Shown in pieces: positions 1 to 64,000 of a stretch of 64,000 bases of DNA. Source of the DNA: Malacoraja senta (Eukaryota); NCBI GenBank assembly GCA_038087875.1, contig CM075988.1, positions 11,410,001 through 11,474,000 of the forward strand, given 5' to 3'. The notes below the pieces were generated by a model, which saw only the letters and a program-made list of their open reading frames with translations, did not search any database and was not told where the DNA came from. Each line of letters begins with the position of its first letter. Position 1 is the stretch's first letter. The position numbers and the translations under genes were made by a program.

Positions 1-699
1 TCGAAAACAAGTAGATGTTTACGAAGATGTTCCCAAACAAGTAGAAGATGTAAGTAGATGTTCCCAAGGAATGTCTGGGAATGTCTGGGTTTGCTGAGCA
101 AAACACGGCAATAGTTGGGCAGACCACCTACACCCCCTACCGCAAGTAGTGCAGAAACTGTGTGGCACGGCCTGGTTGGAGGGGATAATGATTTGCTCCT
201 GGGAAGGGGGTATGGCATGATCAGAATGGGCAAGAAACACCATAAAAGAAGCGCCCTTCCAGAAAAAAAGAGAACCCCAGCCTTGGACTGTGTCGCGAAC
301 GGTGACAGGTGATCAACAACAGGATACGATCTGGCAGCTTGCTCTGCTGTGTACTCGGGGTTTGTGAGTGCTTGCGCAGACACATAAGTCTATGTATCCT
401 ATTTGGCAGTGTAATAAAATACCTTGGTATTCAAACTCTGTTGTCTGAATCCGGTGATTTATCAAACACAACACCACAAAATGAACAACTTTCATGTGTC
501 CCTATACTCCACAATTTTAAATTTTGGATCCCTCCAGCTTGCACTGTGCTAAACAGCAATATCCCATATTCCTCAGTCTATCAACCTAATTAAAGTCCTT
601 CATCACCAAAAGCAGTTGTGCTAAAAGCCTTCACATCTTTCCGATAGTGTGGCATCCACAACAAGACACAATACACTGTTGGTGTTGGAGACACAACAG

Positions 700-1060
700 A
701 CTGCACATGCACGTAGCTTGAGCAAAAAGCAACCCGCTAGAGGAACTCAGCAGGTCAGGCAGCAGCTGTGGAGGGAAATGAAGAGATAATGTTTCGGGTT
801 GGGAGTCTTTGGGTTCAGGTTCATGCATGATCCTGAAAGTTGTCTGTCTATTTAACTCCACTGGTGCTTCCTGATCCATTGAGTTCTTACAGCAGACAAA
901 ATGTGTAGGAAGGAACTACAGATGGTGGTTTATACTAAAGATAGACACAAACTGCTAAGCAACTCAGCAGGACCGGCAGCATTTTTGGAGAGGAGGAATG
1001 GGTGATACTTTGGGCCGAGACTTTCTGAAGTCTTTCTTCTGAAGAAGGGTCTCGACCCAT
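700..1060. mobile_element. Cluster of degenerate Penelope-like terminal-repeat (pLTR) fragments
   Basis: Contains family motifs ggaactcagcaggtcaggcagcagc, tgtaggaaggaactacagatg and ctgaagaagggtctcgaccc in both orientations. Confidence 0.65.
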
Positions 1061-1194
1061 TCTGACTCCTTTTTTTTTCCTTTCCCCACCACAGAAGTTA
1101 AATGACTAATCTATCGTGATTGTGCTAGTGATTGTTGTGACATGGTTTTTGAACAAGGTCATAACACTTGGTATTATTTTGATATTCATTGCCA

Positions 1195-1392
1195 TAGACA
1201 GCAGTGGAGGCCAAGTCATTGGGTATATTTTAAATGGAGATTAATAGGTTGGTGTTTAGTTTGGGCACTAAAGGTTACGGGGAAAAGGCAGAAGAATGGG
1301 GATGAGAGGCAGAAATAGATCAGCTATTTAATAGATAGAGCAGTCTCGATGGGCCGAATAGCCTAATTCTGCTCCTATGTTTGATGCTCTAA
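1195..1392 (+). mobile_element. CR1 LINE 3' end fragment
   Basis: gcagtggaggccaagtca...gggccgaatagcctaattctgctcctatg resembles the 3' end of the longer CR1 copies at 15.9 and 24 kb. Confidence 0.7.
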
Positions 1393-1434
1393 TGGCACTG
1401 CCCCTGAATCTATCGATATCTGGAACATTGTGAT

Positions 1435-1737
1435 GGCCTGGTGGCGTAGCGGTAGAGCACCAGAGACCTGGGATCGATCCAGACTACGGAGAGGTGCTGT
1501 CAGTATGGAGTTTGTACGTTCGCCCCGTGACCGCGTGGATTTTCTCCGAGATCTTCTGTTTCCTTCCAGACTCCAAAGACGAACAGGTTTGTAGGTTGAT
1601 TGGCTTGGTATAAATGTACAATTGTCCCTAGTGTGTGTAGGGTAGTGTTAATGTGCGGGGATCACTAGTCATTGCAGACTCAGTGGGCCGAAGGGCCTGT
1701 TTCCGCGCTGCATCTCTAAACTAAACTAAACTAAACA
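1435..1737 (+). mobile_element. tRNA-derived SINE, HE1/V-SINE-like
   Basis: A-box-like tggcgtagcggtag and B-box-like gatcgatcc, then a V-domain (ggagtttgtacgttcgccccgtgaccgcgtgg), a CR1-like tail gggccgaagggcctgttt and a (ctaaa)n terminus. Confidence 0.85.
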
Positions 1738-4700
1738 AAACATTACAATTAGAGCTTCTGTAATTTCCTTCCTTACTTCCTTCAGCAATTTGGGACATAT
1801 TCATCTGGACCAGGTGATATTATTTACTTTTAGTGTAGGTAGTCTTTCTAGTACCTTATCTATATCTATTTTTAGCCCTGATGTAATGTCCTCATTTAGT
1901 ACTTTAGCCATGCTTGCTGACTTCATGGGTACATTTCCTTTTTGGTCTCTGATTCATCCAACCTTTCCTCGTTCAACCCTTTGCTGTTTTCACATACTAT
2001 CAATTAAAAAAAAATCAGTTTGGACTTTATCATAAATCTATCAAGGGCATATCTCAGTGCTGTAATCTAATCTGCAGGCACTGGTCACCATGTTTCAATT
2101 TTTCATGCATATATCACTACATCTCAAATACAAATCACAGAAAATTTCAACAGGACTTTCCATTTTATCACTCATATCCGTCCATTGTTCCTCAAGGAAC
2201 CACAGAATAATTTGTATTTTTTCTCTGAGATGCTTTGTTGTTGAGCCAGATTCAGTGCAAAGTAAACAAATCACACTTGCTTATGATTCATGATAATGAT
2301 GTATGGGCTCCAAGGAAGGTGTTCAATGGATTGCAAAAGTCTTGTGAATTATTCTCAATCTAATGTAACAGAAGAGTTGTGGAGATAAACTGTGGAAGCT
2401 AAAGGATGATTTGAATAATAATTGGTGATTGGTAGAAGTTTCTATAACATGAATGTGGCTTCCAGAAAGGAAGATTAAAATTATATCATTGCATATAATT
2501 CACATAACCATCGTAAGCATTGAATCATTACTGCACAAGAATATTAATGTGCACCAATGATGTGTGAATTAGTGTGTGTGGATGGAAGATCGAGGAGTGC
2601 TTTTTGGACAACAAAGTCACAATCTTCAGATGTTTTTTGCCACTGTTCTAAATTTACACACCAGGCACAGTTTTTCTTGACGGAAATTTTTAAAGAAAAT
2701 ATTTTGTTGTATGCAAATTAGAGCAAAGCTAATGTGTGTTCATGTTCTGAATGTGGATAAATAGTATATGTGCGTGCATATATAATTAGGTGATTATAAT
2801 TGAAGGATGAGACAAAATAGGCCACGAAACAAATGATTGCACAAAATATTTCAAAACCAGTCTGCAAGGAAACCAATTAGAAAAGTGGTTTATTTCCAAG
2901 GTAATTGTCAATTGAGAACATAGTTGGTGCTCAGCATTGTTTTATGATTGAATTGATTAATCAGCAAGTACCCAAAACAAACCAAGTACATTAATTAAGA
3001 ATCTGTGACTTCAAATCCCTACCTACCAACAATGTTGCTTATGGCATCATATCTAGGTTGCATCTGAGAATTCTTTTGAAATTGATGACTATTCAGTATT
3101 ACTTACATATGGCTGTGTCAGAGATTTTTGTAAATTCCAACCTGTTATTTTGACCTATCGTTCCAAGCATAAATAAATGTACAATTAAGCATCTGCTGAA
3201 ACACCAACATGACAGCATTTAGAACACATGAAACCAGCAATGCATAATCCGAGCCAATATCGTACATATTTCAAATAACTAATGGTGTGATAGTCTACTA
3301 AAACCTTCACCTGCTGCACTGTGACGAACAACATTAGGAGCTAAAGAACTCACTGCAAAACAGATGATGTGTACCTAAATATGAGATTGCCAATTCTCTG
3401 ACGGTGGACAATTGCAAGTGTCCCTGAAGATTTCATGCTCCATCCAGCTAAAAAGGCTGTTGTAGGTCTCTGATGCTGCTTGTTCAGTCCATGCCTTCAT
3501 ATGGCAAGAAGTTTAACTCTGAAATGTCCTCCACCTCTCTGTCACTTTGAGCAGGATTTTTGAAAACCTCCTACCTCCTTGATGAAGTTAATGATTGCCT
3601 GCCTGCCTCCTTCCGCTGTGTAACGATGCTCCTGCAAAACATCTTGGGGCATTTGATCATGTCAGAGACACAATATAAATTCAACCCGTTTCTGTGTGTG
3701 TGAGGTTTTAAAACTGATGACCAAGTACTCGGTTGGCAAAAGTTGTGAGTTGGTCAGGTGTGAAAATCCCCTCCATAAATATTTCTCTGCAGTTATTGGT
3801 TTCCCATGAGTCTTCATTATTTCGTTTCAGCAGAGACCATCTGCTCCAGCATCCCATGAATGAATATTTCAGTGAATTCTGAATTGCCTTGTTCTAGTGA
3901 GCTTTGCACGTGATGTAATGCATGTTCTTTTTAACATAGTAGATCATTAAACACTACACATTTTGAAAGCTGGTCAATTTGCTGTTTGGGAGAAATTGCA
4001 TCTAAATGCATCTAGTCCACATAAAGATACTAAACCTCAGATAGTAAAGCTGCTAAATATCCATATCTTTACACAATGAAAGTCTTTATAATCCAGGAAT
4101 AAACCTTTGCCCATTGCAAATTAGTGCATTTGAATATTTGTTTCCATGATTCATATTAAGTACTTTCCATTTCCATTTTGAGAAATGAACTGATTTCACA
4201 CTCAGTGGGTCGAAAAGTAAAACCTAACACAGGAATAAGGGAAAATATGTGATCTTTAATGTGCTAAGATATGGTACATGGAGGATTACACAGAGCCAGT
4301 GGAGTTTGCAGAGTAATAGACTGTGAATCCAGCATAGTGATAGAACATAAATCAATCCTGCGCATTACAGATGAACTCAACATTATTCCTAGTGCTGAGT
4401 TATGACTAATGATTTAGCTTCTATATAATAAACAACAATAAGTGACAGATATTGTCAATGAATATCCAGTCCAGCACTTAGTTACCATACAGCCTTTCAG
4501 GTTTTGACTTATGATACAGTTTTAATTATACAACCAGTGTCACTTGATAGCTCACTGTCTCAAAGAAAATGAATCTGCAATTTAACGATTATTTTTAAAT
4601 ATTTTTGAAGCCTGGTCATATGATTGCTTATCATCAATTCAGTGAAAATTATGCCACTCATCATGCCCATTACAATCGTTTGGCAGGCTGGGTGCTGTTT

Positions 4701-5829
4701 GCAGATGGATCAAACCTTCCCATTTCACCTCTCATTCTGATGACATTTCCTAACGCTGCCAATTTCTCCTCGGCTGCCAGACATTCCAATTTGTTGTGTT
4801 AATTGATGCCCAGTGGCACTATTGATGCACAAAAGAGCAAATGGAAGTGTCTGGTTTTGCTCTTATTGGAAACGTGAATTCTCAACAAGGACAAGCAAGC
4901 GCTAACCTTTTCTACTGGCACTTGCAAGTCAAAAAGGTTTGAACATACAGCCACCTTTCATTTTAATGGAATGGCTTAAAAACTGCTCCACAGCCACAAA
5001 CGTAAAGAATTAAGTTAAACCCTGGCAAATGACAGAGAAGTGTTGTTATACCTCTACAACTTGGAACAAACTGGTGAAGGCTTTGGTTATTCCCATTAAT
5101 ATGCTATTGACGATGCTCATGTCCTATAGAAAAGGCTTATGTTTATTATTGGCATGTGTAGCCAGATACAGTGAAAAGCTTTGTTTTGCATGTGATCTCA
5201 TCAGAGCAGCCAATACTATACATAAATACAATTAACTCAAACTCAAGTACAATAGGAACAGCAAAGGGGAAGCCAATAACTGTGCACTAGTGCAGAATAT
5301 AGTTCTCAACATTGTAGCACATTAGTTCCATAGATAACACGAATCCCTCGATCACTTTTGCAACAAGCATGGGAGAATTTTTTTCATTTCATTTATTTGA
5401 CTGTGGGGGCAAGTAGGAAGAAAGTCTGTTTGACTATTATAACCCATCCAATTGGATAATATAGAGCAAACAGCTTTGAAAATAGCTGGAAACAACAACA
5501 ATTAATGTGTTCAAGGACCTTTGGTGAGAGAGTTAGGGTGGGCCAATTGGAAGAACTGAGGTCACGTGATTTCACTTCCAGGAATGCATCCAATCATTTA
5601 TTGGCAACCCTACCTGGCTGCCTTGTTTATCAGAAATAGGTACAATGCTGGCAACAAGCTTATAATACTAATGATGTGGCACCAATACAAGAATAAAATA
5701 ATGCAGATACTGGGAATAGGAAATAAAAATGAAAATACTAGAGATCAGGTCAGAGAATATTTGTGTAAAGAGAAATGAGGGTTAATATTGGGACACAGGT
5801 GTTCAAACCGTAAGCAAATAACTACTCAG

Positions 5830-5995
5830 AGTCATAGAGTCATACTATGTGGAAACAGGACCTTTGGTCCAACTTGCCCACACCGACCAACATGTCCCAT
5901 CTACACTAGTCCCACTTCCTTCCATTTGGCTCATATCCCTCTAAACCTGTCCTATCCATGTACCTGTCCAATTGCTTCTTAAATGTTGCAATAGC
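5830..5995 (-). mobile_element. CR1 LINE 3' end fragment
   Basis: Reverse complement of the 3' end at 11160-11397 (catagagtcata...cctgtcctatccatgtacctgtcc). Confidence 0.7.
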
Positions 5996-6287
5996 AAACT
6001 TGCTGGAGGAATGTGGAGGGTCAGGCTCAGTATCAGTGGAGGGAAATCAGGAGACATTTTAGATCAGGACCCTTCGTTAGACTGATCACTCTAAAGAAAA
6101 ATCTCAACCTGAAATGTCATTCGTTCATTTCCACAGAAACAGCCTGACCCTCTGAGCTCCTCCAGCAGTTTGTGTTTCACATGAAGGTTGATATTTCAAC
6201 TGTCAGATAGTTACAGATTATTCCTGTAGGTTCCTTCAGCTCAACAACAGTCATACAAATGAGAACACAAAGTTTTATTTAAAATAT

Positions 6288-6586
6288 TGTAGAGGGGCAA
6301 ACGTCGTGAATAAATGGATTCTTTATTCAGGCATTGTAGGTTAGATATACATGCACGTTTAGCACTCAAATATAATAGTCATTGTTGTTGCTGAGAGGCT
6401 GTTGCCTCGTTGGCTCGTTTGAGCTCCTGCTGAGGTGGCAGGACACTCTCATGAAGAAAGAGGAAGAGAGCGAGAGAGGGAAGGTCGGTTCTTATATACT
6501 AGGGCACAACCCTACACCCCTGACTCCTTCCTGTGACTGCCGAGGATTCGCATAGCAAGAGTGGCTTAACCACTGGTGCTGCTACA
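6288..6586 (-). repeat. 3' LTR
   Basis: TG...CA ends; TATA-like tatataag and AATAAA on the minus strand; roughly 90% identical by eye to 7790-8093. Confidence 0.92.
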
Positions 6587-7773
6587 GGACCCCCCCCCCC
6601 ACCGATCAGGAGGCAGGATAACGAGTAAGCTGACAAAACACGGCAGCCTGACTCATAAACTTACAGGCAGACCGTGAGGGCAGACGTCAAAAAGGAGTGC
6701 GGAAGCAAGATGGAGGGCGGCTCTTGCTGTGGGGTCCGTGGCACCCCAGCTGTGAGTCGGGATGGAGGGGCCCGTGGGCGCAGTCGACGCTCTGGCTGTG
6801 GGCGATCCCGAGGTATCCCTGGGTGCCAGAAGACCAACGCAAAAACCACAGGATGGATGAGGGATAAACCAGTCACGTTGACCAGCAGAGGATCATGAGA
6901 AAGACGTCAGCATCAACAAGAAACTAATAACAATATTAAGCTAAGGCATTACAGAGTAAAATGGAAAAAAAACCTACAGTGAGCAAACTGCAAATATACA
7001 TCAAAGTCCAAAATGGTCGGATGCCGAAAGTTCTGTGGTTCGAATCAAGCAGGGTAGGACAGGAAACCAAAGTTCAAAATGTCCAATGCACTATGAGAAG
7101 CTGTGCTTGTAACTGGAGGCTGTAGTAACACCCACCAACCAGGGGTGGCGCTGTAGACGTCGATCAGCAGGTCTTCCGTTGCTTCAGGCCTGCCACGGTG
7201 GCCATTTTTGTAGTCACAACGGCGGCCATTTTGTAGTTGCTGCGGCGAAATCTGCGCTGCACGAGGAGAAGAAGGACGTATTCAGGCAGCCTCCCTAGGT
7301 AGGCCTGCCCTATCGGGTGGCTATGCCTTAAGCAGCGGCCGGTGGGATAATGGACGGGCCCGCTCTCTCTCCGCTCCCGAGGCCGTCAGGCGGGCATCGG
7401 TGATGCTGGGGGCAGAGGGCTGCAACACTCGCAGCCTCTACAGCAGCTGGTGGTGGAGTGTTGGCAGACGCGGCCCCTCAGCCCCGGTGGGCAGCTCCAT
7501 TCAGGTCCTGCGGGACAGAAAGCGAGGGCCGAGGCTGCTACGGCGGTGGGCCAGGGGCACGGGCAGGCGACCCTGATGGCCTGCGATCAGCTAGACCAGG
7601 CATAGGCGGGAATCAAGTGGCCCGACCATGGCGGCAGAGCCCAAGGTGGCGTCTGGTTGCCGCGCAGAGTTGATGGCTGCGTACATAGCGTTAATTATCG
7701 TAGAGCTGGGCTGGGCTGTCAGCTGCAGACATCAGGTTACCACCAATTTGAAATCCAAACTATCCATTCTGGA

Positions 7774-7788
7774 ACGTCGGGGTCACCA
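7774..7788 (-). other. Primer-binding site complementary to the tRNA-Trp 3' end
   Basis: Minus strand reads TGGTGACCCCGACGT one base after the 5' LTR; vertebrate tRNA-Trp ends ...ACGUCGGGGUCACCA. Confidence 0.85.
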
Positions 7789-7789
7789 A

Positions 7790-8093
7790 TGTAGAGGCGC
7801 AAACGTCATGAATAAATGGATTCTTTATTCAGGCATTGTATGTTAGATGTACATGCACGTTTAGCACTCCAACATAATAGTCATTGTTGTTGCTGAGAGG
7901 CTGTTGCCTCATGGGCTCGGTTGAGCTCCTGCTGAGGTGGCAGGACACTCTCATGAAGAGAGAGGAAGAGGAAGAGTGCAAGAGGGAACGTCGGTTCTTA
8001 TCTACTAGGGCACACCCCTGTACCCCGTGACTCCTTCCCATGGCTGCCGAGGATTCGCATAGCAAGAGTGGCATAACCTTAGGTGCCACTACA
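7790..8093 (-). repeat. 5' LTR
   Basis: Direct repeat of 6288-6586, adjacent to the PBS. Confidence 0.92.
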
Positions 8094-8364
8094 ATATATG
8101 TTTTTGTAGTTTATTTCAAAATGTAGTTATGTTCTACTTATTTTTGCCATACTTTATGTTTTTTGTTTTAAGAAACCAGTCTGATCAGGGAATGATTTGG
8201 ACAAGACCTCAGTGACCACATAGCAGCTTGCCTATTCCTGGAGGTGTACCTGGAAATGAACTAAAATGACCTCGCGTCTGCCACTCGGCCTGCCCCAACT
8301 CTTTCACCAAAGGTCATCCATAGTTGTGGTTGTTAGCCAAGAGCAGAGTAAACTAATTCTACTG

Positions 8365-9195
8365 TGCTCCTTGCTGTACTCATCCTTTTCCACCCCAACG
8401 ATCCCCTTTCCAAGTACTCTGTCCTGCAACCACATGAGCCTGTATCTATACCTCCTTCGTCACATGCATCTAGAAACTCCGTCACATGCAGTCCTTCCAA
8501 GTGAAACGGAAGTTCATGTGCACCTCCTCTAACCTCATCTACTTCATTTGGTGCTTCCTATGTGGCCATCTTTACAACAGAAAGACCAAGTGTAGACTAG
8601 TCGACCGTTTCGTGGAGTTTGCTGTATCTCCCGGTTGCGAACCGTTCCCATACTGACCTTTCTGTCCTGGGCCTCCTCCATTGCCAGTGAAGCCACACGC
8701 AAACTAAAGGAATAGCACCTCCAGTTTAGGTAGCTTACAACACAGCTGTATAAACATTGAATTCTCCAATTTTTAGTACCTAATCTACAAACACTCACTC
8801 CTTTTTTTCTCCCCACTTTGACCTCCCTCTTCTCTGTGCCCCACCTGGATGCGTAGCCATTTCCCCCTTTTCCCCCATATTCTTTCCTCTGGCTTCTCAT
8901 TTCACACATCTTCTATCATTTCTCCTAATTGATACTTTTTGTCTTTTCATCTCCGGCCTTTGTCCAACCATCTACTAATTAACCAGCCCCCACCTCCCCC
9001 ACTCACCTGTATCCACTTATCCCGTGATAATAAACTCTCTTGAATCTCTTGAATCTTGAGCTGTCTGTCACCATCTAGCTTTCTCTCCCTCTACTACAAT
9101 CACTCTGAAGAAGTGTCCCAATCGTAAATACCAACTACCCATGTCCTCCAGAGATGCTGCCTGAACAATTGAGGTGCTCTAGCATTTAGTGTCCA
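8365..9195 (+). mobile_element. Penelope-like element 3' fragment with degenerate GIY-YIG endonuclease
   Basis: From 8513 translates FMCTSSNLIYFIWCFLCGHLYNRKTKCRLVDRFVE, a decayed FTCxSxNxIYCIxCxxCxxxYIGETxRxLxxRF motif. A pyrimidine-rich UTR and pLTR follow. Confidence 0.85.
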
Positions 9196-9244
9196 TTCAG
9201 ATAACAAGGTTAATTCGAGTCATTTTACTCTCCATTGGTGACAA

Positions 9245-9578
9245 AGATGAAATTGGAGGAAATGCACCTCATATTCCGCTTGGGCAGTCTACATCCTGGG
9301 GGCTTGAACATTGAATTCTCCCAATTCTGCTAGCCCTTACTGTCCCCTCCCCTTCATCAGCCCTCTGGTTGTCTCCTCCCCTCACCCAGCCCTCAGGCTC
9401 CTCCTCTGCCTTTTTCCTTTTTTCCTTTCTTCTCCCCACCCCCTATCAGTCTGAAGAAGGGTTTCGGCCCGAAACGTTGCCTATTTCCTTCGCTCCATAG
9501 ATGCTGCTGCAGCCACTGAGTTTCTCCAGCATTTTTGTGTACCTTCGATCTTCCAGCATCTGCAGTTCCTTCTTTAAC
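9245..9578 (+). mobile_element. Penelope-like 3' end (young subfamily)
   Basis: ORF end EEMHLIFRLGSLHPGGLNIEFSQFC*, then pLTR with hammerhead motif and tail ...gtgtacct-tcgatcttccagcatctgcagttccttcttt. Confidence 0.85.
9451..9478 (+). ncRNA. Minimal type-I hammerhead ribozyme motif
   Basis: CTGAAGA-A-GGGT(TTCG)GCCC-GAAA-CG-TT: CUGANGA core, stem II, GAAA, palindromic ACGU stem III. Confidence 0.6.
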
Positions 9579-10179
9579 AAGATGAATGTCTTGTTGTCTT
9601 GTCGCATATAGTATGGAAATCTTCCTTGACTGCTTTATCGTTCAGAATTGAATAGCAAGAGGCATTCTAGCATATGTGTGTTGTTTGCTCATCCATCAAA
9701 TAGATAATGTTATTCCAAAAAATTGAAATAAATTGACTGGTTAACAGAGATTCTAAGACTTTGAACTTCATGGTGATTATTTCAGTGCAGTTTGAGCCAA
9801 TCAAGTATATTTGCATCCCTTCTGGCAGATGAAAACCAGTACCAAAAATAAAATATCCTGTATCTGTACACTGTGGATGGTTTGTTTGTATAGTCGTTCT
9901 CTTACTGGATAGCATGCAACAACCTCAGTACACATGACAATAAACTAGACTAAACTTAGCTGAATTATCAGTCAAAGCCTATAACCTTTCCAACACAAAA
10001 TGCATGAGAAAGAGTCAATCAGAACCTTGATATCTGTAGAATGAACCTGCGGAATGAACCAGTTGTGGTTGAGACAAAGAACTTAATGGACCGTCCCAGT
10101 GAACCAGAATGTGGTAGACTATACAAACTTGTTCTAATGCAGTATCATTTTCATATTTTCTGTTTCCTCATGACAGAAA

Positions 10180-10500
10180 TTAGGCCATTCAGCCCATTGG
10201 GTATGTGGCTTTCAGAGCAATGCCATCAATCCCATCTCCCCTCTTGTTTTCAGTAACCTATTAACTTGTTCTTGCCCATTAACCCCCCCGCCCCCCCGAC
10301 TCTCCCTCCAGCCACTTGCATGGGAAGTAATTTACAGTGGCCAATCAACCTAACAGGCAACATGTCCTTGGGACGTGAGAGGAAAGAAGAGCTCTGAAGG
10401 AGACCGGTATTACCACATAGTGAACTGAAAAACTCGCAGACGGCTTGAGAGACGAGAATCAAACCCAGGTCGCCGGAGCTGTGCTGTCTGCGACACACCA
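10180..10500 (-). mobile_element. Degenerate HE1/V-SINE-like copy
   Basis: aggccattcagccc tail, ccaatcaacctaac and gaatcaaacccaggtc (reversed B box). Confidence 0.6.
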
Positions 10501-11159
10501 TACCAATGGATATGTTGCTTACCCCAAATCCTGTGAACTAGAGTGGGTTTGCTGTGTATCTGAGTGCTCGTAAATCGGCGTGAGATTCTCTCTCTTTATC
10601 CCCTTTGTCTTTATTGTGACAATTCTCTTATCCCAATCCCAGTGAAATGGATTGAGGTAGCCCATTTGCCCCAGTTCCACTAAACTGGAGTGAGACTTAT
10701 TCAAGTCTAGTTCCAGGCAACACACTTTAGTCTGAACTATGAAACATTCGGCTTTTCTCCCAAAATATATCTCAAGGCTAATTGTACTCCACACATTAAT
10801 TTAAACAACTTCATGAGAGTGTGTACAAGTCTTTCATTACACAGTGATTTGTTCAAATACCTCTAACTCTCAGACCCTTGAGAAAATGTACAGAATATGT
10901 GCCAGCGAATTGGAGATGAATAACATCGCAAGTTTTCTAACCATTTACTATTCTGCATTGGGTGCTAAATGTGGTAATGTCTTTTATCTTCATTTTGCAT
11001 TGCCTTTCATGCTCCTTTCAGGATGAATAAAAGCTCTGCATTAAATGAAATAGTAGGTGTCATGCAGAAAATGTAACAACCACATTATGCAGAGAAGTTA
11101 AATATATCAGGCACATCATCAGCAGGTCATCTTTTATAATAAGGCTGAACAACAGAAGG

Positions 11160-11397
11160 TTCACACAATGGGTGGTGGATGTATGGAACAAGCTGTCAGA
11201 GGAGGTAGTTGAGGCAGGGACCATACCAACATTTAAGAAACAGTTAGGCAGGTATACGGATAGGACAGGTTTGGAGAGATATGGACTAAATGCGGGCAGG
11301 TGGGACTATGTAGCTGGGACATTATTGGCCGGTGTGGGCAAGTTGGGCCAAAGGGCCTGTTTCCACGCTGTATCACTCTATGACCCTATGACTCTAT
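11160..11397 (+). mobile_element. CR1 LINE 3' end
   Basis: Translates VDVWNKLSEEVVEAGTIPTFKKQLGRY (CR1 ORF2 C-terminus); tail (ctatgact)n. Confidence 0.85.
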
Positions 11398-12304
11398 AAC
11401 ATCATGCTGTTTCACCTAACCTCCACTGATTGAGAGAGAAGAATAAATGCTTTGCTGCATCACATTAAATCTGGCCTTGACATAATCAGATGGCACTGTA
11501 ATTGCTCCTTGTCAAGGCTTACTCCTGATTATTGAGGTACCAAAGGCAAATAATTCCATTGATCATTAAATCCTGTGAACTGCAGCAATAAATACAAATA
11601 CCATCAGTGGAGTTATTGGCACAGTTCTTCAGTTGCAGAAACTTAGATCTTACTGTGTAAATTTGGTGCCTTATGGAGAGGAGGGTGCAAAAAAAATGGA
11701 ACGAGAAATCAAAAGCATGCTAATTATTTTCCAACCCAATCTAAGTGCTGTTTCAGCAATCACAACTGCCCAGAGTATAGGAGCCAATGTGCTCACTTGG
11801 ATATGTGTCAGGGGGGAGCTATTTTTGAACTGCAGCATATTCCATCTGTTAGAACCACTTTAATATCCACGCAGTGCCAAAATGAAAAAAAAGATCTAAT
11901 TTATATAACAGAACACTGGATTTAATTTTTGTTTTAATACCCACATTTTCTGTGCAATTTTGTTCACTTTTTTTTCAAAATGCCTGTCAAAACATTTGAG
12001 AGTGCATTTTTCATATATGTGCTTAAAGCTCAGACCTCGGCCCCCAAATGTGAGGCTGGATGTTGAAAGAGCTATGAACACATGGCTGTTCCATGTCCAC
12101 CAATGTGAGCATCTAAAGCTCAAAGTTCTGGGCTCTGTTGCAGTCAGTTTAGTTAGAGTCATACAGAAACAGGCCTTTCAGCCCACTGAGTCCATGTCAA
12201 CTATCAACCACCAATTAACACTAATCTGACATTTATATTCTCCCCACTTTCTCATCAATTCCCCTCAGATTCTATCCCTCACCCACACACTGGGAACAAC
12301 CCAA

Positions 12305-12603
12305 ATCAGTCTGAAGAAGGGTCTCGACCCGAAACGTCACCCATTCCTTCTCTCCAGAGATGCTACCTGAGTTACTCCAGCATTTTGTGTCTCTCTTCGA
12401 TTTAAACCAGCATCTTCAGTTCTCTCCTGCAACAACCAATTATTCCATCGAAGATAGACATACAATGCTGGAGTAAAGGAGGGTTCCGATGCAAAATGTT
12501 GCCTATTCCTTTGTCTCAAGAGATGCTGGCTGAACTGCTGAGTTACTGCAGTATTTTGTGTCTATCTTTGGTATAAACCAGCATCTGCAGTTTCTTCTTA
12601 CAC
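12305..12603 (+). mobile_element. Partial-tandem Penelope pLTRs
   Basis: Two direct copies ending aaaccagcatct..cagtt, with a short inverted piece between them. Confidence 0.75.
12311..12338 (+). ncRNA. Minimal hammerhead ribozyme motif
   Basis: CTGAAGA-A-GGGT(CTCG)ACCC-GAAA-CG-TC with a GUC cleavage triplet. Confidence 0.6.
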
Positions 12604-13214
12604 AATTAATCTACCGACCCGCAAGATCTTGGGATATAGGAGGGAACTGGAGCACTGGGGGAAACACAGGGAGAACATGCAAACTCCGCACAGGCAGCAG
12701 CTGAAGTCAGGATCGAACCTAGGTCTCTGGCACAGTGAGACAGCGGCTCTATTCACTGTGCCACCGTTACTTATTTTTTTGGAAACAAGATGTCAGCCAG
12801 CACTGAGGTTTACTCCAGATGGTCAGTGGGGAGAGACCCTGCTATTCCAGGCCCATTTGGTTAAGTATATGAACAGATAACTGGGTGGGTTAGACTGTAA
12901 GTAAGCTTTATCCTGGAAGTCAGAGGAGATGAAGGTGTGAGGGAATCAGGTAATTGGGCTTCCACTGTGGATCTTTTTAAAAATATTTAAATGTTTTATT
13001 AGCGGCATCTGCATATCATAGTCCAAACCAATACAAACTTTGTTTAACGATTACATATTAAATATCCAGGATTCCAGGGACCCAGTTACTAAAGTAGCTG
13101 GGGTCCTCCTTTATCGGTTACATATTAACATTGCCTCTAATTATTTATTGATGTTTATAGATAGGAAAAATAAAGAAATAAAGAGAAGAAATTCGAAAAA
13201 TAGGATAAACTATC

Positions 13215-13522
13215 AAAGTGGCAAAGTGGTAGAGTTGCTGTCTCACGGTGCCAGAGACTCAGGTTTGATCCTGACCATGGGTGCTGTCTGTACAGAGTTT
13301 GTACGTACTCCCCATGATCATGTGGGTTTTCTCCGGGTGCTCCGGTATCGTCCCATGTACTTCTTCAAAGACGTACAAGTCTGTAGGTTAATTAGCTTTG
13401 AAAAAATTTGTAAATTGTCCCTGGTGTGTTGGATAGTGTTAGTGTACGGGGTGATCGCTGGTTGGTGTGGACTCAGTGGGCCTTAGGGCCTGTTTCCCCA
13501 CCGTAACTTTCACTAAACTAAA
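13215..13522 (+). mobile_element. HE1/V-SINE-like copy
   Basis: gtggcaaagtggtagagttgctg head, V-domain gtgggttttctccgggtgctccgg, ctaaactaaa tail. Confidence 0.85.
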
Positions 13523-14141
13523 CCTTTGGTTCAATCATATAAATATTTGTTTCTTTGAGGAACAGCTCTCTGTTCAGAGTTTATGCAAACAATATTTTCT
13601 AATGACTTCTTGCTTGAAAATTATCAATTCAGCTTATGGAGACAATTAATAGCTACCAAATCAAGTGAAGAACAACCACCAGATTTAAACAAATGTTGCT
13701 TGGAATGTGCTTAGATATTTGGCTTCCAATATTGTAATCTCTGTTCTAGGCTTACATTTTAAACTGTGTACTCATTTTTCATTTAACATTTATCTGAAGA
13801 ATTATGTTCTTAATTCAAGACTGGTGCTTTCTCCATCTGGTTACATGTATATCATGTGCCATACATGTGGTTAGACCTGCTATACTTGAAGCTGAAGAGA
13901 TCCGTGGGCGTTTTTGTGGCAGATACATCCGTGGGTGTTTTTGTTGTAGATCTATTTAAAGCACTGACCAGAAGTTATGTAACGCATTCCTCCCGACACA
14001 TGGGTATTATATGCAACACATGACTCATTAAATTCCAGAGTGTGTTATACATATTGTGGGAGGGAATTCCTTGCAGCCAACAAAACAGAGTTTCCGGGAG
14101 CTTGGACCATATAATGCACTAGACGGCACAATCTCCAATGA

Positions 14142-14173
<32 letters not shown>

Positions 14174-15015
14174 ATTTTATTTATATAGCGTTTTTCAGGA
14201 CTCAAAGTCGCTTTACATTGAGAGTCAAAAAAACAAAACAAAATAGAGCAGTAAGACAGAGATGCAAAGGGGAGGGGGACATGGGACTAAGGGTATGCAG
14301 AGGTGAAGAGATGGGTCTTGAGGCGGGACTGGAAGATGGTGAGGGACTCAGAATTTCGGATCAGTTGTGGGAGGGAATTCCAGAGCCTGGGAGCTGCCCT
14401 GGAGAAGGCTCTGCCTCCAAAAGTGCAGAGGTTTGATTTCGGAGTGGAGAGGAGACCAGCTGATGTGGATCTGAGGGACCGTGAGGGTTGGTAGGGGGAG
14501 AGGAGGTCAGTGAGATAAGGGGGGGTCCAAGTGGTTGAGGGCTTTGTAGGTGAGGACCAGGATTTTGTAAATGATCCGGTGGGAAATGGGAAGCCAGTGA
14601 AGTTCTTTGAGAACTGGGGTGATGTGGTGCTAGGATTTGGTGTGGGTAATGAGTCGGGCAGCAGCGTTCTGGACCAGTTGGAGTCGGTTGATGTTGCTGG
14701 AAATTATGCCAAAGAGAAGAGAGTTACAGTAGTCCAGTCGGGAGGAGATGAAGGCATGGATGAGTCTTTCAGCAGCGGGGGGTGTGAGAGAGGATCTAAT
14801 TTTGGCAATGTTGCGGAGGTGAAAAAATGATGTTTTGACAACATGACGGATGTGAGGCTCAAGGGAGAGGGTTGAGTCAAAGATCACGCCAAGGTTGCGG
14901 GCCTGAGGAGATGGGGAGACAGTGGTGCCGTCAATAGTGAGAGTGGGGTTGTTAATTTTAGTGAGTGTTGATTTTGAGCCAATGAGGAGAAATTCTGTTT
15001 TGTTACTGTTTAATT
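14142..15015 (-). mobile_element. L2-clade LINE, 5'-truncated
   Basis: ORF 14630-15022 (LNSNKTEFLLIG...ARNLGVIFDSTLS...SRLDYCNSLL...LQLVQNAAARL) continues past a TAG as HITPVLKELHWLP...APRLWNSLP. (TTA)n tail at 14142-14171. Confidence 0.9.
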
Positions 15016-15619
15016 GAGTCAAGAACAGCTGATGCTTCTGCTATGATTCACTTTCTTGGGATTTTCTTTTGGCAATCCTTAAGATTATTAGTCAGGGAAG
15101 TCGAAAGTGTGACAGTAGCAGGATGACATTTGTTTTTAACAAGAGCACCAATTGCTGATGTTAGAAAAGTAAGAGCAATTAATTTGTGTCAAATTTCAAT
15201 TAGCTGCAGCTCAGCTCTTTCATAATGAAATATGTATTTTCACTTCTTGAATTATTAGTAGCTAACGAAATAAAACTTTTAAGTCAATAAACCATAGTCA
15301 GGAGTGGTGCAGTAACAGTTTGATAAGGCTCACAATGTCAATTCATTTTAGAGAGGGTGAACAGCTGGTAGGATGTGGGCAGTAGATCGCACTATATTGC
15401 AAACTGGTCTCCATTCACCTTCAGTCAGACTGGATGGTTGCTGAGGCACCACAGTTTGTCTCATGCTTCTGCTTAATGGATGGCATTACTAACATTAATC
15501 AAGTTATGTCCTTGTGCTGAGTATTGTTTGTCACAGGGCACGGGCCCACTGTGTGATGCCTGCTGGCAGATATTTAATGTACAAGCTCACCAATGGACCA
15601 AAGAGGGCAGCAAGGAGAC

Positions 15620-16545
15620 ACAGCAACTGCAGATGCCAGAATCTCGAGCAAAACGCAAAGTGCTGGAGGAACTCAGTGGATCAGGCAGTATCTGTGGCAG
15701 GAATGGACAGATGGTGTTTCGGGCAGGGACTCTTGTTCAGGCTGAAGGAATGGGGTAGAGAAGCTGCTATGGAGGTCAGATGGAGGGGTGGGGTAAAACT
15801 GGCAAATGATAGTTGGGAAGACCTATCTTTCCTGAAGAAGGGTCCTGACCAGAATCATCACCTATCCATGTTCTCCAGAGATGCCTCCTGACCCGCTGAG
15901 TTGTACAGGGCGCCAGTGAGACGACACCTGCAGTATTGTGTGCAGTTTTTGTCTCCAAATTTGAGGAAGGACATTCTTGCTATTGAGGGAGTGCAGCGTA
16001 GGTTCACAAGGTTAATTCCCGGCATGGTGGGACTGTCATATGTTGAGAGAATGGAACGGCTGGGCTTATGTACTCTGGAATTTAGAAGGATGAGAGGGCA
16101 TCTTAGTGAAACATATAAGATTATTAAGGGTTTGGACACGCTAGAGGCAGGAAACATGTTCCCGATGTTGGGGGAGTCCAGAACCAGGGGCCACAGTTTA
16201 AGAATAAGCAGTAAGCCATTTAGAACAGAGATGAGGAAACACCTTTTCATACAGAGAGTTGTGAGTCTGTGGAATTCTCTGCCTCAGAGGGCGGTGGAGG
16301 CCGGTTCTCTGGATACTTTCAAGAGAGAGCTAGATCGGGCTCTTAAAGATAGCGGAGTTAGGGGATATGGGGAGAAGGCAGGAATGGGGTACTGATTGTG
16401 GATGATCAGCCATGATCACATTGAATGGTGGAGCTGGCTCGAAGGGCCGAATGGCCTACACCTGCACCTATTGTCTATTGTCTATTGTTACTCCAGCATT
16501 TTGTGTCTTTCTTTGATAAACCAGCATCTGCAGTTCCTTGTTATT
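15620..16545. mobile_element. Inverted Penelope pLTR pair split by a CR1 insertion
   Basis: Host sequence acccgctgag (to 15900) resumes as ttactccagcattttgtgtc at 16488. Confidence 0.75.
15901..16487 (+). mobile_element. CR1 LINE 3' fragment
   Basis: ORF 15901-16395 (LQYCVQFLSP...RFTRLIPG...RTRGHSLRI...VVSLWNSLP); 3' tail (ctattgt)n. Confidence 0.92.
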
Positions 16546-17329
16546 ACATAAGTGATACGTGGACTCGGGTGAGGAGGGGTAATTGGCAGATGGGTGGAAA
16601 TAGTAACAAAAGCTTGAGGTGAGATGAAGGCCAAAGGCTCTAGCTGTGGAAACAGAGGGGAAGGATGAGGAGGAGTGAAATATAAAAATGGAAGGAGGGG
16701 TAGTGGGTGGAATGGATCAGGAGGAAAAGGGAGGAATTAAAGGAAAAATGAGGGACACAGAATTTCCTCCCACATCCCAAAGACGTACGAGTTTGTGAGT
16801 TAATTGGCTTCTGTAAAATTGGCCCTAGTGTGTGGGGAATTGAAGGTAAGTGGGATAACATATAACTAATGTGAATGCATGATCTGTGGTTGTTGTGGAC
16901 TAGGTGGGCCGACATTGAAGTTCTTCCTAGCAACATCTCAGAAATGGGTTTAAATTGCGAGTTGGAAGTGAGGGAGGATCTTAGGAGAATGGACGAGTGG
17001 GATTGAGCACGTTGTTGGAGCTGCATACAGACAAGTTTCAGTCCCCAGAGACCTCAACCCAGGCCCTGCAATGAAGTCGTGTGAGAGATTGCTTTTACTT
17101 TATCACCATTCTCTTGATTTCATTTATGAGAGGAAGGATCCATAAAATGAGAAAATACATGGATCAGTCTGAAGAACGGTCTCGACACGAAACAACACCA
17201 ATTCCATTGCTCCATAGATGCTGCCTCACCCGCTGAGTGTCTCCAGCATTTTTGTCTACCTTTGAAATACCACATGGAACTCTTTTTCTAAAGCAGGTGG
17301 CATTTGAAAAATGGGAATATTCAGGTCAA

Positions 17330-17820
17330 TTAGGTTAACGTTCGTCTTGGGAAAAAGGTTGGATGTTATTATAAAATATGTATTAAAATGATGCTTGACA
17401 GAATTTAAGGTAAATGGGCAATGTCGACATGGCTTTGTGTAAGAGAAATTATGGCTGACCAATATTTTACTGTTCTTTGAAGAAATAATATATTCAGTGC
17501 ATATTAGAGAACGGGCGAATGTAATATACTTAGATATAAAGAAACATTTGATAAGGTGGACATCAAAGGTTATTGCAGAAAATCAAAGCTCATCGTTTGT
17601 GCAGTAACACGCTGGCGTTGCTGAAGAATGGCTGGCCAGCAGGGAGGAGGGTAGCTATAATGGGTCTTTTTTATTCTGTTTGGGAAGATGTCACAAGTGG
17701 TGTGCCACTGGGGATAAATCCTGGGCCTTAACTTTATATAATAAATGTGAATAAGCTGGATGAAGGGAACAAAGATTCTGTTGCTAAATTTGCTGATGAC
17801 ACATAGGTAGGTGGACAGCT
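17330..17820 (+). mobile_element. Old CR1 RT-domain remnant
   Basis: Decayed HGF...LTN..., FDKV, GVP.G..LGP and KFADDT motifs (aaatttgctgatgacac). Confidence 0.6.
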
Positions 17821-18164
17821 GTCTTTGTGTACTTTTGACAGCTACCTGGTTGTGAAGAAAACATAAAGAACGAAGAAAAAAGGCATAACATGTAGGAAGG
17901 AACTGCAGATGCTGGTTTACACTGAAGATAGAAACACAATGCTGGAGTAACTCAGCGGGTGCCTTGGCTATCATAAGTCAAAGTGCTCACTGCTATTTGT
18001 CTTTCATTGGGATTGCTAATGTCCACTTTTGGGATTCATTTGCCAGATGTAACACCTGAGCAACTGTTTAATGTTGCAAATCAAATCAGTGCACTTAAAG
18101 CCAGCAGGTCTAATCAGGACCTCTTCCTGTCCTTAAATGTCCCTGTCCTTGGATCTATCCTCAA

Positions 18165-18480
18165 ATGGAACCTTTCAACTATCTCAAGGTACGTCCCGAG
18201 TGTGATTGAGTACTATCCACTGACCTGGATGAGCACAGCTCCAATAACTCAAGATGCCTTGCACCATCCAAGCAAAGTAGCCCTCTTGGTGGCACTCCAT
18301 CCATCATCCTATGCATTCATTGCCTCCCCCAATGTGCAACACACAAAGTGCATTGCAGTTGCTTACCCAGGGTACTCTGACAGCACCTCTCAAATCCGCA
18401 AACTATCCGTGAACCATCAAGAAGATTAAAGGGAGCAGGTGCAGTGCATAACCCATTGCCTGAAAACTCCCCCACATGTG
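18165..18480 (+). mobile_element. Ancient LINE RT C-terminal remnant
   Basis: LSTISRYVPSVIEYYPLTWMSTAP resembles the LINE motif TIYKAQVRSVMEYxPLAW. Confidence 0.5.
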
Positions 18481-18494
18481 GAAACTTCCTCCAG

Positions 18495-18795
18495 AGGCCA
18501 AAGCCTCAGAACAAAAGGGCGTACTTTTAGAGAGGAGATGAGGAGGGATTTCTTTAATCAGTGAGTAGTGAATCTGTAGAATTCATTGCCACAGAAGGCT
18601 GTGGAGGCCAGGACAATGGATATTTTTAAGGCAGAAATTGATAGATTCTTGATTAGTATGAGGTGTCAAGGGTTATGGGGAGAAGGCAGGAGAATGGGGT
18701 TGAGAGGGAAAGATAGATCGGTCATGATTGAATGGCGGAGTAGACTCGATTGGTTGAAAGGCCTAATTCTGCTCCTATAACTCATGAAGTTATGA
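18495..18795 (+). mobile_element. CR1 LINE 3' end
   Basis: Translates PQKAVEARTMDIFKAEIDRFL, followed by a CR1 3' UTR. Confidence 0.8.
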
Positions 18796-19046
18796 ACTTC
18801 CTTTTTAACAACACAAAAGGAATAAGTTCACTCGAATGACTGTAGCCATTCAAAAAGTCAGATCAACACCACCACCACTCCAATTATGGATAGGCAATAA
18901 CTTTGGCTTTGACAACAACACCCAGGAGGAACAAACAGAAACTGCTGCCAAGAAATGTCAGTGTGATCAAATGGATGTGCTGTTGGTCAAAGTTGTGGCA
19001 TGCATGCTCCTGAAATAAGCAGTACCGGGCAATCTAAATAATCTAA

Positions 19047-20536
19047 TCTATCTATGTATATATTACTACAACTCTCATCTTGTTTATTTGTATGCGTGCA
19101 TGTGTGTGTGTGAGATCCTGGAACCCCGCCAAAACGGTACATGAAGCACTACAATATTTGGCCCACCTTACTCACCATTGTCCTGGGATGTGCAGTATCA
19201 AGTTTTGTTTGGATTGATGTTATATTTTACAAGTTATTGACATTTTAAACTTTACAAAAACCACTATTCCACTTGCCCTGCCCGTCAGCCACGTTCTACG
19301 TCACAACAACGTCACAATGGGATCCCAATGGGTCCACCCCCTGCAAAGATTGCCCGCCGCCATCTTGCAATCGACTTTCCTATCGCAATGTTTTATTTTT
19401 CTCACAACGGGGACCCAAAGGCTCCACGGGTAAGTTTCCTTCTACTTTACAAACGCCTCCATGGGTACTCTATTCACTTTACTAACTTTAACTTAATTTC
19501 AGCCATCAACGGCACAACTTTGAACTTGGCAGCCGTGCATGCGCAGTTTGGTGGAATATTGCATTGGGGGAGTGGGCTCAACGGGTCCGCATTTGGTCTA
19601 GTATATATTACTTGTTTGTTTGTAGGCGAGCGTACGTGCGTGTGCATGAGATCCTGAAACCCCGCCAAAACTGTACAAGATAGCGCTAGAAATTTTGGCC
19701 CACCTTACTCACCATTTTCCTGGGATGTAAATGAAACAAGTATTGTTTGGATTGATATTATATTTTACAAGTCATTGACATTTTAAACTTTACAAAAATC
19801 ACTTTTCAAACCACATTTCCACATGCCCTGCCCATCAGCCGTGTCGACGTCACAATGACGTCACAATGGGATCCCGAATCTAATTTACATAAAAACTCAG
19901 TTTTAATCAATTCTTCATTCTTCATTAACAGCTAACATTGTGTTTAGCGTATTTCAAAGAAAAACGCGATTTTCATTTTAATTTTAAAAAATCAAAATTT
20001 TCATTGTGGGGTGGGATAGGGGGGAGGTGAGGAGTAGGGGGATAGAGGGAGAGGAGGGTGTAGGGAGGGGAAAGGGAGGGAATAGTGGGAGAAGTGAGGA
20101 GGGAATAGTGGGAGAAGTGAGGAGGGAGAATGGGGGGAGGGGAATAGAGGGAGAGGAGGGGGGAGTGGGGGAGGTAGGGAGTGGGGGATAGAGGGAGAGG
20201 AGGGTAGTGTGGGAGGTGAGGAGGGAGAGTGGGGGAGTGGGATAGGGGGAGGTGAGGAGTAGGGGAGCAGGAAGATAGAGGCAGAGGAGGGGGTAGGGAG
20301 GAATTATGGAGGGAGGAAGGGAGTGACTGAGGGTAGGGGAAAGGAGAGGGAGGGAGAAGTGAGAAAGTGAGTGGGGGAGGGGAGGAGGAGAGGAGAAAGG
20401 TGAGGGCGTGAAGAGGAAGGGGAGGAAGGGGACGACGTGCTGGGGATGAGGGGGAATAGAGGAGGATAGGGGCAGGATTTATACACGTTATTAAAACTTA
20501 ATGCAACAACCTGGTTTGTGCTTTACATACTCCTAG
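19047..20536 (+). mobile_element. Head-to-tail non-autonomous Helitron-like units
   Basis: A|TCTATCTAT..ATATTACTACAACTCTCATCTTG 5' end. Imperfect hairpin gggctc-aac-gggtcc plus CTAG|T at 19598-19601. Unit 2 repeats ~19060-19330 at ~19602-19875. The right boundary (CTAG 20533-20536) is tentative. Confidence 0.7.
20005..20475 (+). repeat. G/A-rich low-complexity tract
   Basis: Almost purely purine plus strand with many GGG(G) runs. Confidence 0.9.
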
Positions 20537-23414
20537 TTAAGCCATATTTTTGTCCCCTGATTGCTAATGTTAATTCCTGAGTTTGGTTCATAAATTGTGG
20601 CAAGGGATTTAAATAAAGAGGGAAGGGGACGTATAAATTCTTAAATAGAAGTAATTCCTTCCCTTGCCACAGCCCAACTATTTCCACTGAAGTTCAACGA
20701 TAATGTTCACCCAAGTAAATCCACGTCTTCTGATAACAATGAGCACCATCTTGTGACTAAAGAGAGGAACTGCATGTTCAGAGAAACCTTTATTCTGTGC
20801 AAAACTGGCCCTTTAGTATATTAGAAGGCAAGGTAGAGATTATATTACAAGAATTTCCAAGTGTCGTTGGAATTTAGTACTGAAGTCCATCAACCATGTG
20901 GATTGCATTCACTATTTTCTTATCCTGGTATTTCCTGCATTATTTTCAAAAGCATGCCAAGCAACTGAAAATTATCTAAAAAACAAAATGTCTTGTATGA
21001 AAGCAAAGCATGGCAAATGGAAGCTGTCCACCCTTAAGCATCTATGGAATATTCGCTTAGATGTAGGGTATGTACTGGGATGCTTACTCTTCTTGCAATG
21101 GTACTCATTTGCTTATGACCTGTTCCTTGCCATGCAACAGATTTCTCGATGACATCATTTGAATGCCCACTGTTCGAGGCCTTGATCACAAGAGATTAGA
21201 GATCAGAAGAGGAGACAATCTACTCAGCTCACTTGGCAGGATTGGCTCTTCTCAGACTGACTTTTCCAGGCAATGTTCATGGATTGCATCTACTCACTAT
21301 GTATTGAGTCCCAGCCGACACGAGCATCAGTGATTTAAGAGCAGTATCCTAATTTTGGATCTTAAAGCAGTATTGTTGATTTGTAAGAAAATAAGAGCAT
21401 CGATAATATCTGCAGAACCCATCAATAGACCCATCAAATTGAAGTTCCTAATTCTGTCGTATGATTATAAACAAATTTCTATTAGAGACAGAATTGGGAG
21501 AAATATAGCTATTACAGACTTTCTTCTGCGGTATTAAATTTGCTTGCATGCTCAGTGACACGACCTTGGTTGAAATAATAGAAGCATTCTTCAATTTCAT
21601 TGGCCAATATTTTTAACTGACCAACATAATTCACCTGTCAGAGATGCCTAAATTAGCTGTTGTGTTTCCCTGCGATACAAGAATAAATTCAAAGATAAAT
21701 TAATTTGGCCGAATCTCTGGAACCTAGAGATCTTGAAAGATACATTTCTTAACTGTTTCTTTCTTCACTGTAAGTGTAAACAGGTCATTACTGTTTACTG
21801 AGGGATCTCATCTCAGATCAACCTTGTTCTATTCTGGCAAAATTGTATGTGGATTAACAAGGTTCATTTTAATCATAGCATGTTCACTCAAGTTAATTGT
21901 AACCTTGCAATGCCTCCCAAACCTGTGATCAGCCAGCTCCAGAGCAAGAAGCTTAAATCATTTCAATAGATGCTTCGGCACATCATGGACAAGTCCCTTT
22001 ATTCCATGACTGTGTTTCCATGGGTTTTGAAAAATTAGTTTGTTTTTCAATATTGCTTGTGACAGATGGAACTAGGTAATCAGGTCATATGGGAATTTTA
22101 TACCTTGGAACAAAAATCACATATCTCAATTGTATCAATAAATTTCAAAATTTCTGCAAGCTATTGTAAAAGATCAGATCAAAATGTCAGGTCACGCACA
22201 ATCTACTTCCTTTTATCGTTTTTGATTTTTAAATATAATGAAATAGGTGAGAATAAAACCTCTAGTTTTCAATGAATCATTCCATTCATTATATTGGGCC
22301 ATTTTCAGGACAGAAGTAGCTTTAGCGTGTTCTGTATTTCTGTTGCCCACTTGAACTTAAAAGTAGATCTAAAAAGACATAACGGTCAAATAAACTGAGA
22401 ATGACATTCTTAGCAATGTCTTTAAACTGTATTTAACTATCCGTGTAAATATCCGTGTAAACTAAAATAATGAACTATCCGCACACAACGTGAAATCTTC
22501 ACCATTTAGATTGATTATTTCGAGGTTTGGTTTGGTAAAGATATTCTGTTCCTCTCACAAAACTTTGTTTTTCCTCTGTTGGAGTGATGGTTTATTGTTG
22601 ATTTGAAAACAATCTTTGTCCTTGTATTACCTTGCATTACAGCGTGGTGGAGAGGCTGCTTCATAGCTCCAGTGAACTCAATTCAATTTTGAGCTCCAAT
22701 TCCATCTGTGTGGACATTCTTCCCGTGACCACAAAATGGATTTTCTCTGGGTGCTCTGGTTTTCTCTTACACTGAATTAACACTTAGAATTAAAAGACGT
22801 TTTTTTACGAAGGAGATTGGGAGGAATTTCTTCAGTCAGATAGTGGTAAATCTGTGGAATTCTTTTTCAAAGAAGGGCAATGTATTAGCCATTAAGGATA
22901 CACGTGCTCATAGTTCATTGTTATTGCTGCAGTTTGTGTTATATTGTCCAGTGTGGAAACAATTGCACAGATAACCCTTTAGAAGATGATTTTGACATGT
23001 TGATCCTTTATATTTGTATTTGTAATTATTGAATTGACATTGACCTTAAATTCATGTTCAAAATACAAATTCATTCTCGTTAAAATGATACGAGAATAAC
23101 CTGTAGAGATTAGGATGCATATTAAGAGCCGTTCCAGTGGATTTGTGGTTAATTTGTGGTTATTTGTGGTTTTGGAGCTGAACTCTGTTCTTCCACTTAT
23201 TTCCCCTGTGTGCTTGAACTGAGTTGATCTCAGCCAGCCAATAATTGGTGGTGAAGTTGGTTTTGGTGTCAATGAACCAGAACAGATCCTGATGGTACTA
23301 AGCATGACAAAAATGCTGGATATGAGCAACATTCGTTTTGACTGTTGTGGGCCATATTGTTGGCATCGTTATACAAAACATCACAAACAGCCCCTCAAGC
23401 AAGGAATGGACTGT

Positions 23415-23651
23415 AGGTACACAAAAATGCTGGAGAAACTCAGCGGGTGCAGCAGCATCTATGGAGCGAAGGAAATAGGTAACGTTTCGGGCCGAAACCC
23501 TTCTTCAGACTGCTGCACCTCAGTCTGAAGAAGGGTTTCGGCCCGAAACGTTACCTATTTCCTTCGCTCCATAGATGCTGCTGCACCCGCTGAGTTTCTC
23601 CAGCATTTTTGTGTACCTTCGATTTTCCAGCATCTGCAGTTCCTTCTTTAA
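23415..23651. mobile_element. Young Penelope insertion: perfect inverted pLTR pair plus 3' tail, 15-bp TSD
   Basis: Arms 23415-23512 and 23521-23618 are exact reverse complements (98 bp). Tail 23619-23651. TSD caaggaatggactgt at 23400-23414 and 23652-23666. Confidence 0.92.
23525..23552 (+). ncRNA. Minimal hammerhead motif (mirror copy on minus strand at 23481-23508)
   Basis: CTGAAGA-A-GGGT(TTCG)GCCC-GAAA-CG-TT. Confidence 0.6.
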
Positions 23652-23980
23652 CAAGGAATGGACTGTGTTCTGTGTCTAATGAGTCAATTTGTTTGGAAAG
23701 GACCTGGAGAAGACTGGAAAGAGGGAGAAAAAACTCAAACATGTAAGGGTTCCCAAACATCCCATCATTTTGCAACTGGCTAGAAATTCACTCTTCATTG
23801 TATGCACTAAATAGATAATTAAATGCTACAGAAATGTGATTGAAGTCAATGCCATCAAATGAAAGAAGTCCTTTTCATGCACAAATGTTACAGAATTGTG
23901 TGCCTAGTATATTCAATGGACAATAGGTTGCTATGCTAGCAACCAACCATGTTTTACATAGCAATACCCCTCAACTATCT

Positions 23981-25430
23981 TTGTGGAATGGAGGATAGCT
24001 AATGTTATCCCACTTTTCAAGAAAGGGGTGAGAGAGAAAACAGGGAATTACAGACCAGTTAGCCTGACTTCGGTGGTGGGAAAGATGCTGGAGTCAATTA
24101 TTAAAGAGGTAATAATGGGGCATTTGGATAGCAGTAAAAGGATTAGTCCGTGAACATGGATTTATGAAAGGGAAATCATGCTTGACTAATCTTCTGGAAT
24201 TTTTTGAGGATGTGACAATTAAAATGGATGAAGGGGTGCCAGTGGATGTAGTGTATTTAGACTTTCAGAAAGCCTTTGATAAGGTCCCGCACGGGAGACT
24301 GGTGACTAAAATTAGAGCACATGGTATAGGGGGTAGGGTGTTGACGTGGATAGAAAATTGGTTGGCAGACCGGAAGAAAAGTGTAGGAGTGAACGGGTTC
24401 TTTTCAGAATGGCAGGCAGTGGCAAGTGGAGTGCCGCAAGGCTCGGTGTTGGGGCCGCAACTGTTTACAATGTATATTAATGATTTGTAAGAGGGAATTA
24501 GGAGCAACACTATCAAGTTTGCAGATGACACAAAGCTGGGTGGAAGTGTGAACTGTGAAGAGGATGTTAGGAGGTTGCAGGGTGCCCTGGACAGGTTGAG
24601 CGAGTGGGCAGATGCGTGGCAGATGCAGTATAATATAGATAAATGTGAGATTATCAACTTTGGCAGCAAAAACAAGGAGGCAGATTATTATCTCAATGGG
24701 GTTAGGTTAGGTAAGGGGGAGGTGCAGCGAGACCTGGGCGTCACTGAAAGTTGGCTTACAAGTACAGCAGGCAGTGAAGAAAGCTAATGGAATGTTGGCC
24801 TTCATAACAAGAGGATTTCAGTATAGGAGTAAAGAGGTTCTTCTGCAGTTGTATAGGGCTCTGGTGAGACCACATCTGGAGTATTGTGTACAGTTTTGGA
24901 AGGAATTTGAGGAAGGACATCCTTGTGATTGAGGCAGTGCAGGGTAGGTTCACGAGATTGATCCCGGGGCTGTCATATGAGGAAAGATTGAAAAGACTAG
25001 GCTTGTATTCACTGGAGTTTAGGATGAGGGGGGGTCTTATAGAAACATATAAAATTATAAAAGGACTGGACAAACTAGATGCAGGAAAAATGTTCCCAAT
25101 GTTGGGCGAGTCCAGAACCAGGGGCCACAGTCTTAGAATAAAGGGGAGGTCATTTAAGACTGAGGTGAGAAAAAACGTTTTCACCCAGAGAGTTGTGAAT
25201 TTATGGAATTCCCTGCCACAGAGGGCAGTGGAGGCCAAATCACTGGATGGATTTAAGAGAGAGTTAGATAGAGCTCTTGGTGCTAGTGGAGTCAAGGGAT
25301 ATGGGGAGAAGGCAGGCACGGGTTATTGATAGGGGACGATCAGCCATGATCATAATGAATGGCGGTGCTGGCTCGAAGGGCCGAATGGCCTCCTCCTGCA
25401 CCTATTTTCTATGTTTCTATGTTTCTATGT
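23981..25430 (+). mobile_element. CR1 LINE, 5'-truncated, disrupted RT
   Basis: Motifs NYRPVSLTS, KSCLTNLLEFF, YLDFQKAFDKVPH, GVPQGSVLGP and KFADDTK with a stop and frameshifts; (tttctatg)3 tail. Confidence 0.95.
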
Positions 25431-25683
25431 AACTACATGTCATGAATTGGTAAAATATTTCTTTTGATTTTGATATTTTAAGAAGAAAAACTCTACAGAC
25501 TATTTAAAGACTATTGCTTTCTCCTGATGTTCTTCTTCCTGTTAAGAATTTACAGTCCAACAGTCCAACAAAAGTTGCTGCACTGATAATCCAGCATTCC
25601 CTCAATACTGTGTTGTACAATCATCTTTGTTTATCGAGTCAATGAACCATACAATGTGGAACACGTCTTTCAACTCTGAACAC

Positions 25684-26278
25684 CAGGTGGTGCCAGCAAT
25701 GGCTGCCTCGCCAACAGTCTGTCTGTCCTTTTCCTTTGTTGTTTTTTTTAGTATGTGTTAAATGTATGTTTTAGTGTTCTTTAGTTTGATTTATGTGGGG
25801 GGTGTGGGGTGGGGGGGTTGGGTGGGGTTTGGGGGAAACTTTTAAAATTATCTTACTTCAATGGAGATGCGATTTTTTTTTCCATATTGTATCTCCATCC
25901 ACACTGCGGCCTAACATCAAGGAGTTGGCGGCCTCTTGCTGGAGACCGACCGGGAGCTTCAACCGCGGGAGCCTGCAGGATTTACCATCGTGGAGCTGGC
26001 GGTCCCTGGTTAGAGACCGACTTCGGGAGCTCCAAGCCGCAGGAGCTTTGATCGCCCCGACGCGGGAGCTTCGATCTCCCTGACTGCACTGACCACGGGA
26101 GAATAAAGAGGGAAGAAGATTAGACTTCCCATCACAATGAGGAATGTGGGGAATCTGCTGTGGTGAATGTTTATGTTAACTTTTATGTAGTTGTGTGTCT
26201 TGTTGCTTTTTTTAAAATCTGGCTATGTGGTAATTTGAATATCACTGTACCTTAATTGGTACACGTGACAACAAGACC
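25684..26278 (+). mobile_element. Non-autonomous retroposon with Rex1-like 3' tail
   Basis: CpG-rich body with short internal repeats (gggagcttc). Ends cactgtaccttaattggtacacgtgacaac, a tail also seen at ~9930, ~48760 and ~53975. Confidence 0.5.
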
Positions 26279-26429
26279 TTAGAAATCTTTGAGCTCAATG
26301 ACACTGCACTCAACATCAAGTGCCTAATTTTGGTAATCTTAAAATAATCCCATTTTATTCTACCATATCCCCACCAAGATCGTCTGTTGACCACTCACTT
26401 GCCCTTTCTCGTCCTCAATTGACGATAAG

Positions 26430-26705
26430 GTCATGTGATAGGAGCAGAATTAGACCATTCGGCCCATCCAGTCTACTCCCTTAGTCAATCATGGCTGATC
26501 TATCTCTCCTTCCTAACCCCATTCTTCTGTCTTCTCCCCATAACCCCTGACACCCATACTAATGAATAATCTATCAATCTCGGCCTTAAACATATCAACT
26601 GATGGCCTCCACAACCTTTTGTGGCAGAATTACACAGATTCGCCACACTCTGACTAAAGAAATTCCTCCTCATCTCCTTCCTAATGGAATGTCCTTTAAT
26701 TCTGA
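26430..26705 (-). mobile_element. CR1 LINE 3' end
   Basis: Minus-strand ORF LRIKGHSIRKEMRRNFFSQSVANLCNS. Confidence 0.8.
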
Positions 26706-27554
26706 GTGTTAATTCAGTGTGGGCAAAAAACAGAGCAGCCAAACAAAACCCATTTTGTGGTCACGGAAGAATATCCACATTGATGGAAGTAGAGCTCAAA
26801 ATTAAATCAGGATCACTGGAGCTATGAAGCAGCCATTGGGCTGCCCATCTTATCTCCTCAAGTCTTGGCATTCAACTGATGCATAAGCCTATTGATTCCA
26901 ATCTGCATTTTAAGTACAAGAACAACAATATGTGAATCACTCTTCAAAAGTTAGAATAAGACCTACCAATTTTCTCAGAGCTTTGGTGATCTCATTTCCT
27001 TTGTATTTCCAAATCTGTTTAGATTATGTTTGTCAGTTAATAAGTTAGCACAAATAAGAAGCTTAATGAAAAGCAGTCTGTTACAGACTGTCACCTTTAT
27101 TCTATTCTGTGAATTTAGTTAGCATTTAATTCTCCATGCTAAAGAATTGTATTCCAAATAAGGACAGGAAATATATTCATGCATGTTGGTGTTTGTTCTT
27201 TCGCATCTGTGGAGAAACAATTACATAAAATAATTGCTGCAGAAAATACACACTCAGCTTCTGAGCTTGCAAATTAACCTAATTAAAACTAATGAGTTTA
27301 TAATTGTGAACAGCAAGGCAACTATCAGTCATTTTGTCTGTCTGTTCTCAAAGCTGGAGTGAGAAACTAAGAACTACTTCACATTCATTTTAAATAGAAT
27401 CAAAACTAAGGCGAGAGAGATGAGTTGGAAAATAGTCAGTGATTAAGTGCTCAAGAGTGAGTTATACAAGTTAGCCGAGTAGCTGTAACCATGGACCATA
27501 GAACACATCCCCTGCCCACATTGTTGGGGATATGTCAAACTTCTTAAGCCTTCT

Positions 27555-28185
27555 AAGGAGGTATTCAGGACAAAACCTGGGACATCATGATTCAGCTGTA
27601 CAAGTTGTTGGTGAGACCGCACTTGGAATATTGTATGCAATTCCGATCGCCTAACTATTGAAGGATGTCATTGTTGGAAAAAGTGCAGAAGAGACTCTTT
27701 AGACTTTAGACGTTGGAGATACAAGACTCGCCAGGTTGTTAGCTGTGCACAGGCTTGAGTTAAAAGGAAAGGCTGGGACTTTTGTCTGGAGCATAGGTGG
27801 TTGAGGAGTGACTTTCTGAAAGTATACAAAATCATAAGGTCTATTGATGTACAGTGAATGCTTACAGTTCTTTTCTCAGAGTAAAGGATTCTAAAACTAG
27901 AGGGCATTGTCTTGAAGTGAGAGGGGAGAAATTTAAGAGAGACCCCAGGGGAAACTTTTTCACTCAGAGGGTAGTTTTTATTTGGAATAAGCTGTCAGAA
28001 GAATCTATAGAAGGAGATACAATTGCAGCTTTCAAAAGATATTTGAACTGATATATGGATAGGAAGGATTTAGAGGAATATGGGCCAAATGTACGCAAAT
28101 GGGATGAGCTCAGAATGCCAACTTGGTAGGCATGGACAAGGTGGGTCAAAGGGACTGTTTCCATGCTGTATAACTCTCTGGCTCT
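27555..28185 (+). mobile_element. Older CR1 LINE 3' fragment
   Basis: Motifs LVRPHLEYCMQF and KTRGHCLEVRGEKFK...FFTQRVVFIWNKL; contains a small SINE-tail insert at ~27698-27730. Confidence 0.8.
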
Positions 28186-28659
28186 ATGTAAGGCATTTTC
28201 TGTTATAAATTTGAAACTTTGATTATGATCATTAATTTTAACTGCTTTCTTAATTTTCATATTTTTTTTACTAACATTTTTGACCTGATTGATCACCTGC
28301 ATTTTGTAATATAATGTTTTAGATGTCTGGTATATGGAAACACAACACACCTAATTGTGCACTGTGGGTTAGTCAATATATCTGAAAAAGAGTGATGGCA
28401 AAATTTCAATGTAACCTTAATAGAGACAACATTACTCGGAGTTCTTACTCCTGAATTCCAGAAAATGTTTCATGTGAATATCTGACAAGGACCTGAATTA
28501 AAATTGGATTTAGTGATCTCAGTTGTCCATACTTAAAGTTCTCAGGTGTTGAAAAAGTGAATGGACAATGTGCAAGGCAGGTGTCAATGCTTATAAATGA
28601 CAATATCATAAGTGATGAACATGGGATTGAAAGCAAATAAAGCAGTGTAGGTACATGCA

Positions 28660-28925
28660 CTAATGTGTGTCATTACATATATTGTATGTTTAATATTTAT
28701 ATTGTATGTCTAATATTGATAGTGTGGGGGCCCCTGGTGGTTCGCCACTCGTGGTGCGAACCCTTGGCTCTGGGGGTTGGGTCATGTGACTTGGTTTGGC
28801 GGGACGAGCAGGTCACGGGTTTCCCCTGGGGTATATATATTGCCGGTAACACCCTTGCCCCTTGTGGTTCTGAGAGCTGTTCTGTGTGAATCTAATAAAG
28901 ATCACTTGTTTGACAACACGTCTCG
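28660..28925 (+). mobile_element. Possible solo LTR
   Basis: AT-rich start, GC-rich middle, TATA (gggtatatatat), then AATAAA ~65 bp later. TG/CA ends and TSD not resolved. Confidence 0.4.
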
Positions 28926-28935
28926 CTATAATAGG

Positions 28936-29020
<85 letters not shown>
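28936..29020 (+). repeat. (GATA)n microsatellite
   Basis: About 21 perfect units. Confidence 0.97.
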
Positions 29021-29024
<4 letters not shown>

Positions 29025-30102
29025 AACAAGTATATATGTACACCATAGCCATATTTTTTCAAAGTGAGCAATCACAAATTAAGATGCAGCTGGGTGATGG
29101 ATTCATGAAGATGGATCTTAATGTTTAAGCTGTGTATTTGCTGCCCTCCAGTGTACTGGTGCTATAGTTACTAGACGTTATAATCTTTAACTTAGTTTCA
29201 GAACACAATGATATCATATTCACAGTAATGTTACATTATTTTAGGAAAAGTTGTATTTTTATAATCAGCATTTTGAAAGATGCAAATCTTTGTGTAAATA
29301 TGCCATGGCATGCAACTTTAGATATCAAAACATTGCAGATGCTGGATTCAGAACTAAAATTGCTGACATACTCAGCAGATCATGAAGTATCTTCTAGAGA
29401 GGATCTCTGCTATTTTGATACTTTGGTGGACCCCGAGTTGAGCTTCAAATTTATGTTGGTCACCACCATGTCTGTTTCCAGTTGCATAACTTAGCTACTT
29501 ATCACCACCAATAGACATCAATATCCATCAACTCGAATATCTCAGTTTCAATACTCTACACATGCGTTTGCTTCATGCCATCTCATGCTAATCCATTTCA
29601 TCAAGAAAACCACTGACTTCAGTGTTATCTCATAAAACTCCTGCATTCACTGCCCCAAAGCCAACAACTTTCCTGCAGGTACCATGTCTCAGCAATATCA
29701 AGATCATTATCCCTTCTTTGAGCCAATTCCAGGTTTAATTCTCCAGGACCAGAAGTACTTTCAACTCAGCTCACCTCTCCATGGTCTTTCTATAAATCTA
29801 TGGTAGTGGACCGTTTGGTTAATTTGTCTCTGAACCTGGAAGTCCTTTCTCAGAGAGCTCACCAGTTTTCCATGATTCTCTTTACTTTCAAAATGCTCCT
29901 CTCCAATCCATCCCTGTTCAGATCCTTGGTGAATTCTTACCATTCTCCCATTGACAATATCTTTGCTTAGTGACTGCAGCTACAACAAGTAAAGCACAGT
30001 GGCAGAGGTCGTTAAATGGCATTTTATTGCTTCAGATAATGTTGTATTGGGGATATTGACAGCAAATTCTACTGTTTCCCTCGAATCTACTTTTAATACA
30101 TA

Positions 30103-31945
30103 CTAGAGTAAGTGGGACCCGTTGGGTCCCAGCATCACATGGGAAGGCTGGTCCCCCAACGCAATATTCCACCTCTCCACCATTTCCAATATTGGTGGCC
30201 AGTGGGGGGGGGGGCTTTCTGGAGCGCTAGTATGGGTGTTGTGCGTTGAAGGGACTGGTTTCCAGAGGTCTAGTATGGACATTGTGGGCCGAATGCTTGG
30301 GCTGGCAGCTCACTCACTCACGGCTGGTGGGCTGGCAGTTGACTCATGGCTATTCCTTGAAATTCCATTTCAAGCAGGGTGCAAGGCCACCAAATTCAAG
30401 TGCAGTTTCATACCATTTCAAGCAGGGTGCAAGGCCACTAAAGACAGCAAGTCATGACCTCTCCCTCCCCCATCTTGCAGAGACTGAGCCACGCCAACAC
30501 TTTCGGGTTTAATTGTCCCTCCCCCTCTCCCACCAGAAGAAGCATGCCCTTCATGGTGTGATTGACAGGAGAGAGAATCTCAACATTTTTTAAACACTAA
30601 TAACTTTTATTTTTCATTAATGGGAAAAATCCTCAGCACCTGATGAACGGAGGGGGACTCTGAGTAAGATGGCCAAAAATCACAGCCGTACATGGTAGCG
30701 TTTTTTCTAAAATCAATATAAAGCGCAAACAGGAAGTGGTCAAGATTAGACTTTTAATTATATACAAGTGCAGACCCGTTGGGTCTGGTCCCCGAAAGTG
30801 CTTGACACCCCGGGGTGTTGTTCCCGAATGTGCTTCAGACCCCGGGGTGAAAATCTGCTGAAAAAAAGATGGCGTCGTTTTCGGAAAAAATCGGAGAAAA
30901 TCTGCGAAAAAAAGATGGCGTCGTTTTCGGAGAAAATCGGAGAAAAAAATATGGCGTCGTTTTCGGAGAAAATCGGAGACAATCGGAGAAAATCACATGG
31001 GGGTGGGGGGGGGGTGGATTTTATTTTAAAACGTGTACATAAACAGGACCGAATTTAATCAGGAGTGGCTATTCGTAAAGATAAATGTCATCTCTTTGGA
31101 AATGGTAAAAAATATGGGCCTTTCCAGCGCTGTGTGGGCCAGGGGCGGTATCAAAGGCGGCATACGGACGTACAGACGTACGGACGTACAGACGTACAGA
31201 CGTACAGCGGACGACAGCCAGAGAGTTTTAAAAGTATATAGATATAGATAGAAGGCAACTCAACTTTAATTAGGCAAGGCAGCTTTAATTGGGCAAGGCA
31301 GCTTTAATTAGGCAAGACAGCTTTAATTAAAGGCTACACCGCTTTAGCACTTTCAAACTAAAGGCTACACAGCTTTAGCACTTTCAAACCAAAGGCTACA
31401 CAGCTTTAGCACTTTTAAACCAAAGGCTACACTGCTTTAGCACTTTCAAACCAAAGGCAACACAGCTTTAGCACTTTCAAACCAAAGGTGAAACAGCTTT
31501 AGCACTTTCAAACCAAAGGCAACACAGCTTTAGCACTTTCAAACTACGTTTTCAAACCACATTAATGGCACTGACAGGTCAATAAAACCACTCACAGTTT
31601 AGTAGACACGTGTTCAGTGTTATTCACAGCTCAGACTGAGAATTTCGACCTCTCGCTCCCCCATCTTGCAGAGAGCTGAGGCACCTCCACACCTCCGGGT
31701 TTTATAGTCCCCTTTTATAAAGGGGCGTGGCTTTCAGGAGAGAGAATCTCAACATTTTTTAAACACTAATAACTCTTTTATTTTTCATCGATGGGAAAAA
31801 TCCTCTTGTCCTGCGCAGCGGAGGGGGACTCTGAGTAAGATGGCAAAAGAAATCACAGCCGTAAGTGGCAGCGTTTTTTTTTCTAAAATCAATATACAGT
31901 GCAACAGGAAGTGGTCAAGATGAGACTTTTAGTAATATAGATAGA
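30103..31945 (-). mobile_element. Composite non-autonomous Helitron (three modules)
   Basis: Minus-strand 5' end A|TCTATCTATATTACTAAAAGTCTCATCTTG at 31945. 3' hairpin tgggaccc-aac-gggtccca (30113-30131) then CTAG|T (30103-30106). Internal 5'-end motifs at ~30764 and ~31252; second hairpin at 30771-30787. Confidence 0.8.
31264..31544 (+). repeat. Minisatellites inside Helitron: 19-bp unit x~3.5 and 31-bp unit x7
   Basis: Units ctttaattaggcaaggcag and gctttagcactttcaaaccaaaggctacaca (31-bp period from 31341). Confidence 0.92.
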
Positions 31946-32104
31946 TTACTGCACCTGATGGCTAACCATAAATTTAAAAAAATCTATTCAAACAGAATAG
32001 ACTGCAAATGCTGGAAATTTGGTATAAGAACTAAAAATGTCTGAAATACACTGCAGGTTAAGCCACTCCTGAGGGGAGAGAACCCAGGGTAATGTTTCAG
32101 TTAA

Positions 32105-32322
32105 AAGATAGATACAAAATGCTGGAGTAACTCAGCGGGACAGGCCGCATCTCTGGAGAGAAAGCAGCATCCCTGGGGTGACATTTCAGGTCGAGTCCCT
32201 TCTTCAGACCCAGTACGTCACCCATTCCTTCTCTTTGGAGATGCTGCTGTCCTGTTGAGTTACTCCAGCATTTTGTGTTTATCTTCGGGGTAAACCAGCA
32301 TCTGCAGTTCCTTCCTACACAT
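32105..32322. mobile_element. Inverted Penelope pLTR pair
   Basis: aaaatgctggagtaactcagc...gagttactccagcatttt. Minus-strand hammerhead-like variant gggt-CTGAAGA...GAAATGTC-accc. Confidence 0.8.
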
Positions 32323-32365
32323 AATGTTTTAGTCAACAGCTTTTCAAACTGATATAAAATTGTTG

Positions 32366-32979
32366 ATTAGGAACATTAACACTCTTTCATGTAAACATTA
32401 AAGAAATGTCATATTATTTTATTTCCATTTTCAATTATTTGATCCAAAAAAAGTTATGATTTTTTAAATGATTAATCATTAACTGTATTGTCTAACTGCT
32501 ATTAACTCATCTGAAGTAAAATGTTTTGTAACCGTTGAGAAGAGCTGACTTTTATCAATTAAAATTTGTTCATTTGTAAGTGTTAGATATCTGCCCATCT
32601 CAGATATGTTACCAGATTTGGGAATCCTTGAAACAGGATACAGCAGGCAGATAAATTGAAAGTGTATCATAGGTGAAAGTGTATGAAAGCGAAAGATGTA
32701 ACAAGTGGTGCTTTTGACAAAAAAAGATGAGAGTAACATATCTGAGATGGGCAGATATCTAGCACTTACAAATGAACAAATTTTAATTGATAAAAGTCAT
32801 CTCTTCTCAACGGTTACAAAACATTTTACTTCAGATGAGTTAATAGCAGTTAGACAATACAGTTAATGATTAATAATAAAAAAATCATAACATTTTTTTG
32901 GATCAAATAATTGAAAATGGAAATAAAATAATATGACATTTCTTTAATGTTTACATGAAAGAGTGTTAATGTTCCTAAT
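32366..32979. repeat. Long inverted repeat: ~247-bp arms, 120-bp spacer
   Basis: 32366-32612 is the reverse complement of 32733-32979, with two isolated substitutions and one short divergent A/T patch. Confidence 0.95.
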
Positions 32980-33339
32980 AATCAATATTGATTAGAGAAA
33001 TCAAATAATTTAAGATGAATAGAAGCCTCTTGATAGGAAGATTTGAGCATTTCAGAAAATTCAAGTTAAGGCAAGAAGAGTAAGGAACAAGATTTTCGAC
33101 ACATCCAATGGATGGAAGGTTATGCTCTTGAGAACAGAAAGAACAAGAGTTCCAAACAATTGTCATAGCAACAAAAAATAAATACACCACAGCCTGTCAG
33201 ATCCATCATTTGGTTATTCTCAATGCAGACCCAAGTCCCAAGAGTGAGGCAAGACCACTAATTGTGAAGAACGAGTTTGAAAAGTCTCTAGCAGTCATCC
33301 GTAAAAAGCTGAATGAACTAGATTTGACATTATTAAGAC

Positions 33340-33477
33340 AAAATGTGTAGGAAGGAACTGCAGATGCTGGTTTAAACCGAAGATCGACACAAAAAAGCTG
33401 GAGTAACTCAGCGGGACAGGCAGCATCCCTGGAGAGAAGGAATGCTTGATGTTTCAGGTCGAGACCCTTCTTCAAAC
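33340..33477 (-). mobile_element. Penelope pLTR with tail
   Basis: tgtgtaggaaggaactgcagatgctggtttaaacc...gagacccttcttca. Confidence 0.8.
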
Positions 33478-36019
33478 TGGTTAAATTATTAACTAACATT
33501 ATTAAACTAGATACTTGCAAGGTTGTGATCGAAACGAATCTCGTCAGGCTTCATATCATTTTCAAACAAGATACGTTTTACTTTGAAAAAGATTATTTGG
33601 CATTTCAGATAAAATGTGCATGGTAACGCACATGAGAGTGCAATGCACACTGTGCCAAATTGGTAGCCTGACATGCTGTGACAGGGTATCACCCATTTAC
33701 AAGCTATTCAGTCACAACACATTAATGTTTTGACCATTTAATCTGGATGTTCAGACCTGTTCATGTAATGGTAAAGCAAATGACCTTCATTTACATAGTA
33801 GCTTTCATAACCACAGAACCAAATCCCAAAGTCCCCACCACATTTGAAAATGCTTTAAAGGCAATTAAATATGTTAGGATTCAAATCACAGTCATAACGA
33901 AGGAAATGTATGGACAATATTTCTGATTTTAATGTTAGACATTCATCATGATTGATGAGATATGCAGTGCTGAGTAAACGATTTGTGGAAACGTTGGTGA
34001 TTAGGGGATTCATTGATGAGCACTCTAGAGACACTAAATGCAAAGCTAATCCAAACTTATAAGGAGATGATGTCTAATGACTTTAATGTTGCATGAAATA
34101 TGTGGTCTGATACAGAAGTGTTGACAAATTAATTCCAATTATCAAAACATTCCAATCTTCACTGGAGCTGCAACGGGGATTGGAAATTCAGAGCTAGGTT
34201 TTAAAGCAAAAGAGACATAACAAAATGTTGTGCGTGTGTATGTGTGCAAGATGACTGATACACTGCATGTGAAATAAGTGTGGAGTGGGCAGCAAGAGGC
34301 AGGTGGGGAGGAAATCGGAGCTGGAGCACCATGACAATACAGAAATTTACAAGGTTGGGGCTGCTCAATATTTCCTCTGTGGATAGACCAACAATATTTA
34401 TACAATACACAGGATATGCCAGTGAGTTCATGGCAACAAACTGCTCATGGAATCAAGCACATAGATTATTCTGCAGTCAGATCTCGATAACTACTTTGTC
34501 CTTTATTTCAAATTATACCTACTTGTATTCAATGGTTAAGTACCACATATCCCCAAATAAGTAATTCTTTAGACCATTTGAGGTTAGTTTCACTTGGCAC
34601 ATACATTGTGGGACAAAGGGCCTGTTCCTGTACTGTTTTGTACCATTTCAGTTTGGTCACCAACTGTCCATGGGACATTCCCAAGGATGATGTGGGTCAT
34701 TTGCAAATTTGCAAACCTTACCTATTGGTCAATAAAATGTTGTCCATTTCCATGTCACAATGATCATGGGTAGAATGTGATAAAACTCTACCTTTTGTAA
34801 CGTTCTAGATCTTAATTCTAACTCACTCAATGCATTTCCAGAATACAGAATTTCGGGTCAGTTCAAGTTAAGTCCAGTTTGTTATCATAGACACATGGAT
34901 GGTGAGGTACAGGTTCAATGGAAGTCTTGCTTGTAGAAGCTTCACACGCAGGAGGACACAGATAACACACAACATCTTAAATTATATATATATTACACAA
35001 GTTCTAAAGTGAAAAGAAAAAGACTGTGCAAAAAAAACCACTATTCCAAAAATACGGAATTAGAGAACAAATCCATGATACTGCAAGAGGTGGTCCATCA
35101 AGCTCCATTGCCAAGGTAGAATTTGGGAGGCTGATAATCAGCCTCAAAGATTTAGAATTAGCAAGGCAAAATTCAGAAAGGATTCTTGGTTCCAGCATAA
35201 TGAACATTGGTAAGCATTACAGATACAAGTACGTTGAGCAATACCGGTTCAAAAACAGCTGGAGATATCGGTCACAGTTGAGCAACCTGTCCTTATTCAT
35301 AGTTGAGGCTCACGTGCAGGATAGCTCAGTATCTCTGATGGGAAAAGGATTGGAGTAAACATAACTTTGCCTTTTACAGATATTACTTTACCCCATTTAT
35401 ATGTTACCAGTATGACAGCAGAGGTATACAAGAGAATTTTTAACTAGATTTAAAGTCTGCTTAAACTATATTGCAATTTATTTCCTTCCAAAAAGGATTG
35501 AAAATTGTGTGCACCTGCAGTATTGAGCTTGCTGTGAATTTCCACAATTATTTCCCTTTCTCTAGTAGGCCAGGATGTTAGACAGGGTTTTTATTTTTCT
35601 TCATGTCATCCACTTATCTAACCAGTCTGACAGAAGTGACAAGCAGTCAGTCCAATTTTGTGCAAATTGCTCATTGCATAGAACTCAGCTTCTGAAATTG
35701 ATGTAGGATTGATTCCCAGCTTTATTAGAAAGTGACTGTTATTGCAATGGGTTACGATATTTATCTAAGTGATCAGAGTTATTCTATGTTGATAGCTTTT
35801 GCATTTGAATTCAAATCAAATTATAGACTGGTGATATTTTTCAGCTTACTCTATTTCCATAATAGGTCCTAATATCTTCTTTATCACAGTGATGAGTTGG
35901 TTGGGTACAAATCAGTACTCAATGGGTGTGTTTCAATACTATGAATTCTATTTATTGCAATACAGTATTGGAAAGGATGTGTTAACATATTTAATCAAAT
36001 TAACTGAAAGATTCAGCAA

Positions 36020-36320
36020 GAAAATGGTCTCCCTCCGCCCACCACGTCCATGCCGACCATCGATCATTCATTTACACTCATTGTATGTTATCTCACTTTG
36101 TCATCCACTCCCTGCACAACAGGGGTAAATTGCAGAGGCCAATTAACCTGCAAATCCGCACGTCTTTGCGATGTGGGAGGAAACCAGAGCACCCAGAGGA
36201 AACCCACATGGTCACAGGGAGAACGTGTACACTCTGCCCAGGCTGCACCTGAGGTCAGGAATGAACCCAGGTCTCTGGCGCTGTGAAGCAGCAGCTCTAC
36301 CAGCTAGGCAACTGTGCAAC
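36020..36320 (-). mobile_element. HE1/V-SINE-like copy
   Basis: gtgggaggaaaccagagcacccagaggaaacccacatggtcac is the reversed V-domain. Confidence 0.8.
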
Positions 36321-36927
36321 CCTGATAATTCACATGGTGAATGCAAGACTAAAGCTTTGAAAAATAAAATACATACGTTGGTGTTAAGATAATGTTATGG
36401 CACCACAACTGGTAAAGTCATCGAAGACTTGGGGGATCAACATGGAGCACGCAGGAGCCCGTGTTGTAAACAAACACATCTATGGTTATATTATAGACAG
36501 CATTTTCTCAAAGGCTATTTTAGTTCTGCCTCAGAACAATGCAAGAAAGAGATGGGTAGAGTTACTCCGGCTGCTTATTTAGTTAACAAACCATCTGATT
36601 TAGAATCAAACTCTCTGAACCCTTGGGGGGTCTGCTTTAGTCTCCAGTCTTGTTGGTAGATTACACCAGGAATAATATTGTGATATGCTTGGCTATTACT
36701 CTCTGTGCAAGGCAATGCAAGTGAAAATAATCCAATATATATATAAACTGTGAATGTATTGCCAGAAGGTGAAAACATGGTCAGAGCCATTAATGTACAC
36801 GATGAAGGGGCAGGTGGTGCAAATCCAGTGGAATCCAATCAACCCAGTAAATGGATGACTGCACAGGTTAATGCCATTAAGAAAGGAGGAACAGACATAT
36901 TGGAGATATGGAATGTAAATGAGGTAA

Positions 36928-37170
36928 AACACAAAATGCAGGAGGAGCACAGCAGGTCAGGCAGCATCTGTGAAGGAAATGAATAGGTGACCTTTTCAGG
37001 ACAGGACCCCTCTTCAAACTGATTGTGACAATGTTTCGGGTTGGTTTTCTTCTTCAGACTGAGCCAAAACATCGGCAATCCATTCCTTCTACAGATGCTG
37101 CCTGACCCTTTGAGTTCCTCCAGCACTTTGTGTTTTACTCAAGACACCAGCATCTGCAGTGCTTGCATCT
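36928..37170. mobile_element. Degenerate inverted Penelope pLTR pair(s)
   Basis: caggtcaggcagcatctg ... cagatgctgcctgacc. Confidence 0.7.
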
Positions 37171-39947
37171 TCAAGTATACAGTATCTGATGATGTGAACA
37201 AAGGCTAATCTCAAAGAAGGAAGTGTGTAAAGTTCATATAAAAATGCATGATTTTTTTCTGTGATGTATGCATGAATAAATCTCTCATCTTCCTCCATTA
37301 ATTCTGTTCTCTATCATTTCTCCAATTAGTTTTCTGCTTCTAACCCTCTCCTCTTTTAACTCCATCTCCTCCCACTGTTCTATATCTCTGCTCACCAAAC
37401 CTCTTGTCACTTCATCACAACTTGATTGCTACCCCTCCCTTTTTTCACTGCTGTTTGGAAATCCAATGTTCATTTGAACATTTGAAATACTGATACAGAA
37501 CTTTATGGTAATTCATCAGGTTGTCACACTCTTCAAGTCAGTCACTGCACTGAGCTGGGGGTGGGTGGGAAACATTAAATTCAAGTTTCTATTCCCAGTG
37601 GCTTCTCTCACTTGTTTTTTTTTTTAGCACGTTCTTTTCAAAAGCCAGACATTTTTCATTTTAATGATCTTTGGGTTTCTGAAGATCTATGAAACAGTAC
37701 TGATTTTCTTTCCATACTTTATCCTTCTCAATCCCTTGATGCATCTTTTCAAGTATCTTAAGATGAATGCAACATCCTTCTTAAATCTTTGAACACAATT
37801 TGAAAAATGCTTGCAAACGTTTCAGCAACATTTGCACATCATTCCTGTCATTGGTACACATTTGAAATATCCTTCCTATTTTTCACTATATTTACAACCT
37901 TAAAATATTTTGAATTTTACACAAAGACAGAAGGAGGCTTTTGAAATGTTACACTAGGGGATATACTATCATAACATCCTTGCAAACCCTTTGTGTAATA
38001 TTTTGCCCGAGAGTTCTAAAGCATTGGAAATACTTGGCCCAACTCATCCACTGGGCCATACCCCTCTAAACCTCTCTTATCCATGTACCTGTCCGGGCCA
38101 CATTTGCCACGTCCACTGCAAGTTGCTGGAAATTTGGATTCCAAAAATCTTGACCAAAACCGCAGGCTTTCAGACCCATTGATGGCCCCAACAGCCTGCC
38201 TCTTTAATGAATGAGATTTCAAGATTTAGAAAGGAATATTAGAATGACGGAGGCAAATACATTTGAAACCAAAACAGATACAAAAATTGAAATGAAAGAT
38301 GGGAAAGCAGGATAGACTAAGAGACAGAATGAAGAAGAAAATGAAATATAAAGATTTTTTTAATGAAAAAAACATTTCCACAATAGTTCATGTTTATCAT
38401 GTGGTGGAGTAATATTGCTACTGTATTTCTAAAATGTAGTTCCATCAATATTACTGTATCATACTTTTATTACAAATAACTTACATTTTAATTCTCACAG
38501 AATAATATACTGCGTGCAGGAGTGTTTCTTCACAGTTTAATGAAGTCCCACTCTTTGATGACAAAGTCGACTGGCGTTGCATGAACATTTATTTTTCTGT
38601 TATGAAGATAATTATTCTATTAATTAGAGTGCAAACTGTTTGAAGTAGGCTAATGGGCAATTGAGGTACAAATGCAGCAATTTCTCATGTCCCATGCAGA
38701 CTGAGAGGAGCTGCAGTCTTCACAAGGCCAGCAGCTGAGTGGCACAAGTTAGCCAATATCTTGTGGCAATTCACAGTTCTTGCATTATCTCGTCATCATT
38801 GAAAATTGACAGCTGATTTGTACATTGAATATGGTGGGCAGTCTTTCAAATCATTACTTCAGCAGCAAATCCCTTGTCATTAAATATACTGATACATCAG
38901 GGGATCTCTTTACCTCAGCCGACAAATCCTAAACTCCACACATTTCAACTTGCTGCCTTTGACCAATCAAGTATAACGTAAATTTAAGACAGACTTGATT
39001 TTGGAAACATAATTGCTCTCAGGGAAATCTTTTTCTCTGAGCGTAGGAATGCAATATTTTAAAAATTAATCAGAATATAACTGAAAATGAATTTACTGCC
39101 TTTGCTTCCTTTAGTAGTTTCGAAAACGTTTATAAATTGACGTTCCTAATTTAGAAAAATAAATCTTGAAACTGAAGAGCATAATGAAGGCTGTTTAGAA
39201 ATGCCCAGACCTACAGAATGTATTTCCAGTAGCATGTTGAGCTACTTGCTCTGATAAATGAAGAAGCTGTTTCTCCTGGAAATTTAATAAGCTCAATTCA
39301 GCTGGCTTTCGACATGCATTTGAAAATGAAGTGCAAATCAGGGACTTATATTGACAGCAGGCAGAATGGTAGGACTGAACTGGCAGCCAGGAATGAAGTG
39401 CATCGCTGTAGGCTCATTAGTTTAATTGCAATAAGAAATGGGTTGGTTTCTTGCAGCAGTGCTTTTTAAAAATTCATATTAAGATGCAAAAACCCTATGG
39501 AGCACTGAGCATATATGGCATGATTCTTCGCCCTTCTTTACATGCATCTACAGGAATCAGGAATTCTGTCATTAAGGTCACCGGACTTGAATCTGAAAAA
39601 AACCCACTATGAATTTCAGGACCTAATAGAATTGTCCTTGTTTCAGTTTGAAAATATCACATAGAACAGGACAGCACAGGAACAGGATCAATGTTTGTGC
39701 TGAACATGATATCAGGTTAAACTAATCTCTGGTGTCTGCACGTGATCCATACCCCTCCATTCCCTGCATATCCATGTGCCTGTTGAACAGCCTCTTAAAT
39801 GCCACTGTTGTATATGCCCCCCACCCACTACCATTACAGGTTATGTGTTTTTAGCAACTTGGATTCATGAACTCTGCTCCAAGATAAGTTCCTACCCCAA
39901 TTCTCCTGAAATGACCAAATGTTTTTGTGTCTGATGTCCAAGTGTTT

Positions 39948-40170
39948 TTAGACTTTAGAGACACAGAGTCTCGCGCCGACCAGCGATCATCCCATACACT
40001 AGCACTATCCAACACGCAAGGGACAATTTACACTTCTTTTTACCAAAGCCAATTAACCTACAAACCTTTATGTCACCTGAGTGTGGGAGGAAACTGGAAC
40101 ACCCAGAGAAAACCCACATGGTCACAGAGAAAACATAAAAACTCCATACAGACAGGACCTGTAGTCAGGA
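39948..40170 (-). mobile_element. HE1/V-SINE-like copy, truncated
   Basis: tttagactttagag tail and reversed V-domain. Confidence 0.75.
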
Positions 40171-41374
40171 GTTTTTAAAGACGCAAAGCTCTGGAGTAAA
40201 TCAGGGTCAGGTAGCATCTCTGGAGAACATTGATAGGTGACATTTCAGGTCAGTACCTTTTTTTAGACTGACCCACTGAGATACTTAAGAACTCTGTGTC
40301 CCTTTGTTACAAATCAACATCTGTAATTCCTTGTGTCCACGTTCAGATTTTTTATTTTGATTCACAAAATAAGGTGAACAGTGAACAACCTGGCCCCTTG
40401 CTCTTGTGAGGATACAGTTCCACAAAGGGCAGTGAGCCGATATTATTTCCCCTTATGGGCCATTCTGCACATATGGGCCTGAGAAAAGAGTCCTTGTAGT
40501 GTACCCAAGCATCACATATCAGCAGCAAGCGTAGGATCTGCAGCAGAAGTCACTGTGGTCTTCAACAAATCTTTCTTTATTCACAAAGGACATGAAATTA
40601 GCTGGCATTCATAGCTTAAACAGCATGTCTGAAGCATGTTGTCTGGTATTACCATACTGTTGTTTGTGGCAGCTTTCTGGGAGTCATTTGCCTGTCAATT
40701 TTCCTACATAACAAAACATTTAAAATATGAATGATTTACCTTATGATGATCAGAGATTGCGAAAGGTGCCACATTAATGGAGATTTCATTTTTATTTTCC
40801 CTTTACGCCTGATTCTTCAGTTCTTTTAAAGTTCAGGATACCTTCTCCTGCTGGCATTAACGGCCTGCAGTATTAGAACAACCATGATTTTAGCGGAAAC
40901 ATGGGAAAATTCAGCTGGGTTTCATCACTGGAAGTCATATGCTGATTGTACACATTAAAAAAAAAAGTGTAAGTGAGAAAGTTCCATTCTGTGCCATGTT
41001 TAATGTGGTATGACCAATGGGAAGTTATTTGCTGAGAGTATTGCAGCTGAAAAAGGAGGGAAAAAAGTGTATAATTATTTTGATGAATGTATTAATGGAC
41101 TCCCTCATTAGCTGATTCATATATTCGGGGAATGGACAATCAGAACAAAGGTGTATTTTTCAAACCCAACATCTGTCATAGTAATGTCATTATTATCAGA
41201 ACAGGTGTGAAGGCAATAGCTGAAAGAAAGGGGGAACAACTGTATACGACTTGGCTGGTCAGGAAGTATGTTTCAAATTGATCTTTGGGAATGAATCCAG
41301 CTGGCAGATGCAATTTGTTTTAATTACCCACTCTTTCGGTAAACATTTTATGTGCAGTTACTTACATAGTGGAA

Positions 41375-41672
41375 ACAAAGAACTGTAGACTGTAGTATAC
41401 AAAAAAAGACACAAACTGCTGAAATAGCTCAGCGGGCCAGGCAGCCTCTCTGGATGGATTGGTGACATTTCAGGTTGGGACCCTTTCTCGGAGGGGATGT
41501 TAGAGATTATCTAAAAATGGAACCTCCTCTCTTCCAGCTTTCTTCCCCCCTCTAACCCCCGCCCACCCCACCCTCACCACCACAATCTGTCTGAAGAAGG
41601 GTCCTGACCCTAAACGTCGCCTACCCACATTTGCCAGAGATGCTGCCTGACCTGCTGAGTTCCTCCAGCACA
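41375..41672. mobile_element. Inverted Penelope pLTR pair, degenerate
   Basis: ctcagcgggccaggcagc ... gtctgaagaagggtcctgaccctaaacgtc...gatgctgcctgacctgctgag. Confidence 0.7.
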
Positions 41673-42785
41673 TAAATTGTAGCATTGCAACTTGCACCTC
41701 GTACTGCATGCTCTGAATTGCCCAGTATCTGGAAAAATATATATGATAGCATGAATAAAGATTGGGAAGGACATTTTGTAAATATGAAAATAACAATATA
41801 ATTCAGGTCTTCTTGTTGTACCAAGATCACCTCTGAATTTGGTTGAATTTCAGTGTTTGTAGGACCCCCCCCGTACAGAAATAAACAGGACTCCTAAACA
41901 CATCAGAGATGATCCCGAATTCTTGTAAAATTTCATATTTTCAATCTTTCACAAATCGGACTTTGGGAGAAATATCAGACCCTGAGCAGCACTTTACTTT
42001 TTAGGATATAACTTTTGTTTTAGGATTTAATCTTCCTGTAAGTCTGATAGATATCTGGTTATCAACTCTGTTGGATCAATTCAGGAACCTGAGTCAAGGG
42101 TAGTTTTCGCACTGGTGTTTTATAAATTAATTTGGAGTTGTACTCTTCACTTCTTCTCTCTGCCTCTTCTTCTTTTCGGGTCCATCTTGTTACAAATGTT
42201 GACCTCGCTGTCATCGTCCGTCCTGAAAAGGACGCAAGCTTCCGGCGACAATCAGTGGAAGCCATCACTTGTCGCAATAGATGAAGGTGGTAGCAGAATT
42301 AGTTCAGGAAATTTCCAGTTTCCAGCCCCGCGACGTGGATGCTTCTGCTATAGGGGCCTTCTCTCTGCTCAGAATCAATGACCTTTTCAGACACTTCTTT
42401 GCAGCAGAGTGGCATTACTATAAGGCCTTTACTTCCATGGCACAAAGGGGACATCTCTAGTTGTGTATTATTCTCTGGTTATCCTGGTATCCAAGTGTGT
42501 GTCTATAAGTGAGCAGGTTACATTTTACGGACAGAAAAAATATATATCTTTGTTGAAATAGGAAAGAAAAATCTGAAAGGAAAATCTTTAAAAAGCTCCC
42601 TTTAACCCTCATTTCAGATGTATTGTTTAATTTTCTTCGACAGTCTGTCTACTGGCTGTTGTTGCAGCTCAGGGCTCTCCCACAGCAGCTGTGCATCGCA
42701 GCATGTAGAACAAAGATCTGCCTGTAACCCTGGCGTTACTAATGTTGAAGTGGAATAAAATACAGTTGCATTTTGATTTTACATT

Positions 42786-43730
42786 TCTTTTTTTTTCTTT
42801 TTTTCTTTTTTTTTTATTAGAAGTATTTTACATTACAGTTATCTGCAATAACATAACATAATTTTATACAATTCTTGTACCACTTCTGTTTTTCAACTTT
42901 AATAGAAAAAAGGATAGAAAGAGCTAGCAATGATAGTCAGTGAGTGAATGAAAGTGGTGCAGAACTACTCTTGTGAACCTAAACCACAAGAAGTAGTTAA
43001 AGAAGAAAAGAAAAAAAGAGAAAAAAGAAAATAAGATAGGACAATATGAAAGGGATGTGTCTACTTCTTATCTTTACTCACCCCTCGCCAGGTCCTAAAA
43101 CCATTTATTATCAACATTTTGTTGCACCCTATGTTTGTAATAAGTCGATATATGGCGACCAAATCTTTTGGAATTGGTCTTGTTTACCTGCTAGGAGGAA
43201 TCTCATATCTTCTAAATGTAACAATTCCGACATATTAGAAGTCCACATTTTTATTGTTGGCGTAGGGGCATTTTTCCAAAATTTCAATATCAGTTTTTTT
43301 GCCGTTAATAAACCATAACTAAGAAAACTCTTTTGAAACGCAGTCAGCTCCAAACTTGCTTCTGTTGTTCCAAAAATAATCAGTTCTGCATTCGGTTTCA
43401 ATTTTATTTTAAATAATTTAGAGAAAATTTCAAAAATTTCATTCCAAAAATTTTGAATTTTTATACAAAAGACAAAAGAATGTGCTATAGTTGATTCTTG
43501 GACTAGGCATTTATCACAATTAGCTGAGGTATTAGGGTAAAATTTACTTAATTTAGCTTTTGAATAATATAATCTATGTAAAATTTTTAATTGAATCAGA
43601 GTATGTCTTACGTTAATCGAACATTTATGCACATATAATAGATGTCTATCCCAACTCTCTTTCGAGATTTTTATAGCTAGTTCCTGTTCCCATTCTCTTC
43701 TAATCCCGTCCGTGATTTTACTTCTTAATT
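42786..43730 (-). mobile_element. L1-clade LINE, 5'-truncated
   Basis: ORF 43129-43773 (WEQEL...QLKILHRLYYS...CDKC...HSFVFC...FWNEI) is the L1 ORF2 C-terminal Cys/His domain. Poly(A) tail appears as the T-run at ~42786-42815. Confidence 0.9.
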
Positions 43731-43856
43731 TCAATTCAGACTGCAATGAAGAAACTTGGCATGGTAGACCCAAGAGACTTATTTAAGGAAATTAGAGATC
43801 TCGGTCTATTGAATGATCCTGGGGTGATCATCCTAATTGAGAAATCGGTGCTGTCA

Positions 43857-43905
43857 AATGAATGAATGAATGAATGAATGAATGAATGAATGAATGAATG
43901 AATGA
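43857..43905 (+). repeat. (GAAT)n microsatellite, tail of the adjacent minus-strand retroposon
   Basis: About 12 units, followed by attgtcacatgtgacaagtcatagtgaaattc (Rex1-like tail reversed). Confidence 0.9.
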
Positions 43906-46489
43906 ACAAATGAATACTATATTGTCACATGTGACAAGTCATAGTGAAATTCTTTGCTTGCATGCCCAAGGTATGCAAATGTAAGGGTCTTGACCCAAAA
44001 CATTACCTATTCCTTTCCTCCAGAGATGCTGTCTGACCCGCTGAGTTATTCTTTTTTGTGTCTATCTTATGCAAATAGTCGCCACATAAAGGACGCTGAC
44101 AAAGTTACAAAATACCCCCGCCCACTCCTCCTTTGTTCTCTCCACACCCCCCCTCACAGCGATCCCCCCTGCACCCGGTCTTCTCGCGTCATGTCCTCCA
44201 GCACCCATGTGGCCCGTCCTCAACCGCCTGCGCCTCATTGACCACTGCACCGCCGGCCATGGGTCAGCCCACGAAGCTCCACCGACCGGCGAGGCTCCAC
44301 TGCCCGGCTTCTCTGCGGCCTCCTGGGAGGCGTCATGGGCAAATCAACGGGCATTCAAATAGGAGGGTGAAGGCTGGTGATCCTTTTCATTTGAATATTT
44401 CATCTTCTGCCTAGCCCTGAAATATTAAGGATCAAAGAGTTGTCTGACTATTCTCATTATTTTTCCTTAAATTTAGACGAAAAATTAGATTAAAAAAATA
44501 TATATATTTTACAAATTCAATTTAATTTCACGGCAGACATGAAATTGAAAATTATTCAATTTAAAGAGTAGGGAATAGAAAGATCCCATGCTTTTAACTG
44601 GTGGGAAACATTTTTTAAATTGTTTGAATTATGATCTCAATCTTTGCAAGAACAGGAGACACACACACACACACACACACACAAGGATATTTGGGAAAAC
44701 AGTATCCTGATATTTATGTGAGCACTGTCTCAAATCTTCAATACCTTCGTTGCAAAGTTGCACTGAAGGAATGCTGAGGCTCAAACCATTGAAGTAATTT
44801 CTTTTGCTTGTATTGATCAAAAATAGACTTCACTGTTTCAGTTTCAGTTCTTGAACAGAACTGTTTGCATTCTTTGTTGAATTTCAGATCTCTGGCCTTT
44901 AATTGTTTTCCAATTGTGTTTGTTTATTTATATATGGGACTTACTGGTTAAGCTACCAAAGAGAGTCATCATTGGTATGCCTAACCATTGCTACACTTGT
45001 AACAAAAGACAGCCAAACTGCATTAGTAGGTCGAGAGTTCAGAGGCCTTTGATCCAGCAGTGGTGAATGAATGATGATATATATCCAAATAAGGTAGTGT
45101 GGGGAAGAACAAAGAGGACTTAAGAAGGGTCTGCCCTGAAGCATCACCTGTGTATTTCCCTCCATGGATGCTGCCTGACCCGCTGAGTTCCTCCAATGGT
45201 TTATTTTTTGCTCAAGATTCCATCATCTGCAGTCTCTGGTGTCAACAAAGAAAAGGTGGAGTTTCATGTGCATGCTGCCCTTCTCTTCCTAAGTAAATAG
45301 AAGTCATACATTTGAGTGGTGTGGTTCAGGAAGTCCTACAATATTCTTTCCTATAAGTCTTCATTTCACCATTACTCCTCATTGTTCATAAGAATCCCCC
45401 TTAACCTTTTTTAAATTCGAAATATCCTACCCAACAGCCTGTTTCTTCTCTATTTCACCTTGTCTTTCAGGACAAAAGAAGAAAAAAAATTATTATCCTT
45501 CATTCATTCATAAAAATGTTTATAAATCCCACTAGCCAGTAACACTTGATTTGATATTATACTCCTCTTGCACCCTCCTATACTGATTGCGTGTTCACTT
45601 TCCCTTTAGAAGTTTAAATGTTTTTTTAGAAAGACTCGTGAATATGCTGGGAAATGTTTATAAAGTAGACATCATGTGTAGCATGGATGTTGTGGGCTGA
45701 ATGCCATGTTCCCGTACTGCACTGTGCTATGTTTTATACGTGCCTCCAAACACTATAAACTGACAATCAATACAATACCGTTCAAATAAATGTTGGCTTT
45801 TAACATGTCCAGAACCCAAAATTATTGTTTTTATGAAGTACCTGATCACATTTATGTCTTTATGGTTAATTAGAAAAATGTCATTTCAGCATTTATATAT
45901 CCCATTGAATATATGTATTACTTGACTTAAGATTATTGACGGAACTGCATGCCACCATTGAAGAATTCTTTGATTTTTTTTTTGTACTGTTGAGCGCGCT
46001 GAAATAAATTTGTAATATAATTCCCAAAATAGATTTTCTTTCACAACAGAAACTGTGCTGTGTCACCATTGGCTTTATCTCCCCCCACAGATGGCCAGTT
46101 TATTGCGTTCAGAGTACTCTAGCCCTCTGACGTCTTCTTGGAAATTGCCAACGATATTCCTTCAATGGCCCTAACAAAGGACAAGCCAGAATGGGGAATT
46201 AGTCCCTGAGTTATGAAAGTAGCAATCTTACCAAAGCATCAGTCCATGAAACTAAATGCAGATATCAGTGTAGTTTGTGTTTCATTCTTGAAAAAAATAG
46301 ACAAAGATTCTGCCGAAGACTCAAGATCCTGAAATGAAAATGGCTTAACTATCATCAACTCTTTTCCTTGACTTTTTTTTACCAACTGGAGTATTTTGCT
46401 TTCTGATTCATAACTGAGTTTATTTATTAATCCAATACTACACTGCATAGGTGGAGGAGGTGTTGCTCCTTGAAAATACCTGGTATTGG

Positions 46490-46920
46490 TTTATTATTGT
46501 CATGTGTATTGAAATATAGTGAAATACAGTATGTTTGTGTGCTATCTAGTCAAATCATACTATACAGGAGTACAGTCAAGCCATGCACAGGTACAACCAA
46601 TTGTGCAATGAGAAAATGATCATAGTGCAGAGCATAGCGTTACAGCGTTATACTATAGAGCAAGTGCAGTTTCTAAAAAAAGTGCAAAGTTGCATTGAAG
46701 TAGGTTGGGAGATCGGGCCTACTCCCTCAGCTAATGAGTGGACCATTCATTAGTCTGATAACAGTGTGAAGATGTTGTTCTTGAACTGGTGGTATTTCCT
46801 TTCAAGCTTTTGTATCTTCTACCCAAAGAGAGAGGAGGTAATAACCGGGGCATGAGTGGTACTTGATTATGTGGACTGCTTTCCTGAGGCAACAAGAAGT
46901 GTTAATGGAGTTGATGGGGA
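46490..46920 (-). mobile_element. Old Rex1/Babar-like 3' remnant
   Basis: tttattattgtcatgtg...agtgaaa tail and aagatgttgttcttgaactggtggt (reversed T.FKN.F motif). Confidence 0.55.
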
Positions 46921-47359
46921 GAGATATTTTTGACAATTTTCAATATAAATTAATTCAATGCGAATTAAGAAAAGTTTACTTGACTTCCATTCAAGTCATT
47001 CCCAATCAGTGTAGAGTGTGCTCTCGGACTTGTTTACTGCTCTGTGCTAATTCTAGAGGAGAAGCCGTGAACTAGGTGTCTAATTTCTCTCAGTGTGTTG
47101 CACTGGAATTGAATTGAAATATTAACTTACAGCATCTAGCAAATTTTATTGGGGATATTGTAGTCCATCGGGTCAAATGCTTGGTGTCATTGCTTTCTAG
47201 ATCATTGGTTGTTATGTTCGAATTTGATCGTAGCAATAATGTAAATGTCAGCTCTCAGACATGGTCTTACAAATGAAATAACTGGACTAACACTCAAAGT
47301 TGATTTTTCCAATGATTGCGTGTGACTATTGAAAATGGAGTATCACCAACAGTAAATGG

Positions 47360-47610
47360 TCACAAGATGCTGGAATAACTCAACGGGACAGGCAGCATCT
47401 CTGGATGGAAGGAAAGGATGACGTTTTGGGTCAAGACCCTTCTACAGACTGAGTCAGGGGAGAGGGAAATGAGCGATATGGAAGGGTAAGGTGTGAAATT
47501 GAGAGATCAAAGCAGATGTAGGTCAAGGAAAATGTAAAATAGATCATGATTAGCTTGGGGAAGGCGACAACAAGGCATACAATGTACAATTGTATCAGGG
47601 GGACAGTCAG
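47360..47610 (-). mobile_element. Penelope pLTR/3' UTR fragment
   Basis: gatgctggaataactcaacgggacaggcagcatctctgg. Confidence 0.7.
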
Positions 47611-47734
47611 AATGGTCAGAATCTTTACTGTGGGTCAGAAATATTCACCAACAGTCATTTTTTTACCACCGCTGTAACACAGTCACTTTCTTCCAAATGG
47701 TGAGTCCAAACTGAGAATATCAAAGTCAGAATAT

Positions 47735-47832
47735 CAGTCTGAAGAAGGGTTTCGGCCCGAAACGTTGCCTATTTCCTTTGCTCCATAGATGCTGCTGCAC
47801 CCGCTGAGTTTCTCCAGTATTTTTGTGTACCT
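47735..47832 (+). mobile_element. Single young Penelope pLTR arm with intact hammerhead motif (47739-47766)
   Basis: Near-identical to 23521-23618, ends at the same gtgtacct boundary, and is flanked by tgagaatatc repeats. Confidence 0.85.
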
Positions 47833-49999
47833 GTGAGAATATCTCTGGTGTGTGAAATCTTCCATGTGGAAAGCGAAGGCATTGATTTTAAGACTTTGCC
47901 AAGTGCATAGCAGGTTAAAAAAATTCCAATTGACTTAAATTCACAGAATTCCACCATATCTCCACCAGTTGTACTGTAGTTGAAATGAAGGAGAATATGA
48001 AGGAAGTCTTCCTATGCTGATCACTGTTAAACGGCAAGGATAAAATAAGGCTAACAGGTTCACAAGTTTTGAGGAGGCATACATCCACAATTCAAACTTT
48101 GTAGAAGAATAATTGGACAAGCTAATTTAGAAGTCTTAAAGATACAAAGGGTAAAAATGCTAGGGTCCTTTAAGTTGTTACCTGTTTCCTGGATGGCTCG
48201 CATAGGAATTGTAGTGTTCTCCTTCAAAAAGAAGGAATGAATATAATTCATTCATTCAAAGGAAACCAAACAACTGAAAAATGCATTGCACCTCAAAGGA
48301 ACAAAAAAATAAAGTCCAAGGATGGAAGACTAGCAACACATTCCGCACAGTTACCACTCGCATATTGTGATTGCAGCTTCAATACCCAGTAAGTTTCATA
48401 TTTTCATAATGTGAATGCATCTTTCTGTCTGCTTTCTGTCCAAATATCTCCGTTGTTTCCGGCACAAAACGCTACAATTGCTTTAAGTAAAATTATAAAT
48501 AGCATCCTCTCTGCCAGTGTCCATGGTACATTGTTCCTCTTCTGCTTCACTGTCGCTTGGGATACAGTTGTTTCTAGGTCCTCCATTGTCTATCTCTGTG
48601 GGATGATCATCATTTCAATCCATCACTACCAGTCTGATGGTTAATCAGTGATAAACTCAGCCGTTCAACACGCAATCAAGAGTCTGCCAAAGATTTATTT
48701 GACTGTCCCACAAATGCTGGGTTTCATCACACATGGACATGCAAAACAAAGCTTTTCACGGTACCTCGGTGCACATGACAATAGTACATTTGTGTCTGGA
48801 ATCTTTGTTTTTTGTATGGAAGCATGAGCTGTGAGGAGAATGCAGAAACGGATTCAAAGAGATACACACAAGCTTAATGAATGGGAAAGGACATGACTGA
48901 TGAAATACATAATATGGAGAAATGTGAGATTGTCTAGTATTGTAGAATGTTTTGAATGCTGAAGGACTGAAAGGTTTTGTTCAGAGGGACCTGGATGTGC
49001 TTATCCACAAATCACCAAGTTAATATGCAGGTGTGGCAAGCAATTAGGAAGAGATAATTAGATAGGCGTAGTGGTCATCATGGACTTGGTGGGCCGAAGG
49101 GCCTGATTCTGTGCTGTACAACACTATGACTGTAATTCACAGTCCATTATGATCTGCCCAAACATTGTGATCATCTTTCAACATCATGAGCTCAAATTCT
49201 CAGACACCTGACAGTTTCATGGGAATACCTTCACTTCTGTGACTGCAGAGGTTCCAGGTGTCATTACATCACAAGCTTCTTGAAGTCAATTAGAGATGGG
49301 CAATATATATTGGCCTTCTTAGCAACAGCAACAGCTTTTTTTTTTGGGGGGGGTAAGGGACGAACCTTCCAATCAATATATTCCCAACCACAGCAACACA
49401 TTTTATGGAAGAACTGAACTTATGCAACCTTTAGGTCCTATAAACCGTTAGTTTTTGCATTTGGTTTGGTGTCCATTTACTTTTAAATCCACCTCTGCAA
49501 AGCAATTTAGGATTTTATTAATATTAAAACCACTGTAAAACCACAAATTATTGAATGGTTTACATAATGTGTTTGAACAAGACTAATATAGTGTATATAA
49601 AACTGAGAACTAATTATGATAAAAGAAATAACATTCTTCAGTAACTGATTTATCTGCAAGAGGATTCTGTTCCCAATTAAATCTACTTTATGCCTGCACT
49701 AAATATTTTACTGCATGTGTGACTTGTTGCTGTACACCGTAGCATATTTAATTGGTGTTCACTGCCTTCATCGTTCAATGGTGCACATAATGTCAAGTAG
49801 GAATGCTTTAAACGCGATGACAACATTTGCATTTTGTTTTGAGTGATGTTACTACTTGGGAACAGAACACTACTGATTTCAGAAAAGCACTGCCCACATT
49901 AACTCATTCCCAGATCATGATAACTATCCACAAAGTACATCTCTTCCACTGATCTAGCCACGTGTCTACCCAACTGAGAACTTTCTGCTACAGCGATCC

Positions 50000-50150
50000 A
50001 ATGATTCTTGATTAGTATAGATGTCAGAGGTTTTGGGGAGAAGGCAGGAGAATGGGGTGAGGAGGGAGAGATAGATCAGCCATGATTGAATGGCGGAGTA
50101 GACTTGATGGGCGGAATGGCCAAATTCTACTCCAATCACTTATGACCTTA
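50000..50150 (+). mobile_element. CR1 3' UTR fragment
   Basis: ggggagaaggcaggagaatgggg...gatcagccatgattgaatggcggag. Confidence 0.8.
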
Positions 50151-52090
50151 TTGCCTGATTCTTTGGCAGCTTCGCCATGCTCTGTCAAAGGTGTTTTGCC
50201 AAATTAAAAGCCCGTGTCCCTCAAAATATTGGATTTACCCCAACTTCTGTCCTGTATTTGCTGCTCTGTTTAATGGAAAAGTATTCCATTTTTGGTCAAC
50301 AAAACATAGTTTTCTTGAGAGTTCGATATGTTTTCGATGAGTGGAAAGCCTCCCTAATTGCTCCTTTGTGTGAGAGACAAAAAAGAGACAATTTGCACAG
50401 AAGTGGAAGTGGTCATATTCCCTTTGGAGATATTCCAGGCGATTCGTCCCTGACAATGGTGAAAAATGGCATACTGAAGCAGATAAAGTAATTGCTTAGA
50501 GACTGAGTGACGTTTATTGTTTTTGAGGTCGTTTGGAGGAGCAGCAGACAGCACTGTGGTGAATATGAAGTTGCAATAAAGACTTTGTAAATCCCTCTCA
50601 CTCTCTGTCCCTCAGTAGGATAGAACATATTAAGAAGATTTGTTGAGTACTGTAAATGTACTGCTATTGGTAACAGCTACTGTATAAAGTATAGCTTGAA
50701 GCTTCAATGCATGTCCCCTGAGGAGAACTATTATGGGCAAACTTCCCTGCAATGGTTAGGCTGAGTTGAACCTTAGAGATTTCATTCAGTTTGTTTTTTT
50801 CACCCATTGTACCTTTATTTTCTCAAATGTATTTCTTGGGTCTGATTGTGTAACTTCAAGACCATATTTATTCACTTTTTAGAGATTTAATAACATGAAG
50901 CTTAGCTAAATAAATTTTCGTAACATCACTGCTGATTTTTATTTATCAGTAAATGGTGATTAGTTAATTATTTTCCTCAAACAAACAATGTAGCTAAAGC
51001 AAAGCATGTATCTTGCTATTACATGGCGATGTATGCTGACAAATTATGTATTTAATGTACAATATGGGACAAAGATGAAGGGGAAGGCATGTAACCTGCA
51101 GTACCTCATGCCTGTGTAAGCTCAGTAAACTGTGCGTTTACAATGCCACATACAACTTCTGCGTTGAAATCTTTGTCATAAGGAACAAAACAGATCTGTC
51201 ACTCTTTGGATCCTTTTCCACAGCACCTTGAATGTAAGCTGTTGTTCACATAATAGGTTTTCTGCTGTAACTAATAGTTCAACATGTCATTGAACACTAG
51301 TGCTTTGAACCAATATGTCCTGAAGTATAGCCTAGAATGTTTGAATTTCCGACAAACATTTACACTACCTTTCATTGAATATATCTCCTATTTTGAATCT
51401 GTTTAAGTAAAAAAAAAAAAAAATTGTTGAACAATATGGTCGCCTCATGATAATTGAGATATAGAAAGATTTTGCTTCATTCCAATAGAAGAGCCAACCA
51501 AATGGGTCAGAATTTGCACACAAAAAAAAACATCTTTCCCCTTGCAATGTATCTCTTGAACAAACTGAGCCAATCTGTCCACGGATTAAATATTGTTGGT
51601 CATTTCATGGATAAATAAGCCTTTGCAGCACAGTGTCAGATTGGACCGTCCACTCTGTTAACCTTAACCTCATGACACTTCTCATCTCTGCCCACTCCCT
51701 GATCTAGTGATCAACCCAACAATCTCCCCCAAGAACTCAATCTTCAACTCCCAACCCAAATCCGAACCCTAATCATCAACATTCTTCCAAACCCAATGTT
51801 TTTTCCACCCCTCATCCTAATCAGCGCCTACACCTACACCTCCCCAATGAAAGGTCCCTCCCCAATTTATGGGTCACCAATTCCTTCTCAGGTCTTCCTC
51901 TCTCACCTTACAAATGGTTTTGAATCCACTCCTCCCTATTCACCCAGACCAAAGGTAGTCATCATTTTAACATGGACTAGGCCCCAACTGAGCTAACTTT
52001 TAATAGCAGCATGTGGTTCCTTCCCCACTAATCAACTTATATCACCCTCATTGTTTTGGGACTTGACCTCTTACACAGTCCACACAGATT

Positions 52091-53140
52091 TCAAATCAAA
52101 TCAAATCAAAAACTTTATTTGCCATTTGTGCTTACACACATAGGAATTCTTGTGCGGTTGTTCAGAGAGTCAAGTCAAGTCAAGTTAAAAAGACACATAG
52201 AAAGACACATAATCTATAAAAACATATACTTCTCTAGAAATAAAAAAGAAAGTGCCTAGAACCCTATATGTTATGAGGTGGATCAGGACATCAGTTCATT
52301 TTTTTTGGCCAAGAGTCTCACTGTGGCAGGGAAGAAGCTCTTGAAAAAGCGTGTTCTGTTTGTGGCGATGCTGTCCGCTCGTCTGTGCCTGAGGTTGTAT
52401 GTGTAGTTTTTGTGTTTGAGCAGGGAGTGAGCTGGATGTAGTGTGTCTCTGATGATTCTCTCTGCTCTTTTTTGACAGCGCTGTGTGTAGATTGTTTCCA
52501 TGGAGGGAAGTTCCGTTCTGATAATCCTCTCTGCAGTCTTTATGACTCTTTGCAGAGCCTTCCTCTCTGTCTGTGTGGTGTTTCCATACCACACCGTGAT
52601 GCCTGTGGCGAGGATGCTATCTATCAGTCCTTTGTAGACCTGGGTGAGAGGGCAACAGTGCAGACCAGCTTTCCTGAGTAGCCTGATGAAGTACAGTCTC
52701 TGCTGGGCTTTTTTCACTGTTGCAACAGTGTTCAAAGTCCAGTTCGGATCTGATGTTACTTGTAATCCCAGGTATCTGTAACTGTCAGACCTCTCCACCA
52801 CAGTCCCCTTGATGATGAGGGGCTGCAGGGGGGGTGGATTTTTTCTGGTCCATTATTATTTCTCTTGTCTTGTCTGTGTTGAGGCTTAGGTCGTTCACCT
52901 CACCATAGGCAAGAATGTCATTCACCAGATTCCTGTAGCCCGACTCGTCCCCCCCCTTGATGAGGCCCAGGATGGTGGTATCATCCGCATACTTAATAAT
53001 GATGGTATTTTCCTGGGTGAAAAGTTTGGGACTGAGACAGCAGCCTTGTGGTGATCCTGTGCTGACGGTGAGCTCTGCAGACACCCTCCTTCCCATCCTC
53101 ACCACCTGTGGTCTTTCAGTCAGGAAATCCAAGATCCAGT
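52091..53140 (-). mobile_element. Rex1/Babar-like LINE, 5'-truncated, frameshifted
   Basis: Motifs WILDFLTERPQVV, TGSPQGCCLSP, KYADDTTILGLI, YRYLG...KKAQQRLYFIRLLRK and RFFKSFFP; (TTTGA)n tail. Confidence 0.92.
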
Positions 53141-54357
53141 CTGGATTTGCAAAGGGTTTGCAAAGGGTTTCAAAATAAAGGAAGAAGATAGGCACTCCAG
53201 TGTAACCCTGCACAGAGGGTGCACTAGAATATCTGTATTTTTCCTTCATCCTGAACCCACCGATCAATGTAAAAGGACCAGTTCTGAAACAAAGAGGATG
53301 GTATAAAAACAGAAAATGCAGCTGATATTTAGTTTGCCACCCAGTGTCCAGGTAGATTTCATGTTTCAGGTTGATGATCAATCATCAGCCCTTTCATCAA
53401 TTCTAATGAAAGATCATTAACTTGAAAAGATCATTGTCTTTCCCACTCCACAAATGCTGCCAGATCGTTTGAGTATTGTCACCTGTTTTTATCTGTTTTC
53501 ATTTTACATTTACGGTATGTTCAATATTTGATATTGGCCCATGATCTTTGTGATGTCATCTGCATGCAGAACTAGGAACCTGTGTGTTTGACCTTAATGT
53601 GTGCACAGATCGTAACAAATACGAACGGCTGAGCCCAAAATTCAATGGTGAGATAATCAGGAAATGTTTATGTTTTGAGCTGTTGCCATCCAGCCTTTTG
53701 TAATCATCCTGGTTAGGAAATAAATTAATGGTGATGGAAGGTTTGTTCTCTGTCCTCTGATCCTTCCATTTCTCTCTGACTCATAACCATGGTCAAGTTA
53801 AGATTCTTAACATTAAAAACAATTTGGGCTTGAAGAGTACAAGATGGTGCCTAATATATGGCGACTCTTGTGCGTGGATCTTGTGTGGTCACAATCTTAC
53901 ACTCATATGCTTAGCGTGATTGCATCTAATGCATAGTAGGATTGTCAGTGAACTGTACAAAAAATAATTTCACTGCACTTAGGTAGACGTGACAACAAAT
54001 TACCATTGAGCTCAGTCTGGCTGTCAGTTCCCCTTTCCTGCTTCTGTTCCATGAAACTTATTCATTCATTCATTTATTCATTCATTCATTCATTCATGAT
54101 TCAGGGCAGTGTTTCTATGTTTATTGTCTTCTCTTTATAATTAAATTTTACCAGACTTTTAGCTCCACTTTTACCATTAACTTAGTAGTGTTAAAGTTAA
54201 TAAAATCTGGGTCGATGAGGTGGTGGAAGTCTCCTATGGACTGTCACTCTGTGTCTGTGGAAGGAAGTGCCTGACAGCTGGGTAACTGAACAAAATCTGA
54301 TATCACCCTTGAAACCCAGCACAAAACAAGCACACAGAAGGTGATTAACTCTATGGA

Positions 54358-54663
54358 AGGTACACAAAAATGCTGGAGAAACTCAGCGGGTGCAGCAGCA
54401 TCTATGGAGCGAAGGAAATGGGTAACGTTTCGGGCCGAAACCCTTCTTCGGTACCGACTGGCTATCTACCGGCATACCTCGGTACCGACTGGCTATCTAC
54501 CGGCATACCCAAACTCGATACCACAGCCACATCTGCTTCCTCGGGGCATGCCTGCGCCTCCATCTCATACCTCATGGCTTCCAGCTCTAGTTCCCTACTT
54601 CCCAGTTCGGACCTCAGCAGGACTATCGGTACCGACTGGCTATCTACCGGCATACCCAAACTC
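54358..54663. mobile_element. Penelope insertion: inverted pLTR arm plus permuted internal fragment, 15-bp TSD
   Basis: TSD gattaactctatgga at 54343-54357 and 54664-54678. pLTR arm 54358-54447; repeat starts at 54448, 54479 and 54626. Confidence 0.88.
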
Positions 54664-55115
54664 GATTAACTCTATGGATGCTGGATGAGTCATTACTGTG
54701 CATAGGCATTGCAAAGTGGCCTATTTTTTTTGTAGTTTTGTTAAACTTTCCTTGATTCTCCTGGAGACTTTCACATTTTATTCAATTAAAAATATCATTT
54801 ACTATTTAAGAAACCTCATAACATGAAATACCCAGCCTTGGGTGGTGTTAAACATTGTCAAAGCCAGTGAAGAATTGAAACATCCACCACATCCCCAATG
54901 ATCCTTTTGAAGATCATGTCATAAGTGATAGGAGTAGAATTAGGCCATTCGGCCCACCCATCGTGGCTGATCTCTCTCTCCCTCCGAACCCCATTCTCAT
55001 GCCTTCTCCCCATAACCTCTGACAGATGGAAGGGTTTTGGATGATGAGAGAATGAATTATAAAGTTCCTCATTTCTCTACTACCTTTGATTCGTGAATGG
55101 CAGGTTCCTGAACAT

Positions 55116-55530
55116 TTTCAATTCAATTCAATTCAATTCAATTCAACTTTAATGTCATTGCACAAACACTGAGTATGGGTACAACGAAATGCAGTTTTGC
55201 GTCAGTCCGTAGTAGTAGTGCAATATAGAAATTTTAAAAAAAAGAGGATACAGAATAATAAAAAATACAGAATAATTAACAATGGGGACGGAGGGACCGG
55301 AGGAATCTATCGGTGGGACTCCGAGTTCAGCAATGCGACGGTATAATTGTAGAAGCTGTTCCTCATCCTACTGGTACGAGACCTGAGGCTCCTGTACCGC
55401 CTCCCTGATGGGAAGAGGGCAAACAGTCCATGGTTGGGGTGGGATCTTCTCAGCCCGTTTCAGACACTGTTTTCGGTGGAGGGCATCCATGGCAGGGAGC
55501 GGGGCACCGATGATGTGCTGCGCGGTTTGA
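55116..55530 (-). mobile_element. Rex1/Babar-like LINE 3' fragment (second subfamily)
   Basis: Minus strand translates TAQHIIGAPLPAMDALHRKQCLKRAEKI/HPNHGLFALFPSGRRYRSLRSRTSRMRNSFY; (TTGAA)n tail. Confidence 0.85.
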
Positions 55531-56959
55531 ATACTTTATAACATGAAATATGTTTACAAATAAAATTATAACTTATCAATGAATAAATAACAATCTACAC
55601 AAAGTTAATGCCTAAACATTAAAATCAGAATAATAATCCTACAGTCTTGATTAATAATATTCCAATAATATTTCATAGTGGTTGCGAATGGGAGATTCTG
55701 GAAGCAGTTGGAGGAAATATCAAGGGTGATAAAGTACAGAAAATACTATGAGCTAGCTAACTCCTGAAGGTCATATCTTCCAGATGGACCTGCAGCAGGT
55801 GGCTGGAAAAGCATGAGAGAAAATAAATTAGATCTCATTTTCACCAATCTATCTATAGCAAAAGCATCGATCTGTGCATTCATGGCAGGTATGACCACAG
55901 TGTAATTCTCCTGGAGACTTTCACAGTTAGGAAAGCCTCTTTAATGCTGTGTGATTTTGGTAGCTGAAAGAGATACACAAGGAAAGCCAGAAATAAAAAA
56001 GGATAAATCAAATCCTTCAATTACAGGTCAACCAGTTTATTCTGAATCATCCATTAAATGATGAACAGTGCATCCAAGTGACACTCACCAATAACTTACT
56101 AACTTTTGTTCAGTTTGGTTGTGGCCATTATCATTGGGATCCAGGTCTGGTTACACCATTGGGCCAACTGTGAACAAAAAATATCTGAGTTCCAAAGATG
56201 AGAACCCTAGACTTCCTCCTATCTCACACTCCCATCCAAATCATCAGTGCCCAACATCCATGGCCTTTTGCTTGATGTGCCTGTTTTTTTCTTCATTGCC
56301 ACTGACCAGTTTAGAACCAGCGATAGACACAACAGCTGGAGTAACAGTCTGAAGAATGTCTCGACCCGAAACATCACCTATTCCTTTTCTCCAGAAATGC
56401 TGATTGACCCGCTGAGTTGCACCAGTTGTTTTGTGTTTATCTCCAGTTTTAATCATATCTCTTTGATACTACATTCACTGAAATATGATCTATCCCTGTG
56501 ATTTGAGTGAATGGTTAGATGGATTATAATGTGAATAAATGTGAGGTTATTCTCTTTGGTGTCATAAAAAGAAATGCAGATTGTTATCTAATAGGTTATA
56601 CAATAAAAAATGGAAAGGTGCAATCACACCTGAATGTCCTTGTGCAGAGTTCAATTAAACTATTAGGCTTGGGTGTTTGGTTGTGGATGACCTGGTTCCT
56701 GACTTCCCTGTATTGATCATTTGTCTGGATGTTTTCATGTCTATTGAAGAATTTGAAACATTAAGAACAAGGCAGCCAACCAAATTGACAGCCCATCTAA
56801 CAGTGTAAGCATTCTCTTTCACGAACACTGGCACCATTGTTACCTGGCAGACCCACAACCTCTACCACCTTGGACAGCAGATACATAGGACTATCATCAC
56901 ATGCATTTTTATTCTCCCTCACTTCATAATTAACAAACCATCATCACTAGTTGAAAAGT

Positions 56960-57100
56960 AATTAGTGTGGGTGTCAGGGGTTATGGGGAGAAGTCAGGAG
57001 AATTGGGTTGAGAGGGAAAGATAGATCAGCCATGATTGAATGGTGTAGACTTGAGGGGCCGCATAGCCTAATTCTGCTCCTATAACGTATGAACATATGA
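56960..57100 (+). mobile_element. CR1 3' UTR fragment
   Basis: gtcaggggttatggggagaag...gcctaattctgctcctata. Confidence 0.75.
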
Positions 57101-57669
57101 ACTCCCAAATAACAGTGAGTAATTGAGCAATGATAGAAGGCAACTCTGCACTATTTTCTCAATGACTATAACCATGGACAATAGTGCTGGTGATGTTCAC
57201 ATTGCATGCATGAATAAATATTTGGTAAATGGAGCCCGTTGAAGACGCAGTCTCGCTTTGCAGCTTCCAGGAATTGCTTTCTAAGCTCCCATCTATTCAA
57301 TTGTATCAGCAAAGTCATTAATGACCTGCTCTCCGCTAACCCTCCCATCCACCAGCCCTTCAACATCCTTCATTGAAATCCAAATGTCTTCAATCAAATT
57401 GTCATAAATTATTCATTGAGGCATCATAGGACGATCACTGTTTCTCATATAATATTCATTCCACTGCAAAATGAGGATGTAGAAAGGTTGTGAGTTTTTG
57501 CCTTGGGCCTTATGAATATCAAATAGTTCTGTCCTCTAAATCCTTGTAAAATTTGGAACAACAGTTGCGTAGAGGATTTGTTGCATAATCTAGTCAAAGA
57601 CTTGTGTTCCAAGGGATTCGAAGTGTTCCTGTGCTGAATCCATCTCAGTCAAAATAACTAAACATTATG

Positions 57670-57830
57670 TGTATGACGGAACAGCAGATGCTGGTTTAAA
57701 CCAAAGATAGACACAAGATGCCGGAGTAACTCAGCGGGACAGGCAGCATCTCAACCCAAAACGTTACCCATTCCTTCTCTCCAGAGATGTTGCTTGTATG
57801 AGTTACTCCTGCATTTTGGTTCTATCTTTA
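57670..57830. mobile_element. Inverted Penelope pLTR pair with central deletion
   Basis: ggagtaactcagcgggacaggcagcatc / gagttactcctgcatttt. Confidence 0.7.
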
Positions 57831-58744
57831 ATGAAACACCTTTCCTGTTTAAGAGGGGTGGAGTAGGTTAAGGAGAAATTCCGGGAGATTGGTCATTATT
57901 AAAATGTCAAACGTTGGCCTGGGAATTTGAATTTTCTTCTTGTTTTTCACCCTTTGTCCCGGACATTGCACAGCATACGTTGGAGAGGGAATCAGTGTTC
58001 TATTGTGCTGTTTTGCATGTAGTTCCTGTATCTCAGGTTCAAAGCACCAATTATACCATCAGGGTGACAAGTTTATTTTCACAATCAACTGCAAATATCA
58101 CCTCTTTGTTTTGTGAGTAACACATTGTCAAATTAATGGCAGAGGAAAGTATTTATTTTCTCTATGATCCGCATAGTCATTGAATACAACTCTCTTCAAC
58201 AAAGCCAGCTTCAATTAAGCATATCATTACAGTAAATAAACCATAGGTGTACAACATAAGAAAACAGAATTGGAAGCAAATAAAGAGCTTTATATAGATA
58301 ACATAACTTGGACCAAAGTACCATGATGCTTCCTTCACCCTTATGTAAATCTGTTTTTGGCACCTGAATATTGCTTATATCTAGAGACAGTCTCTGAGAA
58401 CTTCACACTTTTAAGTGAATGACTTTTCAATGGTGCAATGATCAATGTGATTTTTTAACCTCTTCTTTCTAATTTATCTCATTTTCTCTACACATATATC
58501 TCCACCCTCATTTCTTGTGAGCTCTTACCTTTATTCCATTTCTTGATTTAATCTGTTCTTTCTGAGACTGAATTTATTCATCTTCAGCAGCCTTCTTCTC
58601 TCCTACCTCTTTCACTGATGCCCCGACCTTTGTGAATAGATGATCTCATATGGTGCTGTAAATTAAATTGAAAATGGAATCAGTTGAAAAAATGCCAGCA
58701 GAATTAGAGCAATGCCTCAGAAAAAATCCCAACAAAATGTGTTG

Positions 58745-59040
58745 CAGCTGGTGGAGCTACAGCTGCTTAGCGGCCGAGACACAGGTTCGATCCTGATCTT
58801 GGGTGCTGTCTGTGTGGAGTTTGCACGTCCTTCCTGTGAATGTATTGATTTCCTCTGGGTGCTCTTGTTTCCACCCACATCCCAAAGACGTTTGGGTCTG
58901 TAGGTTAATTGACCTCTGTAAATTGCCCTTCATGTGTAGCGGGTGTATGCGACAGTAGGGTAACATAGAAGTATTATGCTGTTCTACACAAATGGTCAGT
59001 GTGGACTTGGTGGGCTGGATGGCCTGATTTGTCACAACAT
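58745..59040 (+). mobile_element. HE1/V-SINE-like copy
   Basis: B box ggttcgatcc and V-domain tgtgtggagtttgcacgtcc. Confidence 0.8.
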
Positions 59041-60249
59041 CTTTCTGGAAAAAAAATCAAAAATGCTGCAGAATATGTATTGTATTTTTATCCCATCATT
59101 CCTCCTGCCCTCCTGTTCTTGTCAAGCCTAGTGTTACCTCTTTATCTTTAGCCATGCTTTACTAGTCACAACAGCTCATCACTATCCCCATAGTTACAAC
59201 TCTCAATGGTCATAATGTAATATTAATCCAGTTGCATTCATTATTAACAGTAGCAAGAGAGTTCAAATGCCACATAGGGAAATGTGCTTTAAGAAAGGAC
59301 TAATTTACCATTTGAACTTAAAACATCTATCACCAATAATTTAAGTTAAACTATAATTTTATTTCAATCCTATGTTATATAACATATTAATTTGGTATTG
59401 TTGGAAGATGTGTCTTGATTTGTTTATTTTAATTTTTTGTGTGATTAATATCAAATCATAACCAGAGAACCACAAATAAGGTGAGCAGAGCTAAAGCTCG
59501 ATTTATAAACCTGGTTAATATAAATCCAGTTAACACATACGATGTTTTTCAACATTCATTTTTATTCATCAGATCTTATACCACCTCATGGTTCAGCTTT
59601 TTTTTTTGCCTCAAAATACCTCATACGCCTCTTCTCCAAAATGTCTTCATTCAAGGAGAAGTTTTTTTGATGGAAATATTTAATAAGGAGATTGAAAATT
59701 ATGAGAATTTTCTGACAGAAAATTTGGCGAGAGATTATTCGCACTGACGCTGGAAAAGGAGAACAATAATAATTGTGGGCAAGGCAAGCAAAGGAGATCT
59801 TTATCATATATAAAGCCAGCATATGGCTGTGATGTAGAATAAGCTGCCTTGTTTGAAATAATATTTCAGAGTTCTCCCTCTGCCTTTCTATCATATTTGA
59901 TGTCTTTATGTCACACCTTAAATCTTACCTCTCTAACTAGCCTTTTTTCTCTTCTCTCTTTCTATGTCAAATTATGTTTGTAAATGTTCTGGTAAACATC
60001 ATATTGGGGGATTTAATGGGAGAAAGCTAAATATCAGGATTGCAATGAAGATCTTCTATTAATTTACAAACAGTTCTGTGGAGCACATTCCCTGCTTTCA
60101 TCCAGTTTAGCATTTGCTTGTGAGTTTCATGCGATATTTGTGCCAACATCATAGACATGCCAAAACTGCACAGATATAAACATGTTCTTCTTCATTCTGT
60201 GCTTCCCTGTGTTGACTCTAAGACCATATTCAACAATGACGATCACTTC

Positions 60250-60457
60250 AGATAGCCCTTGCTTTTTCTCTCTCTATCCCCTTCCCCATCCCAGTTCTCC
60301 CACTAGTCTTATTGTCTCCGCCTACATTCTATCATTGTCCTGCCCCTCCCCTGACATCAGTCTGAAGAAGGGTCTCGACTCTAAACGTCACCCATTGCTT
60401 CTCTCCAGATATGCTGCCTCACCCGCTGAGTTACTCCGACATTTTGTGTCTACCTTC
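60250..60457 (+). mobile_element. Penelope 3' UTR/pLTR
   Basis: cagtctgaagaagggtctcgactctaaacgtcacccatt...gtgtctacct. Confidence 0.75.
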
Positions 60458-61034
60458 AACAATAACAATCATTTTATAACCTCCAAACTGTGGAATCTTT
60501 TTAATTCTGCAGTATATGTCCCTTTCTTGAAACAGAACTTTAATAAAAGTAAAATGTTGAAAATACTCAGTAGGTCTGACAATTCTGTGGAGAGACAATT
60601 AATATTACTAGTTGGGAGTTAGATAACCTTCCATATGAATATTTCACTCTCAATGCAAATTGTTGATTGGTATTGTCTGCTTTTCTCATTGGCAATTCTG
60701 AAATATATCTGTCTAAGTTTCTGTATGTGTAGAAGTTCCAGGCCTTTGACCAGATTTGGAAGGATTACTCTGTTTGTCAGTTCACGCTGTGCTGTATTCT
60801 TCGATCAGTGCAGTTTTGCACCTCTCAGATGTTGCCTGGCAAGTTAGACCTGGCACCAGATCTGTGATCCAATTCACTTCAATGAGCATGAAAGGGTTGT
60901 CAAAGTGCCTTTTAATATTTTTTTTGATTATTTTGCTTGGCATTACTTTTTTTTAATGATTTCACTTTAATTTCATGAATCTTTTTAAATGTAGCTTGCT
61001 TTGAGATAACTATTTCAGTTATCTTATTTTTACC

Positions 61035-61578
61035 AAGAGGGTAGAGTGGTGGGTGTATGGAACGACCTGCCGGAGAAGGTAGTTGAGGCAGGGACTATCG
61101 CAACGTTTAAGAAAAATTTAGACAGATATATGGATAGGACAGGTTTAAAGGGATATGGGCCAAATGTGGGCAGGTTTAATTTAGAGATACGGTGTGGAAA
61201 TAAGCCCTTCAGCCCAACCGAGACTGCACCGACCAGCGATCCCTACACATTAACACTATTGCACACACACGAATGACAACTTACACTTATACCGAGCCAA
61301 TTAACCTACACACCTACACGTCTTTGGAATGTTGGAGGAAACCAAAGATCTCGGAGAAAACCCATGCAGGTCACAAGGAGGATGTATAAACTCCATAAAA
61401 CAGCACCCATATTTGTGATCGAACCCAGATCTCTGGGCCTGCAAGCGCTGTAAGGCAACAACTCCACCGCTGCGCCACCATGCTGTCCTAGGTGGGACTA
61501 GTGTACATGGGACATGTTTGCCGGTGTAGGCAAGCTGAACTGAAGGGCCTGTTTCCACGCTGTAAGACTCTATGACTA
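61035..61578 (+). mobile_element. CR1 3' end with nested antisense HE1-like SINE (61176-61489)
   Basis: VGVWNDLPEKVVEAGTIATFKKNLDRYM. The CR1 UTR is interrupted at gggcaggt and resumes at aggtgggact. Confidence 0.85.
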
Positions 61579-63547
61579 AATATTTCCTTCAAATTTTATT
61601 TTTTTCAGGTTAGTGTACCAAATTTAAACAGCTTTAACAGGTGCCTGCTCTTTTGTGGCATTTTAGGACAACTTTCTCAGTAGACTGCCAGGGATCATGT
61701 CACAATCCAGACCATATTTCTGAAATCTGAACGCTTTGAGCTAGAAAATTGAGGTTTGATCTGCAGAACAGGCAGGTGCTGTGAAGGGTGGTCTCTAAAT
61801 TAGAGGGTGAGTCTAGCATTACCTGAGCCCATCAAAATATTGATCCATCAGACTTGTCTTTGCTATTTCTCAGAGAGATCTAAGTGAGAGCAAATATTCT
61901 CTGAAATAAATCATCCTTGTACTGCCTCAACACTATTTTTGTCTCCGATACAGAAGCAAAACATTCCCACCTCCACAACTTTGCTTCTATCATATTTCCT
62001 TTTTTACTACAGCTCTCCATTAGCGGAGTGAGGCTCACAAATTACAGTACAGTCGCATTCTACAGTTAAAAACACATCAGAAATCTGGTAAAAGGAGCAG
62101 AAGAAACACAAGAATAGAATAGAAAATAAAACAGAGGTGTTAGACATAGGGCACAGTGAGCAGTAATTAACTTTTCATTCAACTTATGCAGCCCAAATAA
62201 CCCTGGAAGTGTGTTGACATTTGTTTACATTGTATTTAAAGAGCTGCATCAATAATTGTAGCCTCGAGATGTTTGGAACGAAAAGGCTGGCTTGGAGTGC
62301 AGAGCTACCAAATCATTACTGTGTCACTGGAGGTCTTTAATGATGTCAAAGATAACCACTAAAAGGATAGCTACTCGCCAGAGATTGAGGAAGTTTGAAT
62401 CATTTAGATTTTTGTCCGAACGTTTCGCATTAAGTACATATGGACATTGTAAATGAATGGTATTGGGTATGCTCATGGTCAAAACATCTCAGACATGTTT
62501 GGAGTAATTTTCAGTTTTCCTGTGAATTGAGTGAAAATCATGTCAGTTCCGCAGCAGGTTATTGTACACTCTGTTGAATTGATGACCAATAAAGGGCTGG
62601 TTAAAATCCATCCCTCTGTATTCTGCGACTTCATGAATATGTAGGAACTTGATCTGAAATATGTTTGAAGCTGACATTATGAGTAAACAACAAAAGATTG
62701 AAGTATGTTCAAACTATGTTAGGTTGTTTGCAAAGAAAGGCTATGTGCTCACTATCTGAACAACTGCCAGAGCTTCAGGGCAAGCAGGAGACTATAATTA
62801 GAGCCAGGAGCAATAATTGCTGGCATGTTACAGGAGCATCTACAGTACATGAAATACAAACTATTACAGATCACCGCTTGTTAGGTCCGGGGATTAAAAT
62901 TGATCTAAAATGCAATTTTCTCTCTGATTGCACAGGCTTAAAAAATAGTTAATAGTATTAAATTTAATCTCACATGAGATTAGATATATGCATGTAACTG
63001 TGTGTGTGTGTGTGCATGCTTATGCATCCATCATACATGTGTGCATTTATTTTGGTACATGGAAATATTTATCTTTCCCTCGATTACAACGTTTTGCTGG
63101 TTCTGTTCTAGCTTCTTTACTTCTCAAGGAAGCTGCAATCAATTTGTTGTTTTACTCAATCTTATTGTGTTATTTTACTAGTGTATGTGCATTCTATTCC
63201 TCTTCCAAAATTCAATTTCAGATTGGAACAAACAACAACTACTATATAGTGCCTGATACAGGAAGCATTTCTCGTATTGGGCTGTTGGTGGGTACAGATT
63301 TGTGGACAACTTCATGTTTCCAACTACATGGGGCATGGACCTCGTGGGCTGAAGGGCCTGTTTCAATGCAGTATAGCTATGACTGGCAATACAAACAGCA
63401 GTCTGACTCAACTGGTAACATACTCCCCTCTGAATCAGAATACTTTAGTTTCAAATTCGGGCACAGAGTTTTAATGCATAAATTGGGACAACAGTTTGGT
63501 GCAGTTCTAATGGGATACTTCTTATGATATATTTAGTGGCGACTCAA

Positions 63548-63750
63548 GGAACTGCAGATGCTGGAATGTTGAGCAAACTACAAAAAGCCTGAGGAACACT
63601 GCGGAGGAAATTGATTGGTGGTGTTTTGGGGCGGGACCCTTCTTCAAAGGTCCTAACCCTTTTTGAAGAAAGGTTCCAAGCCAAATCTTCACCTGTCCAT
63701 TTCCTCCACAGGTGTTACCTGATCCACTGTGTTCCTTCAGTACTTTTTGA
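63548..63750. mobile_element. Degenerate inverted Penelope pLTR pair
   Basis: ggaactgcagatgctgg...cccttcttcaaa...tttgaagaaagg. Confidence 0.65.
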
Positions 63751-64000
63751 TTTGATGTTGACTTCTACGTAGAAGTCTGCATAGAATAGCTAGCCGCAAG
63801 CTCTTTGTTCTAAGACAATATGTATGCACAATCAAAATAAATAATATTTTCATTGATGTGCATTAAATCCTCCTCAGGTCATAGTTTGAAATGACTTCTT
63901 GTACTCAGAGATGTACTTGATCTTGGATTGTATTATTAGGTGTGATAAAGTGCTATTTTTTACTTTACTATGGTTAGAAATGTATCTTAGGCCCCCTTCG

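Follow-up and report, generated by a model that had tools for sequence, protein, structure and literature searches.

Decayed Penelope-like terminal repeats with likely inert minimal hammerheads, and a 195-bp retroposon with a predicted CPEB3-type ribozyme head, in one Malacoraja senta locus

Background

Does a locus that is dense in hammerhead motifs hold a corresponding density of working ribozymes? We addressed this question in a stretch of 64,000 nucleotides of Malacoraja senta (the window), in which the initial annotation had interpreted the commonest repeat as terminal repeats of Penelope-like elements (pLTRs of PLEs) that carry minimal hammerhead ribozymes (min-HHRs) and scatter potential self-cleavage sites over both strands. 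The flagged motifs are of a kind described in 2014, found here in one more host; min-HHRs occur in many copies in the genomes of fish, coelacanth and frog (PMC4209133, in excerpt). As a joint explanation, we consider it highly probable that the window contains 40 mostly decayed Penelope-like pLTR ends, whose hammerheads are likely inert here, and a separate 195-bp element that is likely derived from a Vingi/Ingi-type LINE.

Results

Minimal hammerhead motifs and their decay

Hammerheads were sought with the descriptor CTGANGA-N-N{8,14}-GAAACGTH, and 100 dinucleotide shuffles of the window served as background. The descriptor gave exactly five matches, at the positions where five intact motifs had been claimed, and none in the 100 shuffles (mean 0.00).

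9451..9478, plus strand: intact minimal hammerhead, young subfamily, UUCG loop, GUU site (descriptor)
12311..12338, plus strand: intact minimal hammerhead, older subfamily, CUCG loop, GUC site (descriptor)
23481..23508, minus strand: intact hammerhead motif, young subfamily, in an inverted pair with 23525 (descriptor)
23525..23552, plus strand: intact hammerhead motif, young subfamily (descriptor)
47739..47766, plus strand: intact hammerhead motif, young subfamily (descriptor)

These five copies contain the core CUGANGA and GAAA, U16.1 and H17; the extra base between positions 9 and 10.1, the G10.1-C11.1 pair and the palindromic 15.2-16.2 were all found in the motifs, and stem III is the self-complementary ACGU in each intact copy. 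Stem I, described initially as only 2-4 bp, is contiguous over 2 bp in all five, and a by-eye reading allows 2 further bp beyond a 2x2 mismatch. The Rfam hammerhead models gave zero matches in the window at E<=10. Rfam matches to mir-722 coincide with the hairpin at 23.4 kb and were judged to be chance.

The decayed copies that had been named are likewise all present in the window. U16.1 is altered at 17169, where stem II retains 2/4 pairs; the copy at 32207 (minus strand) has intact core letters, 3/4 stem II pairs and a disrupted palindrome; C3 is altered at 33475 (minus strand) and G12 at both 41591 and 60362; and stem II has a 1-nt deletion at 56349. The three stem II and loop variants reported earlier were recovered, but convincing two-sided covariation is absent among the 25 copies that cover the core, a small sample drawn from the window alone; stem II retains 4/4 pairs in 14 of them, and changes are mainly one-sided. 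Core conservation relative to the rest of the pLTR shows a modest excess that is not accompanied by stem II covariation. Identity is 0.90 at the non-CpG positions of the core and 0.79 downstream (p=0.005, copies in the window), in a comparison where local alignment favours conserved ends, the copies are non-independent and one downstream 11-nt block already reaches 0.855.

The repeat as a Penelope-like terminal repeat

An nhmmer model of the repeat identified 40 copies of about 124 nt (23 plus, 17 minus; 3938 bp in total) and gave 0 matches in the reversed window. The repeat is the top-listed direct-repeat family, as had been noted, but its copies had been undercounted. When viral and prokaryote collections were scanned by pattern, there were 0 matches for either this repeat or the 195-bp element described below.

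698..63756, both strands: whole dispersed pLTR-end family, 40 copies of ~124 nt, 12 head-to-head pairs (nhmmer)
8438..8773, plus strand: decayed C-terminus of a Penelope-like GIY-YIG endonuclease (tblastn E 3e-11)
9241..9327, plus strand: second endonuclease C-terminal fragment (E 5e-6)
23415..23651: young head-to-head pLTR insertion with perfect 98-nt inverted arms (23415-23512 and 23521-23618)

The assignment to Penelope terminal repeats is backed by GIY-YIG remnants, inverted pairs, tails and a target duplication. Both endonuclease remnants share the strand of the two pLTR copies that they precede, the first lying 330 nt upstream of a decayed motif at 9106 and the second 120 nt ahead of the intact 9451 motif, in a partial tandem. 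Neither fragment alone gives a Pfam match, the decayed endonuclease had no match in a word-indexed protein search, and no Penelope reverse-transcriptase remnant was found in the window in addition to the two endonuclease fragments. The endonuclease remnant has its best relatives in proteins that contain a CX2-5CxxC linker, which is decayed in the window; judged from sequence, this linker may point to the Neptune clade.

The arrangement of copies is also characteristic. There are 12 head-to-head neighbours, compared with a random mean of 2.3 and a maximum of 8 in 2000 trials, and a single tail-to-tail pair. A tail is present on one partner in seven of the 12 pairs, on neither in five and on both in none; such one-sided tails in inverted pairs have been described for PLEs (PMC8557442). 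The young insertion at 23415..23651 carries a tail on its plus copy alone and is flanked by a 15-bp target duplication (23400-23414 and 23652-23666). Partial tandems, inverted 5'-truncated copies and the one-sided tail, features of EN+ Penelope-like elements, were all found. At most one of the 40 copies starts near the hammerhead cut site, which is consistent with uncut RNA as the dominant substrate, as observed in vitro (PMC11167929, in excerpt).

Alternatively, the repeat could amplify independently as a non-autonomous element, retrozyme- or SINE-like, and not consist just of truncated Penelope ends. In many copies the 5' end lies close to the core, within a few bases on its upstream side, 38 of the 40 are without an adjoining endonuclease remnant, and pLTR-derived retrozymes have been reported in vertebrates, including one chondrichthyan. 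However, head-to-tail arrays of unit length are absent, several copies retain upstream sequence, pyrimidine-rich or from the endonuclease, of variable length, and inverted pairs with one-sided tails are a PLE signature. We regard independent amplification as unlikely and favour truncated Penelope ends.

Functional potential of the dispersed hammerheads

The proposal of working cleavage sites scattered on both strands was not supported. Core and stem II are both kept in only five of the 25 core-covering copies and one or the other fails in 20; stem I is 2 bp, and the sole intact minus copy forms a perfect 98-bp hairpin with its plus partner. For the two intact copies in this hairpin, the hammerhead fold carries a penalty of 31-44 kcal/mol, and for the other three it costs 4-9 kcal/mol relative to the best fold. 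The hammerhead is the predicted best fold in none of the intact copies, and stem II has a pair probability of <=0.02. No exon or host gene was found in the window, where a Pfam scan of 14 selected frames identified retroelement domains only.

It is accordingly very improbable that the dispersed copies, acting as dimers, form a network of self-cleavage sites that cuts host transcripts on both strands. Such a network would draw on the five intact motifs and their self-complementary stem III, and min-HHR dimers do cleave weakly in vitro (PMC4209133, in excerpt); among nine Xenopus dimer elements, one was cleaved strongly but eight were not cleaved (bioRxiv 2026.07.22.740005). In this window, however, the predicted dimer duplex is worth only -1.7 to -4.1 kcal/mol, and the closest same-strand intact pair is separated by 2.86 kb. 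Of the five intact copies, four fall in a single young subfamily and are 94-99% alike, and the intactness of the motif is therefore explained by youth. The hammerheads in the dispersed copies are likely inert.

A 195-bp retroposon with an HDV-like head

A separate high-copy element in the window is headed by a different candidate ribozyme.

42164..42358, minus strand: separate high-copy non-coding retroposon, 195 bp, (AAG)n-like tail
42292..42358, minus strand: head of the 195-bp element, a predicted HDV-like ribozyme whose sequence is of the CPEB3 type

The element is flanked by a 10-bp target duplication (42359-42368 and 42154-42163), has sharp ends, occurs in thousands of contigs and reaches a depth about 10^4-fold above its flank in the four organisms examined. 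Contigs of organisms B and E enter it by 27-30 letters, short of the 31-letter bridging rule, which suggests an orthologous insertion in these two organisms.

The predicted fold begins with G1 at 42358 and comprises a 6-bp P1 with a G-U pair, a 7-8-bp P2, a 2-bp P1.1, a P3 with one A-C mismatch, a weak P4 (-1.8 kcal/mol) and a putative catalytic C at 42302. The nested double pseudoknot of P1, P1.1, P2 and P3, the G1-U wobble and the J4/2 C were all found in the window copy; P1 has 6 bp where 7 bp are expected of an HDV-like ribozyme, and the loose-end consensus suggests a 6-bp P1 for the whole family. Among Rfam models, the fold starting at G1 matches only that of the mammalian CPEB3 ribozyme (RF00622), at 30.6 bits, under the cut-off of 35. 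Our own model did not reproduce a second, weak match to RF00622 at 22809-22866 (18.8 bits), which was treated as chance.

The 5' loose ends of the element end at G1 in all four runs. This start could instead be set by an internal promoter, with the HDV-like fold a relic or no longer cutting. The first 77 nt of L1Tc act as promoter and ribozyme together (PMC3383444, in excerpt), and the 6-bp P1, the weak P4 and the P3 mismatch of the window copy fit such a loss. Against this, P1 differs from that of the LINE and CPEB3 ribozymes by three two-sided G-C to C-G swaps and is still fully paired, the G1-U wobble is retained despite these swaps, P1.1 has two C-G pairs and the J4/2 C is preserved. A promoter-set start is thus a possible but doubtful reading, and we prefer a ribozyme that would set the first base.

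LINEs with predicted ribozyme heads and a possible origin of the CPEB3 ribozyme

In metagenome loci, a LINE of 3163 bp, flanked by a 14-bp target duplication, has its first base in a predicted ribozyme of the same family. The LINE in loci L001, L002 and L008 has a single APE-RT ORF, about 3.1 kb and a Vingi-type architecture, and no RNase H domain is recorded for any of the 120 relatives listed or the five scanned; the Vingi clade is defined here by a single APE-RT ORF of about 3.1 kb without RNase H (PMC13708176). Loci L006 and L007 gave no convincing target duplication or ORF. A Vingi/Ingi-type LINE probably gave rise to the 195-bp element, which would be its non-autonomous derivative. Element and LINE each have GAC-CGAA ahead of a trinucleotide tail; for the 3' part of the element, a Vingi-type C-terminal profile reached only E=0.04, a level matched in 54 of 500 shuffles, and the DNA alignment with the LINE 3' end was not significant. 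No partner LINE was found in the window.

The window copy is identical to the CPEB3 ribozyme at 20/22 positions over P2-P3-L3-P3 and 10/11 over J4/2-P2. From G1 on, L003 agrees with the CPEB3 consensus at 36/38 positions and L006 at 39/41, and L001, L003, L006 and L007 score 55.6-66.5 bits on RF00622 (cut-off 35). With a LINE head 36/38 identical to its consensus, the CPEB3 ribozyme probably originated as the head of such a retroposon. We lean, by a modest degree, towards the CPEB3 ribozyme being a domesticated Vingi/Ingi-type 5' end, from a family that still heads autonomous LINEs of other animals and, as a 6-bp-P1 variant that would set the first base, a SINE-sized element with copies by the thousand here and in related genomes. 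This link was not found in the literature searched, and older ribozyme and Vingi papers outside its coverage may already state it.

Two other accounts of the likeness, convergence on a shared fold or a locus that is the CPEB3 orthologue, are together rather improbable. Convergence could draw on the shortness of the compared sequence and on a search pattern that preset 25 positions. Yet 18 of 20 non-preset positions match the Rfam consensus in L003 and again in L006 (by-eye count); the HDV-like fold itself keeps only about six invariant bases (PMC8256844); and the other HDV-type Rfam models all gave no score. As to orthology, an orthologue would be a single copy in CPEB3 intron 2, whereas the window sequence is a high-copy mobile element, one of thousands of copies and with a target duplication, and no exon was recognised when the window was scanned with a set of CPEB peptide motifs. 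Placement of the window within a CPEB gene was rejected on the same two grounds, the set of peptide motifs giving nothing convincing and the ribozyme lying in a mobile element.

Discussion

Proposed mechanism

We propose that reverse transcription of the Penelope-like element would begin about 110-120 nt downstream of the hammerhead motif, on template RNA with an uncut (or re-ligated) 3' hammerhead, and would usually end early, often adding an inverted second copy. With such a template, early stop and second copy, the hammerhead motifs would be passengers, and the inverted pairs would yield double-stranded hairpins rather than ribozyme dimers. The hammerhead likely works weakly in the RNA of an active element, probably only with a partner copy or an element protein. 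In the 195-bp element, a cut by the predicted HDV-like ribozyme immediately 5' of G1, in transcripts initiated by the host, would fix the first base of the element.

Implications

For hammerheads, a high density of motifs is no measure of how many ribozymes work. Published work has regarded the CPEB3 ribozyme as a mammal-specific single-copy RNA with a deeper ancestry that could not be reconstructed (PMC8233481, in excerpt), and one proposal makes it the ancestor of HDV ribozymes (bioRxiv 2022.09.22.508989, in excerpt). A retroposon family of near-CPEB3 sequence makes its origin testable and shows natural alternatives for P1 and P1.1. If true, the proposed descent would provide an origin for the memory-linked CPEB3 ribozyme, natural variants of it by the thousand and an outgroup from beyond the divergence of marsupials and placentals. 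Vingi-type 5' UTRs are retained in RNA gene-insertion platforms (PMC13708176), and the sequence likeness suggests that these may self-cleave.

Comparison with known systems

The hammerheads in the window share with the min-HHRs of metazoan PLE pLTRs (PMC4209133, in excerpt) the type-I order, the extra base after A9, G10.1-C11.1, the palindromic 15.2-16.2 without loop 3, and mostly solitary copies with some close opposite-strand pairs. Schistosome min-HHRs have a stem II of 7-8 bp and a stem I of 4-5 bp (same source), compared with 4 and a contiguous 2 here. The PAc Poseidon element of Anolis (PMC11167929, in excerpt) has the same pLTR hammerhead upstream of the reverse-transcription start and the same absence of a genomic cleavage footprint; there, however, stem II contains the start of the ORF and cleavage is protein-assisted, and PAc belongs to Poseidon, whereas the relatives of the endonuclease remnant may point to Neptune.

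The 195-bp element resembles NARTc, RIME and SIDER of trypanosomes and the Vingi-1_EE derivatives (PMC5786205 and PMC3383444, in excerpt), which are likewise short, non-coding and ribozyme-first and, like it, have a target duplication of 10-12 bp; it differs from them in its vertebrate-type genome, very high copy number and 6-bp P1. In the excerpted text of PMC5786205, 5' ribozymes are attributed to six clades, among them Ingi, the sister of Vingi, but not Vingi. Finally, the CPEB3 ribozyme (RF00622) is single-copy and intronic in mammals, whereas here its sequence heads mobile elements, with a swapped 6-bp P1 and a 2-bp P1.1 in the window copy.

Hammerhead motifs and their intactness

The five intact minimal hammerhead motifs reported in the initial annotation (plus strand, 9451-9478, 12311-12338, 23525-23552 and 47739-47766; minus strand, 23481-23508) were all recovered by a strict descriptor that gave no match in 100 shuffles, and the decayed copies it named were also found in the window. 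A profile search (nine copies as seed, one iteration) identified 40 copies of the ~124-nt repeat that carries these motifs, 23 on the plus and 17 on the minus strand, and none in the reversed window; none of the Rfam hammerhead models scored against the window. The core start is covered by 25 of the 40 copies, and intactness was counted in these with the remaining 15 excluded: all 11 core positions and the four stem II pairs are kept in 5 of 25. Four of the five intact copies form a young subfamily with a mutual likeness of 94-99%. A further copy of this subfamily, at 54342-54509, has a 31-nt tandem duplication in place of the core start.

Assignment of the repeat to Penelope-like elements

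Protein evidence for the origin of the repeat comes from the frame at 8474-8653, which has 30 protein relatives at E<=0.001. A GIY-YIG match was present in five of the seven relatives scanned, one of them exceeding the Pfam cut-off, and the Atlas gave GIY-YIG clusters at 0.92 (12-16% of members). Within the window, the GIY-YIG-type relatives have matches at 8438-8773 and 9241-9327 alone; both lie just upstream of a motif on its own strand and make up a partial tandem. Repeat copies also occur as head-to-head pairs no more than 350 nt apart, with 12 pairs compared with 2.3 expected and a maximum of 8 in 2000 random placements. The distal tail is carried by one partner in 7 of these 12 pairs, by neither in 5 and by both in none. 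At 23415-23651, an insertion shows perfect inverted arms of 98 nt and is bounded by a 15-bp target duplication; the spacer between the arms (23510-23519) matches a part of this element that lies further downstream, suggesting that the template was switched as the element inserted.

Inversion of copies and tails on one side only belong to the Penelope-like element traits described in PMC8557442, and the motif shows the features listed for the minimal hammerheads of these elements in PMC4209133. No Penelope-like reverse transcriptase was found in the window. The upstream GIY-YIG remnants, inverted pairs, one-sided tails, target duplication and minimal hammerhead features together support the assignment to Penelope terminal repeats originally proposed.

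Other repeats are present in the window. Inverted arms of 257 nt, 94% complementary and 120 nt apart, form a MITE-like structure at 32356-32989, and a GC-richer minisatellite cluster with units of 46, 36, 19 and 31 nt occupies 30849-31544. Direct repeats of ~300 nt, seen by eye at 6282-6600 and 7800-8095, flank a GC-rich stretch and resemble the LTR pair of a degraded LTR element.

Predicted activity of the hammerhead copies

The repeat copies retain the uncut motif together with the ~110-120 nt that follow it. No more than 1 of 40 begins close to the cut site, a count that runs from 5 nt before the core, where the profile opens, and leaves starts further upstream unresolved. Because of these two properties the RNA template was likely uncut or re-ligated, as for an Anolis element in which hammerhead cleavage is assisted by protein and is not required in vitro (PMC11167929).

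Non-CpG core positions are better conserved than the downstream part of the repeat (0.90 vs 0.79, p=0.005). This fits selection in master elements, yet one downstream block reaches 0.855 and the copies are non-independent. That block, the best conserved downstream, consists of a pyrimidine tract and then AG and ATG, ~20 nt past the cut site (12340-12365 and equivalents in most copies), and looks like a candidate splice acceptor or ORF start. No real two-sided covariation was seen in stem II among the copies.

Stem I has 2 contiguous bp, and the predicted stem II pair probability is <=0.02. For the hammerhead fold, the predicted penalty amounts to 4-9 kcal/mol for three of the intact copies and to 31-44 kcal/mol for the inverted pair. 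Published dimers of such minimal hammerheads cleave weakly (PMC4209133), and one of nine Xenopus hammerhead dimers cleaved (bioRxiv 2026.07.22.740005). Given the short stem I, the costly fold and the weak or rare dimer cleavage in published cases, the dispersed copies are probably inert, which does not support the suggestion that they scatter potential self-cleavage sites across the locus.

A high-copy element headed by a predicted HDV-like ribozyme

The element carrying a predicted CPEB3-type ribozyme has a single copy in the window. The mammalian CPEB3 ribozyme model RF00622 matched 42292-42369 on the minus strand at 30.6 bits (E=4e-4, sub-threshold), and the fold predicted by hand has P1 (6 bp, including the G1-U wobble), P2 (7-8 bp) and P1.1 (2 bp); its P3 contains a single A-C mismatch, P4 is weak, and J4/2 carries a C. 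Seven other organisms contain 15-18% of the words of 41750-42780 because of the high-copy element at 42165-42355. Depth over this 195-bp element was obtained for 4 of 24 listed runs, from four organisms; summed depth over 42165-42355 was ~10^4 times that of the flanks (43,079 vs 3.3 in one organism), which is not an exact copy number, and 1642-4149 contigs per run carry it.

Among the rows listed, 3' loose ends cluster at 42165 and 5' loose ends at 42350-42355, the latter running on through the last P1 bases before diverging, so the copies begin at G1, the first base of the ribozyme. The minus-strand copy at 42164-42358 is flanked by a 10-bp target duplication. A CPEB3 orthologue at this position was rejected, since thousands of contigs, sharp ends and a target duplication denote a mobile element. 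Upstream of the 195-bp element by 430 nt, the minus strand at 43129-43782 holds the 3' terminus of a LINE of L1 type (zf-RVT, E=3e-4), with poly(A) near 42790-42815.

Related predicted ribozymes in metagenomes

Scanning metagenomes with the ribozyme pattern returned eight stretches, which collapsed to three loci.

Ribozyme-bearing loci in metagenome stretches
L008 6910-10073, minus strand: 3163-bp APE-RT LINE with the CPEB3-type ribozyme as its first sequence (same locus as L001 and L002)
L003 765 onward, plus strand: second LINE copy (L003-L005)
L006 4863-4941 and L007 8822-8900, plus strand: CPEB3-type ribozyme (one locus)

The first LINE has a 14-bp target duplication, a frame with APE and RT and a C-terminal cysteine motif, and lacks RNase H, a domain absent from all 120 relatives listed; by architecture it fits the Vingi definition of PMC13708176. 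The second copy is identical to it at 43/45 positions from G1 on and at 15/30 upstream, and the target sites of both contain TCATC, which echoes the (TCA)n tail.

On RF00622 the metagenome ribozyme heads scored 55.6-66.5 bits, for LINE heads far above the Rfam cut-off. Identity to the CPEB3 consensus from G1 on is 36/38 in L003 and 39/41 in L006, whose two changes form one compensatory pair, and a count by eye gives matches in each at 18 of the 20 positions not preset by the pattern. The L006/L007 ribozyme is closest to CPEB3, with a long, perfect P4 and a single-pair, CPEB3-type P1.1, and no element or ORF is evident around it.

The 195-bp element matches the LINE at 23/24 bases over J1/2-P3 and at 16/16 over J4/2-P2 and beyond, and both carry a GAC-CGAA motif before the tail. 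The 3' part of the element has no significant similarity to the LINE end, so the LINE partner is inferred. For the 195-bp element and its putative CPEB3-type ribozyme, the evidence of homology is strong.

Comparison with known systems

The portions seen of PMC8233481, PMC10919898 and bioRxiv 2022.09.22.508989 give no origin for the CPEB3 ribozyme. No CPEB3-Vingi/Ingi sequence link was found in the literature searched; earlier papers may state it, and the novelty of such a link for the putative ribozyme is uncertain. Lamprey and lancelet HDV-like ribozymes identified by structure appear in reviews (PMC8256844). LINEs headed by ribozymes, together with bipartite elements derived from them, are already known from clades that include Ingi (PMC5786205 and PMC3383444). 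The trypanosome ribozyme head doubles as a promoter (PMC3383444), and therefore a start at G1 is not proof of cleavage. The hammerhead finding flagged initially is real, and its kind is likewise already known.
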